Shown here piece by piece: positions 1-64,000 of a stretch of DNA of 64,000 bases. Numbering within the stretch: position 1 is the first letter of the stretch; every line of letters starts with the position of its first letter. The notes beneath the pieces are model-generated. The model saw only the letters and a list, made by a program, of their open reading frames with translations, had not been told where the DNA came from and made no database searches. The DNA comes from Pelomyxa schiedti. Lineage: Eukaryota > Protista > Evosea. The stretch lies in the NCBI GenBank assembly GCA_020536535.1, contig JAHLWZ010000793.1, forward strand, positions 117,239 through 181,238, given 5' to 3'. The translations under genes were made by a program, and so were the position numbers.

Positions 1-382
1 TGACACCGAACCTCGACGCACGCCCTGACACTATCACAATGCTACTGGTAACAATCTCGTCCTACAACCACAATCTCACCCCAAATGGTCTTTGCAAACT
101 AACCGTGTTCTGTTTATAGCACCCATTCCTGAAGATAAACCCAGGTTCAGCATGCATCAAAGGAATGGTAACAACAACCCTCAAGAGGCCCATCAACAAA
201 CTGTAGCAACACCAACACCCCTAAAGAAAGAAAACCCTCCAATAACACTACAAGCCTGTAAAAAAAATAAGAATATTCGTCTTGTGTTCGCTCTGAGTCC
301 TGCGGATTCCGGGAGACTGAACAGATTTACAGTTGCAAAACCCGTCGAGCCTGTAATTAAACACCAGATCCACAGACACGCG

Positions 383-2370
383 ATGGCGGACACAACAGCA
401 GCGCGTGGCCCAAAGGCGAAAAAAGGCGAAGCCACGACTAGTGCAACAACAACCACCACCACCACGTCCACCACGGCCGCTTCCAAGCCGACGGCGACGC
501 GCGACGTGGGCGCCGACGGCGGGGCCGCGGCGGCCGCGGAGGAGGGGCAGCCGCCGACGGAGAACCGCGTGGAGGTGGTGTTCACCACCAAGCTGGGGGC
601 GCAGTTCCGCGTGCCGCCGACGCCGTTCTCGGTCCCCGGCGACCTGGGGCGCGTGGGGCTGTGCGAGATCGTCAACAGCCAGCTCCCCGGGGGGCCCCCC
701 GAGCACCCCATCGCCTTCGACTTCCTCGTGGAGGGCCAGATGCTGGTCACGTCTCTGCACCGGCAGCTTAAGAACATGAACTTGACACCGGTTTGCTTGT
801 CGTTTCTTTACGTGTTTAGATGTATCTCTCGCTTTGTCGCGGAAATGTTGCCGTGCCTTCTTCTTTTTTCCTGTCGGCCGGCTGGTTTTCATGTATTTCG
901 TAGGACGAGGGAACTATGACATTGGAGTACACGTTTTGCATTCCACCACCGTTTCCGGAGATGACATCCCCACATGACGACTGGGTCAGCTGCGTTGCCT
1001 TCCAGCACGAGTGTGTGCCTCTCCCTACTTATTATTGGTGTGCTGCCTCCCTAATTATTACCAGTTGGGTTGTAAGTGGCAGCTACGACCAACATGTCCG
1101 ACTCTGGGAGCGAAACACTGGAAAGTGCATTGCACTCCTCAAGTATGCACACCACGTTCCCGCGTCTCCCATCAAGTCAGTTACCGTGACTGACCCTTGC
1201 CCTGCTTCGGGAGGGTCTTCCTTTTCCTTCGCTACATCTTCCAAGGACAGGCTTATAAAGCTTTGGAATTTCCATGTGCATTCCCCACTTTTCTTATGGC
1301 ATTATACTTACTGACGGAATGCAGTCGGTAGGGGATGGGAAGTATGACATCAAGAAACTAGCAATTTTAAGGGGCCACACAGGTTCCGTCGATAGTATTT
1401 GTTCCATTCCGTCATATGGCAGGGTACATTCCACAAGACACTTCAAAACAATATAACTCCCTTTTTAGATATGCAGTGGCTCGTGGGATCATAACTTGTG
1501 TCTTTGGAATACTAATTTCCAACCCGGTATGGCTACAGAATCACTGGAGGAGGATGCGGAGGAGGCATCCTCAAAACGCAGACGAACTACCACCTCTTCA
1601 GCAGAGAAAATTGCGGCAGTTACCCCAACTGCCACAATGATAGGCCACGTCCAACCAGTTACCATGGTTAAGTGGCCAACATCGCACCAAGTAGTGAGTG
1701 CCGGAATGGACCACACCATAAGATTGTGGGATGTAGATGTTCACAGAAACAGCAGAACTTTGGTTTGACCTCCCTTAACATTTCTACCGTTACTCTAACA
1801 TTGCGATAAAGACCAGTACCAAATCCATCAACTGTGTTGATTACAGTATCTTCAGTGGCCTTTTAGTGACTGGTCACCCCGACAAGTTTGTGAGGCTATG
1901 GGACCCACGGTCTCCCGGCGGTAAGCTTCCTTCCACTCCCTAATTCCCCCTATTTTCCCCTACCTCATATTCAATAAAGCCCAAACAATATTTATGTATT
2001 ACTTACATAAAACCAAAGCCTAACCCCACCTCCACTTTGCGCAGCACTCCCACAATTCAGACGCCACCACACTCAGTGGATCAGCGACGCCAAGTGGCAC
2101 CCCAGCAACCCGCACTTGTTCGCCTCCGTCGCGTACGACAACATGCTGGCCATATGGGACACCCGCGCACAAGCCCCCCTCCACTCCGTCAAGGCCCACG
2201 TCGGCAAGGTGCTGTGCGTCGGCTGGTCCGACGACGGCAACTGCGTCGCCACCGGCGGCAGCGACTGCAAGCTCAGGCTGTTCAAAATGCAAGGGGGCGT
2301 CCATTCGTCAGCCACTGGACCTCAGTTGCCACCAAAGAAAATCACATCTGAACCCCTGAGCCAAAGCTAA
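383..2370 (+). CDS. WDR12: Ribosome biogenesis protein WDR12/Ytm1 (N-terminal NLE ubiquitin-like domain + WD40 repeats), multi-exon
   Basis: Spliced exons give an NLE-like segment (RVEVVFTTKL...PFSVPGDLGRVGL...FDFLVEGQML...LEY). WD40 repeats follow: PHDDWVSCV, VSGSYDQHVRLW, LRGHTGSVDSI, GHVQPVTMVKW..VVSAGMDHTIRLWD, VTGHPDKFVRLWDPR, FASVAYDNMLAIWDTR. GT-AG introns. Confidence 0.88.
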
Positions 2371-2572
2371 GCTAAAACCAAACCAGCAACAAAACACCTA
2401 GATGCGGGTTGTTGCTGAGATTGACAAGGGGGGGAACGTGCGTGGGAGACTCCATTTTTGCCTCCCCCAAATGTTCCCCGAAACCATCGAAACACAAATA
2501 ACATCCCTTGGTTCTCACGATCTCGAAAAGCAACAAACAACAAAAAGAAAAAAAATAAAAGAACAAGGCGAT

Positions 2573-3727
2573 ATGGCAACGGCAGCACCACCGGCGACAC
2601 CGACCGGAGGAGCGAAAGGAGCGAAGGGCGGAATGATCTACAGCGTCGTCGCCAAGAACGGGACGATATTGTGCGAACACTCTATGAAGGCGGGGTCGTA
2701 CAAAGAAGTAGTACAACACATTCTTGCGCACTTGCCCCCTGGCGACAGTCGCAAGTCACTCACCCACCAGACGTGTGTTTTTCTTTTTCTTTTTCTTTTT
2801 ACCCCCCCACCCCCCGCTCTGAGTTTGTTGTTATGCACATTATTAATAGAGCTCTATTAATAATGTATTATGTACGTTGTTAATATGGCAGTAATGTGGC
2901 GTAATCAAAGTTACTTGTTAAGTGGTCATGTCCATTTTTTTGTGTTTGTAATACATGGTGTTGAGTGCCGCTCATCGTCTATGCAGATTTATTTTCCACT
3001 ATATTGTCAGCAGGGGAGTGGTGTTCTTAGTTCTTGCTGATGCCGAATATGGTTTGGAAATTCCTCTCGTTTTGTATCCCCTTACATCTTGCTTAGAGTA
3101 CAGGCTTCCTTTCATGTTTTTGGAGGATATCCAGAACAAGTGTGTACTTTAGACTTCCTTCTTTCAAAAATTGCCCTTCACAAATAGATTCTTTGGAACG
3201 TATCCCACCCAAATTAATGAACCCACACTTGTTCCTCGCCAATTTGAAGGGTTCGTAAGGGTTCTTAATGATCAAATGGTTTGCTGAAGTTGACTTGTTC
3301 AATTAAATAACATGGAACATTAGGACATGTTCACCAATCGTCCTCACGAAGTAGATAAGCTGACCGCAGCAAGAACTGAGGTTGAGGCTGTAAGACAAGT
3401 TGTGACAAAGAATATAGGTATGTGCTCCCTGGGCCTCACATTTTCTGATTTTGTTAGACAAGGTTCTGGAGAGAGGTGAAAAGATTGACACTCTAGTGGA
3501 TGCCACGGATAAGCTCAACACCAATGCACACACTTACCACAAGAAAGGTAAAGCTCTCAAGAAGAAGATGTGCATTCGAAATATCAAGTGGACAATTATC
3601 TCTGTTGGTTGCACCTTGGTAACTTCTATGCCTTCCCTACTACTACCACCTCTAACCACCGTAATCCGCACAGATTGTGGTTGCAACACTTGTAATTCTT
3701 CTGCTCTTCTTCCTCGGAATCATTTGA
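2573..3727 (+). CDS. VAMP7: Longin R-SNARE, VAMP7/VAMP71-like
   Basis: Longin domain (MIYSVVAKNGTILCEHS...RKSLTH; FIFHYIVSRGVVFLVLADAEY; RLPFMFLEDI), SNARE motif (NIDKVLERGEKIDTLVDATDKL) and a C-terminal TM ending IVVATLVILLLFFLGII*. Confidence 0.88.
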
Positions 3728-3853
3728 AGAGGGAGATGGCCATCTGCACACCACACTTTCAAAAAAATTACCCTAAATAGTACTATTAGCAGAAAACCAA
3801 AATCAAGAAACAAACAAGAAAAAAAAACTTGCCAGACAAGGAGGTTCTTGGTA

Positions 3854-5108
3854 ATGGGGGGCAGAGTCAGCCACCAGGCTTCTACTTCAACAGGGACAGG
3901 GCACCATCACCACCACCTGCACCGACACCACCGACACACGTCAGGGTCGCCTGCACCACCTTCGCAGGTGCCGTCGCCCTCACTGTCCCCGTCCCCGTCC
4001 CCGTCACCCTCGCCACTCGGGGAATGGGACGGCGGCGTCCAGGACGAGACGTTGGCAGCCACCGCGGGGATGACGGTGGATGTGGTGCGGTCCATCATGC
4101 GGATGTGGCCCCAGCGCACCGCTGCTAGCGGCCCCGGCACCGGGACCGGGACGGGAGGGGGAGCCGCGGCGACAGCGAGCACGGGGACGGGGACGGAGAT
4201 GGAGTTGGACCTGGGGGAGTTCAAGGGGTTCGTGGGGCGAGTGGCTAAGCAGCACCCTGATTTGGAGCCGGCTTTGGGTGACCCCTTGTTCGCGGAATGC
4301 CTCTTCAATTTATTTGACTCTGACCACAACGGTGTGCTGGCTGGGCCTTTTTTAATAATTGGTTTCTGATTCTTGGCATTATGTTAACAACAGACACTGT
4401 TGCTTAACTTAATTACACTAAGTTGGTGGGAATACGTGTAATTGTATGACATTCTTTTTGTTTGTTTCATTATTTGGGTTGCTTGGCAGGAAGAATATCG
4501 GCCAAAGAGTTCTTTGGTGGGCTGGGTGTTATGGCTCGCTGTGACAAGCAAGAAAAGGCTACGCTGTTGTTCCATGCTTGTGACCAAAATGGTAATTTTT
4601 ACGTATTCCTTATTCTGGAGTTGATAGTTTGTGGCAGGAGATGGCATGGTTACAATTGCTGAAATGAAGGAGACAATGAAAAGAACAATTTCTTCAGCAA
4701 GAACTATGATCCAAGCTCAAGTCAAATACCACCTGACGGCCCAAACAGGCAGCGTGTTTGGAAGTATGCCTTACTTGTGTCTAAGGAGGCTAATTTGCAC
4801 TACAAGGTTCTTATATCTGCAATTTGGTTAGCAGGATGATGGCACTCGATGAAGAGAGAAATGCTGTGTCTATATTTGAGAGTGATGTCAATCGGGATGG
4901 AACTCTGAGTCTCCAAGAGTGGTTGACCAATTACCAGTCGAATGCTGCACTGCAGAGATTCTTCGAATTTGCCACAGGCGAGGTTGTAGTTCCAGGAGAT
5001 AAACTCAAGGGTATGGACACCGATGAGCTGGTCAAAGTTCTGGCCAGCCAGTTTCCGGCCCTATCACCAGAAACGCATTTGCACCTAGCAGTCACCGTCA
5101 AATCTTAA
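3854..5108 (+). CDS. N-myristoylated EF-hand calcium sensor (NCS-1/calcineurin B-like)
   Basis: MGGRVS start fits the MGxxxS myristoylation pattern. EF-hands after splicing: LFNLFDSDHNGRISAKEF, LFHACDQNGDGMVTIAEM, IFESDVNRDGTLSLQEW. His-rich and Ser/Pro-rich N-terminal extension. Confidence 0.75.
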
Positions 5109-5291
5109 TCCCTATATGTGTTATCTATATTGTAAAAATAACGGGTCTGTTATCCCCTGGATAGCTTAGGATAGCTGCCGGTTCTAATCAAATGGCAATA
5201 ATTTTCCTTCCAAAACCAACTGTGTCGGTGCCGAGGAAAAATCAAACAAGAAAGCACACAAAACAAAAAAACCAGGCCGCTAGACACGACC

Positions 5292-8200
5292 ATGGCCGCC
5301 CAATCTGAAGCAGCTGCTCGTTTCCGGCAGAGCGATCTTAGGGCTGTATGTAGTTTATGTCACTCCTTGCGTTGTTTTTTTCCCTCTTTTTTTTGTGCTG
5401 TGTTTGTTGTTGGTCCGGTTGGTGTTTTCTAAAACGCGACAGAACTCCAATATAGTGTTGGTTAGCGAAAACCGCCCACGCACAAATAATGAACCAACTG
5501 GAGAGCCAGAGTCTTTGGCAGGGCATGTGTCCAAGACAAAAATGGGAGATCACGTGCAGTACACTAAACCTGCTGATATGCTTGCAGAAGAGAGAAAATG
5601 GAAAGCGTGAGTTTACTCCCCCTTTTATTTTCCTCTTTTGAGGAGGCGACTCATGTGGCTCCCGTAACAGAGCGAGGCAACGTGACAAGCCCAAAGTAAG
5701 AAGGGAGAAAGTAAAAAAAAATCTCTTGAATGTTGCAGGTCCTGCAAATGTGCTGCAGGCAACCGACGCTCTCGAACAGCGTCTCTACCACCCAAGAACC
5801 AGAGAGACCAAGACAGAGTATGAGGTTGTTGACAAATAATATATCTTGCATGTAACCTTTGCTTCAGAAACTGCTATCGTTCATGCAGACATATCTTGGT
5901 GATCAACCACAGGATGTGCTTAAGAGTGCTGCTGAGGAGACACTGTCTATTATGAAAAATGATAAAATAAATGTACAGCCTAACGTTCAAAATTTTCTTG
6001 CCAAAATAATTCTACCTAGCAACCAGAACGGAAACAACAGCTGGAAAAAGGGTTATTTGACAGTCTCACAGAAGATGCGTTCACTGAATTGACCCAAATG
6101 TGCACTCGCATCACTGATTATGCAGATGATGAAGCTGAAGCGGGCACACGCAAAACTCATGCTCCACATGATCCTAGTGCTGGAGATGATGCCTCCACAA
6201 TTGATGAAGAGACTGGTGTTGCTGTCGTTTTTGATGAGGACGAAAACGACGACGACGACTTGATTGGAGATGAGGAGAGTGACACAGAACGTGTTGTTCA
6301 GGATGATAATCACCCTTCTGATGATGATATCGGTGAAGACACTACAACTTCAGTGCTTCTGGAACAGGTAAACGTTCAAACTCGTTCCCTTTCTTTCTGA
6401 ACGCATCACAGAGAGATGAAGACATGGCCCCCGAAAATGCTGCTGCAGGTGCTGCCACTCTCTCTGCTACAACGGCGGTCACTGTAACGGAACTTGATCC
6501 AAGTGAAATTGACGCTTTTTGGCTGCAACGAAAAGTGAGAGAGTTTGAAAAAGACGCCGTCAACGCACAATCTCTTGCTGAAAAAGTTATGTCTGTAATA
6601 ATAGCTCACGACGATCACCGAATTCTCGAAAATCAACTGGTTTCTCTGTTGGGCTTTGAGAAATTCTCCTTGATTAAACTCATCCTCCAAAATCGGATTA
6701 AAAGTATGTCCTACATAGTGTTGCATTTCACCACGCACCCTTCTAGATCATTTCTTGTCTTTATGGTTTTATTTGTAAACGATTTCTACTTCGACACCTC
6801 TGCTCTCATGCTTGGAGAAATAACTCTTGCGCCTGACTCCTCTTTCTTTGCAGTTTTGTACTGTACCCGTCTTGCCAAGGCAGAAAATGAAACGGAAAAA
6901 CAAAAAATTGAAGAAGAAATGTCTTTAAACCCTGCAGCCCAAGCTGTACTTGATCAAATTCATGCACACAGTGCTAAGCACGACAAGTCAACAAGAAAAG
7001 AGAAAATCAAATCTGAAGCAGATGGTATTTAGACAAACTTATAGACATGTTAGTCTAATTATTTCAAAAGCTACAATGGCATCTGAAGCTGGTGAACAAG
7101 TCAAAACACGTAAAGTTCTTGATTTGGATAATATTAGCTTTGTGTCTGGTGGACACTTAATGAGTAACAAGGCATGTACTCTTCCTGAAGGATCATTCAG
7201 AACGCACAAGAAAGGGTACCCCTCTTTTTGCTCGCGCCTTGATTCCTAGTTTTTATGTTATTTCAGATACGAAGAAGTACATATCCCCCGCTCTGTTTTT
7301 CCCGCATCAGACCGCACAAATCGAATTCCAATAAGCAGTCTTCCCAAATGGACTCATCCTGTATTCGCGGGTATTGACAAGCTGACTGTTATCCAGAGCA
7401 AGTATGAAATTGCAGTATTAAAAATAAAAAGGAATGATCTCTTTGTACAGGCTGTATGAAACTGCCTTTTACAAAGCAGATAACCTTCTGCTGTGTGCTC
7501 CCACCGGTTCCGGAAAAACCAATGTAGCTTTACTGTGCATGCTTCATGAGATTGCCCTGCACATGAGTCCGGAGGGTGTTGTGGACAAAGATGCTTTCAA
7601 GATCATATATGTGGCTCCAATGAAGTCCCTTGTACAAGAGATGGTAGGCAACTTCTCGCAAAGATTAGCGTCATTGGGGATGGTTGTGAGAGAACTGAGT
7701 GGTGATGTAAACTTGACCAAGAAACAAATAGCGGAAACACAGGTTGAAACTTCATTAACTTAAAGCCTGTTTATCTCCTTTAGGTCATTGTCACAACCCC
7801 AGAGAAGTGGGATGTCATTACCCGCAAATCTGGTGACCGGGCATTTTCTCAGGTTGTTAAGCTGATTGTACTTGATGAGGTTCATCTGCTGCATGATACA
7901 CGAGGCCCCGTGCTGGAGTCATTGGTGTCAAGGACTATTAGACAGGCATAGCTTAACATTTCATATTGGTATTCTTATAATTACAGATTGAACAAACTCA
8001 AGAGATGGTGAGGATAGTTGGTCTTAGTGCAACCCTTCCCAACTACCAGGATGTGGCACTGTTTTTGCGTGTCGAGCCACAAAATGTGTTCGCTTTCGAC
8101 AACAGTTACAGGTAAACTATTCGCATTTCACTTTCACGGTCTTATCCGCACTAGACCTGTTCCTCTGGAACAGACATACATTGGAATCACGGAAAAGAAG

Positions 8201-11200
8201 GCTCTGCGGCGCTATCAGCTTATGAATGAAATTACCTACGAAAAGGTCTTCCTTAATTGCTTTCTTTTTGAAAGTTAAGAAAAACAGGTTATGGACCAAG
8301 CTGGAACTTACCAAATTCTGGTTTTTGTGCACTCACGTAAAGAAACTGCCAAAACTGCGCGTGCTATTCGTGATACCGCAGTGCAACATGGCGACATAGG
8401 AAAATTCCTGAGTAACAAGGGAAGCAGTAGAGAGGTTTTTCAGCCTCAAGTAACAATCCTTTTCACTTCCAAAAAAGGTACTTTCCGACAGTGTGCGTGA
8501 TGCACATTCAGCGGATCTGAGAGATCTACTTCCTTATGGCTTTGCAATACATCATGCAGGACTTTCAAGGGAGGACAGAACCCTTGTGGAGGACTTATTT
8601 GCTGACAAACATATCCAAGGTAATTTACCATCGCATAGTTCCTCTCCACTAAGACACTGCAGTCCTTGTATCCACTTCTACTTTGGCTTGGGGTGTCAAC
8701 CTTCCGGCTCACACTGTAATTATCAAGGGAACCCAAATTTACAGTCCTGAAAGGGGTAGATGGGTTGAACTTAGCCCCCTTGATATCATGCAAATGATTG
8801 GCCGTGCTGGAAGACCTCAACATGACTCTGAGGGTTGCCCTCCTCTCAAAACAAACATATTTTAACACTTCGACTAGGTGAGGGTATCATACTGACTACA
8901 CACTCTGAACTCCAGTACTATTTGTCTTTGTTGAATCATCAACTTCCAATTGAGAGTCAATTTGTTTCGCGCCTTGTTGATAATCTGAATGCCGAAATTG
9001 TCCTGGGGAATGTTCAGAACTTAAGGGATGCAATCAGTTGGCTAAGGTATAATTTGTCATGTTACTCGACTCACACTTGCAGATACACTTACCTCTACAT
9101 TTGTATGCTTCGCAATCCGCAGCTCTATTCTATACCTGCGGACCAAATCGCGGAAGACAAGACCTTAGAGCAACGGAGGGTTTGTAAACTAAGAGATTGA
9201 TAACTACTAATATAAAACAGGCCGACTTGGTCCATACTGCAGCTTTAATCCTCGACAAGCACAATCTTATAGTTTACGATAGAAAGACTGGCAACTTTCA
9301 AGTGACGGATTTGGGCAGAGTGGCTAGTCATTATTACATTTCTTATGCTTCCATGGAAGTTTACAATGAACACTTGAAACCGTCAATGAGGTAGGAATCC
9401 TTTTGAGATTATACCCATCTAATGTGTTGCAGTGACATTGAGCTTTTCCGTCTCTTTTCAATGTCTAGCGAATTTAAGTATATTCCTGTTCGTGAAGAAG
9501 AGAAAAAGGAACTAGAGAAACTGTTAGACCGGGTACCTATTCCAGTGAAAGAAGTCATAGAAGAACCCACCGCAAAAGTAGTGCAAATCCCTCATGTCTC
9601 TGTTTAACCCCTTGTCAGGTTAATGTTCTGCTACAAAGTTACATCTCTAGACTGAAGCTTGAAGGTTTTGCATTACTGGCAGACATGGTATATGTGACCC
9701 AGAGTGCTGCTCGTTTGTGCAGGTTGGTGTCCTTTGTGAATAGGAATAGGCTTACCTAAATTAGGGCTTTACATGAAATAGTGCTGAAACGGGGGTGGGC
9801 CCAACCTGCAGAAAGAACCCTTAACCTCTGCAAGATGGTAGAGCGTAGAATGTGGCTGTCGCAAACACCTCTTCGTCAATTTGCAAATGCAAATGAAGAA
9901 GTTGTTCGAAAACTAGAGAAGAACGACTACCCATTTCAGAGGCTGTATGATTTGAACTCCCAAGAACTTGGCGATCTGATCCACTTACCGGCACAGGGTA
10001 AGTTATTGTCTTTTTTCATTTCTAGTTCTTACTGTTATTAAGGGAGAACCCTCCACAAACTTGTGCATGGCTTTCCAAAGTTAGACCTAGCTGTTTCTGT
10101 TCAACCTGTCACAAGAAGGTATTCTGTCCATTCCTTTGATAGTGCGTCTGACTTCACTAGCCTCTTGCATGTGGAACTTGTTATAACTGCTGATTTCACC
10201 TTTGATGCAAACGTGCATGGCAATGCACTTGCCTTCTGGGTTATGGTTGAGGATGGCGACTCTGAGCAAATTTTGCACTATGAGTTCTTTGTCTTGAAAC
10301 AAAAGTACTGTGGTGAAGAGCATCTTCTGTCCTTCTTTGTTCCTATTTATGAGCCGCTACCGCCACAGTACTTCGTAAAGTATGAACTGCACGTGTAGTG
10401 GTACTTCTAGTAATGTGCAACATAGGGTAGTATCTGACAGATGGCTTGGATCGGAAACCACAATTCCAGTGAGTTTCAGGCATTTGATTCTTCCAGAGAA
10501 ATATCCTCCACATACAGAACTTCTTGATCTACAACCGCTTACAGTGTCTTCGTTAGAAGACCCAGAATTTATTGCTGTTTACGAGGGTGACTCCGAACCT
10601 CGGAGGAGAGCGGTTTTCAACCCTATTCAGACCCAAGTGTTCTCCACTCTGTTCAGAAGTGACGACAACGTCTTCGTCGGTGCCCCAACAGCAAGTGGAA
10701 AAACTGTCTGTGCAGAATTTGCCATGTTGAGATTATTCAAACAAATTCCAAAAGGGGAATGTGCCCGGGTTGTTTACATTGCACCGTACCAGTCTGTTGC
10801 CGTACAGGTTTTTCCTCATTCTTCCATACCAAGTCGTCTGACTTTATGTAGAGAGTGACAGAATGGCAGAAATTCAAACCACTGGGAAGGGCAGTGGCCC
10901 AGCTTACGGGCGAGTCAACAGTGGATTTAAAGCTGCTGGATAAAATTGATATTATTGTAAGCACACCCGAACAATGGGATGCGTTGAGCAGACGTTGGAA
11001 GCAACGGAAAGCTGTTCAAAATGTGAAACTCTTCATCATTGATGACATACATCTGGTTGGTGGTGATGATGGACATGTACTTGAGATCATTGTTTCTCGC
11101 ACACGTTACATCAGTTCCCAAACTGGGTTGCAAACTCGAATTGTTGCTCTGAGCACATCATTGGCAAATGCTCGTGATTTAGGAGGCTGGATTGGAGCTA

Positions 11201-13387
11201 CACCTCATTCCTTGTTTAATTTCCATCCCAATGTCAGGCCTTTACCTCTGGAGATTCATATACAAGGGTTTGATAACAGCAATTACGCTTCCCGTATGCT
11301 GGCAATGAGTAAACCAATGTTGCAAGCAGTGAAACGACATGCAGCCGGAAAGCCTGTGATAGTGTTTGTACCCTCTAAGAAATATGCTCACTCGGCCGCT
11401 CGTGATTTGATCACTTACAGTGATGCCGGCGTTGAGGCAGAGAGACCTTTCTTAAAGGTTCCTCAAGAGCAAGTAGCCCAACTGGCACAACATGTCAAGA
11501 ATAAAGTATTACGGGAATCACTGATGCTGGGTATTGGCATACTTCATGAGGGTATTGGCGAAGTAGAGCAACGTGCTGTCAATACACTCTTCGAATCTGG
11601 AGCAATTCAAGTTCTAGTGGCAACACACAAGTTCGCGTGGGGCATGAGTGTGAATGCCCACACAGTAATTGTCATGGGCACACAGTACTATAATGGAAGA
11701 GAACACAGGTACGTTGATTACCCTATCACCGATATTCTTCAGATGATGGGAAGAGCAAATAGGTACCCTCTTATCAGTAAAAAAGAAACTCTAACACTTC
11801 CGCTAGGCCACTTATAGATAACTGCGGGAAATGTGTAATATTGTGCTATGCACCCGTGAAAGAGTTCTACAAGAAATTCCTGTATGAGCCACTCCCAATA
11901 GAGTCTCACCTTGATCGGTTCCTCGCTGATCATCTCAATGCTGAGATTGTCACAAAAACCATTGAAAACAAGCAAGACGCCGTAGATTATTTGACGTGGA
12001 CTTTCTTATATAGAAGATTGACGCAAAACCCAAATTACTACAATCTCACCGGCACAACACACCGCCACTTGTCAGACTACCTTTCTGAACTAGTTGAAAC
12101 TACACTCTCTGATTTGGAGCAAGCAAAATGTGTGGCTGTAGAAGATGAGATGGATGTCTCGCCAATGAATTTCGGCATTATCGCGGCATATTACTACATT
12201 CACTACACCACCATTGAACTGTTTAGCAGCAGTTTGACTGAAAAAACAAAACTGAAGGGATTACTGGAAATTTTATGTAGTGCCACAGAATTCGATACTT
12301 TACCTATCCGGCACCATGAAGAGACATTGCTCCGCAAGGTGAGCATGCTCTCAAAATTTATTCCTTTTTTTTAACTTCTGTACAGCTTGCAATGCATTTA
12401 CCTCTCAAGATTGACAAGCCAACCTACAAAGATGCCCACACAAAAGCAAACGTTCTGCTGCAAAGCCACATGTCACGGCGGACTGTCACATCAGATTTAT
12501 CTTCGGACCAGGCCTTCCTACTAGAGAATGCTGTGCGTCTGGTTCAGGCAATGGTGGATGTGATAAGTAGCTCCGGCTGGCTGGCTCCTGCCTTACTTGC
12601 AATGGAGTTATCGCAGATGCTGGTTCAAGCAGGTGATTTCTTCTTTTTGTCTACCTGCCAAAAACTTATTTTGTTCAGTCTGGGACACGGACCCATATCT
12701 GAAGCAGCTCCCACACTTCACCGACGAAGTTCTCAAACGATGCGCTGCAGTGCCCATTGAAAGCGTGTTTGAGTTGATGGATATGGAGGATGGTGCAAGG
12801 ACCAAGTTACTGCAGATGGACGAGCAACAGTTGCGGGAGGTGGCTGCTGCCTGTTCCTGCTATCCTAATGTAGATCTGAGTTTCCAGGTTCCCCCAGAGG
12901 TAGTTGTGCTCCTTCTTTCGTTCTGTTGACTTACATGCCACTAGGCCACTCCAGGAGCCAACGTTACTCTCACAGTTCAACTTGAGAGGGAGCACCATGA
13001 CGAGTCGGCCGGTCCCACAGCCGCGCCTGCAGTCCACGCACCTTACTTCCCTAAAGACCATGCGGAAGGTTGGTGGGTTGTTGTTGGAGACCCGGAGCAC
13101 AACCAGCTTCTACTCATCAAGCGGCTTGCTCTTATACGGAGGTCAAAGCTGCAACTGGCGTTCCCCGCACCCACCGCACTCGGCTCACACAAGCTTTATC
13201 TGTACTTTATGTCTGATTCATACCTTGGTATGTAACTCCCACCACTGTACCAGCTCCTAACACCACACCAGGGTGCGATCAAGAGTATGACTTCAAGCTT
13301 AATGTAACCAAAGCACCGGCCGCGGCCCCCACAACAGACCCATCCACAACAGACAAACCAACCCCCATGGAGTCTTCTTCAAGCTGA
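5292..13387 (+). CDS. SNRNP200: U5 snRNP 200-kDa helicase BRR2 (two Ski2-like helicase cassettes + Sec63 domains), many short introns
   Basis: N-terminal EPTGEPESL; PWI region ([10 protein letters not shown]); cassette 1 [40 protein letters not shown]; cassette 2 [24 protein letters not shown]; Sec63 segments; ends MESSSS*. Confidence 0.96.
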
Positions 13388-13698
13388 AGAAGATAATTTT
13401 TTAGAAAGGAAAGTGGGTTTGACTTTTGTATAATCCTCAGACACTAGAGTACCGATTTTGTTGTGGTGTGGCGGATGGCAAGTCGAACTAGGTGCAGAAT
13501 AACCAAGATTGCAAGTAGGCCTATCATCATTTTCTTGCTAGTTACAGATCTCCACAGTGCTGACCGGCATGCCCAGCCCCTTTTGTTTTTTATGAGACAA
13601 GAGAATAAAGAGGGTTTAAATAGAACCTCATTTCCCAGAGTGTCCAATTATTGTCCCCTTCTGTAAAGTGTCAAATACAAAAAAATGAAGTGGCTAGT

Positions 13699-14794
13699 TC
13701 AACCTTTTACATTGTTCTTGTGGAATCGCCAGAACTGCTTATGCTTCATAGATGGAACATAAAGTGCATCAGCCGGACAGTTGGCAACACAGGCTGTGCA
13801 CTGCCAATACAGAAATGTCAACAAAGGTGATAAGATTGATTGAAAATCTTACGGCTGTACAAGAATCCTTCCTCCAGACGGGAAATTCTCCTTTGGAGAA
13901 AGTCATGGAGTTCGTTGGACATGAGAGCGCACATTTTCCACACTTTAAGCACTTGCTAGTATCACATAATACCGCTGGCACACTGAGTGGCCGGTACTAC
14001 GTCAAAAGTGAGCCAAGGGGAAACAGAATATGAGGCATGAAAATACCATCCTTGCGAGAGACTTGTCTTTCTCAATGGTCCTAATGTGAGAGCGGGCACC
14101 TTCTCTCACAAGGTTCACGGCATTCCCTGCACCCGCAAAGTGTTTCACCAGCTGCCCGCCAAGTTGTCTTCCATAGGCTGTGGCTGTCTCAATGATATTT
14201 GAACCCCACAGTAACTGTTTTGGCCTTGTTGGTAGGCACCACACAGCAGAATCGGGGCAAAGAAGCATTTCCCACTGAGAAAGCACAGGCTCTACTCCGG
14301 CCTTTGCCAGCGATTCAGCAAGAGTGGCATTACTCCATCCTGTTGCTTGCCCTGCTGTGGTAAAAACAAATCCCGGTTTTCCAGCAACGAGTGATTGTGG
14401 TAGCTGCCCCAATGAAACAATTAGGCGGTTCTTGACACACTAAATAGCAAAAGGGAAAATTACATACATCGCACAGGAACTGGGATATCCCGCAAGTTGC
14501 ATTAAACAAGACGCACAGGGTTCCACAGCCAATGACATGAGCCCATGCCAGGGCGTCGGCCAGAGCCTGTGTCCCACAATTTGCTGGGGCACGTGGCCCC
14601 CCGTAGTACAGCTCTTTGATAAGGGGCATGACGTCAAAAACCCTAGTCTCGAATGCGCTCCCAGTCTCTGTCCCTCCTTTTTTCAGTGACCCGAGGCCCT
14701 GCGCTATTTTGTCAGCTGCGTGGCGTGTGTTGCCTGTGAGGCTGTAGCACAATATCACCACGCGACACATCCCATCATGTGATTTGGAGGCCAT
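13699..14794 (-). CDS. Flavodoxin - 2x[4Fe-4S] ferredoxin fusion (EFR1-family-like)
   Basis: N-terminal flavodoxin FMN-binding loop VILCYSLTGNTRHAADKIA and GKPGFVFTTAG. After splicing, the C-terminus has two CxxCxxCxxxCP motifs (CLKCGKCALSCP and CTACTACVANCP), ending FHKNNVKG*. Confidence 0.82.
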
Positions 14795-14942
14795 GCTTCA
14801 AGTTTTTTTGGAACTTATATCTCTTCAACCGTGAGTGAATAGATTCTCAAGCGATGGGATGAATGAAGGAATTGTGTCTGTTCTATCTTGCCTACAGCAC
14901 TCCCATTTCAACAATTCACAAAAAAAACAAACTTTTTTTTGT

Positions 14943-16304
14943 TTAAGTAAAATGGAGGTGAAATGAGAAGGGTAGGGTCTCAACTGCGCAGGTTGTGACA
15001 GAGGTGGTGTCGTTGTGACACAGAGTGAGCAGGAGTGCACCTGTGGTTGCATCCGTTATTGTGTGAAGTGTGTATTGAGGGGATGTGTCTCCCTTCTTGA
15101 TTATGGCTCTCCCTTTGGTTTTGCCCCCAGTGCTGAGGGGATGGGATGAGGAATCTGCAATGATCAGGCCACACCCAACAATAACTTTGGTTGTGTTGTG
15201 GGGGTGTGAATGCACAAAACAGGGCACAGAGGGCTGCGGACACAGTGGCGTAAATACAGTGGTTGTGGTGTGGCTGTTGTCAGTGATGGCCAGGTGTGTG
15301 TCATCAACTCGGGAGGCAGAAGTTGGGGACTCATCCAGCCAGGTTATGATGTCGCCTGTGTTCATGTGGAGAAGCTGCTGTGTTCTCATTTTTCCCTTCA
15401 GGGGGGAAGAGAATGGGAAGTAATATTGCAACCCTGGCCTCTGAACAAGGGCATTGGGGAGTGTCATAAACCTTGACTGGGCCTTATTGGTGCACTCTAT
15501 CATATTACCATTTGGAATTGATCCGTATTGCATAACAGCCACCAAATCCACATGAAGGATGCAAGCCATATACTGACCGGAAGGCTGCTTCTGTTGTGTC
15601 CACATCAGCTCAATGATGTCACTATCCTCAGAGTACTCACTACGCCCATAGAACCTCACTCCTGGGCTGTGCTCAATCCATGGACAATCAAACACTTTCT
15701 CAGGTATCTGGGGTACAGAATCCACTACCCTCCACACATGAAGCTTCTCATGGCCACTGTCCCCAGTGATAACCACAATCCACCTTGTGTTGCAACAGCA
15801 CAGAATTGTAGACCCAATTCTGACCCCACTCAGCAGCAAAGTCGTCAGTTGCTCTGATGACGTGTCCATCACACTCACCCCATAATCATCAGTCCCAGGT
15901 GGGCCAACTTGGTGCTGCACCACTGAGTTGTTGCCCCCAATCCACCCAGAGAAGAAAGGTGGGATCGACACTGGGAGAGGGTGAACTATTATTCCAAGGG
16001 TGTGAGAGACTGAGAAGAAAACGTGCTTCTTCGAGCTCACGTGGGTGTCCGGTTGGTCAGAAGGATGGGAGAAAGTGAGGAGGATGTTTCTCTCGGGCCT
16101 GAGGATCCAGCCTTTTCCCAGAAATTCGACGATCACAGATGGTGGGAGAAGACCAACGAAACATGTCGACGAAGACGACTGAGATGGCGAGGAAGGACGA
16201 TGAACAAACGAACTCGCAGATGCAAAGGCAATGAATTGGCTCTTGGCATCAATTCCCTGCCCCTCGGCCACATAATTTGTCCCACCAACACACTTCATCC
16301 ACAC
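14943..16304 (-). CDS. Intronless hypothetical protein, 453 aa, probably from a lineage-specific family
   Basis: Single uninterrupted 453-codon ORF with a normal protein-like composition. It begins MWMKCVGG...IDAKSQFIAFASAS. No recognisable domain. Confidence 0.7.
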   Translation of the reverse strand: MWMKCVGGTNYVAEGQGIDAKSQFIAFASASSFVHRPSSPSQSSSSTCFVGLLPPSVIVEFLGKGWILRPERNILLTFSHPSDQPDTHVSSKKHVFFSVSHTLGIIVHPLPVSIPPFFSGWIGGNNSVVQHQVGPPGTDDYGVSVMDTSSEQLTTLLLSGVRIGSTILCCCNTRWIVVITGDSGHEKLHVWRVVDSVPQIPEKVFDCPWIEHSPGVRFYGRSEYSEDSDIIELMWTQQKQPSGQYMACILHVDLVAVMQYGSIPNGNMIECTNKAQSRFMTLPNALVQRPGLQYYFPFSSPLKGKMRTQQLLHMNTGDIITWLDESPTSASRVDDTHLAITDNSHTTTTVFTPLCPQPSVPCFVHSHPHNTTKVIVGCGLIIADSSSHPLSTGGKTKGRAIIKKGDTSPQYTLHTITDATTGALLLTLCHNDTTSVTTCAVETLPFSFHLHFT

Positions 16305-16376
16305 CGAATTTTTTTTGGTGTTTGATCGAAGAAAATTTTTTTTCGGGGAAGGTTAGTTGATTTTGTTTCAAGGTTC

Positions 16377-16780
16377 TTAGAGCTCTTCCCTTTGTGGTGG
16401 TCTTGCTCTGGCTGCGTTTGTGCCCAGTGCTCGCTTGAGGCTTGCAGTTACGGGAGAATCAATCAATTCTACTTGTTCAGTACCATAGGTTTCCTGAAGG
16501 AGTGATGAATTCAGTGTGTTTGAGGGGTTGGAATTACCGAGAGTTTCTTCACAATAGCCGCCAAGGTGTCTTGGGAGTTGAAAGTTCTGACAAGAGTTTC
16601 CAAGGATGAACCATCAATCGTCAGGGCGGTACTTGCAACCTGAGCGGCTTCCTCCAGGGAATCTGCATCAACTTTTGCTGGTACAAGATTGAGGAGTACA
16701 TCTTTCCTGAACTAAAAAAAGTAAAACGAGTGCAAGCTGGAAACCCCGTCACGAACGTAAAGTTGCCAGATGTACTCGCG

Positions 16781-16871
<91 letters not shown>

Positions 16872-17487
16872 ACACCTGCCGTGTATTTGTATCCGAGACA
16901 GCTGTTGCAGCAACCAGCGCCACGCAACGAACAAGCCTGTATATGGCTCTGTTGACATCCTCCACCGTAAGTTCCCGCTCCATCAACGGCGCCGGCGCAA
17001 CCGGCACCTTGGCGTTGACCATCTTCTCCATAAAGTTCGGCGTGTCTCGCCTCTTGAGCTCGCGCACTGCCGGGTCCGTCCTCATCTCGGCCGCGGCCCT
17101 CTTGACGTACGACTTGACCCTGCGCGCCGCGTCCTTGGCCTCCTCGCCGGCCCTCCCCGTCACTCCCGGGGCCCCCGAGGCGTGCTCCTCGCCCTTGAAC
17201 CCGTCGATCGCGGTGTCGACCGCCGCGATGAGCGCGTCCTTCACGTAGGTCGGCGAGGCGGCGTCCTTCGGCATCGCGGGGGGAGCGGGCGTCGTGTCGT
17301 CGCGCCTGTTCCCGAACGACCTCAGCTTCTGCGCGGCCTCGCGGACTCCCAGGAAGGGAGGGGGCGCGCTGCCGGACGGCTGGTCCTTGGGTTCCTCGTG
17401 TGTGATGCGCTTGCCCCCTAGCCGCTCGTCCGCAACGGCGGCGACGACAACCAACAACACCAGTCCGACAACGCCCAGCGTCTTCAT
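16377..17487 (-). CDS. Signal-peptide protein with C-terminal REEL (KDEL-like ER retention), unknown function
   Basis: Hydrophobic leader MKTLGVVGLVLLVVVAAVA in a GC-rich exon 1. Spliced downstream exons read KDVLLNLVPAKVDADSLEEAAQV... and ETYGTEQVELIDSP...PPQREEL*. Confidence 0.7.
16781..16869. repeat. 89-nt A homopolymer (poly-U in intron 1 of the minus-strand REEL gene)
   Basis: Direct reading of the sequence. It starts just downstream of the CAG|GTGTGG donor on the minus strand. Confidence 0.9.
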
Positions 17488-17536
17488 CGCGTGTAAACGA
17501 TAGTTGTTGCAGAGTTCTGAAAAAAAAAAAGGGAGC

Positions 17537-18980
17537 GAGGTGTGAAACTAACAAGTGAGAAACGGGAGGGAGTGGCTCCTGATCTCCGAATCCCCTGAGA
17601 ACGTTCCTCCAATAATAATAATAGAGAACCTAAGGAGTCAAGATCCAAGTTTCTAAAAAATTAAACAAAAGAACCTCACTCTTCGATGGTGCGGACCCGG
17701 TTTTTGCGACACGACACGACACGATTTTTCTATGCATTTTTGACTTGTTGTTGTTTCTTCTAGTCATCTCGATCGCGAAGTCGATCTCCAGCCCGCTCGC
17801 GTTCGCGGTCACGTTCTCCACAGAGGAGCCCCAGGAGGTTTCTGCTCCACCATGGATAAAATACGTACTTACACTCCATTTTAAGGAGCTCGCCATACCG
17901 CGGCAGCAGCCGCGACCGAGCACACAGCACTTGTGTGTTTGTTGGGAATTTACCTTTCAACTTCCGTGAACGCGATGTTTACGACTACTTCGAGCGTTGT
18001 GGCCCGATTCGTAAGGTTACCATTGGCATGAACAGGTATTTTCCCAAGGTTTTTAACGCACACAAAGGGGAGCTCACAAGTTTTACTTTTTCGCCAGAAA
18101 CACCGGACAAAGCAGGGGATATGCCTTCGTCGACTTTGAGGACAGGCGTGACGCTGAAGATGCCTTTGAACGGTGCCTTTTTAGTTTTATATGGCGTACG
18201 AAACCTAACCTCCCAACAGTTACAATGGGTACGAGATATCTGGTCGTCGTTTGCGTCTTGATTGGGATGTCGGTCTTCCAAAGAAGATGCAAGTTTACAC
18301 AAGGCAGCGACGCCAGACCGGGGATTCCCGCTCGAGGTCCCGTTCTCCACGGTTTGTTTTCAATTCGTATTCCCCCGCATCACCACCACCTCACACTTCT
18401 GACAGGTACCGTTATAGGTCAAGGTCCAGATCATCGAGGAGCCCCTCAAAGTCAAGGTCGCGCTCGCCGCGGTCCCATTCACGTGGGAGGCACCACAAGT
18501 CGTCACACTCCAGGTCCCACTCACCCAAGAAAAACCACAGTATGTGATCGCTCCATTTTTTTAATGCTGGCCAGGATTTTTAACTTTAATTCTTCCAGGC
18601 TCGACTCCAGTGAAGACAGACCCCCAACCAACACACGATGCACCCGCCAATAACCCATAAGGTGGTGTCCTCTGTTGTGGAACAGGCTGATGATGATTTT
18701 TTTTGGGGACATAAGAAAATTGAAGAATGCCTGAATGGAAGAAGAAGAAGTGGATATTATGATGATTTGTGGAATTGTGGAATTGTGAATGTGGAATTGT
18801 TTAGAAACGACAGGAGGAGCAACTTTCTGTGCCCTTGGCCACAACAGCATGATGAAAGGAAAAAGAGATTTCTTTCTTTCTTTCCGGTCTTATCATCACC
18901 CTTTCTTCTTTCCCATTGTGTTAGTTACTCTGTGGGAGTTCACACTTTTGTGAGTCCCAGCCTCTTCATGGAGACACCAA
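17537..18980 (+). repeat. Direct repeat copy A (about 1.44 kb) containing the Tra2-like gene
   Basis: Aligns by eye with 22214-23642. The core 17724-18907 is near-identical to copy B at offset 4670, and the flanks are diverged but alignable. Confidence 0.9.
17686..18660 (+). CDS. SR-type splicing factor with RS-RRM-RS layout (Tra2/SR45a-like), copy 1
   Basis: ATG-only first coding exon (ATG|gtgcgg...tag|TCA TCT CGA), then an RS domain. RRM: CVFVGNLPFNFRERDVYDYFERCGPI..GQSRGYAFVDFEDRRDAEDAFERYNGYEISGRRLRLDWD. Second RS domain, ending APANNP*. Confidence 0.85.
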
Positions 18981-19045
18981 TGTGATTTGTCATCAATTTT
19001 CTATGAAAATATCTAATCTAACTTAAACCAGTTATAGCTTAGACC

Positions 19046-19790
19046 TCATCTAGTCATTGTGTTCCTATGGAGAAAATGATGACTCCCTACTTGGAGAATG
19101 ATCTGGAATGCTTTGTTTTTTTGGCCCTGTGGACCCTTGGGAAAAGATGGGCCAAATTGGGGTTTATTTCCACATTTTCTACACCACTGTGTACACACTT
19201 TGGGCCTTGAGACAAGCAGTTCGCCATTGACACGTTTGGAACCAGCAGGGAGGGAAACGCAGCCTGTATGGCAGACATGCACAGGATTCTGACCTTCGCA
19301 CCTGATGCCCACCCACTCATATCTGGGAACAGTCTCACCCCCAAACGATGCCTCAAAGGCAATGGGAATTGAGTGGGGGAAGCTTGCAGCCTACTTCAAT
19401 CTCCCTGGGGTCCAAGATTACCAAATCACAAGTGCAGTGTTTGCCTCAGCTGAGAGTGGGTCCAGGCTGCCAAGGGCAGCATGACGCAGAAGGACTACAT
19501 AAAGTTGCTCTTTACACACAGCACTCTCAGCCCTACATTGGCACAGCTTGCTTTGAGGCGGGTCTGTTGTGTTCAACCCAGTGTTTGACCCCCAGTCAAC
19601 TTCTGGCCCACCAAGACAACAGTCGCCAATCCTCTCAGCCCAGGGGTCAAGCATTCACTCTTTTCATTGAGTGCTGCAAAGGCATGGCACACAAAAGCAC
19701 ACATGGAGGCCTCTGGCACCAGGGAGCAAGGGTGGGGCCATGCTCTTTTACAAAGAGGTGGTAGTCGCGTGCCTCATCCAGAGCATGTGA
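19046..19790 (+). pseudogene. Possible decayed coding sequence
   Basis: About 50% GC block in which protein-like stretches (DKQFAIDTFG..., KAMGIEWGKLAAYFNLPGVQDYQI..., MTQKDYIKLLFTHSTLSPTLAQLALRR...) alternate between frames with stops and no obvious introns. Confidence 0.3.
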
Positions 19791-20077
19791 AATCGACTGT
19801 GGGCTGTTGACAACCTATTTTTTTGTTTTTTTTCCTACAATAGAAACATATGCTAAGTTGCCCCAACACCCAAAACTCAAAACCCAGTCGCCAGAGGGCG
19901 CCCACCAACCCAAAGGAATAAACATTTAGAAAGTCTAATCCCGTTAGCTCTTGAGGGTTACAAAACCCAAAGGGGAAAATAGTTGGGTGGGTTGTAGGTA
20001 GTAGGTAGTAGGTAGTAGCTCCACGGAAAGATAAAGTAGACGTGTGTGGTTGTTGTGCAATCACCAACTGGAACCCG

Positions 20078-21358
20078 TCACTCCAGACCATACCCGAGTA
20101 CATCGTACACAACTTCACCCAGCATCACCACTTGTTCTATGTCATCAATATGGTGATATGTAACTATGTCCTTGCGGTAGTTGGCATATGGCCCACCATG
20201 AGTCGAACCTGATGGAGTCCAAATCCACAGCACACCCGACTCGTCAATAAGTGTCGCGCCGCCCTCCTGCGCCATTCTGCTGACCATGACGTCGTCATAC
20301 TCCTCATAGGCAGCCTTTTTCAGGTCCCATGCGGGTAGAATTTTGCATATTCCTTGCAGGCAAGTCCTGGACATGATAACTCCACCTCCACTAGCCCACT
20401 TTCGCCTTGCAGGAAATCCTTAAGCAACGGTTAATGAGATACTTTTTGTTTTACAGTTCGGTACAATACCTTCAGGTGCAGGATGGTGCCACTGAACCGG
20501 GTCTTTACCGTGCAGATAACAGATCAATTGGATATCATTTGGGTTGTATCTGTATCGCCATTTAAAAAGGGCATATGGTATGGAAAGAGTTACTTGGAAA
20601 GTAATTTCAGTAAGTTGGGAGCCAAAACCAATCGTAATCGAAATTTTTAGTGGCACCTTCTGTTGCATTGCAAAGCCACCTGTAGTAAAGATAGAACTTT
20701 TGACAGAGTTCAGACATAGAGCCATCACCAATATTGGTGGAAATCACCGGGTAAATTCTTAGAAGATTAGTTGAGTAAAAATTGGACTTGAGTACTTAGA
20801 TCGGTGTTCAATTTGACGGACTTTGAGTTCCACATCTGGGGGGTTCCCACCAGAAATGAAATGAAAGGGAAACAAGCGGCCCCATCCAGTCAGTACCTTC
20901 TTCATCTCTGCATCATTGCGGGATGCCATATTGAATAAAATTCCCTCTGGCGTTCATCCATTATTGGCCATCCTCCTTGTTTGTGGGGTGGTGGGCATGA
21001 GCTTGCTTGCTGACTGCATGGTGGGGGAGTCGGTTTGTCAGCTAGTTGAGGGCAACTGCAATTGGATACAGGCGTAATGTCAGTGGCGGCAGCGGGAGCG
21101 GGAGCGAGAGTGGTACATCGACGCGGACTCTCCACAACCAACTGGAAATAGCCAAGACCAACTAGGTTCATGTTACTCTCAATCATTGGTACATCACCCC
21201 CCCCCCGCCCCAAAACTTAGGCACAAAGTTACAAAGACACAACCGCGGCGGGATACAATGAAACGACACGACTAGTAACTACGGCTAATTACTTACTTAC
21301 TTAGTGTTATTACGAGGGCAACCACTGCAACGAGAGCCAACACCAACAATTTCCTCAT
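20078..21358 (-). CDS. Type II membrane glycosyltransferase, GT31/Fringe/core-1 galactosyltransferase-like
   Basis: Signal anchor MRKLLVLALVAVVALVITLS and a Pro/Thr-rich stem. Then YRYNPNDIQLICYLHG, WASGGGVIMSRTCL (compare SGGAGYVLSR), EYDDVMVSRM (compare EDV) and VTYHHID. The DxD motif could not be placed. Confidence 0.55.
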
Positions 21359-22213
21359 TCCTTGTTTTGTTTTTAAGTTCGGCGGTCACCAGAGAAAAAC
21401 TTATTTGAAAAATCAACAGACCGGAACGCTGTCATTTTACGTTACCATCGCTCAGTCCTGGCGTTTTTTTTATTTAGCCATCTGGTGTTTAATTTTTGTC
21501 AGATGGAGCCAGCATGCATGGGTTTGTGTGTCTGTAGGGTTGTTGCCTTTGTGGAGATGAAGAGCACCTCTGTTTGCAACACAACAAAGATAGAGATATA
21601 TTATCTTTGTAATCTTTTTTCAATTTAGTTTTATATTAATGCACCCTTGTGAAGGTACAACAAAGTGCATAGCTTTGAAGATAAAAATAAACACATCATT
21701 GGTTGGGACCATCAATATTTTCCATGCAAATTCCATGTTCAGTTGGTATTTTGTGTAATGTGGTCAAAAACAATGTTGAAAAAATAAACTTACATAAGAT
21801 AAATTCCCCACAATTTTCAAACAGTGGCCATCCTCAGGTCTTTCCAGACCACTCATTAATGGAGCAAACCAATGCCAAACTAGCCAAAAAGAGATGCTTC
21901 AATCAAGTTGACATTCTTTACATCCTGACCAAAGAAAAACTTGTCACTTACACACAAGGTTACCAAAACAAGTTACTTATGAATAACTTTGACACAGACT
22001 TGAAAGTTGAGATCTAAAGGTGATACTGAAATCACTTTGTCTTGTGTCCTTACCCAATCAACTCCTTTCATTAAGATAGTGCAACTGCAAACTAGAAGTT
22101 TGGACCAGTTCCACTGGAGAGTAGGGCCAGAACCAGCACACAGGAGCACAAGTAGACACCACCTGAGAATAGTCCACAAGGAGCTCAACTTCATCACATG
22201 TAAATTGGTGGCT

Positions 22214-23642
22214 GAGGTGTGAAGCTAACAACTGAGAAACGAGTGAGTGGCTGGCTCCTGATCTCCGAACCCCCCCCTCCAATAATAGATAGAAGAAAAT
22301 TTAAAAAAAACTCAAAAAAAAAAAAGGAACTCTCCCACTCTTCGATGGTGCGGACCCGGTTTTTGCGACACGACACGACACGCTTCGTGGAGGATTTTTC
22401 TATGCATTTTTGACTTGTTGTTGTTTCTTCTAGTCATCTCGATCGCGAAGCCGATCTCCAGCCCGCTCGCGTTCGCGGTCACGTTCTCCACAGAGGAGCC
22501 CCAGGAGGTTTCTGCTCCACCATGGATAAAATACGTACTTACACTCCATTTTAAGGAGCTCGCCATACCGCGGCAGCAGCCGCGACCGAGCACACAGCAC
22601 TTGTGTGTTTGTTGGGAATTTACCTTTCAACTTCCGTGAACGCGATGTTTACGACTACTTCGAGCGTTGTGGCCCGATTCGTAAGGTTACCATTGGCATG
22701 AACAGGTATTTTCCCAAGGTTTTTAACGCACACAAAGGGGAGCTCACAAGTTTTACTTTTTCGCCAGAAACACCGGACAAAGCAGGGGATATGCCTTCGT
22801 CGACTTTGAGGACAGGCGTGACGCTGAAGATGCCTTTGAACGGTGCCTTTTTAGTTTTATATGGCGTACGAAACCTAACCTCCCAACAGTTACAATGGGT
22901 ACGAGATATCTGGTCGTCGTTTGCGTCTTGATTGGGATGTCGGTCTTCCAAAGAAGATGCAAGTTTACACAAGGCAGCGACGCCAGACCGGGGATTCCCG
23001 CTCGAGGTCCCGTTCTCCACGGTTTGTTTTCAATTCGTATTCCCCCGCATCACCACCACCTCACACTTCTGACAGGTACCGTTATAGGTCAAGGTCCAGA
23101 TCATCGAGGAGCCCCTCAAAGTCAAGGTCGCGCTCGCCGCGGTCCCATTCACGTGGGAGGCACCACAAGTCGTCACACTCCAGGTCCCACTCACCCAAGA
23201 AAAACCACAGTATGTGATCGCTCCATTTTTTTAATGCTGGCCAGGATTTTTAACTTTAATTCTTCCAGGCTCGACTCCAGTGAAGACAGACCCCCAACCA
23301 ACACACGATGCACCCGCCAATAACCCATAAGGTGGTGTCCTCTGTTGTGGAACAGGCTGATGATGATTTTTTTTGGGGACATAAGAAAATTGAAGAATGC
23401 CTGAATGGAAGAAGAAGAAGTGGATATTATGATGATTTGTGGAATTGTGGAATTGTGAATGTGGAATTGTTTAGAAACGACAGGAGGAGCAACTTTCTGT
23501 GCCCTTGGCCACAACAGCATGATGAAAGGAAAAAGAGATTTCTTTCTTTCTTTCCGGTCTTATCATCACCCTTTCTTTTTTTCTCGTTGTCTTAGGTATT
23601 CTGTGGGAGTCTTTTGGGAGTCCCAGCCTCTTCTGGACACAA
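22214..23642 (+). repeat. Direct repeat copy B containing the Tra2-like gene
   Basis: Aligns with 17537-18980; has an 11-nt insertion in intron 1 relative to copy A. Confidence 0.9.
22345..23330 (+). CDS. Tra2/SR45a-like SR splicing factor, copy 2
   Basis: Same exon structure and protein as 17686-18660. One synonymous change was noticed (AGT/AGC at 17781/22451). Confidence 0.85.
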
Positions 23643-23970
23643 CGTGGCGACGGGTCGATTTGCAAATGAAGCTGTCTGTATCCAACTTCATAAGAGAACC
23701 GTTTCTTGACTTGACTTGGAGGAGAAGTTGTCACGTGAGAACTCTGTACCTGCGAAACATCCCCACAGCAATGAATGAGGGGACCACCCAGTACCATTAA
23801 TTCGATTCTTGGATTTGCATTTATGCCAGTCATTTTATGGAATGTATAATTTTCCAGTAACCCCACCATGAAATGTTGTGAATGATTATTTGTGCATGTA
23901 GGTCATTGAGTTTATTATGCCAACTACAAAAAAATATCTTAGGTCTTTCCTGTGGTTTGGTGAACAAAAC

Positions 23971-26900
23971 TCAGTGGGTTGCTCTCTGAATCTGTTCAAC
24001 ACGCCTGCACACTTCTTCCACAGACACTCCCATTCCTTGGACAACCAAAGCCATCCTGTGGTATCCAGGTTAGATGGTTTATTGTCGTGTCGGCCCTGCA
24101 CACTTTTCTTTTGAGAGGTCCAAGAATGACTCTATCAAATCACCATCAATAAATCCATATGCTTCCTCGGTTCTTCTCTCGTTGGAGAAAGACCTCCACC
24201 TGTTTTTAGCACTTAGGTTAAATTGTAGTAGATTGAATGGAAGAAGCCTACTGTGAATGAAGGATTCCACCGACGCCGGAGATTACTGACGTGAGCTTAT
24301 TTTGTAAAGTCAGGAAGAAATCAAACGTCTCCTTTGACAGTGAAGCTACAACGCCGACCATGCCCCCCACTGTGCAAAATAGTACAGTAGAAAGTACAGG
24401 GGACTCATTTGTGTCCATCAGTTTCATAACAAGAGACCCTTCGGAAGAGTGAGCTATAAAATAAGGTGCTTTTTTTGCACACCATGTCTGAACTTGTTAA
24501 CATATTCACCCAAATAAAACTGTCCACACACATCCAGCCTCTGCCTTTCATCATCCGAAGTAGAATCACTATTTGTCTTCAGGGTAAATAAATTACAGGA
24601 ATTCTCTGCGGCTGTACAGAATGTGAGGAGGATATTTGTGGAAACATTTCCTTTGATACCTAAGTAGGTGTCTTCATCCAGAAACTCGATGGCAGTCAAC
24701 CAGTTTGGATTGAAATCTCTTGCAAGTTCAACCAGTTGTTGCTCGACTTCTTTATAACCAATTACCATCATGGATTTCATCAAGTCACCTTTATGGATGT
24801 GGGGTGGTTATTGGAAACAAGTTAAGTTGCAACACACCAACAATAGCAATATCACCACGTGAAACTAGCCAAAGAGCTAAAACATTAGTGTGGCAACTGC
24901 AATGATTCACTAAGGCTTTGCTGTGATGATACGATGAAGATGTTGAGGTGGAAGAAGACACTTGGGGAGTTTGCCATTCAAGAACTTTTACTTTGTCATT
25001 GACACTAGCTATAATTCGGCCCCCTACAAATGAATCTAGGGAGTAAACGGCCCCTTTGACTTGTCTCTCACATACAAGCTCCAGTGTGTGGTGCGAACAG
25101 TCAAAAACAAGCACTCGTCCTTTGGTGGGTTCCACTGGGCTTTTAAGTAAAAATAGAAAGAGACCAAGATGCAACCTTCATCTGGGTCAACGTAGGCAGT
25201 GCCAACGACGAAATAGGGCTTAGAACCACTTTCATCAGGGAGTTTTGTTGAAAGGATAGAACAGCCAGCTTCTTTGGCATCAAGCTCGAACTTGTGAATT
25301 GCTAAAGAATACGTGGGAATATGGAGAGGGATGGGGGGAGGGAGACATACTGTCGAATGTTTCAGAATTGATTAAACGTACATAGCTGACAGGATCGACA
25401 TCGTCATTTGTGATTGTTAGTACACAAAAATTCTTAGTTTCTTCCTGATTTTACGTCAGTCGTCACAGTAATTTGGAACAAGTACCTGATATGCTATCCT
25501 CCTTGGCATTTCTTCCAAAGGAATTGTTCTTATGTGTAGTTTCTGCATGTCATCAACACTCCCAACTTTAAGACCAGCTTCGGTAGCAAGGGCAATGCTG
25601 TTCGGTAGAAGGCGAGTATTGAGTGTGCACATGTGGGTCACCTCCTATCACAAATTAATAGAGGTGTATACAAAGAGATAATAAACCTTGATGTTGACAT
25701 TTGAAAATCTCAACTTGCCATTGGATGTATATACGAGTGTGGGTCGATCTGCAGCCACGAACACAGATGTGCCATGTTGATAGACATTGAGTGACAGGGG
25801 TGTGCTTGCCAGCCTAACTTTTTTTTTCTCCTTCAACTGGCCAGTCTGCGTTTTGAGATAATAGAGGCAACGTCATTCACTAGTGCTGGAGATAGAGAAA
25901 AATACATCTAGAACAAAGGAACAAAGAGTGCCATCTCCCATGCCACATAAAACATAGCTTACTCCCTCCATACTTGCATACATGACCGATCTAGCAATCG
26001 TTTCTGCATGTATGTAAGACTCAAGATTTCGTTTAATATTAACCTTCAAGGGTTGCCATGCACACAAGGTCCAGAGATGGGATCTTCAATACGTGAACGG
26101 ATAGATCACCCCAGAGCCCAACGACACCAATGCTTGAAAATGCTTCACCGAAAACGCCGACATCTACGCAAGATACTTCATTGGCCATCTTGGTTTTACT
26201 ACATTTAATCAGGGAGTGTAGAAAAACGACAATAGAAGTACCTGACTTGCACAATCTTATTGGCTTGAATTTCAAGGTAAAATAAGTTGCCATCACCAGT
26301 TGATAGTAGCACCTGCTGACTGTTGCACGAAACTACCTTTATTTGGGTCCCCTTTCCAGGTTCCCATTGTGACAGAAGGGTATAATTTGTGCCACTTACG
26401 AGGCGAATGCCTCCTGAAGTTACCTATGCATAGTTTAAGGATAATAAAAAAGATTGTCTACAGAACCTGAATAAAATTGCCATGCACAACATTACCACAA
26501 TACATGGACTGAACAGAACAATCGAAGCCTGGAATTTCAAACTCAGAGATTTCTTCTTCTCTGAAAGATAAAATCCTGGTCGCACTAACAAAAGACACTG
26601 AATCACGTTAATTTACTGTGCAAGCAGAAATGTACTACCAACTACAAATTCATCGAATTGTGGCTCGGTAGAAGACCGTAAAGACCACAGCCCTCTTAAA
26701 CCTGATTTGTTGTGAGTAGGAGTTGGTAGAACTATTCGAAACCAGTCAAATTTTCAAAAGAAGCTCTCTCAGACACTCCTACACCATTACTTATCACTCT
26801 AAGGGAACAATCTCGGTAGGCACCCGAGCAGGTAACAAGTTGACCCTTTTCAATCAGAAAGTTAAAAAGTTTAGCTGGAGAGACCCTCTACCTCTCCTTG

Positions 26901-28447
26901 CTTAGCTAGATCCACTACAACAAAATCAGGAGTAGGGCCAATATTGACAAACCTGTCAAGTACCTCAAAATTATCACCTGAACTGGTGTAAAGCCTACAA
27001 TAACTTAAGAGGCTTTCCATACCACTGGCATTCTTCTCACTCAGTAGTCTAATTAACTTAGAGTCACTGAACCGAGATCCTAGATACCAATTAGTAAACC
27101 TTGACTTAGAAGTTTTACCATCAACCTACAAATACAACTCCATTGTCTACATAGGAAATAGTAGACGCTGCACAAACCTAGATAAACTGTTACCATTATT
27201 TGGTTTCTGAAATAAATCAACCATTCCAATTGTGTCTAGTCGTATGTCGGCCAACTTTGAACGGGCTCTCTCCAAAGTGAGAACATACAATAGGCCTTGT
27301 TCATCACCAAGCAGAATGCGTTTTCCATCTTCATCAATCTTACCATACCTACACAACAACATACATTGAATATTTAGTCAAGTCCAATGGGAATGTGTAA
27401 CATACACCACCATAGTTGTGGGCTTCATGGAGAGAGCTTTGTAGCTTGCATGGTCAGCTGCAGCTGATGCTGCTGACGATGCCCCGGTGGCGGGTGTACT
27501 GGTTGGTTTTTGACCATTGTGGTATGTGATAGTCTGCTCACTTACGATGATAATGCCACCTTGGGGAGTAAAAAAAAAAAAGGAAAAAAAAAAGGTATTG
27601 ATACCTAATGGAGATGGAACGGGAATAAGCATTGTTGTCCCACTTTCGACATTACGTAGATCCCATGGGCCAGGTACAATCTCTAAATCAGACTAAAATG
27701 GTTAATGTTTCTAGTCATGTCAAAAATCAAAATAACGATTTCTTTTACATTCTGATCATGTGCTGTCAACTCATATGTCTTAACATGTCTTACATCTCCT
27801 GGAACTTGGTAAAGTACTACAAGTGTAGGTACACGTGTGTTGTATTGAAATTGAATGTCAATGATGTTGACTTCCTCCAGTCTAATTTGAAAACAAGAAT
27901 TAAGTCCCAAATGACTTGAGCAAACTCCAAACCTCAAATTATAAGCAGAAATGCTAGACGACATATTACGAGTCATTGGTATAACTTTAAGTATCCCATT
28001 GTACAATAGAAGGGCGGCTACTCGGAGGTTTGGGTCAATGGCCCCAAGCATTCCACCCTTATTACACCAATGAATATAAGTGTGAAAAGTGGCAGAAAAA
28101 CCTGACAAGGGATCCCCACTCTATCTCGGACATTGCATGTCCATTCAGTTTGGATTTCCCGTTTTATAGAATTATAAGAGAGAACGCATAAATGGTATTG
28201 TTCCGTGCAAATCATCAAATGGTCTTGTTTGCTTCCCTGCACATGTTACTAATGTCACCACGCAGTCTGTTTGTATTGCAACACACAGTGGGTCTGAACA
28301 CTTTAAACAATCCAACCCTGCCATACAGTGTGACATCAGCAAGTGGTGCAAGTCCATCTTCCACAACTTTGAAAATCTCCATTCTCGTACTTCGCCTGCC
28401 ATTTTGATAAAACTTAATACCAAGAAATAACCAGAGCCAGCAACAAA

Positions 28448-28515
<68 letters not shown>

Positions 28516-28778
28516 CGAGAGCAGGGAGACAAAAAAAAACCCCCAAAACAACCACCCCCGGCGTACACGATAATCAAATTGACATCAGTAGGAGATGTGA
28601 AATTGGCCATGGACGAGAAGTGAACAGCAGTTGGCTTGTGAGCAGTGACCACGTAGTTCCAGCATCTCCCCACGCCCCCTCCTCCGCCCCTAGCTGACGT
28701 CGTCGTAGACGTGCTCGCTGCGCTCGTGCTCGTGCTCGTGGATGTAGTCGCCGTCGATGTCGCCGTAGAACTCGCCAT
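23971..28778 (-). CDS. DDB1: DNA damage-binding protein 1 (CRL4 adaptor)
   Basis: [53 protein letters not shown]-like segment, [79 protein letters not shown]; ends [15 protein letters not shown]. Confidence 0.95.
28453..28514. repeat. 62-nt A homopolymer (poly-U in DDB1 intron 1)
   Basis: Counted directly; mirrored by 62 T at 54273-54334. Confidence 0.9.
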
Positions 28779-28874
28779 CACCTCGTCGCCACAGATAGAA
28801 TGGAAAAGTGGGCGATTAGAAAAAACCTCGGCGAGATCTGGTGGGCAGTTGCCAGTTAATAAAGACAAATTGCG

Positions 28875-29528
28875 ATGTCGGGCGAGCCGGTGGTGTGTGA
28901 AATATGCACGTCGCAGCCACACAAGTACACGTGTCCTGTTTGCGATCTCAAATTGTGTGTAAGTCTCACCGCCTCGTTGTGCTTTCCTTTCGAGGCACCA
29001 CTCTCCTTTCCTAAGCTAATGTTGGTTTTTTTTTTTTTTTGCTCCCACAAGCTGTTCTGTGCCTTGTTGGAAGAGGCATAAAGGTTCTTATCGTCCCCCA
29101 AAAAGACAATTTCGACTTGACAATGAGTAGAATCTCCGTGCAAGCCCAGTTTACACCCACGTGTGATTGACGATCAAGTGTATGTCGTTACGCCAAGACA
29201 ATTTTCTGAACTTGGTGTGTCGTGCTTTCTTATTACCTTTTTTTTTGTTGGAGACTTCTGATGTTCCCTTTAGCTTCATCGGTTACAGTGAGGAAACTTT
29301 TGCAAAATCCCGCTTTGCAGGAAAAAATTAGAAGCATCGACAGTGCACCAAAAGCGAGGTTTTCTCATCTTTCGAAAGATATTGCTTCAAAAATAAAACT
29401 TACTCCCTGTTAGTAGGGAAGCACTACTTAATAAAGCACTGGAAGAAGATAAGGAGTTTGCGGGCTTTGTAAATGTCATGCTGCAGGTTGTTCGTATACG
29501 TAGTGCAACTGGAAAATGTATTCTTTGA
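28875..29528 (+). CDS. ZNHIT3: Zinc finger HIT domain protein 3-like (box C/D snoRNP assembly factor)
   Basis: CEICTSQPHKYTCPVCDLKL|CSVPCWKRHK zf-HIT motif. C-terminal region VRKLLQNPALQEKIRSID...ALEEDKEFAGFVNVMLQVV. Confidence 0.8.
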
Positions 29529-29563
29529 TATGTTTATTCCCTTGGCTTTGAGCAAGGCTCGAT

Positions 29564-31552
29564 TCACTCGAGGATTGCCATTAGTTTCAGTTGCCTAAGT
29601 GAGCATGAACCGATGACCCCATGCAGCTCGTTTTTCGCCAGTGCCAGCATTGTAATAATGCTGTAAAACAAGTTGTTTGGTCCCTTGATGTTGTTACTTT
29701 TTTGGTTAGAGGGAATAAAAAAGCCTCTTACTGGGTACACTGGTATTTTGTTTCCATCATACACGACTTCATAGTGGGGTGGGCTCAAATCCTTCTGGAG
29801 AATAGCAATCCCCTTTGTGAGAGCATCTAACAAAGTATCAGGCTCCGCACAGTTACAAGGAACATACCAACCTTTGGGTTGCTCAAAAAGTACAACATGG
29901 TTCTGGGAAAACGGGAAAAACAAGTCCAGATACGTGTAGAACAAATGGAATACAAGAATAGCATCAGTGGGGTGCTGATTTGTCCACTTGACACCTCCAG
30001 AGCTACCACCATTCCATGTGTAGTCAGGCATAAGATTTCCTCCTCGAGAAAGTTCTGAGTATCAAGAGAGAATTTTCTAAATTAAAGAACTGTAGAAAAG
30101 GGTATGAATTCAACCTGCAACTCTATGTTTGATGTAAGTCTCTGAGAAGGGGTACCGTGTAATATTTGTAAAACGGGCTACCACCTAACCATCTATCAGT
30201 GGGAAATTGCCACTACAGTCACACATGCATTTGCATCGGTTTGAGAAACAAGGGGAATGAAGACATATGCCATCAACCACTGCTTCATCTTATCTGTGCA
30301 ATCGGGGATTCGACCTGCCACAAGCTCACTCAATCTCTACAGATGTGAAAGATAAGCAATAGTTGATGAAGATGAGGAAGCTCTTTACCCGTAAAGATTC
30401 CGCTTTATAATCTGGAGAGTTGCAGGACAGTATCACCGCTGCACCTGCGGAAGAAGCGGCTGGGCTGAACAAGTTATAAGCGGGAGGCATTGGACCAATA
30501 CATGTACCAAGGTGGGGCGGGTTGGTATTCCTTTGGTTGAAATATCTCAGTGAATTCACATTCAAAGCCTGGTGAAGTGCCTTCATTAAAGTCTGCAGGT
30601 GCAAATTCACTAAATCTCTGTGATTGACTGTTCAATGTATAGGCCATTTGATTATACGAGCGACTCATTCTCTCATCCGGGAACAGAGTATCTATTTACG
30701 TAACAAGGTGAAAAATAAACATGCCGTTTCCCAGAAGATACAAACTTGTTGTCCTAAAGAAAAAAGTTAGCAACACAAAAAAAAAAACATTGTGAGAAAA
30801 GAGTATTGTTACCGGAGAGGAGTCTGAGAGAAATCCAGTCGTTGTTGACCAAACTGGATTTGTCCGGAGAGTAAACTAGGTGCCGTCTGCTCCAAACGAA
30901 TAGGTGTGACTGAAAGTGTGCGAGCAGTTTGCTGAAGTCTCAATCTTGGATCAGAAGGGGCTGGGGTCAAGGCAGGTGTGACAGGTAAATTTTGCTGGGG
31001 TGTTGGTGGTGTTGTTGTTGTTGTAGTAGGGGATTCGGAGGATAGCCGAGAATACATTTGATATGCACAAATATAGGCGGACCTGGCCAGGAGTGCCACG
31101 GAAATAGTATAGGCTAAATGCAAAGTCTCAGAAAACAAGGCAGGAAATAGAAAACTGCAGCCAACCTAAATAATGTACAAATGTCCAGTCCAAAACAATC
31201 AACGTCGACCGTAATCCCCTGAGATTCCAGGATTAACACTTCCTTCAACAACGATGATATGACGCATGCAATCACACAAACCTAAACATTGGGAATCTGA
31301 AAAAAGCTGCCGTAGCTGCTGCGTACAAAAACAATTTCCTAGCGTCAGAAAAATTCCCTGCGCTCCACGATGCACGCCCACTCCGTGCGCCGCTTCCCAC
31401 AAGTTGAGGTTGCCGTGGCCCTGCAAACAACCTCTTAGGACAACCCAAAACAATAACCCCTCGAAAGGATACGTACTTATGGGAGTGGGAGTCGCCACGG
31501 CACTGTTATTGATTCGTCGCGTCGGAGTAAGTGTGCCTGCTTGCGTGTTCAT
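29564..31552 (-). CDS. TMEM209: TMEM209-like nuclear envelope membrane protein
   Basis: N-terminal hydrophobic segments and a Thr/Pro-rich linker. C-terminal YTWNGG..W...HPTDAILVFHLFYTYLD...PPHYEV...GPNNLFYSII matches my recollection of the TMEM209 C-terminus (LPTDS.I.MH.F.TYLD, PPHY, GRNN.F). The 5' exons are uncertain. Confidence 0.72.
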
Positions 31553-31645
31553 CGTTCAGTGGCTACGGAAATTGGCTGCCAACAGAATCTGAAAATTTTC
31601 TTCCGTGAACATCACAACTCTGTTAATAATAAAAAAAACAAAAGA

Positions 31646-32618
31646 ATGCGTTCATTGAGTCTTCTCTCTGCCTTGGCTTTCTTCGTTTCCTTCTCACACC
31701 AAGTACAGTCTCCAATCCCTCCCACAACTTCGATCTCACAAAGCCACACCAGACTGTGTACGACATACACGCCAAGTTGCCCCCCGAGCTGAGTCAAGAG
31801 ATAGTGGACCTCAGTCTCCAGATTCAACAATTGTGCCCTAACGACGAAATCTCCTTCGATTGGGCTCTGCCTCACATCACCCTGTACCAGACTGACTTTG
31901 TAAATGATACCTTAGACGATGTAGTCGCTGCGTATGCATTTTGTTCTCGTTTACATTGTAATGACAGTTGCGTAATAGAAATATGTCAAACATCAAATAG
32001 TGAATATTCTCAAAACTACACTCCTCTTTTGAGATATAATTGCATACATAAGGGGCTGATTTGACGCTCAGGATGGATCAACTTGCTCCAACACTCCACA
32101 CATGCAAAGCTACTATGGGAGCCCCGCTGCTTTCGGGTCAGTATTTCATGTGGGAAGTATCTGTGCCAAATGACTGCCTTCAGTGGCTTAGTGACAGCGT
32201 TGTCAATGCCACCTACCAGTACCGCAACAAAACACAAGCAATCCCTGAGTGGGTTTTCGATGAACCAAATCCCCCTCGCAATGAGATGATACTGTACTGC
32301 TTGAAGGTTTATTTTTTCCTGCTTATTTTCCGTTTGTCACCATTTTTTTACAGTACGGCTCCCCTGGAGTTTTTGACCAGTTTTCGCCTCAGTAAGTCCT
32401 TCTCTCACTTCAGTCCAGCTTTTACAATCCTAACCATTCCCAGTGTCACTTTGGCTTGGGACAGTGTCGATGATATGACCCCGCTGCTTGATTTGGACTA
32501 CCCCCCCGTTGAATTTGAAATCAGTGTTGTTGGGATTGGACTGGTTGGAATACACGGCACTGTTTTAAGAGGAACCGATTTGGGAACATATACACTACCA
32601 AATGAAGGAGAAAAGTAG
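31646..32618 (+). CDS. Signal-peptide-bearing 2H phosphoesterase (2',5'-RNA ligase/CPDase fold)
   Basis: Leader MRSLSLLSALAFFVSFS. First motif LPHITLY at 31870. Second motif FSPHVTL forms only after removing intron 32392-32443 (CA|T), preceded by YGSPGVFDQF. Confidence 0.72.
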
Positions 32619-32705
32619 ACGTATGAAAGAAGTGAAATTCAAAAATTAGTTTGTTCAAATCAATTCCTGTTGTAAGCAGTGTCATTTGTTGAAGGGTGGA
32701 TTTGC

Positions 32706-33553
32706 CTAGGACATCTTGGCGCGGCTAAAGTCCATTTCGGGGTGTTGTTTCATAAATTTCTCCAGCATCTTCTGCTTGTCCATTTCTTCCGAGGTGGGCA
32801 AACCAAGAGCCTTCTGCCTTTGGTCGAACATCATCTTCTCCACCATCTGGCGGGTCTCTCCATCAAGGTCACTCAGCTTGCTATTTTCCGGCTCCACCTA
32901 GCAACCATGAGTAAGAAGGGTCGCATGAATGGTTTTTTTAACCTTGGTCGTGTCAATCTCGGGGTCACCCTTAAATACGCACTTCCACCATTCCATTTGG
33001 TTGAGCTTTGTGATTTCGAACACAACGTCGCGCTGTTCATCCAAGCTCCAAAAGCTATCACCACTGCGAATTGGCTTATCGAAATCGGCGTCAATAATGA
33101 GAGTGCCCCTATGCTTGAACAACAAATGCTTGTCGGTCATCTTAATGAGAACATCTCTTCCTCGTGTACCTGTGTATTTCGTTCAGAATAACGTCAATAT
33201 ATCTCGCTATGTATCTCACAACCACTCCCTTTCTTCTACTATTATTTGACACCAAAGGGGGGAAAAAAAAAAGGTACTAAAATCTTGTAAAAAGAAAATT
33301 TACCAGGAGTAACAGGGAAATGAACAGTGACCTCAGCTAGGCGCTGGGTCCAAGTGTACTTTTCGGTCTTGCCGCCTCCGTTGACTGGGAGCGTCTTTGG
33401 TGGCCCGCTCACGGCCGGTGCGGTCGGGGGCGGAGAAACAGCAGAAGATGCGGTAGTAGTTGTTGTAACCGCCTCTGTCGTTGTTGTGGTAGGCTCGGCT
33501 GTCGTTGTCGTAGTTCCGGTGCTGGGGGTTGCCGCAGTCGCTTCGTCAGCCAT
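32706..33553 (-). CDS. NUDC: Nuclear migration protein NudC (CS/p23 domain)
   Basis: [57 protein letters not shown]|[37 protein letters not shown]...[16 protein letters not shown]. Confidence 0.95.
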
Positions 33554-33824
33554 CTTTTTTTTCCTTTTGGAAAAAAAAAAGGTTGGAATCTCAAAAGATG
33601 GTTCCTCGCAGTCGCTCCAAAAAAAGCCTCAGAAAGCTCGGCATTGCACACCGGTGGGTTATGCGATGAAACGGGAAAGTGCAGTGTTTGATCAGGTACT
33701 GTGCCTCATCTCTTCGTTCGATCAAATCTCAATTATCACGAAACCTCCCCTAGAAAAAAGGAAAAAAAAAAGGCCTCTCCACACGGACACAGGGGAGTGC
33801 ACCTTTAGAACACCACAAAGATCA

Positions 33825-36543
33825 ATGGCGTCCCAGACAATTATAGAGCCTCAGAGAACCTCCCCCCGACCTCGTCTAGTTGCCTCCTCTGGATCATCGT
33901 CGTCCTCCCAGGAGGCCTCAGATGCTCAGTCTCAACCCCAGACCCAGACCATGACGATGGTGTCGGCAGATCCCGCCACCATCATATGCACCCCACCCAA
34001 TCCCATAATCACAACCACCACCAACAGCAACGTAAACATCAACACCATCAACCGGGGAGTGCCTCCTCCATTTGATGTCAAGGGAGTGAGTCAATGGTTG
34101 CAGGCCCAATTTGAGACTTTTGCACTAGAAAAGGCTGCTTGGTCTGATGAAAGAGCTCACTTGGTGGTACTGTTTTGATATCTTCTTTATAACTTTACGG
34201 GGAAAAAACAAAATTCATGTAAATTTTTGTGTTCATTTATTAGCTACAAAAAAAATTTAAAAAAGCTTCCTTTTCACTAAAAATCATCGTCGGTGTTTGG
34301 ACGTGTATAGCAACAAATTAAAACATTGGAATCTCGTTATGAAACACAATGCGAGGTATCCAAACACCTGGCACTAAGACTGCAAGCTCTCAATCAGTTG
34401 CCCCTATTACGCACCCTAAATTATACTGACATTTACAAGGCCTATTCCACAGGGCCTATTGGCAGACACCTATCCTACTCCCAGTACAAATACACTGCAT
34501 ATACATTCACCTGATGTTCTTGTTCAGTTGCCCTCCTAAACGACTTGTTGCTTTGTGCATTTACACATATTTTCCAGATATCTACGAGAAGTTGGCTATG
34601 GTTCCATCACTTGGATTGGCTCTGTGCCATCACAGAATCCACAACGCCCACCTTCACCCGTGCAACAACAACAACAGCAAGCACAAGCACAACCACAACC
34701 ACAACTACAAGCACAACCCACGGAGGTTACATCTACTCTCCCTCTCCAATCCTCTCCTAAAAAACAACCTGTGATGCCTTCTATTATCAGAGAAGGAACT
34801 TCAATCAGTCTAGTCGCTCACCAACTAGACGACCACAAAGCTATGCACCAACTTAAACGAAGCAACACACAACCCGATCCTAGAGCCCTTGCTCCATCTC
34901 TTCCAAGAGATTCACCACCAAGATCTCCCGTAATCACACATCTTATGGTACTTAGTTTTATACTTCTGAGACTTTCACTAATTCGCTGCTCAAGGTTGAA
35001 GACAATTCCATTGCACCCACACCCTCACCCTCATCACATGTCAAGTGGTTTCATTCAAGCACTCTAACTCATGGACTTGGGACATGCCGTTGCCTCTTGT
35101 TGCACCCTAATTCACAACTTTTTTATGCTGCAAGAGATGATGGAACACTCCAAATGTGGTCATTGTATGTCCCTGCTCTCACAAAATAGCACCTCACACC
35201 CCCAGGAGTAACTTTGCAGAGCCCTGTTACGTTTTCCGAGGCCACAGAGGCCCAGGTGAGCCGACCTCTCTTTTCCTGAGTCTAACCTAACCTACATAGT
35301 CGTGAACCTTGCCTTGTCAGTCAAAAATAATATCCTTTTGAGTGGCAGTGCAGATACTACAATAGTTTTGAACACAATACCCCCACCCACAATTCGAGCG
35401 TACTCATCCACTGGTACGCCTCGCTGTTCACCTCACCCTGACTGATCGAATTGCAGGAAATGTACATAAATACAGAATCTCTAGTGTCACTTGCCATACA
35501 GATATTGTGTGGTCGTTGTGTGCGCTACCTAGTTCATTTTTTTCTGCAAGTGCTGATAAAACTGTTCGCCACTGGGATTTGAACAAATGTACATCCTCTA
35601 ACAGTCCTGTTTTTACTGAAGTTTTGCAGTATCTCAGTTACAAACCTATCAATATCGACCAGAGGGTACATCCAAAAAGTGGTAAATGTTATTCTAAACC
35701 CTTTCCTTCAGAAAGTCAAGAATTCTGCACTCCTACTTGCGTTACAATAAGAGCCGGTTCAGATTCTCCCAACAGTGTTATTGTATGCTACAGCGAAGGG
35801 TTACTTGGCACCTTTGATATCGAGAGTGCAAAATGTGTGTTAGCCATGAAAAGCGGAGAAGAATATTCAAACATCAGCTTCAATAAGGTATCAATCCCCT
35901 AAATTTCCCTTAAAAATAAATTGTTTAGGTATCCCCTGTACCAGCTTTAGGTTCTGAGGCGTTTCTCGTTTCATCCACTGATTCAAATCTGAGATTGTAT
36001 GATATCTCATCAGGTTCTTCCTTTTCTATCTACACCAAAATTCTAATCATAGTCGTAACACAACTGTCAATTCGCGACTCACTACATTCCGTTTAGGAAA
36101 GAAACAATCACAGTGGAACATTGGCACAGCCACAACAGTGTCACTCGATTCATCTGAAACAAGTACCCTGTTGTGTTGTGGCTACGATGATGGCTGTGCC
36201 AGAATATGGGACTTGCGGAATATGGTCTCACCTTTATCTTCCATTTTCCCCCCTGAGGTTAGTTTCATTCCCCACTTTTTTTTCTTTTCTTGGTTGTCAA
36301 CCTATGAAAATCCTCACGTAAACACAGAAAAGCTGGTCCCGAATGGGTTCTGGAGTCACAGCACTCGCTTTCAACAGCACAAGTGAAGGAAGTGTTGTAC
36401 TATGTGCTCATGCAGATATGTCCATTAGTGTTCACCAACCCACACCCCCACAACCACAACCAAGCCTAGTAATGCCACCACACAGGCATTCTCAGAAACA
36501 ACCAGCATCACCACACCACGTTACCAAACCAAGACAATCCTGA
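33825..36543 (+). CDS. STRN: Striatin-family protein (N-terminal coiled coil + C-terminal WD40)
   Basis: FDVKGVSQWLQAQFETFALEKAAWSDERAHL...QIKTLE resembles the striatin N-terminal motif. Gln/Pro-rich middle. WD40 repeats: LLSGSADTTI, FFSASADKTVRHWDL, CGYDDGCARIWDLR, GSGVTALAFNS. Confidence 0.72.
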
Positions 36544-36610
36544 AATTGTTTCTTTTTTAAAAACAAATACATCCATTTGTACATTTTTTCTTTACCTACA
36601 TGAAACAAGT

Positions 36611-38673
36611 TTATGCACAGGAACTAAGTAGTACTACAACTGCCGTGCCAATTGTTCCCAAAGCGGTGACAAGAATAAGAACCTACGAAAAACGGGAGGT
36701 TTGTGTGTATCTCGTAATAGGCTCGAATAGTACCAATTTGTCCACTTTTTTTGCTTTGGCTACAGCCACGTCATAGCGGATGCTCAGCTAAAGCAGCTTA
36801 GAGTTTTTTGATTCCGTTTGACTTACTTTTTTGATTTGCTTTTTCTTGTGCTTTCTATCTTCTTGGGGCTTTTCTGTTGCTTGTGACTGGGTACTATCTT
36901 CAGGTACAATAGGAAGTTCCTTCGCCATGGTCATACGTACGCCTTCTATATCATCTTCGTACTTGGCAACTTCAGTTGGCCCTTGCCCATCTATTTCTTT
37001 TTTTTTTTTTTTTGTTGTAGGGTCTCAGTCAGCTTTATTTTCTTCCACTGACCTTGGGCATCTGTGTAACTTGAGTCGGCGCCTGTTCCATCAGGTTGTG
37101 GGTGTTCCTTCTTTTTATTATCCTTAATGGAATGCTTCATCATAAGATTTTCAATAGATTTTAGCCACTGGTGAACCAGTATCATCTCAGCAAAAACTAA
37201 CAGGAGAAGAAAGAAGCACCAGTCACAAAGCCAGTCTGCTACTGTAACCTATTTGTAATCAGTTATGTCTTCTTTCCTGGGTAGGTTGGCTAACTTGTGC
37301 AGAATCGGGTAGCTTATCCCCAGTAGACATTGATATAAAAATTAGGCTCAGTACACCACCCGTTCCTATAGCGAGCCGTGCATCCAGCCTGAAAGGATCC
37401 AATACAATACCACCTATATGAAGTCAATAACTATCACCTAAAAAATCGATTCCCATACCAACTGTTACGCCGACAGTAATAATTATTGGGGGAAGAATCT
37501 TGCTAGTCATTAGACTGTGCATAGGGCTTGAAAAAAAGTACTTTAGCAATAAAGAACACCGACTTTCTTCTAATTTCAACTCCTAATTCCACATGTGAAT
37601 AATAACTCATGTCATCAGGGTATCCAAAACTTGTTGTATATGTGCTAGATGAATTACTATAACGAAGACTGGATATCTTTCTGTTAATTAGGAGATAGCA
37701 AGCGAAACAAGGGTACCTCAAATCCTGGGATATCCACAGTCCTAACGCATGTTATAAATAAAGAATTCTGTAGCTAAATACAAACCAATGATACCCAGAA
37801 GTCTCATCTGGGTGAATTATAACCACGCCTAATTTATTTATGATTTCATTCCATTGAACTCTCCTTCGTACTTTGATCGTATTTTATGTCTTCAAACTCC
37901 AGCATAAGAAGTTGGCTATCAAGGGGGTACTTCTTGAATTGGAAAGACATGGAAAACTGGACATGGTTTTAGTTGCCCAAAGTATCGGTATTTTTCAGAA
38001 ACTTGATCAGTAAAAAAGAATTGGTAATATAGCCAGCCAGGCTCTGGGTTGTCACAATAAGGGCCATAGTAGTCTACTAGTGCTGGGGCATTGATTTCAG
38101 GCTTGTAGTTTGTAGAATCGTATATATTTTCAAATTCAATGGTACTTCCCCTGCAAAAACTGCGTTAGTAGGAAATGAATTTATAGACGAAAGAATTATA
38201 CGTGTATATTAGTCCATCTACCATAGAGCAGCTTCTGAACTTGAGCCATGCATATCCCATAGCCCAAAAGGTATTAGAGAAGGGGTCGACATTTGATATC
38301 CCAGTTATGTAACTAGAGGAGGTAAAGAACGCCCCATTGAAAATGAAATGTAACTGTGCACATACATTCCAACCCAAACATGTATAGGTTCCACACTGAA
38401 AGAGGAATAAGAAGATGAAGTCCAAAGGGACGACCAAGAGACAGGTAAAGAGCAATTCCTCGTCTCCAAATACTCCAAATCGAAATTCACACACTGGAAT
38501 TCCACGTATTCCTCAGTTTCGTTGAGGCCCCCAGCTCCCCATTTGGCGCCTCCTCCCCAACCCCAAATATCTCCACCTCTCACTATTATGGGAGTTGGCA
38601 CAACATGCGACATGAGCCCAAGCACTACCACGCCCCAAAAAACCAGCGATACCCGCCGATTGTGGGTGGTCAT
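36611..38673 (-). CDS. Pentameric ligand-gated ion channel subunit, Pro-loop type without Cys-loop
   Basis: Spliced product has a signal peptide and VEPIHVWVG..YITGISNVDPFSNTFWAMGYAWLKF (beta1-beta2). It continues FSMSFQFKKYPLDSQLLMLEFED (Pro-loop YPxD) and YSHVELGVEIRRKSVFFIAKILPP (beta10-M1). Then M2 DARLAIGTGGVLSLIFIS, M2-M3 LPDSAQVTVADW, M3, a long charged loop and M4 VLILVTALGTIGTAVVVLL. Confidence 0.85.
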
Positions 38674-38721
38674 CTCCCCGTGCTTTTTTTTCAGTGAATT
38701 CCTTTTCCGCGAGTGAGGGAA

Positions 38722-39435
38722 ATGGCAACAACCGCCAACGGAGTAATAACAGCCAAGAGGCCCGTTATTTTTCTCGACGTGGATGGAGTGATCGTGCTGT
38801 TTGGCCGGCGGAACGCCTTCCACGAGCCCAGCGTGGACTCCCTCATGGACGTGGCGGCCCGGGCCGGCGCAACCGTGGTTCTGACCTCCAACTGGAAGAG
38901 GTACCCCGAGGATCTGGCCAAGGTAGAGGGGGCCCTGGCCGCCTGCAACGAGCGGAGGCGCCGCGCCGGGCTCGGCCTCGTGGCCCCGGCCGCCGCTGCC
39001 GAGGGAGGCGGGGAGGGGCCCAGGGGGGGCCTTATACACTCGTGCACGCCCGAGGGGGCCTTTGATGGCGACGTGGCAGTGGCGAGGTGCAGGGGAATTC
39101 TGGAGTGGCTGAACACTGGTTTGTGTGTGTGGGTGGCGCGTTTGGGTTTTTGGCCATTGGTTTTTTTTGGTTTTTTTTGGTTCGCCATTAATTTGGCATG
39201 TAATAATAATGTTTAATGGAGAGAAGGCCCTGGGGTGGACAGCTCTTGGGTTGCAGTGGATGACATGGCATTATCTGAGGTTGCAGACTCTGTGGGGTTA
39301 AACCCTTCTCACTTTGTCAGAACCAACAGAGAGCGGGGCATAACTCCGTAAGTTTGCTTGAAATTACTATTTTGCACCACATTCATAAATATCAGGAAAG
39401 ATGCCGAAAGCATGTACACGAAACTTACTTCCTGA
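38722..39435 (+). CDS. HAD-superfamily phosphatase, Swiss-Army-knife RNA-repair-associated type (HAD_SAK-like)
   Basis: Motif I VIFLDVDGVI, motif II VVLTSNWK, then RCRGILEWL and motif IV WVAVDDM after splicing, followed by HFVRTNRERGIT. Confidence 0.78.
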
Positions 39436-39660
39436 ACTCACCTGCACAGAACACCTTTTGAATAAATTTCCAACAGGACTCGAAAACGTTATAAATAACC
39501 CCTGTGCTTTCCTCCTTTGATTTCGCCACACCTGGCACCTCAGCATCAAATCAACTCAAATCAAACCAAATCGAAACGAACCGATTTTTTCGTTTCGCCC
39601 CGCCAACAGCCACACCATTTTCTTTTTTTCTCCCCCACTCTCGAGCCAGGCACTCTCGCA

Positions 39661-41125
39661 ATGTCGGACGCCAAAGCCCGAGCCGCAGCGGTGCTGGAGC
39701 AGGCCAAGCGAGACCGCGAGGAGGCCCTGAGGCGCAAGCAGCACCGGGAGCACCAGGAGAGGACGGAGAAGAGTGGGGCCGGGGGGACCACCAAGGGAGC
39801 GAGGCTGGGCAACAGGCTGTATATTACCCACGTGCCCCCGCTGCCCCCTGCCCCGCCCTCGGGCGACCCCCCTGTGTGTCTCCTTTGCCATTGTTTAGTT
39901 TGCTTGTTTGATGGATTGATTGTTTGTTGGCCTGGTTGATGGAGTTATGTATGCTTGTGTGCGGCAACGAAACTTCTACTCGTGGAATTAGTATGCGGGG
40001 GCAAATATATATATATTTTTTTGTTTGTTTGTTTTGGAAGCTCTGACCCACGTTTGAGGTTATGCCACTGTTGATATTCTTCCATGGCTCTGGAAACTTT
40101 GATTTGTGGGATTGGGTCCAAACAAAAACACAGTGGGTCAGTGGTAACATTTTGAATAATAATAATTTTATTATTTATCTCATGGTATTGCAGGTGGCCA
40201 CTGCTGATAAGTACCATTTTATACTATTATTTCCAGAAGCTCCAGGTGATGTTGTTGAGGGAAGAAGGTATGTTTTCGGCACGTAAGCAGTAATCCATTT
40301 GATCGAGATTCAGGCTTGAAGGAACCCAAAATATATGGAATGTAGATATTCCGACAGAAGACCTTTCATTTACACAAAAAGTGGTGCAGTTTTCCCCCGT
40401 GTAATTCCTTTGTTTTCACATACTCACAGATGGACGAAGTTATGTTTTCGTATCCTGTTGATCTCACCAAAGTCTTTGCCTGTGGTTTTAGGTATTCAAA
40501 AACAAATACAATAGTTTAATGTACGATCAGCACTGGAGCACTTTTTGTGACGAATGCCATTGTAAAGTTTTGTGATTGTTGGGTGGCAGGTGCCAATGTA
40601 ATGGGTGGAATGGTACAGTCTTCATATGCTATTGGAAAACCTTTTTTCTTATTTTCGCCAGGTTAAGCGGCGCGGTTCAATAATGCCACGAGAAGCCACA
40701 CAAACAATCCCATTCAAAATATTTGCAGCTCCAGAGGATATTATGCTTAGCTCTTGCGAACTAGCATCAAATGTGTTTCGAGATAGTGGCTGGCAAGTTC
40801 AGCTACAGATTTTACCCAGACAGGAGAAACACACTTGGCGTAACTTACCCAAAAACTCGCCCAAAGTAACATCAATACAGCAACTGGAATTGAAGAGGAG
40901 ATATGGACGTGGTTCCAGGAATCCACAGCACCACCACCACCACCAAGCACCCCAACAACCACAACAACAACCACCTCGCAATCCTCTACTACCACCACTG
41001 TAACTCCTTCAAAACCATCCACCCCAGCCCCAAAACCTGACCCAGAACCAGAACCAGAACACAAAGAATCCACCTCTGCAACGAGAAGACACCACCACCA
41101 TTCCAAGAAGACCACCAAGTCATAA
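39661..41125 (+). CDS. Alpha/beta-hydrolase, PHB-depolymerase/LpqC esterase-like
   Basis: Spliced: MPLLIFFHGSG, ADKYHFILLFPEA, WNVDIPTEDLSF, VDLTKVFACGFSTG (GxSxG; Ser codon split by intron 40492-40530), APED, KHTWPTGIEEEIWTWFQE. Thr/Pro-rich tail. Confidence 0.78.
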
Positions 41126-41206
41126 GTAAATCCTCATCCCCACTATACTGGACACCACCAACAGTATGTACCTATCCCTCACAGTTTTCCCACATTTCCA
41201 CCCAGC

Positions 41207-41580
41207 ATAAAAACAAAACAAAACCACCATTCCTGTTTACAAAATAGCCCCGTTCCAAACCATTCTTCACAATCTTTGTACTCGTAACACTGACTGCATA
41301 AGAAATTCCTCTGCAGTCAATCCCAAAATTCCCTAGCTTCGCGTTTATTTTTTCCCTTTCGAAAGATAGGGCCTTCGGCACACGATCAAAGCAATGTGGA
41401 GCCGAAATGCACCCCCGGGCGGCACGAGCGGGTACGCGAACCGAGGAGGAGGGACGGGGGCAGGGGGGGACGTAGTGTTCGAGGACACGGTGGCGCTGGG
41501 CGTGGGGGCAAGCAGCACGAGCGTGGGAGGGGGAGGCGGAGGCGGAGGGGGAGGGGGGATAAAGTACGCGGTGGTGGTCA
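41207..41580. other. Non-palindromic 374-bp spacer at the centre of the inverted repeat
   Basis: C41206 pairs with G41581, but A41207 versus A41580 is a mismatch. The AT-rich left half and the GC-rich right half do not pair with each other. Confidence 0.95.
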
Positions 41581-41615
41581 GCTGGGTGGAAATGTGGGAA
41601 AACTGTGAGGGATAG
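41394..41615 (+). CDS. Gly-rich short ORF: 5' end of a gene truncated by the fold-back, or a small complete gene
   Basis: ATG follows an AT-rich leader and opens a GC-rich stretch typical of first exons here (MWSRNAPPGG...GGGGGIKYAVVVS). Its last 11 codons and stop come from the inverted arm. Confidence 0.4.
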   Translation: MWSRNAPPGGTSGYANRGGGTGAGGDVVFEDTVALGVGASSTSVGGGGGGGGGGGIKYAVVVSWVEMWENCEG

Positions 41616-41661
41616 GTACATACTGTTGGTGGTGTCCAGTATAGTGGGGATGAGGATTTAC

Positions 41662-43126
41662 TTATGACTTGGTGGTCTTCTTGGAATGGTGGTGGTGTCT
41701 TCTCGTTGCAGAGGTGGATTCTTTGTGTTCTGGTTCTGGTTCTGGGTCAGGTTTTGGGGCTGGGGTGGATGGTTTTGAAGGAGTTACAGTGGTGGTAGTA
41801 GAGGATTGCGAGGTGGTTGTTGTTGTGGTTGTTGGGGTGCTTGGTGGTGGTGGTGGTGCTGTGGATTCCTGGAACCACGTCCATATCTCCTCTTCAATTC
41901 CAGTTGCTGTATTGATGTTACTTTGGGCGAGTTTTTGGGTAAGTTACGCCAAGTGTGTTTCTCCTGTCTGGGTAAAATCTGTAGCTGAACTTGCCAGCCA
42001 CTATCTCGAAACACATTTGATGCTAGTTCGCAAGAGCTAAGCATAATATCCTCTGGAGCTGCAAATATTTTGAATGGGATTGTTTGTGTGGCTTCTCGTG
42101 GCATTATTGAACCGCGCCGCTTAACCTGGCGAAAATAAGAAAAAAGGTTTTCCAATAGCATATGAAGACTGTACCATTCCACCCATTACATTGGCACCTG
42201 CCACCCAACAATCACAAAACTTTACAATGGCATTCGTCACAAAAAGTGCTCCAGTGCTGATCGTACATTAAACTATTGTATTTGTTTTTGAATACCTAAA
42301 ACCACAGGCAAAGACTTTGGTGAGATCAACAGGATACGAAAACATAACTTCGTCCATCTGTGAGTATGTGAAAACAAAGGAATTACACGGGGGAAAACTG
42401 CACCACTTTTTGTGTAAATGAAAGGTCTTCTGTCGGAATATCTACATTCCATATATTTTGGGTTCCTTCAAGCCTGAATCTCGATCAAATGGATTACTGC
42501 TTACGTGCCGAAAACATACCTTCTTCCCTCAACAACATCACCTGGAGCTTCTGGAAATAATAGTATAAAATGGTACTTATCAGCAGTGGCCACCTGCAAT
42601 ACCATGAGATAAATAATAAAATTATTATTATTCAAAATGTTACCACTGACCCACTGTGTTTTTGTTTGGACCCAATCCCACAAATCAAAGTTTCCAGAGC
42701 CATGGAAGAATATCAACAGTGGCATAACCTCAAACGTGGGTCAGAGCTTCCAAAACAAACAAACAAAAAAATATATATATATTTGCCCCCGCATACTAAT
42801 TCCACGAGTAGAAGTTTCGTTGCCGCACACAAGCATACATAACTCCATCAACCAGGCCAACAAACAATCAATCCATCAAACAAGCAAACTAAACAATGGC
42901 AAAGGAGACACACAGGGGGGTCGCCCGAGGGCGGGGCAGGGGGCAGCGGGGGCACGTGGGTAATATACAGCCTGTTGCCCAGCCTCGCTCCCTTGGTGGT
43001 CCCCCCGGCCCCACTCTTCTCCGTCCTCTCCTGGTGCTCCCGGTGCTGCTTGCGCCTCAGGGCCTCCTCGCGGTCTCGCTTGGCCTGCTCCAGCACCGCT
43101 GCGGCTCGGGCTTTGGCGTCCGACAT
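41662..43126 (-). CDS. Mirror copy: PHB-depolymerase-like esterase
   Basis: Reverse complement of 39661-41125. Confidence 0.75.
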
Positions 43127-43351
43127 TGCGAGAGTGCCTGGCTCGAGAGTGGGGGAGAAAAAAAGAAAATGGTGTGGCTGTTGGCGGGGCGAAACGAAAA
43201 AATCGGTTCGTTTCGATTTGGTTTGATTTGAGTTGATTTGATGCTGAGGTGCCAGGTGTGGCGAAATCAAAGGAGGAAAGCACAGGGGTTATTTATAACG
43301 TTTTCGAGTCCTGTTGGAAATTTATTCAAAAGGTGTTCTGTGCAGGTGAGT

Positions 43352-44065
43352 TCAGGAAGTAAGTTTCGTGTACATGCTTTCGGCATCTTTCCTGATATTT
43401 ATGAATGTGGTGCAAAATAGTAATTTCAAGCAAACTTACGGAGTTATGCCCCGCTCTCTGTTGGTTCTGACAAAGTGAGAAGGGTTTAACCCCACAGAGT
43501 CTGCAACCTCAGATAATGCCATGTCATCCACTGCAACCCAAGAGCTGTCCACCCCAGGGCCTTCTCTCCATTAAACATTATTATTACATGCCAAATTAAT
43601 GGCGAACCAAAAAAAACCAAAAAAAACCAATGGCCAAAAACCCAAACGCGCCACCCACACACACAAACCAGTGTTCAGCCACTCCAGAATTCCCCTGCAC
43701 CTCGCCACTGCCACGTCGCCATCAAAGGCCCCCTCGGGCGTGCACGAGTGTATAAGGCCCCCCCTGGGCCCCTCCCCGCCTCCCTCGGCAGCGGCGGCCG
43801 GGGCCACGAGGCCGAGCCCGGCGCGGCGCCTCCGCTCGTTGCAGGCGGCCAGGGCCCCCTCTACCTTGGCCAGATCCTCGGGGTACCTCTTCCAGTTGGA
43901 GGTCAGAACCACGGTTGCGCCGGCCCGGGCCGCCACGTCCATGAGGGAGTCCACGCTGGGCTCGTGGAAGGCGTTCCGCCGGCCAAACAGCACGATCACT
44001 CCATCCACGTCGAGAAAAATAACGGGCCTCTTGGCTGTTATTACTCCGTTGGCGGTTGTTGCCAT
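43352..44065 (-). CDS. Mirror copy: HAD_SAK-like phosphatase
   Basis: Reverse complement of 38722-39435. Confidence 0.75.
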
Positions 44066-44113
44066 TTCCCTCACTCGCGGAAAAGGAATTCACTGAAAAA
44101 AAAGCACGGGGAG

Positions 44114-46176
44114 ATGACCACCCACAATCGGCGGGTATCGCTGGTTTTTTGGGGCGTGGTAGTGCTTGGGCTCATGTCGCATGTTGTGCCAACTCCCATA
44201 ATAGTGAGAGGTGGAGATATTTGGGGTTGGGGAGGAGGCGCCAAATGGGGAGCTGGGGGCCTCAACGAAACTGAGGAATACGTGGAATTCCAGTGTGTGA
44301 ATTTCGATTTGGAGTATTTGGAGACGAGGAATTGCTCTTTACCTGTCTCTTGGTCGTCCCTTTGGACTTCATCTTCTTATTCCTCTTTCAGTGTGGAACC
44401 TATACATGTTTGGGTTGGAATGTATGTGCACAGTTACATTTCATTTTCAATGGGGCGTTCTTTACCTCCTCTAGTTACATAACTGGGATATCAAATGTCG
44501 ACCCCTTCTCTAATACCTTTTGGGCTATGGGATATGCATGGCTCAAGTTCAGAAGCTGCTCTATGGTAGATGGACTAATATACACGTATAATTCTTTCGT
44601 CTATAAATTCATTTCCTACTAACGCAGTTTTTGCAGGGGAAGTACCATTGAATTTGAAAATATATACGATTCTACAAACTACAAGCCTGAAATCAATGCC
44701 CCAGCACTAGTAGACTACTATGGCCCTTATTGTGACAACCCAGAGCCTGGCTGGCTATATTACCAATTCTTTTTTACTGATCAAGTTTCTGAAAAATACC
44801 GATACTTTGGGCAACTAAAACCATGTCCAGTTTTCCATGTCTTTCCAATTCAAGAAGTACCCCCTTGATAGCCAACTTCTTATGCTGGAGTTTGAAGACA
44901 TAAAATACGATCAAAGTACGAAGGAGAGTTCAATGGAATGAAATCATAAATAAATTAGGCGTGGTTATAATTCACCCAGATGAGACTTCTGGGTATCATT
45001 GGTTTGTATTTAGCTACAGAATTCTTTATTTATAACATGCGTTAGGACTGTGGATATCCCAGGATTTGAGGTACCCTTGTTTCGCTTGCTATCTCCTAAT
45101 TAACAGAAAGATATCCAGTCTTCGTTATAGTAATTCATCTAGCACATATACAACAAGTTTTGGATACCCTGATGACATGAGTTATTATTCACATGTGGAA
45201 TTAGGAGTTGAAATTAGAAGAAAGTCGGTGTTCTTTATTGCTAAAGTACTTTTTTTCAAGCCCTATGCACAGTCTAATGACTAGCAAGATTCTTCCCCCA
45301 ATAATTATTACTGTCGGCGTAACAGTTGGTATGGGAATCGATTTTTTAGGTGATAGTTATTGACTTCATATAGGTGGTATTGTATTGGATCCTTTCAGGC
45401 TGGATGCACGGCTCGCTATAGGAACGGGTGGTGTACTGAGCCTAATTTTTATATCAATGTCTACTGGGGATAAGCTACCCGATTCTGCACAAGTTAGCCA
45501 ACCTACCCAGGAAAGAAGACATAACTGATTACAAATAGGTTACAGTAGCAGACTGGCTTTGTGACTGGTGCTTCTTTCTTCTCCTGTTAGTTTTTGCTGA
45601 GATGATACTGGTTCACCAGTGGCTAAAATCTATTGAAAATCTTATGATGAAGCATTCCATTAAGGATAATAAAAAGAAGGAACACCCACAACCTGATGGA
45701 ACAGGCGCCGACTCAAGTTACACAGATGCCCAAGGTCAGTGGAAGAAAATAAAGCTGACTGAGACCCTACAACAAAAAAAAAAAAAAAAGAAATAGATGG
45801 GCAAGGGCCAACTGAAGTTGCCAAGTACGAAGATGATATAGAAGGCGTACGTATGACCATGGCGAAGGAACTTCCTATTGTACCTGAAGATAGTACCCAG
45901 TCACAAGCAACAGAAAAGCCCCAAGAAGATAGAAAGCACAAGAAAAAGCAAATCAAAAAAGTAAGTCAAACGGAATCAAAAAACTCTAAGCTGCTTTAGC
46001 TGAGCATCCGCTATGACGTGGCTGTAGCCAAAGCAAAAAAAGTGGACAAATTGGTACTATTCGAGCCTATTACGAGATACACACAAACCTCCCGTTTTTC
46101 GTAGGTTCTTATTCTTGTCACCGCTTTGGGAACAATTGGCACGGCAGTTGTAGTACTACTTAGTTCCTGTGCATAA
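44114..46176 (+). CDS. Mirror copy: pentameric ligand-gated ion channel subunit
   Basis: Reverse complement of 36611-38673; YPLD codons at 44858-44869. Confidence 0.83.
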
Positions 46177-46243
46177 ACTTGTTTCATGTAGGTAAAGAAA
46201 AAATGTACAAATGGATGTATTTGTTTTTAAAAAAGAAACAATT

Positions 46244-48962
46244 TCAGGATTGTCTTGGTTTGGTAACGTGGTGTGGTGATGCTGGTTGTTTCTGAGAATG
46301 CCTGTGTGGTGGCATTACTAGGCTTGGTTGTGGTTGTGGGGGTGTGGGTTGGTGAACACTAATGGACATATCTGCATGAGCACATAGTACAACACTTCCT
46401 TCACTTGTGCTGTTGAAAGCGAGTGCTGTGACTCCAGAACCCATTCGGGACCAGCTTTTCTGTGTTTACGTGAGGATTTTCATAGGTTGACAACCAAGAA
46501 AAGAAAAAAAAGTGGGGAATGAAACTAACCTCAGGGGGGAAAATGGAAGATAAAGGTGAGACCATATTCCGCAAGTCCCATATTCTGGCACAGCCATCAT
46601 CGTAGCCACAACACAACAGGGTACTTGTTTCAGATGAATCGAGTGACACTGTTGTGGCTGTGCCAATGTTCCACTGTGATTGTTTCTTTCCTAAACGGAA
46701 TGTAGTGAGTCGCGAATTGACAGTTGTGTTACGACTATGATTAGAATTTTGGTGTAGATAGAAAAGGAAGAACCTGATGAGATATCATACAATCTCAGAT
46801 TTGAATCAGTGGATGAAACGAGAAACGCCTCAGAACCTAAAGCTGGTACAGGGGATACCTAAACAATTTATTTTTAAGGGAAATTTAGGGGATTGATACC
46901 TTATTGAAGCTGATGTTTGAATATTCTTCTCCGCTTTTCATGGCTAACACACATTTTGCACTCTCGATATCAAAGGTGCCAAGTAACCCTTCGCTGTAGC
47001 ATACAATAACACTGTTGGGAGAATCTGAACCGGCTCTTATTGTAACGCAAGTAGGAGTGCAGAATTCTTGACTTTCTGAAGGAAAGGGTTTAGAATAACA
47101 TTTACCACTTTTTGGATGTACCCTCTGGTCGATATTGATAGGTTTGTAACTGAGATACTGCAAAACTTCAGTAAAAACAGGACTGTTAGAGGATGTACAT
47201 TTGTTCAAATCCCAGTGGCGAACAGTTTTATCAGCACTTGCAGAAAAAAATGAACTAGGTAGCGCACACAACGACCACACAATATCTGTATGGCAAGTGA
47301 CACTAGAGATTCTGTATTTATGTACATTTCCTGCAATTCGATCAGTCAGGGTGAGGTGAACAGCGAGGCGTACCAGTGGATGAGTACGCTCGAATTGTGG
47401 GTGGGGGTATTGTGTTCAAAACTATTGTAGTATCTGCACTGCCACTCAAAAGGATATTATTTTTGACTGACAAGGCAAGGTTCACGACTATGTAGGTTAG
47501 GTTAGACTCAGGAAAAGAGAGGTCGGCTCACCTGGGCCTCTGTGGCCTCGGAAAACGTAACAGGGCTCTGCAAAGTTACTCCTGGGGGTGTGAGGTGCTA
47601 TTTTGTGAGAGCAGGGACATACAATGACCACATTTGGAGTGTTCCATCATCTCTTGCAGCATAAAAAAGTTGTGAATTAGGGTGCAACAAGAGGCAACGG
47701 CATGTCCCAAGTCCATGAGTTAGAGTGCTTGAATGAAACCACTTGACATGTGATGAGGGTGAGGGTGTGGGTGCAATGGAATTGTCTTCAACCTTGAGCA
47801 GCGAATTAGTGAAAGTCTCAGAAGTATAAAACTAAGTACCATAAGATGTGTGATTACGGGAGATCTTGGTGGTGAATCTCTTGGAAGAGATGGAGCAAGG
47901 GCTCTAGGATCGGGTTGTGTGTTGCTTCGTTTAAGTTGGTGCATAGCTTTGTGGTCGTCTAGTTGGTGAGCGACTAGACTGATTGAAGTTCCTTCTCTGA
48001 TAATAGAAGGCATCACAGGTTGTTTTTTAGGAGAGGATTGGAGAGGGAGAGTAGATGTAACCTCCGTGGGTTGTGCTTGTAGTTGTGGTTGTGGTTGTGC
48101 TTGTGCTTGCTGTTGTTGTTGTTGCACGGGTGAAGGTGGGCGTTGTGGATTCTGTGATGGCACAGAGCCAATCCAAGTGATGGAACCATAGCCAACTTCT
48201 CGTAGATATCTGGAAAATATGTGTAAATGCACAAAGCAACAAGTCGTTTAGGAGGGCAACTGAACAAGAACATCAGGTGAATGTATATGCAGTGTATTTG
48301 TACTGGGAGTAGGATAGGTGTCTGCCAATAGGCCCTGTGGAATAGGCCTTGTAAATGTCAGTATAATTTAGGGTGCGTAATAGGGGCAACTGATTGAGAG
48401 CTTGCAGTCTTAGTGCCAGGTGTTTGGATACCTCGCATTGTGTTTCATAACGAGATTCCAATGTTTTAATTTGTTGCTATACACGTCCAAACACCGACGA
48501 TGATTTTTAGTGAAAAGGAAGCTTTTTTAAATTTTTTTTGTAGCTAATAAATGAACACAAAAATTTACATGAATTTTGTTTTTTCCCCGTAAAGTTATAA
48601 AGAAGATATCAAAACAGTACCACCAAGTGAGCTCTTTCATCAGACCAAGCAGCCTTTTCTAGTGCAAAAGTCTCAAATTGGGCCTGCAACCATTGACTCA
48701 CTCCCTTGACATCAAATGGAGGAGGCACTCCCCGGTTGATGGTGTTGATGTTTACGTTGCTGTTGGTGGTGGTTGTGATTATGGGATTGGGTGGGGTGCA
48801 TATGATGGTGGCGGGATCTGCCGACACCATCGTCATGGTCTGGGTCTGGGGTTGAGACTGAGCATCTGAGGCCTCCTGGGAGGACGACGATGATCCAGAG
48901 GAGGCAACTAGACGAGGTCGGGGGGAGGTTCTCTGAGGCTCTATAATTGTCTGGGACGCCAT
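46244..48962 (-). CDS. STRN: Mirror copy: striatin-family protein
   Basis: Reverse complement of 33825-36543. Confidence 0.7.
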
Positions 48963-49233
48963 TGATCTTTGTGGTGTTCTAAAGGTGCACTCCCCTGTGT
49001 CCGTGTGGAGAGGCCTTTTTTTTTTCCTTTTTTCTAGGGGAGGTTTCGTGATAATTGAGATTTGATCGAACGAAGAGATGAGGCACAGTACCTGATCAAA
49101 CACTGCACTTTCCCGTTTCATCGCATAACCCACCGGTGTGCAATGCCGAGCTTTCTGAGGCTTTTTTTGGAGCGACTGCGAGGAACCATCTTTTGAGATT
49201 CCAACCTTTTTTTTTTCCAAAAGGAAAAAAAAG

Positions 49234-50081
49234 ATGGCTGACGAAGCGACTGCGGCAACCCCCAGCACCGGAACTACGACAACGACAGCCGAGCCTACCA
49301 CAACAACGACAGAGGCGGTTACAACAACTACTACCGCATCTTCTGCTGTTTCTCCGCCCCCGACCGCACCGGCCGTGAGCGGGCCACCAAAGACGCTCCC
49401 AGTCAACGGAGGCGGCAAGACCGAAAAGTACACTTGGACCCAGCGCCTAGCTGAGGTCACTGTTCATTTCCCTGTTACTCCTGGTAAATTTTCTTTTTAC
49501 AAGATTTTAGTACCTTTTTTTTTTCCCCCCTTTGGTGTCAAATAATAGTAGAAGAAAGGGAGTGGTTGTGAGATACATAGCGAGATATATTGACGTTATT
49601 CTGAACGAAATACACAGGTACACGAGGAAGAGATGTTCTCATTAAGATGACCGACAAGCATTTGTTGTTCAAGCATAGGGGCACTCTCATTATTGACGCC
49701 GATTTCGATAAGCCAATTCGCAGTGGTGATAGCTTTTGGAGCTTGGATGAACAGCGCGACGTTGTGTTCGAAATCACAAAGCTCAACCAAATGGAATGGT
49801 GGAAGTGCGTATTTAAGGGTGACCCCGAGATTGACACGACCAAGGTTAAAAAAACCATTCATGCGACCCTTCTTACTCATGGTTGCTAGGTGGAGCCGGA
49901 AAATAGCAAGCTGAGTGACCTTGATGGAGAGACCCGCCAGATGGTGGAGAAGATGATGTTCGACCAAAGGCAGAAGGCTCTTGGTTTGCCCACCTCGGAA
50001 GAAATGGACAAGCAGAAGATGCTGGAGAAATTTATGAAACAACACCCCGAAATGGACTTTAGCCGCGCCAAGATGTCCTAG
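49234..50081 (+). CDS. NUDC: Mirror copy: NudC
   Basis: Reverse complement of 32706-33553. Confidence 0.93.
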
Positions 50082-50168
50082 GCAAATCCACCCTTCAACA
50101 AATGACACTGCTTACAACAGGAATTGATTTGAACAAACTAATTTTTGAATTTCACTTCTTTCATACGT

Positions 50169-51141
50169 CTACTTTTCTCCTTCATTTGGTAGTGTATATG
50201 TTCCCAAATCGGTTCCTCTTAAAACAGTGCCGTGTATTCCAACCAGTCCAATCCCAACAACACTGATTTCAAATTCAACGGGGGGGTAGTCCAAATCAAG
50301 CAGCGGGGTCATATCATCGACACTGTCCCAAGCCAAAGTGACACTGGGAATGGTTAGGATTGTAAAAGCTGGACTGAAGTGAGAGAAGGACTTACTGAGG
50401 CGAAAACTGGTCAAAAACTCCAGGGGAGCCGTACTGTAAAAAAATGGTGACAAACGGAAAATAAGCAGGAAAAAATAAACCTTCAAGCAGTACAGTATCA
50501 TCTCATTGCGAGGGGGATTTGGTTCATCGAAAACCCACTCAGGGATTGCTTGTGTTTTGTTGCGGTACTGGTAGGTGGCATTGACAACGCTGTCACTAAG
50601 CCACTGAAGGCAGTCATTTGGCACAGATACTTCCCACATGAAATACTGACCCGAAAGCAGCGGGGCTCCCATAGTAGCTTTGCATGTGTGGAGTGTTGGA
50701 GCAAGTTGATCCATCCTGAGCGTCAAATCAGCCCCTTATGTATGCAATTATATCTCAAAAGAGGAGTGTAGTTTTGAGAATATTCACTATTTGATGTTTG
50801 ACATATTTCTATTACGCAACTGTCATTACAATGTAAACGAGAACAAAATGCATACGCAGCGACTACATCGTCTAAGGTATCATTTACAAAGTCAGTCTGG
50901 TACAGGGTGATGTGAGGCAGAGCCCAATCGAAGGAGATTTCGTCGTTAGGGCACAATTGTTGAATCTGGAGACTGAGGTCCACTATCTCTTGACTCAGCT
51001 CGGGGGGCAACTTGGCGTGTATGTCGTACACAGTCTGGTGTGGCTTTGTGAGATCGAAGTTGTGGGAGGGATTGGAGACTGTACTTGGTGTGAGAAGGAA
51101 ACGAAGAAAGCCAAGGCAGAGAGAAGACTCAATGAACGCAT
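50169..51141 (-). CDS. Mirror copy: secreted 2H phosphoesterase
   Basis: Reverse complement of 31646-32618. Confidence 0.7.
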
Positions 51142-51234
51142 TCTTTTGTTTTTTTTATTATTAACAGAGTTGTGATGTTCACGGAAGAAAATTTTCAGAT
51201 TCTGTTGGCAGCCAATTTCCGTAGCCACTGAACG

Positions 51235-53223
51235 ATGAACACGCAAGCAGGCACACTTACTCCGACGCGACGAATCAATAACAGTGCCGTGGCGACTCCC
51301 ACTCCCATAAGTACGTATCCTTTCGAGGGGTTATTGTTTTGGGTTGTCCTAAGAGGTTGTTTGCAGGGCCACGGCAACCTCAACTTGTGGGAAGCGGCGC
51401 ACGGAGTGGGCGTGCATCGTGGAGCGCAGGGAATTTTTCTGACGCTAGGAAATTGTTTTTGTACGCAGCAGCTACGGCAGCTTTTTTCAGATTCCCAATG
51501 TTTAGGTTTGTGTGATTGCATGCGTCATATCATCGTTGTTGAAGGAAGTGTTAATCCTGGAATCTCAGGGGATTACGGTCGACGTTGATTGTTTTGGACT
51601 GGACATTTGTACATTATTTAGGTTGGCTGCAGTTTTCTATTTCCTGCCTTGTTTTCTGAGACTTTGCATTTAGCCTATACTATTTCCGTGGCACTCCTGG
51701 CCAGGTCCGCCTATATTTGTGCATATCAAATGTATTCTCGGCTATCCTCCGAATCCCCTACTACAACAACAACAACACCACCAACACCCCAGCAAAATTT
51801 ACCTGTCACACCTGCCTTGACCCCAGCCCCTTCTGATCCAAGATTGAGACTTCAGCAAACTGCTCGCACACTTTCAGTCACACCTATTCGTTTGGAGCAG
51901 ACGGCACCTAGTTTACTCTCCGGACAAATCCAGTTTGGTCAACAACGACTGGATTTCTCTCAGACTCCTCTCCGGTAACAATACTCTTTTCTCACAATGT
52001 TTTTTTTTTTGTGTTGCTAACTTTTTTCTTTAGGACAACAAGTTTGTATCTTCTGGGAAACGGCATGTTTATTTTTCACCTTGTTACGTAAATAGATACT
52101 CTGTTCCCGGATGAGAGAATGAGTCGCTCGTATAATCAAATGGCCTATACATTGAACAGTCAATCACAGAGATTTAGTGAATTTGCACCTGCAGACTTTA
52201 ATGAAGGCACTTCACCAGGCTTTGAATGTGAATTCACTGAGATATTTCAACCAAAGGAATACCAACCCGCCCCACCTTGGTACATGTATTGGTCCAATGC
52301 CTCCCGCTTATAACTTGTTCAGCCCAGCCGCTTCTTCCGCAGGTGCAGCGGTGATACTGTCCTGCAACTCTCCAGATTATAAAGCGGAATCTTTACGGGT
52401 AAAGAGCTTCCTCATCTTCATCAACTATTGCTTATCTTTCACATCTGTAGAGATTGAGTGAGCTTGTGGCAGGTCGAATCCCCGATTGCACAGATAAGAT
52501 GAAGCAGTGGTTGATGGCATATGTCTTCATTCCCCTTGTTTCTCAAACCGATGCAAATGCATGTGTGACTGTAGTGGCAATTTCCCACTGATAGATGGTT
52601 AGGTGGTAGCCCGTTTTACAAATATTACACGGTACCCCTTCTCAGAGACTTACATCAAACATAGAGTTGCAGGTTGAATTCATACCCTTTTCTACAGTTC
52701 TTTAATTTAGAAAATTCTCTCTTGATACTCAGAACTTTCTCGAGGAGGAAATCTTATGCCTGACTACACATGGAATGGTGGTAGCTCTGGAGGTGTCAAG
52801 TGGACAAATCAGCACCCCACTGATGCTATTCTTGTATTCCATTTGTTCTACACGTATCTGGACTTGTTTTTCCCGTTTTCCCAGAACCATGTTGTACTTT
52901 TTGAGCAACCCAAAGGTTGGTATGTTCCTTGTAACTGTGCGGAGCCTGATACTTTGTTAGATGCTCTCACAAAGGGGATTGCTATTCTCCAGAAGGATTT
53001 GAGCCCACCCCACTATGAAGTCGTGTATGATGGAAACAAAATACCAGTGTACCCAGTAAGAGGCTTTTTTATTCCCTCTAACCAAAAAAGTAACAACATC
53101 AAGGGACCAAACAACTTGTTTTACAGCATTATTACAATGCTGGCACTGGCGAAAAACGAGCTGCATGGGGTCATCGGTTCATGCTCACTTAGGCAACTGA
53201 AACTAATGGCAATCCTCGAGTGA
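51235..53223 (+). CDS. TMEM209: Mirror copy: TMEM209-like protein
   Basis: Reverse complement of 29564-31552. Confidence 0.7.
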
Positions 53224-53258
53224 ATCGAGCCTTGCTCAAAGCCAAGGGAATAAACATA

Positions 53259-53912
53259 TCAAAGAATACATTTTCCAGTTGCACTACGTATACGAACAAC
53301 CTGCAGCATGACATTTACAAAGCCCGCAAACTCCTTATCTTCTTCCAGTGCTTTATTAAGTAGTGCTTCCCTACTAACAGGGAGTAAGTTTTATTTTTGA
53401 AGCAATATCTTTCGAAAGATGAGAAAACCTCGCTTTTGGTGCACTGTCGATGCTTCTAATTTTTTCCTGCAAAGCGGGATTTTGCAAAAGTTTCCTCACT
53501 GTAACCGATGAAGCTAAAGGGAACATCAGAAGTCTCCAACAAAAAAAAAGGTAATAAGAAAGCACGACACACCAAGTTCAGAAAATTGTCTTGGCGTAAC
53601 GACATACACTTGATCGTCAATCACACGTGGGTGTAAACTGGGCTTGCACGGAGATTCTACTCATTGTCAAGTCGAAATTGTCTTTTTGGGGGACGATAAG
53701 AACCTTTATGCCTCTTCCAACAAGGCACAGAACAGCTTGTGGGAGCAAAAAAAAAAAAAAACCAACATTAGCTTAGGAAAGGAGAGTGGTGCCTCGAAAG
53801 GAAAGCACAACGAGGCGGTGAGACTTACACACAATTTGAGATCGCAAACAGGACACGTGTACTTGTGTGGCTGCGACGTGCATATTTCACACACCACCGG
53901 CTCGCCCGACAT
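53259..53912 (-). CDS. ZNHIT3: Mirror copy: ZNHIT3-like
   Basis: Reverse complement of 28875-29528. Confidence 0.78.
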
Positions 53913-54008
53913 CGCAATTTGTCTTTATTAACTGGCAACTGCCCACCAGATCTCGCCGAGGTTTTTTCTAATCGCCCACTTTTCCATTCTATCTGTGGCG
54001 ACGAGGTG

Positions 54009-54271
54009 ATGGCGAGTTCTACGGCGACATCGACGGCGACTACATCCACGAGCACGAGCACGAGCGCAGCGAGCACGTCTACGACGACGTCAGCTAGGGG
54101 CGGAGGAGGGGGCGTGGGGAGATGCTGGAACTACGTGGTCACTGCTCACAAGCCAACTGCTGTTCACTTCTCGTCCATGGCCAATTTCACATCTCCTACT
54201 GATGTCAATTTGATTATCGTGTACGCCGGGGGTGGTTGTTTTGGGGGTTTTTTTTTGTCTCCCTGCTCTCG

Positions 54272-54339
<68 letters not shown>

Positions 54340-57300
54340 TTTGTTGCTGGCTCTGGTTATTTCTTGGTATTAAGTTTTATCAAAATGGCAGGCGAAGTAC
54401 GAGAATGGAGATTTTCAAAGTTGTGGAAGATGGACTTGCACCACTTGCTGATGTCACACTGTATGGCAGGGTTGGATTGTTTAAAGTGTTCAGACCCACT
54501 GTGTGTTGCAATACAAACAGACTGCGTGGTGACATTAGTAACATGTGCAGGGAAGCAAACAAGACCATTTGATGATTTGCACGGAACAATACCATTTATG
54601 CGTTCTCTCTTATAATTCTATAAAACGGGAAATCCAAACTGAATGGACATGCAATGTCCGAGATAGAGTGGGGATCCCTTGTCAGGTTTTTCTGCCACTT
54701 TTCACACTTATATTCATTGGTGTAATAAGGGTGGAATGCTTGGGGCCATTGACCCAAACCTCCGAGTAGCCGCCCTTCTATTGTACAATGGGATACTTAA
54801 AGTTATACCAATGACTCGTAATATGTCGTCTAGCATTTCTGCTTATAATTTGAGGTTTGGAGTTTGCTCAAGTCATTTGGGACTTAATTCTTGTTTTCAA
54901 ATTAGACTGGAGGAAGTCAACATCATTGACATTCAATTTCAATACAACACACGTGTACCTACACTTGTAGTACTTTACCAAGTTCCAGGAGATGTAAGAC
55001 ATGTTAAGACATATGAGTTGACAGCACATGATCAGAATGTAAAAGAAATCGTTATTTTGATTTTTGACATGACTAGAAACATTAACCATTTTAGTCTGAT
55101 TTAGAGATTGTACCTGGCCCATGGGATCTACGTAATGTCGAAAGTGGGACAACAATGCTTATTCCCGTTCCATCTCCATTAGGTATCAATACCTTTTTTT
55201 TTTCCTTTTTTTTTTTTACTCCCCAAGGTGGCATTATCATCGTAAGTGAGCAGACTATCACATACCACAATGGTCAAAAACCAACCAGTACACCCGCCAC
55301 CGGGGCATCGTCAGCAGCATCAGCTGCAGCTGACCATGCAAGCTACAAAGCTCTCTCCATGAAGCCCACAACTATGGTGGTGTATGTTACACATTCCCAT
55401 TGGACTTGACTAAATATTCAATGTATGTTGTTGTGTAGGTATGGTAAGATTGATGAAGATGGAAAACGCATTCTGCTTGGTGATGAACAAGGCCTATTGT
55501 ATGTTCTCACTTTGGAGAGAGCCCGTTCAAAGTTGGCCGACATACGACTAGACACAATTGGAATGGTTGATTTATTTCAGAAACCAAATAATGGTAACAG
55601 TTTATCTAGGTTTGTGCAGCGTCTACTATTTCCTATGTAGACAATGGAGTTGTATTTGTAGGTTGATGGTAAAACTTCTAAGTCAAGGTTTACTAATTGG
55701 TATCTAGGATCTCGGTTCAGTGACTCTAAGTTAATTAGACTACTGAGTGAGAAGAATGCCAGTGGTATGGAAAGCCTCTTAAGTTATTGTAGGCTTTACA
55801 CCAGTTCAGGTGATAATTTTGAGGTACTTGACAGGTTTGTCAATATTGGCCCTACTCCTGATTTTGTTGTAGTGGATCTAGCTAAGCAAGGAGAGGTAGA
55901 GGGTCTCTCCAGCTAAACTTTTTAACTTTCTGATTGAAAAGGGTCAACTTGTTACCTGCTCGGGTGCCTACCGAGATTGTTCCCTTAGAGTGATAAGTAA
56001 TGGTGTAGGAGTGTCTGAGAGAGCTTCTTTTGAAAATTTGACTGGTTTCGAATAGTTCTACCAACTCCTACTCACAACAAATCAGGTTTAAGAGGGCTGT
56101 GGTCTTTACGGTCTTCTACCGAGCCACAATTCGATGAATTTGTAGTTGGTAGTACATTTCTGCTTGCACAGTAAATTAACGTGATTCAGTGTCTTTTGTT
56201 AGTGCGACCAGGATTTTATCTTTCAGAGAAGAAGAAATCTCTGAGTTTGAAATTCCAGGCTTCGATTGTTCTGTTCAGTCCATGTATTGTGGTAATGTTG
56301 TGCATGGCAATTTTATTCAGGTTCTGTAGACAATCTTTTTTATTATCCTTAAACTATGCATAGGTAACTTCAGGAGGCATTCGCCTCGTAAGTGGCACAA
56401 ATTATACCCTTCTGTCACAATGGGAACCTGGAAAGGGGACCCAAATAAAGGTAGTTTCGTGCAACAGTCAGCAGGTGCTACTATCAACTGGTGATGGCAA
56501 CTTATTTTACCTTGAAATTCAAGCCAATAAGATTGTGCAAGTCAGGTACTTCTATTGTCGTTTTTCTACACTCCCTGATTAAATGTAGTAAAACCAAGAT
56601 GGCCAATGAAGTATCTTGCGTAGATGTCGGCGTTTTCGGTGAAGCATTTTCAAGCATTGGTGTCGTTGGGCTCTGGGGTGATCTATCCGTTCACGTATTG
56701 AAGATCCCATCTCTGGACCTTGTGTGCATGGCAACCCTTGAAGGTTAATATTAAACGAAATCTTGAGTCTTACATACATGCAGAAACGATTGCTAGATCG
56801 GTCATGTATGCAAGTATGGAGGGAGTAAGCTATGTTTTATGTGGCATGGGAGATGGCACTCTTTGTTCCTTTGTTCTAGATGTATTTTTCTCTATCTCCA
56901 GCACTAGTGAATGACGTTGCCTCTATTATCTCAAAACGCAGACTGGCCAGTTGAAGGAGAAAAAAAAAGTTAGGCTGGCAAGCACACCCCTGTCACTCAA
57001 TGTCTATCAACATGGCACATCTGTGTTCGTGGCTGCAGATCGACCCACACTCGTATATACATCCAATGGCAAGTTGAGATTTTCAAATGTCAACATCAAG
57101 GTTTATTATCTCTTTGTATACACCTCTATTAATTTGTGATAGGAGGTGACCCACATGTGCACACTCAATACTCGCCTTCTACCGAACAGCATTGCCCTTG
57201 CTACCGAAGCTGGTCTTAAAGTTGGGAGTGTTGATGACATGCAGAAACTACACATAAGAACAATTCCTTTGGAAGAAATGCCAAGGAGGATAGCATATCA

Positions 57301-58816
57301 GGTACTTGTTCCAAATTACTGTGACGACTGACGTAAAATCAGGAAGAAACTAAGAATTTTTGTGTACTAACAATCACAAATGACGATGTCGATCCTGTCA
57401 GCTATGTACGTTTAATCAATTCTGAAACATTCGACAGTATGTCTCCCTCCCCCCATCCCTCTCCATATTCCCACGTATTCTTTAGCAATTCACAAGTTCG
57501 AGCTTGATGCCAAAGAAGCTGGCTGTTCTATCCTTTCAACAAAACTCCCTGATGAAAGTGGTTCTAAGCCCTATTTCGTCGTTGGCACTGCCTACGTTGA
57601 CCCAGATGAAGGTTGCATCTTGGTCTCTTTCTATTTTTACTTAAAAGCCCAGTGGAACCCACCAAAGGACGAGTGCTTGTTTTTGACTGTTCGCACCACA
57701 CACTGGAGCTTGTATGTGAGAGACAAGTCAAAGGGGCCGTTTACTCCCTAGATTCATTTGTAGGGGGCCGAATTATAGCTAGTGTCAATGACAAAGTAAA
57801 AGTTCTTGAATGGCAAACTCCCCAAGTGTCTTCTTCCACCTCAACATCTTCATCGTATCATCACAGCAAAGCCTTAGTGAATCATTGCAGTTGCCACACT
57901 AATGTTTTAGCTCTTTGGCTAGTTTCACGTGGTGATATTGCTATTGTTGGTGTGTTGCAACTTAACTTGTTTCCAATAACCACCCCACATCCATAAAGGT
58001 GACTTGATGAAATCCATGATGGTAATTGGTTATAAAGAAGTCGAGCAACAACTGGTTGAACTTGCAAGAGATTTCAATCCAAACTGGTTGACTGCCATCG
58101 AGTTTCTGGATGAAGACACCTACTTAGGTATCAAAGGAAATGTTTCCACAAATATCCTCCTCACATTCTGTACAGCCGCAGAGAATTCCTGTAATTTATT
58201 TACCCTGAAGACAAATAGTGATTCTACTTCGGATGATGAAAGGCAGAGGCTGGATGTGTGTGGACAGTTTTATTTGGGTGAATATGTTAACAAGTTCAGA
58301 CATGGTGTGCAAAAAAAGCACCTTATTTTATAGCTCACTCTTCCGAAGGGTCTCTTGTTATGAAACTGATGGACACAAATGAGTCCCCTGTACTTTCTAC
58401 TGTACTATTTTGCACAGTGGGGGGCATGGTCGGCGTTGTAGCTTCACTGTCAAAGGAGACGTTTGATTTCTTCCTGACTTTACAAAATAAGCTCACGTCA
58501 GTAATCTCCGGCGTCGGTGGAATCCTTCATTCACAGTAGGCTTCTTCCATTCAATCTACTACAATTTAACCTAAGTGCTAAAAACAGGTGGAGGTCTTTC
58601 TCCAACGAGAGAAGAACCGAGGAAGCATATGGATTTATTGATGGTGATTTGATAGAGTCATTCTTGGACCTCTCAAAAGAAAAGTGTGCAGGGCCGACAC
58701 GACAATAAACCATCTAACCTGGATACCACAGGATGGCTTTGGTTGTCCAAGGAATGGGAGTGTCTGTGGAAGAAGTGTGCAGGCGTGTTGAACAGATTCA
58801 GAGAGCAACCCACTGA
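54009..58816 (+). CDS. DDB1: Mirror copy: DDB1
   Basis: Reverse complement of 23971-28778. Confidence 0.93.
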
Positions 58817-59456
58817 GTTTTGTTCACCAAACCACAGGAAAGACCTAAGATATTTTTTTGTAGTTGGCATAATAAACTCAATGACCTACATGCACAAATA
58901 ATCATTCACAACATTTCATGGTGGGGTTACTGGAAAATTATACATTCCATAAAATGACTGGCATAAATGCAAATCCAAGAATCGAATTAATGGTACTGGG
59001 TGGTCCCCTCATTCATTGCTGTGGGGATGTTTCGCAGGTACAGAGTTCTCACGTGACAACTTCTCCTCCAAGTCAAGTCAAGAAACGGTTCTCTTATGAA
59101 GTTGGATACAGACAGCTTCATTTGCAAATCGACCCGTCGCCACGTTGTGTCCAGAAGAGGCTGGGACTCCCAAAAGACTCCCACAGAATACCTAAGACAA
59201 CGAGAAAAAAAGAAAGGGTGATGATAAGACCGGAAAGAAAGAAAGAAATCTCTTTTTCCTTTCATCATGCTGTTGTGGCCAAGGGCACAGAAAGTTGCTC
59301 CTCCTGTCGTTTCTAAACAATTCCACATTCACAATTCCACAATTCCACAAATCATCATAATATCCACTTCTTCTTCTTCCATTCAGGCATTCTTCAATTT
59401 TCTTATGTCCCCAAAAAAAATCATCATCAGCCTGTTCCACAACAGAGGACACCACC

Positions 59457-60442
59457 TTATGGGTTATTGGCGGGTGCATCGTGTGTTGGTTGGGGGTCTG
59501 TCTTCACTGGAGTCGAGCCTGGAAGAATTAAAGTTAAAAATCCTGGCCAGCATTAAAAAAATGGAGCGATCACATACTGTGGTTTTTCTTGGGTGAGTGG
59601 GACCTGGAGTGTGACGACTTGTGGTGCCTCCCACGTGAATGGGACCGCGGCGAGCGCGACCTTGACTTTGAGGGGCTCCTCGATGATCTGGACCTTGACC
59701 TATAACGGTACCTGTCAGAAGTGTGAGGTGGTGGTGATGCGGGGGAATACGAATTGAAAACAAACCGTGGAGAACGGGACCTCGAGCGGGAATCCCCGGT
59801 CTGGCGTCGCTGCCTTGTGTAAACTTGCATCTTCTTTGGAAGACCGACATCCCAATCAAGACGCAAACGACGACCAGATATCTCGTACCCATTGTAACTG
59901 TTGGGAGGTTAGGTTTCGTACGCCATATAAAACTAAAAAGGCACCGTTCAAAGGCATCTTCAGCGTCACGCCTGTCCTCAAAGTCGACGAAGGCATATCC
60001 CCTGCTTTGTCCGGTGTTTCTGGCGAAAAAGTAAAACTTGTGAGCTCCCCTTTGTGTGCGTTAAAAACCTTGGGAAAATACCTGTTCATGCCAATGGTAA
60101 CCTTACGAATCGGGCCACAACGCTCGAAGTAGTCGTAAACATCGCGTTCACGGAAGTTGAAAGGTAAATTCCCAACAAACACACAAGTGCTGTGTGCTCG
60201 GTCGCGGCTGCTGCCGCGGTATGGCGAGCTCCTTAAAATGGAGTGTAAGTACGTATTTTATCCATGGTGGAGCAGAAACCTCCTGGGGCTCCTCTGTGGA
60301 GAACGTGACCGCGAACGCGAGCGGGCTGGAGATCGGCTTCGCGATCGAGATGACTAGAAGAAACAACAACAAGTCAAAAATGCATAGAAAAATCCTCCAC
60401 GAAGCGTGTCGTGTCGTGTCGCAAAAACCGGGTCCGCACCAT
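59457..60442 (-). CDS. Mirror copy: Tra2-like SR protein (copy 3)
   Basis: Reverse complement of 22345-23330; carries the copy-2 allele. Confidence 0.83.
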
Positions 60443-61428
60443 CGAAGAGTGGGAGAGTTCCTTTTTTTTTTTTGAGTTTTTTTTAAATTTTCTTCTATCT
60501 ATTATTGGAGGGGGGGGTTCGGAGATCAGGAGCCAGCCACTCACTCGTTTCTCAGTTGTTAGCTTCACACCTCAGCCACCAATTTACATGTGATGAAGTT
60601 GAGCTCCTTGTGGACTATTCTCAGGTGGTGTCTACTTGTGCTCCTGTGTGCTGGTTCTGGCCCTACTCTCCAGTGGAACTGGTCCAAACTTCTAGTTTGC
60701 AGTTGCACTATCTTAATGAAAGGAGTTGATTGGGTAAGGACACAAGACAAAGTGATTTCAGTATCACCTTTAGATCTCAACTTTCAAGTCTGTGTCAAAG
60801 TTATTCATAAGTAACTTGTTTTGGTAACCTTGTGTGTAAGTGACAAGTTTTTCTTTGGTCAGGATGTAAAGAATGTCAACTTGATTGAAGCATCTCTTTT
60901 TGGCTAGTTTGGCATTGGTTTGCTCCATTAATGAGTGGTCTGGAAAGACCTGAGGATGGCCACTGTTTGAAAATTGTGGGGAATTTATCTTATGTAAGTT
61001 TATTTTTTCAACATTGTTTTTGACCACATTACACAAAATACCAACTGAACATGGAATTTGCATGGAAAATATTGATGGTCCCAACCAATGATGTGTTTAT
61101 TTTTATCTTCAAAGCTATGCACTTTGTTGTACCTTCACAAGGGTGCATTAATATAAAACTAAATTGAAAAAAGATTACAAAGATAATATATCTCTATCTT
61201 TGTTGTGTTGCAAACAGAGGTGCTCTTCATCTCCACAAAGGCAACAACCCTACAGACACACAAACCCATGCATGCTGGCTCCATCTGACAAAAATTAAAC
61301 ACCAGATGGCTAAATAAAAAAAACGCCAGGACTGAGCGATGGTAACGTAAAATGACAGCGTTCCGGTCTGTTGATTTTTCAAATAAGTTTTTCTCTGGTG
61401 ACCGCCGAACTTAAAAACAAAACAAGGA

Positions 61429-62709
61429 ATGAGGAAATTGTTGGTGTTGGCTCTCGTTGCAGTGGTTGCCCTCGTAATAACACTAAGTAAGTAAGTAATT
61501 AGCCGTAGTTACTAGTCGTGTCGTTTCATTGTATCCCGCCGCGGTTGTGTCTTTGTAACTTTGTGCCTAAGTTTTGGGGCGGGGGGGGGGTGATGTACCA
61601 ATGATTGAGAGTAACATGAACCTAGTTGGTCTTGGCTATTTCCAGTTGGTTGTGGAGAGTCCGCGTCGATGTACCACTCTCGCTCCCGCTCCCGCTGCCG
61701 CCACTGACATTACGCCTGTATCCAATTGCAGTTGCCCTCAACTAGCTGACAAACCGACTCCCCCACCATGCAGTCAGCAAGCAAGCTCATGCCCACCACC
61801 CCACAAACAAGGAGGATGGCCAATAATGGATGAACGCCAGAGGGAATTTTATTCAATATGGCATCCCGCAATGATGCAGAGATGAAGAAGGTACTGACTG
61901 GATGGGGCCGCTTGTTTCCCTTTCATTTCATTTCTGGTGGGAACCCCCCAGATGTGGAACTCAAAGTCCGTCAAATTGAACACCGATCTAAGTACTCAAG
62001 TCCAATTTTTACTCAACTAATCTTCTAAGAATTTACCCGGTGATTTCCACCAATATTGGTGATGGCTCTATGTCTGAACTCTGTCAAAAGTTCTATCTTT
62101 ACTACAGGTGGCTTTGCAATGCAACAGAAGGTGCCACTAAAAATTTCGATTACGATTGGTTTTGGCTCCCAACTTACTGAAATTACTTTCCAAGTAACTC
62201 TTTCCATACCATATGCCCTTTTTAAATGGCGATACAGATACAACCCAAATGATATCCAATTGATCTGTTATCTGCACGGTAAAGACCCGGTTCAGTGGCA
62301 CCATCCTGCACCTGAAGGTATTGTACCGAACTGTAAAACAAAAAGTATCTCATTAACCGTTGCTTAAGGATTTCCTGCAAGGCGAAAGTGGGCTAGTGGA
62401 GGTGGAGTTATCATGTCCAGGACTTGCCTGCAAGGAATATGCAAAATTCTACCCGCATGGGACCTGAAAAAGGCTGCCTATGAGGAGTATGACGACGTCA
62501 TGGTCAGCAGAATGGCGCAGGAGGGCGGCGCGACACTTATTGACGAGTCGGGTGTGCTGTGGATTTGGACTCCATCAGGTTCGACTCATGGTGGGCCATA
62601 TGCCAACTACCGCAAGGACATAGTTACATATCACCATATTGATGACATAGAACAAGTGGTGATGCTGGGTGAAGTTGTGTACGATGTACTCGGGTATGGT
62701 CTGGAGTGA
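61429..62709 (+). CDS. Mirror copy: GT31-like glycosyltransferase
   Basis: Reverse complement of 20078-21358. Confidence 0.53.
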
Positions 62710-64000
62710 CGGGTTCCAGTTGGTGATTGCACAACAACCACACACGTCTACTTTATCTTTCCGTGGAGCTACTACCTACTACCTACTACCTACAACCCAC
62801 CCAACTATTTTCCCCTTTGGGTTTTGTAACCCTCAAGAGCTAACGGGATTAGACTTTCTAAATGTTTATTCCTTTGGGTTGGTGGGCGCCCTCTGGCGAC
62901 TGGGTTTTGAGTTTTGGGTGTTGGGGCAACTTAGCATATGTTTCTATTGTAGGAAAAAAAACAAAAAAATAGGTTGTCAACAGCCCACAGTCGATTTCAC
63001 ATGCTCTGGATGAGGCACGCGACTACCACCTCTTTGTAAAAGAGCATGGCCCCACCCTTGCTCCCTGGTGCCAGAGGCCTCCATGTGTGCTTTTGTGTGC
63101 CATGCCTTTGCAGCACTCAATGAAAAGAGTGAATGCTTGACCCCTGGGCTGAGAGGATTGGCGACTGTTGTCTTGGTGGGCCAGAAGTTGACTGGGGGTC
63201 AAACACTGGGTTGAACACAACAGACCCGCCTCAAAGCAAGCTGTGCCAATGTAGGGCTGAGAGTGCTGTGTGTAAAGAGCAACTTTATGTAGTCCTTCTG
63301 CGTCATGCTGCCCTTGGCAGCCTGGACCCACTCTCAGCTGAGGCAAACACTGCACTTGTGATTTGGTAATCTTGGACCCCAGGGAGATTGAAGTAGGCTG
63401 CAAGCTTCCCCCACTCAATTCCCATTGCCTTTGAGGCATCGTTTGGGGGTGAGACTGTTCCCAGATATGAGTGGGTGGGCATCAGGTGCGAAGGTCAGAA
63501 TCCTGTGCATGTCTGCCATACAGGCTGCGTTTCCCTCCCTGCTGGTTCCAAACGTGTCAATGGCGAACTGCTTGTCTCAAGGCCCAAAGTGTGTACACAG
63601 TGGTGTAGAAAATGTGGAAATAAACCCCAATTTGGCCCATCTTTTCCCAAGGGTCCACAGGGCCAAAAAAACAAAGCATTCCAGATCATTCTCCAAGTAG
63701 GGAGTCATCATTTTCTCCATAGGAACACAATGACTAGATGAGGTCTAAGCTATAACTGGTTTAAGTTAGATTAGATATTTTCATAGAAAATTGATGACAA
63801 ATCACATTGGTGTCTCCATGAAGAGGCTGGGACTCACAAAAGTGTGAACTCCCACAGAGTAACTAACACAATGGGAAAGAAGAAAGGGTGATGATAAGAC
63901 CGGAAAGAAAGAAAGAAATCTCTTTTTCCTTTCATCATGCTGTTGTGGCCAAGGGCACAGAAAGTTGCTCCTCCTGTCGTTTCTAAACAATTCCACATTC

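What the first reader, a model, noticed from the sequence alone, without database searches (positions are those of the whole stretch)
18787..64000. Giant apparently perfect palindrome (at least 45 kb) duplicating 11 genes, including housekeeping genes
Seen: every mirrored ORF pair sums to 82787 with identical translations. Even the 62-nt intronic homopolymer has the same length in both arms, and the symmetry is still intact at the window edge. Knowledge: real large palindromes occur in amoebozoans and ciliates (extrachromosomal rDNA palindromes of Dictyostelium, Physarum and Tetrahymena) and in fold-back (breakage-fusion-bridge) amplification. However, inverted chimeras with a short unique spacer are the classic artefact of phi29 multiple displacement amplification and of fold-back long reads. 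Inference: no divergence seen and non-rDNA content favour an artefact or a very recent event. A real non-rDNA palindromic amplicon would be notable.
Basis: partly seen in the sequence, partly recalled or inferred. Interest (0 to 1): 0.8.

Follow-up and report, generated by a model that had tools for sequence, protein, structure and literature searches.

The report
Fold-back assembly artefact in amoeba contig
The perfect 45-kb "palindrome" is really in the deposited sequence, but it sits at the very end of a contig assembled from phi29-amplified single-cell DNA of the amoeba Pelomyxa schiedti, so it is most likely an amplification and assembly fold-back and the second copy of ten genes probably does not exist.

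Summary
Observation confirmed. Arms 18787-41206 and 41581-64000 (22,420 bp each) are exact reverse complements with 0 mismatches, around a 374-nt spacer that is not self-complementary.

New facts:
- The window is the last 64,000 nt of Pelomyxa schiedti contig JAHLWZ010000793.1 (181,238 bp). The "still intact at the window edge" symmetry simply stops at the contig end.
- The contig ends exactly 121 nt into a 1126-nt exact repeat. 121 is the largest k in the published SPAdes run. The arm end is therefore a de Bruijn graph vertex, and the arms are probably identical because the same graph edges were spelled twice.
- The DNA was GenomiPhi (phi29) amplified from seven single cells and sequenced with Illumina and Nanopore. 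Inverted chimeras dominate such data, and their modal jump distance (250-300 nt) is close to the 374-nt spacer.

No rRNA and no telomere repeats were found. No independent sequence covers the spacer.

Verdict: MDA inverted chimera propagated by the assembler, about 0.78. Pelo_10274-10283 are probably spurious duplicates of Pelo_10264-10273. A real palindrome (about 0.1) cannot be excluded without read depth and junction reads.

The scan noted other perfect palindromes on other pieces of this genome (s1-377961, s1-400217). They were not followed up, and I did not check them.

The parts
18787..41206 (.). Left arm, 22,420 bp; probably the only genuine copy. It continues leftwards without a break into 158 kb of unique contig.
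   Evidence: 0 mismatches against the reverse complement of 41581-64000. Carries annotated genes Pelo_10264-10273.
41207..41580 (.). Unique 374-nt spacer. The left half is 40% GC and A/C-rich; the right half is 71% GC, 52% G, with a G4-like motif at 41451. Probably genuine sequence next to the arm, with one of its two junctions chimeric.
   Evidence: No annotated gene, no Pfam hit, and no homologue or independent contig.
41581..64000 (.). Right arm, 22,420 bp, running to the last base of the contig. Probably a spurious second spelling of the left arm (Pelo_10274-10283).
   Evidence: Window 64000 = record 181,238 = contig length.
63880..64000 (.). Terminal 121-mer of the contig. It is the first 121-mer, coming from the unique side, that is shared by repeat copies A and B.
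   Evidence: The last 121-mer occurs at 18787(-), 23457(-), 59210(+) and 63880(+). The last 122-mer occurs only at 18787(-) and 63879(+). The largest SPAdes k was 121.
17782..18907 (+). Exact 1126-nt block of repeat copy A (the whole copy is 17537-18976; RRM-domain gene). The mirror of the right arm stops 121 nt inside it.
22452..23577 (+). Exact 1126-nt block of repeat copy B (the whole copy is 22214-23641; RRM gene Pelo_10265, about 22645-23330). Its mirror B' lies at 59210-60335.
20078..21358 (-). Hypothetical gene, 160 aa (mirror 61429-62709, +).
   Evidence: Gene table of L002, mapped to the window through.
23971..28778 (-). RSE1/DDB1/CPSF-A family gene, 1156 aa (SF3B3- or DDB1-like); mirror 54009-58816 (+). 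The A62 run at 28453-28514 lies within this gene's span.
   Evidence: PF10433, PF23726, PF03178.
29564..31289 (-). CytochromB561_N-domain gene, 376 aa; mirror 51498-53223 (+).
31479..32618 (+). Hypothetical gene, 240 aa; mirror 50169-51308 (-).
32706..33553 (-). CS-domain gene, 222 aa; mirror 49234-50081 (+).
33825..36543 (+). WD40 beta-propeller gene; striatin-like is my reading of the exon translations, not a tool assignment. It is modelled as 624 aa in one arm and 674 aa in the other. Mirror 46244-48962 (-).
36611..38673 (-). Gene of 487 or 501 aa with no Pfam hit on record. Scan note s1-396646 reads it as a pentameric ligand-gated channel. Mirror 44114-46176 (+).
38722..39435 (+). HAD_SAK_2 phosphatase-like gene, 185 aa, annotated twice (Pelo_10272 and Pelo_10275; KAH3757978.1 and KAH3757981.1). 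Mirror 43352-44065 (-).
39661..41125 (+). Hypothetical gene nearest the centre, modelled as 307 aa in one arm and 333 aa in the other. Mirror 41662-43126 (-).

Best explanation
The inverted duplication is a technical fold-back. During phi29 multiple displacement amplification of single Pelomyxa schiedti cells, a growing strand that had copied the arm and the 374-nt segment after it was displaced. Its 3' end re-annealed about 374 nt back on the opposite strand and was extended, giving an inverted chimeric molecule (arm, spacer, reverse complement of arm). Reads carrying that one chimeric junction gave the SPAdes graph a link from the spacer into the conjugate (reverse-complement) edges of the arm. 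The path extender followed this link, probably because the true continuation lies beyond a 71% GC, G-rich stretch that was poorly covered. It then walked back along the same edges, supported by all the genuine reads of the arm, until it met a branching vertex at the 1126-nt exact repeat, where the contig ends. Shown here: the structure, the contig-end position, the k=121 signature, and the amplification and assembly history. Inferred: the chimeric molecule, the loss of the true continuation, and which of the two spacer junctions is false. Consequence: the genome probably holds one copy of 18787-41206, and genes Pelo_10274-10283 are probably duplicate annotations.
For: (1) Provenance. The window's HAD gene product is Pelo_10272/Pelo_10275 of P. 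schiedti on JAHLWZ010000793.1 in GCA_020536535.1, and rc(L001) matches window 33352-54065 exactly. The genome paper states that the DNA was GenomiPhi whole-genome amplified from seven single cells. It also describes Illumina reads, Nanopore reads of T7-endonuclease-treated WGA DNA, and a co-assembly with SPAdes 3.11.1 --sc at k up to 121. (2) The right arm is terminal: window 64000 = record 181,238 = contig length, and locus L002 is cut there. (3) The contig ends exactly 121 nt into a 1126-nt exact repeat. The last 121-mer is shared by both repeat copies and the last 122-mer is not. The contig was therefore spelled from k=121 graph edges, which makes 0 mismatches in 22,420 bp and equal 62-nt homopolymers expected by construction. 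(4) MDA chimeras are 85-91% inverted. Their jump distance is usually under 10 kb with a mode of 250-300 nt, and 72-76% of long reads from MDA DNA are chimeric. The spacer is 374 nt. (5) Precedent: inverted duplications in a hybrid assembly of WGA DNA (gorilla Y) disappeared when palindromic reads were corrected, and palindromic MDA reads derail assemblies. (6) The content is ordinary single-copy nuclear genes, with no rRNA and no telomere repeats. (7) Unchecked leads: other perfect palindromes were noted on other contigs of the same assembly.
Against: No reads could be examined, so depth over the arm and the number and origin of junction-spanning reads are unknown. No contig or protein carrying the expected true continuation beyond the spacer was found. 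That search only reaches called proteins and is weak. Seven independent amplifications were co-assembled, so the true continuation should often have been covered and a low-coverage chimeric link should often have been pruned in --sc mode. Every structural feature (perfect arms, unique spacer, arm end at a repeat) would look the same if a real, nearly perfect palindrome had been assembled with a de Bruijn graph.
Confidence: 0.78

Rival explanations
1. A real, very recent or homogenised palindromic duplication in the Pelomyxa genome: a fold-back inversion after a break, a breakage-fusion-bridge product, or a palindromic (iso)chromosome end. Its arms would be at least 22.4 kb around a 374-nt centre. 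The assembler collapsed both arms into the same graph edges and spelled them twice.
For: The structure is exactly that of a natural palindrome with a unique spacer. A de Bruijn assembler would give the same contig for a real palindrome, ending at the first unresolved repeat. No alternative continuation from the spacer was found. The G-rich, G4-prone right half of the spacer could stall replication in vivo. Amoebozoans are known, from general knowledge, to keep palindromic extrachromosomal rDNA.
Against: No rRNA genes and no telomere repeats; the content is ordinary single-copy nuclear genes. The DNA was phi29-amplified and read with Nanopore, where inverted chimeras with this spacing are the rule. 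The fold-back is at a contig terminus and no outer boundary leads into a second, different flank. Similar perfect palindromes were reported on other contigs of this assembly, including one carrying NRPS modules (unchecked). That pattern points to the method more than to the locus.
Confidence: 0.1
2. A technical fold-back of another origin. It could be a Nanopore ligation-library fold-back or template-complement read. It could be an Illumina library hairpin chimera. Or the assembler alone could have created a hairpin at a dead-end tip without any chimeric molecule from MDA.
For: Ligation-based Nanopore libraries (SQK-LSK108 was used here) are reported to produce inverted-repeat chimeric reads (abstract of PMC13141652). 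The terminal position and the k=121 end fit any artefact that feeds a false link into the graph.
Against: A template-complement read-through turns at the physical end of a fragment. It should give a palindrome with no spacer, or only adapter sequence, not 374 nt of unique and compositionally normal sequence. A de Bruijn graph cannot link an edge to its conjugate without some read or k-mer that carries the junction.
Confidence: 0.1

Closest known systems
Inverted chimeras of phi29 multiple displacement amplification (mechanism of Lasken and Stockwell 2007, as reviewed in PMC9984789)
   Same: Two segments of one locus are joined on opposite strands. The jump distance is short (374 nt here; reported mode 250-300 nt, usually under 10 kb). 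The source DNA was GenomiPhi-amplified.
   Different: What is seen here is an assembled contig, not a read. The 22.4-kb arm length was set by the assembly graph, not by the size of a chimeric molecule. The short overlap at the junction cannot be seen without the true continuation.
Inverted duplications in assemblies of whole-genome-amplified DNA (gorilla Y hybrid assembly; Pacasus paper, PMC6218980)
   Same: Artificial inverted duplications of genes appear in contigs built from WGA long reads plus short reads, and they disappear once palindromic reads are split.
   Different: Different organism, sequencing platform (PacBio) and assembler. Here no corrected re-assembly exists to show the duplication vanishing.
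Natural palindromic extrachromosomal rDNA of Dictyostelium, Physarum and Tetrahymena (general knowledge)
   Same: Large, nearly perfect inverted arms around a short non-palindromic centre, and the Dictyostelium case is also an amoebozoan.
   Different: Those elements carry rRNA genes and end in telomeres. This window has no Rfam rRNA match and no telomere-like tandem repeat, and it is joined to 158 kb of ordinary chromosome sequence.
Fold-back inversions and breakage-fusion-bridge palindromes, and the gene-conversion-maintained palindromes of sex chromosomes (general knowledge)
   Same: Inverted duplication of ordinary genes with a short unique spacer.
   Different: Those are shown by doubled depth, independent junction reads and distinct outer flanks. 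None of these can be shown here, and the outer end here is an assembly boundary.

Membership tests
MDA (phi29) inverted chimera carried into an assembly | The sequenced DNA was amplified by phi29 strand-displacement amplification | tested here: met
   The window lies on GCA_020536535.1 contig JAHLWZ010000793.1. The paper states Illustra Single Cell GenomiPhi WGA of single cells.
MDA (phi29) inverted chimera carried into an assembly | Two adjacent segments map to opposite strands of the same locus | tested here: met
   Arms are exact reverse complements.
MDA (phi29) inverted chimera carried into an assembly | Short chimeric distance (usually under 10 kb, mode 250-300 nt) | tested here: met
   The spacer is 374 nt; the distribution is quoted from PMC9984789.
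MDA (phi29) inverted chimera carried into an assembly | [quoted passage not shown] | not testable with these tools
   Any overlap is absorbed into the inner ends of the arms. Seeing it needs the true continuation beyond the spacer, which was not found.
MDA (phi29) inverted chimera carried into an assembly | The junction is private to one amplification reaction and absent from unamplified DNA; depth over the arm is 1x | not testable with these tools
MDA (phi29) inverted chimera carried into an assembly | The extent of the duplicated arm is set by the assembly graph | tested here: met
   The right arm ends at the contig end, exactly k=121 nt into a 1126-nt exact repeat (k).
Natural genomic palindrome (fold-back or BFB product, ampliconic palindrome) | Near-identical inverted arms around a unique spacer | tested here: met
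   This is uninformative, because the assembler spells both arms from the same edges.
Natural genomic palindrome (fold-back or BFB product, ampliconic palindrome) | An outer boundary where the two arms lead into different flanking sequences (or into telomeres) | tested here: not met
   The left arm runs on into unique sequence. The right arm ends at the contig end inside a repeat, with no second flank and no telomere repeat.
Natural genomic palindrome (fold-back or BFB product, ampliconic palindrome) | Doubled read depth and independent molecules spanning both junctions in unamplified DNA | not testable with these tools
   No reads available.
Extrachromosomal rDNA palindrome (Dictyostelium, Physarum, Tetrahymena type) | Carries rRNA genes | tested here: not met
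   No Rfam match at gathering score in the 64 kb; the genes are ordinary nuclear genes.
Extrachromosomal rDNA palindrome (Dictyostelium, Physarum, Tetrahymena type) | A free linear element whose arms end in telomeres | tested here: not met
   The palindrome is joined to the rest of a 181-kb contig, and there are no telomere-like tandem repeats.

The most novel reading that the evidence does not exclude
Pelomyxa schiedti really carries a perfect palindromic duplication of at least 45 kb of ordinary single-copy nuclear genes. It could be a fold-back chromosome end or a palindromic chromosome arm that may extend far beyond the 22.4 kb the assembler could spell. The other perfect palindromes noted in this assembly would then be further examples of a genome-wide habit.
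Probability: 0.1. Interest if true: 0.6.

Novelty: not a real feature. Interest (0 to 1): 0.1.

Why it matters
As biology it probably does not matter, because the second arm most likely does not exist in the cell. As a data-quality matter it does. About 22.8 kb of this GenBank contig is probably redundant, and ten annotated proteins (Pelo_10274-10283, for example KAH3757981.1 against KAH3757978.1) are probably redundant with it. Such fold-backs would inflate gene counts and duplicated-BUSCO figures; the genome paper reports 8.6% duplicated. They can also mislead searches for paralogues, hairpin RNAs or inverted duplications in this genome. The test used here is simple and can be reused on the other palindromes the scan flagged in this assembly: does a perfect inverted arm end at a contig end, exactly k nt into an exact repeat? 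If the palindrome were real, it would be a rare non-rDNA giant palindrome in an amoebozoan.

Tried and rejected
(1) I looked for independent sequence across the spacer.
- An exact look-up of the 149-aa ORF that spans the whole spacer and both junctions found nothing.
- A homology search with that ORF found nothing.
- An exhaustive HMMER search with the other open frame of the spacer (77 aa, proline-rich) gave only three low-complexity matches at 29-48% identity.
- Exact look-ups of nine window ORFs found none in the collection.
So neither a contig carrying a true continuation nor an independent assembly of the junctions could be found. This is uninformative, not evidence either way.

(2) rDNA palindrome or free linear element: rejected, because there is no rRNA and there are no telomere repeats.

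(3) Scaffolding join: rejected, because there is no N in the window.

(4) Nanopore template-complement read-through as the sole cause: unlikely, because the turn holds 374 nt of unique sequence.

(5) Other inverted repeats in 1-41600 that might mark further chimeras: only three weak pairs at 72-81% complementarity.

(6) Recurrence of such palindromes on other contigs could not be tested with my own tools. I have only unchecked scan notes.

(7) I could not decide which of the two spacer junctions is the false one from sequence alone. Both the arm|spacer and the arm|reverse-spacer joins look compositionally plausible.


Full report
**1. The observation**

I tested every position i against 82787-i. 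Positions 18787-41206 are the exact reverse complement of 41581-64000: 22,420 bp per arm with no mismatch. All 284 non-complementary positions fall in 41207-41580. Self-BLAST gives the same single 22,420-bp, 100% hit.

The 374-nt centre is mismatched to its own reverse complement at 284 of 374 positions. That is what unrelated sequence gives, so the centre is a unique spacer and not a smaller palindrome. The A62 run (28453-28514) is mirrored by a T62 run (54273-54334). The only other repeat in the window is a 1.45-kb segment carrying an RRM-domain gene. It has copies at 17537-18976 and 22214-23641, plus mirrors, and the copies are 95% identical.

**2. Where the window comes from**

- The HAD-like ORF at 38713-39213 hits one protein, annotated twice as Pelo_10272 and Pelo_10275 of Pelomyxa schiedti (KAH3757978.1 and KAH3757981.1).
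- That protein is encoded on contig JAHLWZ010000793.1 of GCA_020536535.1, which is 181,238 bp long.
- The reverse complement of locus L001 (record 150,590-171,303) matches window 33352-54065 exactly. Window position x is therefore record position x+117,238.
- Window 64000 is then record 181,238, the last base of the contig. A second locus, fetched through the RRM protein Pelo_10282, is cut at record 181,238 and confirms this.

So the symmetry is "still intact at the window edge" only because the contig stops there. The structure is 158 kb of ordinary contig, then the spacer, then a terminal fold-back of 22.4 kb.

**3. Gene content**

The GenBank annotation has ten genes per arm: Pelo_10264-10273 on the left and Pelo_10274-10283 mirrored on the right.

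- a 160-aa hypothetical
- an RRM protein
- an RSE1/DDB1/CPSF-A family protein of 1156 aa
- a CytochromB561_N protein
- a 240-aa hypothetical
- a CS-domain protein
- a WD40 propeller protein
- a 487/501-aa protein that a scan note reads as a ligand-gated channel
- a HAD_SAK_2 protein
- a 307/333-aa hypothetical next to the centre

Mirrored copies of identical DNA carry different gene models: 307 vs 333, 487 vs 501, 674 vs 624 and 131 vs 157 aa. There is no rRNA or other Rfam family and no telomere-like tandem repeat. The spacer has no annotated gene, no Pfam hit and no homologue.

**4. The assembly signature**

Repeat copies A and B share an exact block of 1126 nt, 17782-18907 = 22452-23577. 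The mirror of the contig's last base is 18787, and 18907-18787+1 = 121.

- The contig's last 121-mer occurs in both repeat copies on both arms.
- The last 122-mer occurs only in copy A and its mirror.
- The contig therefore ends on the first 121-mer that is no longer unique, which is a branching vertex of a de Bruijn graph at k=121.
- The genome paper reports SPAdes 3.11.1 in --sc mode with k = 21 to 121.

Two things follow. The first is direct: the arm length is an assembly boundary and not a biological one. The second is inference from how such assemblers work: a contig that runs through an edge and later through its conjugate spells exactly the same bases twice. Zero divergence over 22 kb and equal 62-nt homopolymers are then expected by construction. 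They say nothing about the age or the reality of a duplication.

**5. How the DNA was made**

The paper (PMC8887013) gives these methods.

- DNA was whole-genome amplified from micromanipulated single cells with the Illustra Single Cell GenomiPhi kit (phi29).
- Seven such samples were sequenced with Illumina.
- Two were also sequenced with Nanopore, as an SQK-LSK108 ligation library of T7-endonuclease-I-treated WGA DNA.
- All reads were co-assembled with SPAdes.

The review PMC9984789 gives the expected artefact profile.

- 85-91% of MDA chimeras are inverted.
- They form within one molecule, with a jump distance usually under 10 kb and a mode of 250-300 nt.
- 72-76% of long reads from MDA DNA are chimeric.

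The spacer here, 374 nt, is that jump distance. PMC6218980 describes numerous inverted duplications in a hybrid assembly of WGA DNA (gorilla Y). They vanished when palindromic reads were corrected, and de-branching did not remove them. PMC13265396 shows that palindromic MDA Nanopore reads derail assembly.

**6. Most likely mechanism**

- A nascent strand copied the arm and the next 374 nt.
- It was displaced, re-annealed to the opposite strand at the inner end of the arm, and was extended. This gave an arm-spacer-reverse-arm molecule.
- Its single false junction entered the graph.
- The right half of the spacer is 71% GC and 52% G, with a G4-like run. Such sequence is poorly covered after MDA, so the true continuation may have been a dead end and the false link the only way on.
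- Once on the conjugate edges, every genuine read of the arm supports the walk, which continued until the repeat vertex.

The structure, the provenance and the k signature are shown. The chimeric molecule, the lost continuation and the identity of the false junction are inferred.

**7. What I could not do**

The decisive evidence is in the reads: depth over the arm and junction reads per cell. No tool here reaches them.

- Attempts to find an independent contig or protein covering the spacer or its continuation all came back empty. This is uninformative.
- A real, nearly perfect palindrome assembled by SPAdes would look identical, so I keep about 0.1 for it.
- Against the real reading stand four points. 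The genes are ordinary nuclear genes with no rRNA. No second outer flank or telomere is present. The fold-back is terminal on its contig. The method strongly favours such artefacts.
- The scan's own notes list further perfect palindromes on other pieces of this assembly: a 39.7-kb piece that is one palindrome (s1-377961) and an 8.2-kb palindrome of NRPS modules (s1-400217). I could not check these. If confirmed, they would point to the method and not to this locus.

**8. Verdict**

The interpretation as an artefact is the best supported: about 0.78 for an MDA inverted chimera, about 0.1 for another technical fold-back, and about 0.1 for a real palindrome. It is not a new biological feature. 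Its practical value is as a warning that about 22.8 kb and ten gene models of this GenBank contig are probably redundant, and as a quick test for the other palindromes flagged in this genome.

Noticed in passing
window 17537-18976 and 22214-23641 (mirrors 59146-60573 and 63811-64000): Two direct copies of an RRM-domain gene lie 4.67 kb apart. They share a 1126-nt block with no difference, while the remaining roughly 330 aligned nt are only about 79% identical. That sharp step suggests recent gene conversion, or a collapsed graph edge used twice by the assembler.
   Followed up: partly
window 16781-16869: An uninterrupted run of 89 A lies outside the palindrome, inside long ORFs on both strands. 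The arms also carry an A62/T62 run. Homopolymers this long in an MDA-based Illumina and Nanopore assembly may not have reliable lengths.
   Followed up: no
L001 and L002 gene tables (window 33825-41125 and mirrors; 22645-23330 and mirror): Identical DNA in the two arms received different gene models (307 vs 333 aa, 487 vs 501 aa, 674 vs 624 aa, 131 vs 157 aa). The published gene predictions at this locus are therefore not reproducible from sequence alone.
   Followed up: no
window 41394-41580: The right half of the spacer is 71% GC and 52% G on the + strand, with a G4-like motif at 41451. On the - strand it has two open frames rich in Pro, Ser and Ala, with no homologue. It may be the truncated 3' end of a neighbouring gene whose remainder is missing from this contig.
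   Followed up: partly
window 36611-38673 (-) and 44114-46176 (+): An annotated gene of 487/501 aa has no Pfam family on record. A first-stage note (s1-396646) reads it as a divergent pentameric ligand-gated ion channel. If the palindrome is an artefact, there is only one such gene here.
   Followed up: no
window about 6400-12800 (+): Exon-sized ORFs here look like a Brr2/SNRNP200-type spliceosomal helicase. This is my reading of the translations and was not scanned against Pfam. It lies in the unique part left of the palindrome.
   Followed up: no

Follow-up and report, generated by a model that had tools for sequence, protein, structure and literature searches.

A spliced gene of Pelomyxa schiedti very probably encodes a subunit of a Cys-less pentameric ligand-gated ion channel

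What is encoded at positions 36611-38673 of the window, the whole 64,000-nt stretch of Pelomyxa schiedti DNA analysed here, where no single open reading frame spans a gene and short minus-strand pieces in three frames carry the motifs? The sequence-only reading had spliced these pieces by hand into a pentameric ligand-gated ion channel (pLGIC), hidden from the track of open reading frames, and had described it as a hybrid of a bacterial-style ligand domain and a large M3-M4 loop. The scattering of the motifs over three frames does hide the gene from such a track, and an exon reconstruction returned exactly the coding span that had been proposed. The channel gene runs from 38673 to 36611 on the minus strand, beginning with an ATG at 38673 and closing with a TAA that ends at 36611, and it comprises 13 exons in one open frame and 12 introns, all GT-AG and 39-62 nt long. 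The exon borders were taken from a DNA alignment to a paralogue on contig C625, in which the exons show 62-100% protein identity, the introns have diverged with many indels and unequal lengths, and at least 10 intron positions are common to both genes. This alignment ruled out three other candidate introns: an intron 1 of 78 nt, one of 57 nt that bypassed the micro-exon, and one of 37 nt that would have produced 'RRNP'. The product has 487-501 aa, depending on the acceptor used for intron 10. Based on the evidence set out below, we propose, with a probability of about 0.9, that the locus is an intact nuclear gene, kept by selection, which encodes one subunit of a Cys-less ('Pro-loop') pLGIC. 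Its features are, in window coordinates:

Exon 1, 38366-38673, minus strand: start codon at 38673, signal-peptide-like helix, N-terminal extension and start of beta1.
Exon 2, 38202-38312, minus strand: beta1-beta2 of the ligand-binding domain; cyanobacterial pLGIC profile positions 71-97.
Exon 3, 38003-38150, minus strand: divergent mid-ectodomain with the subfamily insertion and C172.
Exon 4, 37872-37956, minus strand: Pro-loop, with YPLD at 37929-37918, M192 at 37950-37948 and L206 at 37908-37906.
Exon 5, 37786-37828, minus strand: beta8 region.
Exon 6, 37717-37741, minus strand: 25-nt micro-exon (TVDIPGFE), also found in the C625 paralogue.
Exon 7, 37542-37676, minus strand: loop C region, beta10, pre-M1 arginines and start of M1; profile positions 216-250.
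Exon 8, 37459-37498, minus strand: core of M1, including its conserved proline (ILPP).
Exon 9, 37295-37413, minus strand: M1-M2 linker and pore helix M2, with LP at 22'-23'.
Sites within exon 9, minus strand: D309-A310-R311 (37384-37376) and L320, the 9' leucine (37351-37349).
Exon 10, 37053-37248, minus strand: M2-M3 linker, M3 (37242-37165) and the first part of the cytoplasmic loop, conserved and helical.
Exon 11, 36827-36990, minus strand: central part of the M3-M4 loop, charged and variable; the models place the exon's 5' edge differently.
Exon 12, 36734-36787, minus strand: conserved amphipathic pre-M4 segment YDVAVAKAKKVDKL, predicted as one helix with M4.
Exon 13, 36611-36682, minus strand: M4 and the TAA stop codon at 36613-36611.
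Mirror copy of the whole gene, 44114-46176, plus strand: identical, in the second palindrome arm; GenBank Pelo_10271.

The annotated protein of the channel gene is KAH3757982.1, 'hypothetical protein Pelo_10276 [Pelomyxa schiedti]', of 487 aa (hereafter P0006), which was retrieved by an exhaustive search with the ectodomain ORF of the paralogue on contig C16; all full-length analyses used this record, and the rebuilt exons were searched singly. The product of the mirror copy, Pelo_10271, has 501 aa (P0018). Alternative intron-10 acceptors turn our exon model exactly into either record, as exon 11 begins at 36996 in P0018, at 36990 in the rebuilt model and at 36954 in P0006. Since two different acceptors were annotated on identical DNA, no transcript fixed the intron-10 junction.

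The mirror copy at 44114-46176 is 100% identical to the channel gene, inverted and on the same contig, and it belongs to a perfect 22.4-kb inverted repeat in the window, with arms at 18787-41206 and 41581-64000, a spacer of 374 nt and a second arm that stops exactly at the end of the contig (181,238 nt). Amplification with phi29 is known to yield fold-back chimeras. The P. schiedti genome was assembled from Nanopore reads of single cells whose DNA had been amplified with phi29 (PMC8887013), and, because the palindrome lies at a contig end in such amplified DNA, the second copy is probably a fold-back artefact of amplification or assembly, not a second gene; it was therefore left out of the paralogue count. 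As for the neighbours of the channel gene, a HAD_SAK_2-domain gene on the opposite strand starts 48 nt from its ATG, and a WD40 gene ends 68 nt from its stop codon.

The 2.5-kb stretch with the channel gene is present, with zero indels, in four public DNA runs (one sample), so the shifts in frame from one exon to the next are real rather than errors of assembly, and a run search found it in no public run recorded as RNA. The latter result would fit a silent or decaying copy, that is, a DNA prediction without expression or a gene making only a non-functional product, as would the disagreement of two annotated models of identical DNA at intron 10 and a run of 16 A inside that intron. We consider such a copy very improbable, because all 12 introns restore a single frame, the pore and Pro-loop residues are intact, and the homologue P0003 is expressed in a congener. 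Additionally, an exon-by-exon comparison with the C625 paralogue over 323 codons gave a pN of 0.138, a pS of 0.73 (saturated) and a dN/dS of ~0.055, which, at the level of codon substitutions, indicates that the channel gene is under strong purifying selection. The low dN/dS together with the saturated synonymous sites further indicates that both copies, the channel gene and the C625 gene, have long been kept by selection.

Sequence comparison defines a small subfamily around this gene, made up of five P. schiedti loci, a transcript from another species of Pelomyxa, and related sequences of uncultured eukaryotes. The four P. schiedti paralogues comprise the close one on C625 and more distant ones on C792, C16 and C846, and the pore entrance in the subfamily reads as a conserved L-D-P-x-x-L-(D/Q/E)-(A/G)-R. 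Beyond this species, P0003 is a transcript-derived homologue from another Pelomyxa species; P0011, whose contig also has a 7tm_3 receptor and transposases, and P0013 are long-loop relatives from at least two other eukaryotic sources; and P0015 is a short-loop, intronless relative of 355 aa with a 12-aa loop, in which L-D-A-R and KYPLD are found. The five subfamily loci show no BLAST-level similarity to the loci on C861, C914, C237 and C345, and word searches returned nothing with the C861 ORF, the query alone with P0006, and the query plus one relative with P0015.

To which protein family the product belongs is not apparent from its parts. The raw open-frame pieces and the single exons gave no pLGIC match against Pfam, exons 4, 7 and 9 searched singly against PDB (phmmer) gave no match, and a profile of the M2 exon returned one unrelated PDB hit and nothing else; likewise, a six-frame Pfam search of the genome (52,367,397 bases in 5,337 contigs) missed the channel gene and reported other loci only. 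A family profile was then applied to the window as a whole. This profile of 370 positions was built from eight pLGICs, taken from 401 cyanobacterial genomes by Pfam PF02932, and used to score every one of the window's 2,703 open segments in six frames, and its five best distinct hits were pieces of the channel gene at strictly colinear profile positions (exon 2, 71-97; exon 4, 159-185; exon 7, 216-250; exon 9, 269-300; exon 10, 305-345). Exon 4 scored 21 bits as an exon and 24 bits as an open segment, and exon 8 maps to profile positions 253-262. Because the five best profile hits of the window are five pieces of the channel gene, in profile order, chance is excluded as the source of the pLGIC resemblance.

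The full-length protein points in the same direction. A phmmer search of PDB with P0006 gave 143 matches, the best 60 of which are all pLGICs; the best was an ELIC-GABA-A alpha1 chimera (E 1.1e-10), and others included a GLIC-GABA-A chimera (1.2e-8), GABA-A alpha6 (1.9e-8), sTeLIC (3e-5) and GluCl (1.4e-4). Confirmation by HMMER, to which the sequence-only reading had looked, came in part: Neur_chan_LBD (E 4.3e-4) and Neur_chan_memb (E 7.8e-4) were both found, in colinear order, but each scored 20.2 bits, under the gathering cut-offs of 26 and 28.1 bits, respectively, and relatives do pass them, namely P0015 for the ligand-binding family (38.2 bits) and P0003 for the membrane family (33.7 bits). 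An AlphaFold2 model of P0006, built from a 17-sequence alignment, reached a mean pLDDT of 66, with 75-90 in the core and low confidence over residues 25-93, 154-175 and 387-433, and it predicts a beta-sandwich over residues 97-277 followed by helices at 279-302, 308-331, 341-386 and 434-486, in agreement with the four transmembrane helices proposed earlier. When this model was submitted to Foldseek, at least 500 matches were obtained at E<=0.001, and the 50 best are all pLGICs, with E values from about 1e-18 to 5e-16 (best 1.5e-18) and target TM-scores of 0.51-0.69; GLIC and GLIC chimeras (1e-18) come first, and GABA-A, glycine, GluCl and alpha7 nicotinic receptors follow. The PDB sequence matches, the cyanobacterial profile hits and the fold matches thus bear out the pLGIC identity, and the landmarks named in the sequence-only reading all occur in the channel gene.

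At the N-terminus, residues 1-24 (38673-38602) form a hydrophobic, signal-peptide-like helix, and residues 25-93 a variable extension of ~70 aa, modelled at low confidence, with C61 and C74. The Pro-loop of P0006 is FSMSFQFKKYPLDSQLL, in which Y199-P200-L201-D202-S-Q204 is the central motif; across 17 sequences, including cyanobacterial pLGICs, D202 never varies, and P200 and Q204 hardly do. That YPLD has no flanking cysteines was correctly observed, since the Cys-loop cysteine positions hold M192 and L206; the metazoan-type pair, 13 residues apart, is absent from P0006, and the paralogues too are without cysteine at both positions. Other ectodomain cysteines are conserved in the subfamily within W-x-T-C and C-P-x-C, and P0006 retains one of each (C130 and C172). 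With a profile of the Pro-loop exon from five paralogues, the top PDB match was the GABA-A rho1 Cys-loop (E 0.029) and the third a GLIC chimera, and the ectodomain searched alone gave marginal matches, to GABA-A delta at E 0.05 and to ELIC at about 0.5. Therefore, the description 'bacterial-style ligand domain' holds for the missing Cys-loop cysteines, but not for the ectodomain at large, which is about equally far from GABA-A delta and ELIC. The N-terminal signal peptide, the extension and the subfamily cysteines elsewhere also set the ectodomain apart from that description. The usual W-x-D and W-x-P motifs are absent from the P0006 ectodomain, so ligand binding by this protein is something that we only infer.

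The membrane domain, judged by its sequence, clearly appears closest to that of animal GABA-A alpha subunits. When M1-M3 was searched alone, all 36 matches at E<0.01 carried a GABA-A membrane domain, the best sequence match being GABA-A alpha (E 1.5e-5), and M2 of P0006 aligns to GABA-A alpha1 without a gap, the M1-M2 linker included. This GABA-A-like membrane domain is mainly why P0006 resembles the engineered chimeras that join a prokaryotic ectodomain to GABA-A. The D-A-R noticed before M2 is D309-A310-R311, which stands gapless against the P-A-R of GABA-A alpha1, and the pore-facing residues are D309 (-2'), A310 (-1'), R311 (0'), A2', G6', L9' (L320), F13', M16' and D20' (D331), with L333-P334 at 22'-23' at the end of M2. 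Thus, A310 and R311 agree with the anionic P-A-R signature, whereas -2' is D309 instead of Pro; the paralogues read Q-G-R or Q-A-R at this place. GABA-A alpha shares with P0006 the A-R at -1'/0', the L9', the LP at 22'-23' and a long M3-M4 loop whose helix continues into M4. P0006 differs from it in having no Cys-loop disulfide, D rather than P at -2', an N-terminal extension, and a very divergent ectodomain without canonical binding-loop motifs.

With regard to ion selectivity, the caution of the sequence-only reading was the right call. According to Jaiteh et al. (PMC4795631), the -2'/-1'/0' motif is no predictor of selectivity among protist and prokaryotic sequences. Ala at -1', Arg at 0', the GABA-A-length M1-M2 linker and the GABA-A-like membrane domain make us lean towards anions, whereas Asp at -2' (Pro in anion channels) and D20' argue against simple anion selectivity; from these residues, we regard the odds that the channel is anion-permeable or weakly selective as about even. 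In the proton-gated GLIC, the E-2' ring is the selectivity filter and makes the channel cation-selective. The P. schiedti channel could be cation-selective in the same manner if a ring of five -2' aspartates, together with D20', acted like the GLIC ring, and it would then depolarise the amoeba or let in Na+, K+ or Ca2+. The position of D309 at -2' in the ungapped GABA-A alpha1 alignment and of D331 at 20' is consistent with this, as is the D or E at -2', or E at -4', in the relatives P0011, P0013 and P0003. However, -1' is Ala and not the Glu of cationic receptors, the arginines at 0' and -4' would give the inner mouth a net positive charge, a neutral Q occupies -2' in three paralogues, and no cationic pLGIC membrane domain was found at E<0.01, against 36 sequences with a GABA-A membrane domain; cation selectivity thus seems to us somewhat unlikely. 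The subfamily is a candidate for expression studies of how the -2' residue affects selectivity.

The charged M3-M4 loop of roughly 100 aa proposed from the sequence was recovered as a segment of 96 aa in P0006, 108-109 aa in the rebuilt model and 110 aa in P0018; 41 of 109 residues (38%) are charged. Its ends (about the first 20 and the last 15 residues) are conserved between paralogues and predicted to be helical, and its middle is variable among paralogues and disordered in the model. Among relatives, the loop ranges from 51 to 309 aa, and a linker of 12-14 aa is seen in P0015 and six pLGICs from cyanobacteria. AKAKKVDKL might resemble the pre-M4 motif of glycine receptors; residues 425-487 searched alone against PDB gave no pLGIC match.

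By homology to known pLGICs, we suggest that five subunits, P0006 alone or mixed with its four paralogues, would form a ring, in which an agonist or protons at the ectodomain subunit interfaces would open a pore lined by M2, with L9'/F13'/M16' as the putative gate. The ectodomain would face the outside or a lumen, and the loop would face the cytosol, where it could bind partners.

The hybrid architecture proposed by the sequence-only reading is not unusual. Cys-less eukaryotic pLGICs were catalogued in 2016, with a cytoplasmic domain 'variable or absent' (PMC4795631), and these 'Pro-loop' receptors, like P0006, have no Cys-loop disulfide, but have the Pro-loop proline, a basic 0', L9' and a variable cytoplasmic domain. 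That inventory covers four groups, Stramenopiles, Chlorophyta, Opisthokonta and Alveolata, without Amoebozoa, a word absent from the text (Jaiteh, Taly & Henin, 2016, PMC4795631), and no biological role is known for the pLGIC of any unicellular organism (PMC4795631). No paper on amoebozoan pLGICs turned up in a text search of the literature. Therefore, the channel is a further member of a receptor class that has been known from protists since 2016, an incremental addition that brings no new principle, and the sequence-only reading is right on identity and wrong in emphasis only.

GLIC and ELIC, like P0006, have no Cys-loop cysteines; GLIC and its chimeras rank first among the structural matches to the P0006 model (E 1e-18), and ELIC matches the Pro-loop region. 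The channel gene differs from bacterial pLGICs in its M3-M4 loop of 96-110 aa, its spliceosomal introns and its eukaryotic signal peptide. As opposed to descent from an ancient eukaryotic Cys-less lineage, a bacterial pLGIC might have been acquired by an amoebozoan ancestor, with introns, signal peptide and cytoplasmic loop added later; a cyanobacterial pLGIC subgroup (L143, L144 and L146) does have YPLD-x-Q...ED and a similar M2, and L-D-A-R and KYPLD also occur in P0015, with its short loop and no introns. Such an uptake is nevertheless distinctly unlikely in our view, because the membrane domain is nearer to animal GABA-A than to any solved bacterial channel, and at least two further eukaryotic sources have long-loop relatives (P0011 and P0013).

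In conclusion, the GenBank 'hypothetical protein' Pelo_10276 now has a name, a pLGIC subunit, and Archamoebae, hence Amoebozoa, a supergroup not in the 2016 inventory, join the groups with Cys-less receptors. It is conceivable, though we hold it rather doubtful, that two traits taken to be those of animal receptors, a GABA-A-like (anionic-type) membrane domain and a structured intracellular domain (one helix following M3, a disordered linker and a second helix continuous with M4), were already present in a Cys-less receptor lineage outside animals. If this were true, the Cys-loop disulfide would be a late addition, and the intracellular domain and the anionic-type pore would be old features of the family.

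The channel gene and its mirror copy lie in a perfect inverted repeat, two 22,420-nt arms of which are separated by a unique spacer of 374 nt, and each gene of the palindrome is annotated twice in GenBank, for example as Pelo_10276 and Pelo_10271.

18787-41206: first palindrome arm, 22,420 nt, perfect inverted repeat
41581-64000: second palindrome arm, 22,420 nt, perfect inverted repeat
17723-18911 and 59206-60394: 1,189-nt repeat, 100% complementary
38722-39216 (+): HAD_SAK_2-domain gene (domain score 32.7 bits)
36138-36543 (+): WD40-repeat gene
36954-37052: intron 10 region of the channel gene, with a 16-A run inside

The second arm ends exactly where contig C793 does (181,238 nt). Because the Pelomyxa schiedti genome was obtained from phi29-amplified single cells and Nanopore reads, the inverted repeat most likely arose as a fold-back chimera. 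The 1,189-nt repeat is located at the outer edge of the first arm, and is a direct copy of window positions ~22393-23581.

Intergenic spacing is very tight on both sides of the channel gene, with 48 nt between its ATG and the start of the HAD_SAK_2 gene on the opposite strand, and 68 nt between the end of the WD40-repeat gene and the channel's stop codon. Within the gene, intron 10 offers at least three in-frame AG acceptors, by which exon 11 starts at 36996, 36990 or 36954, and the published annotation uses different acceptors for the two identical copies (501 versus 487 aa).

Outside the amoeba subfamily, the genome carries four more pLGIC-like loci, namely those on C861 (Neur_chan_LBD, 23.7 bits), C914 (Neur_chan_memb, 31.8 bits), C237 (Neur_chan_memb, 21.9 bits) and C345 (Neur_chan_memb, 17.7 bits). 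In both the C914 and the C237 locus, the ligand-binding domain is preceded by an additional N-terminal segment that is conserved between the two, and the C345 locus has a charged loop of ~200 aa ahead of M4.

Beyond Pelomyxa, YPLD-x-Q...ED is present in a cyanobacterial pLGIC subgroup (L143, L144 and L146, from genomes G123, G033 and G063), the M2 of which is similar to that of the amoeba subfamily; this subgroup lacks the W-x-D-x-R-L motif found in the other cyanobacterial channels. Another relative, P0011 (locus L150), is an intronless 530-aa protein with a 148-aa loop, encoded on metagenome contig ERZ25067825, where the neighbours of its gene are one for a 7tm_3 receptor and a pair of transposase/integrase genes. 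This contig is eukaryotic.

Gene structure also varies inside the amoeba subfamily, as the C16 paralogue (L015, 1619-2086) is without introns 4 and 5 of the channel gene, and has a 48-nt intron, in-frame and stop-free, at the position of intron 3. Introns have therefore been gained or lost within the subfamily.
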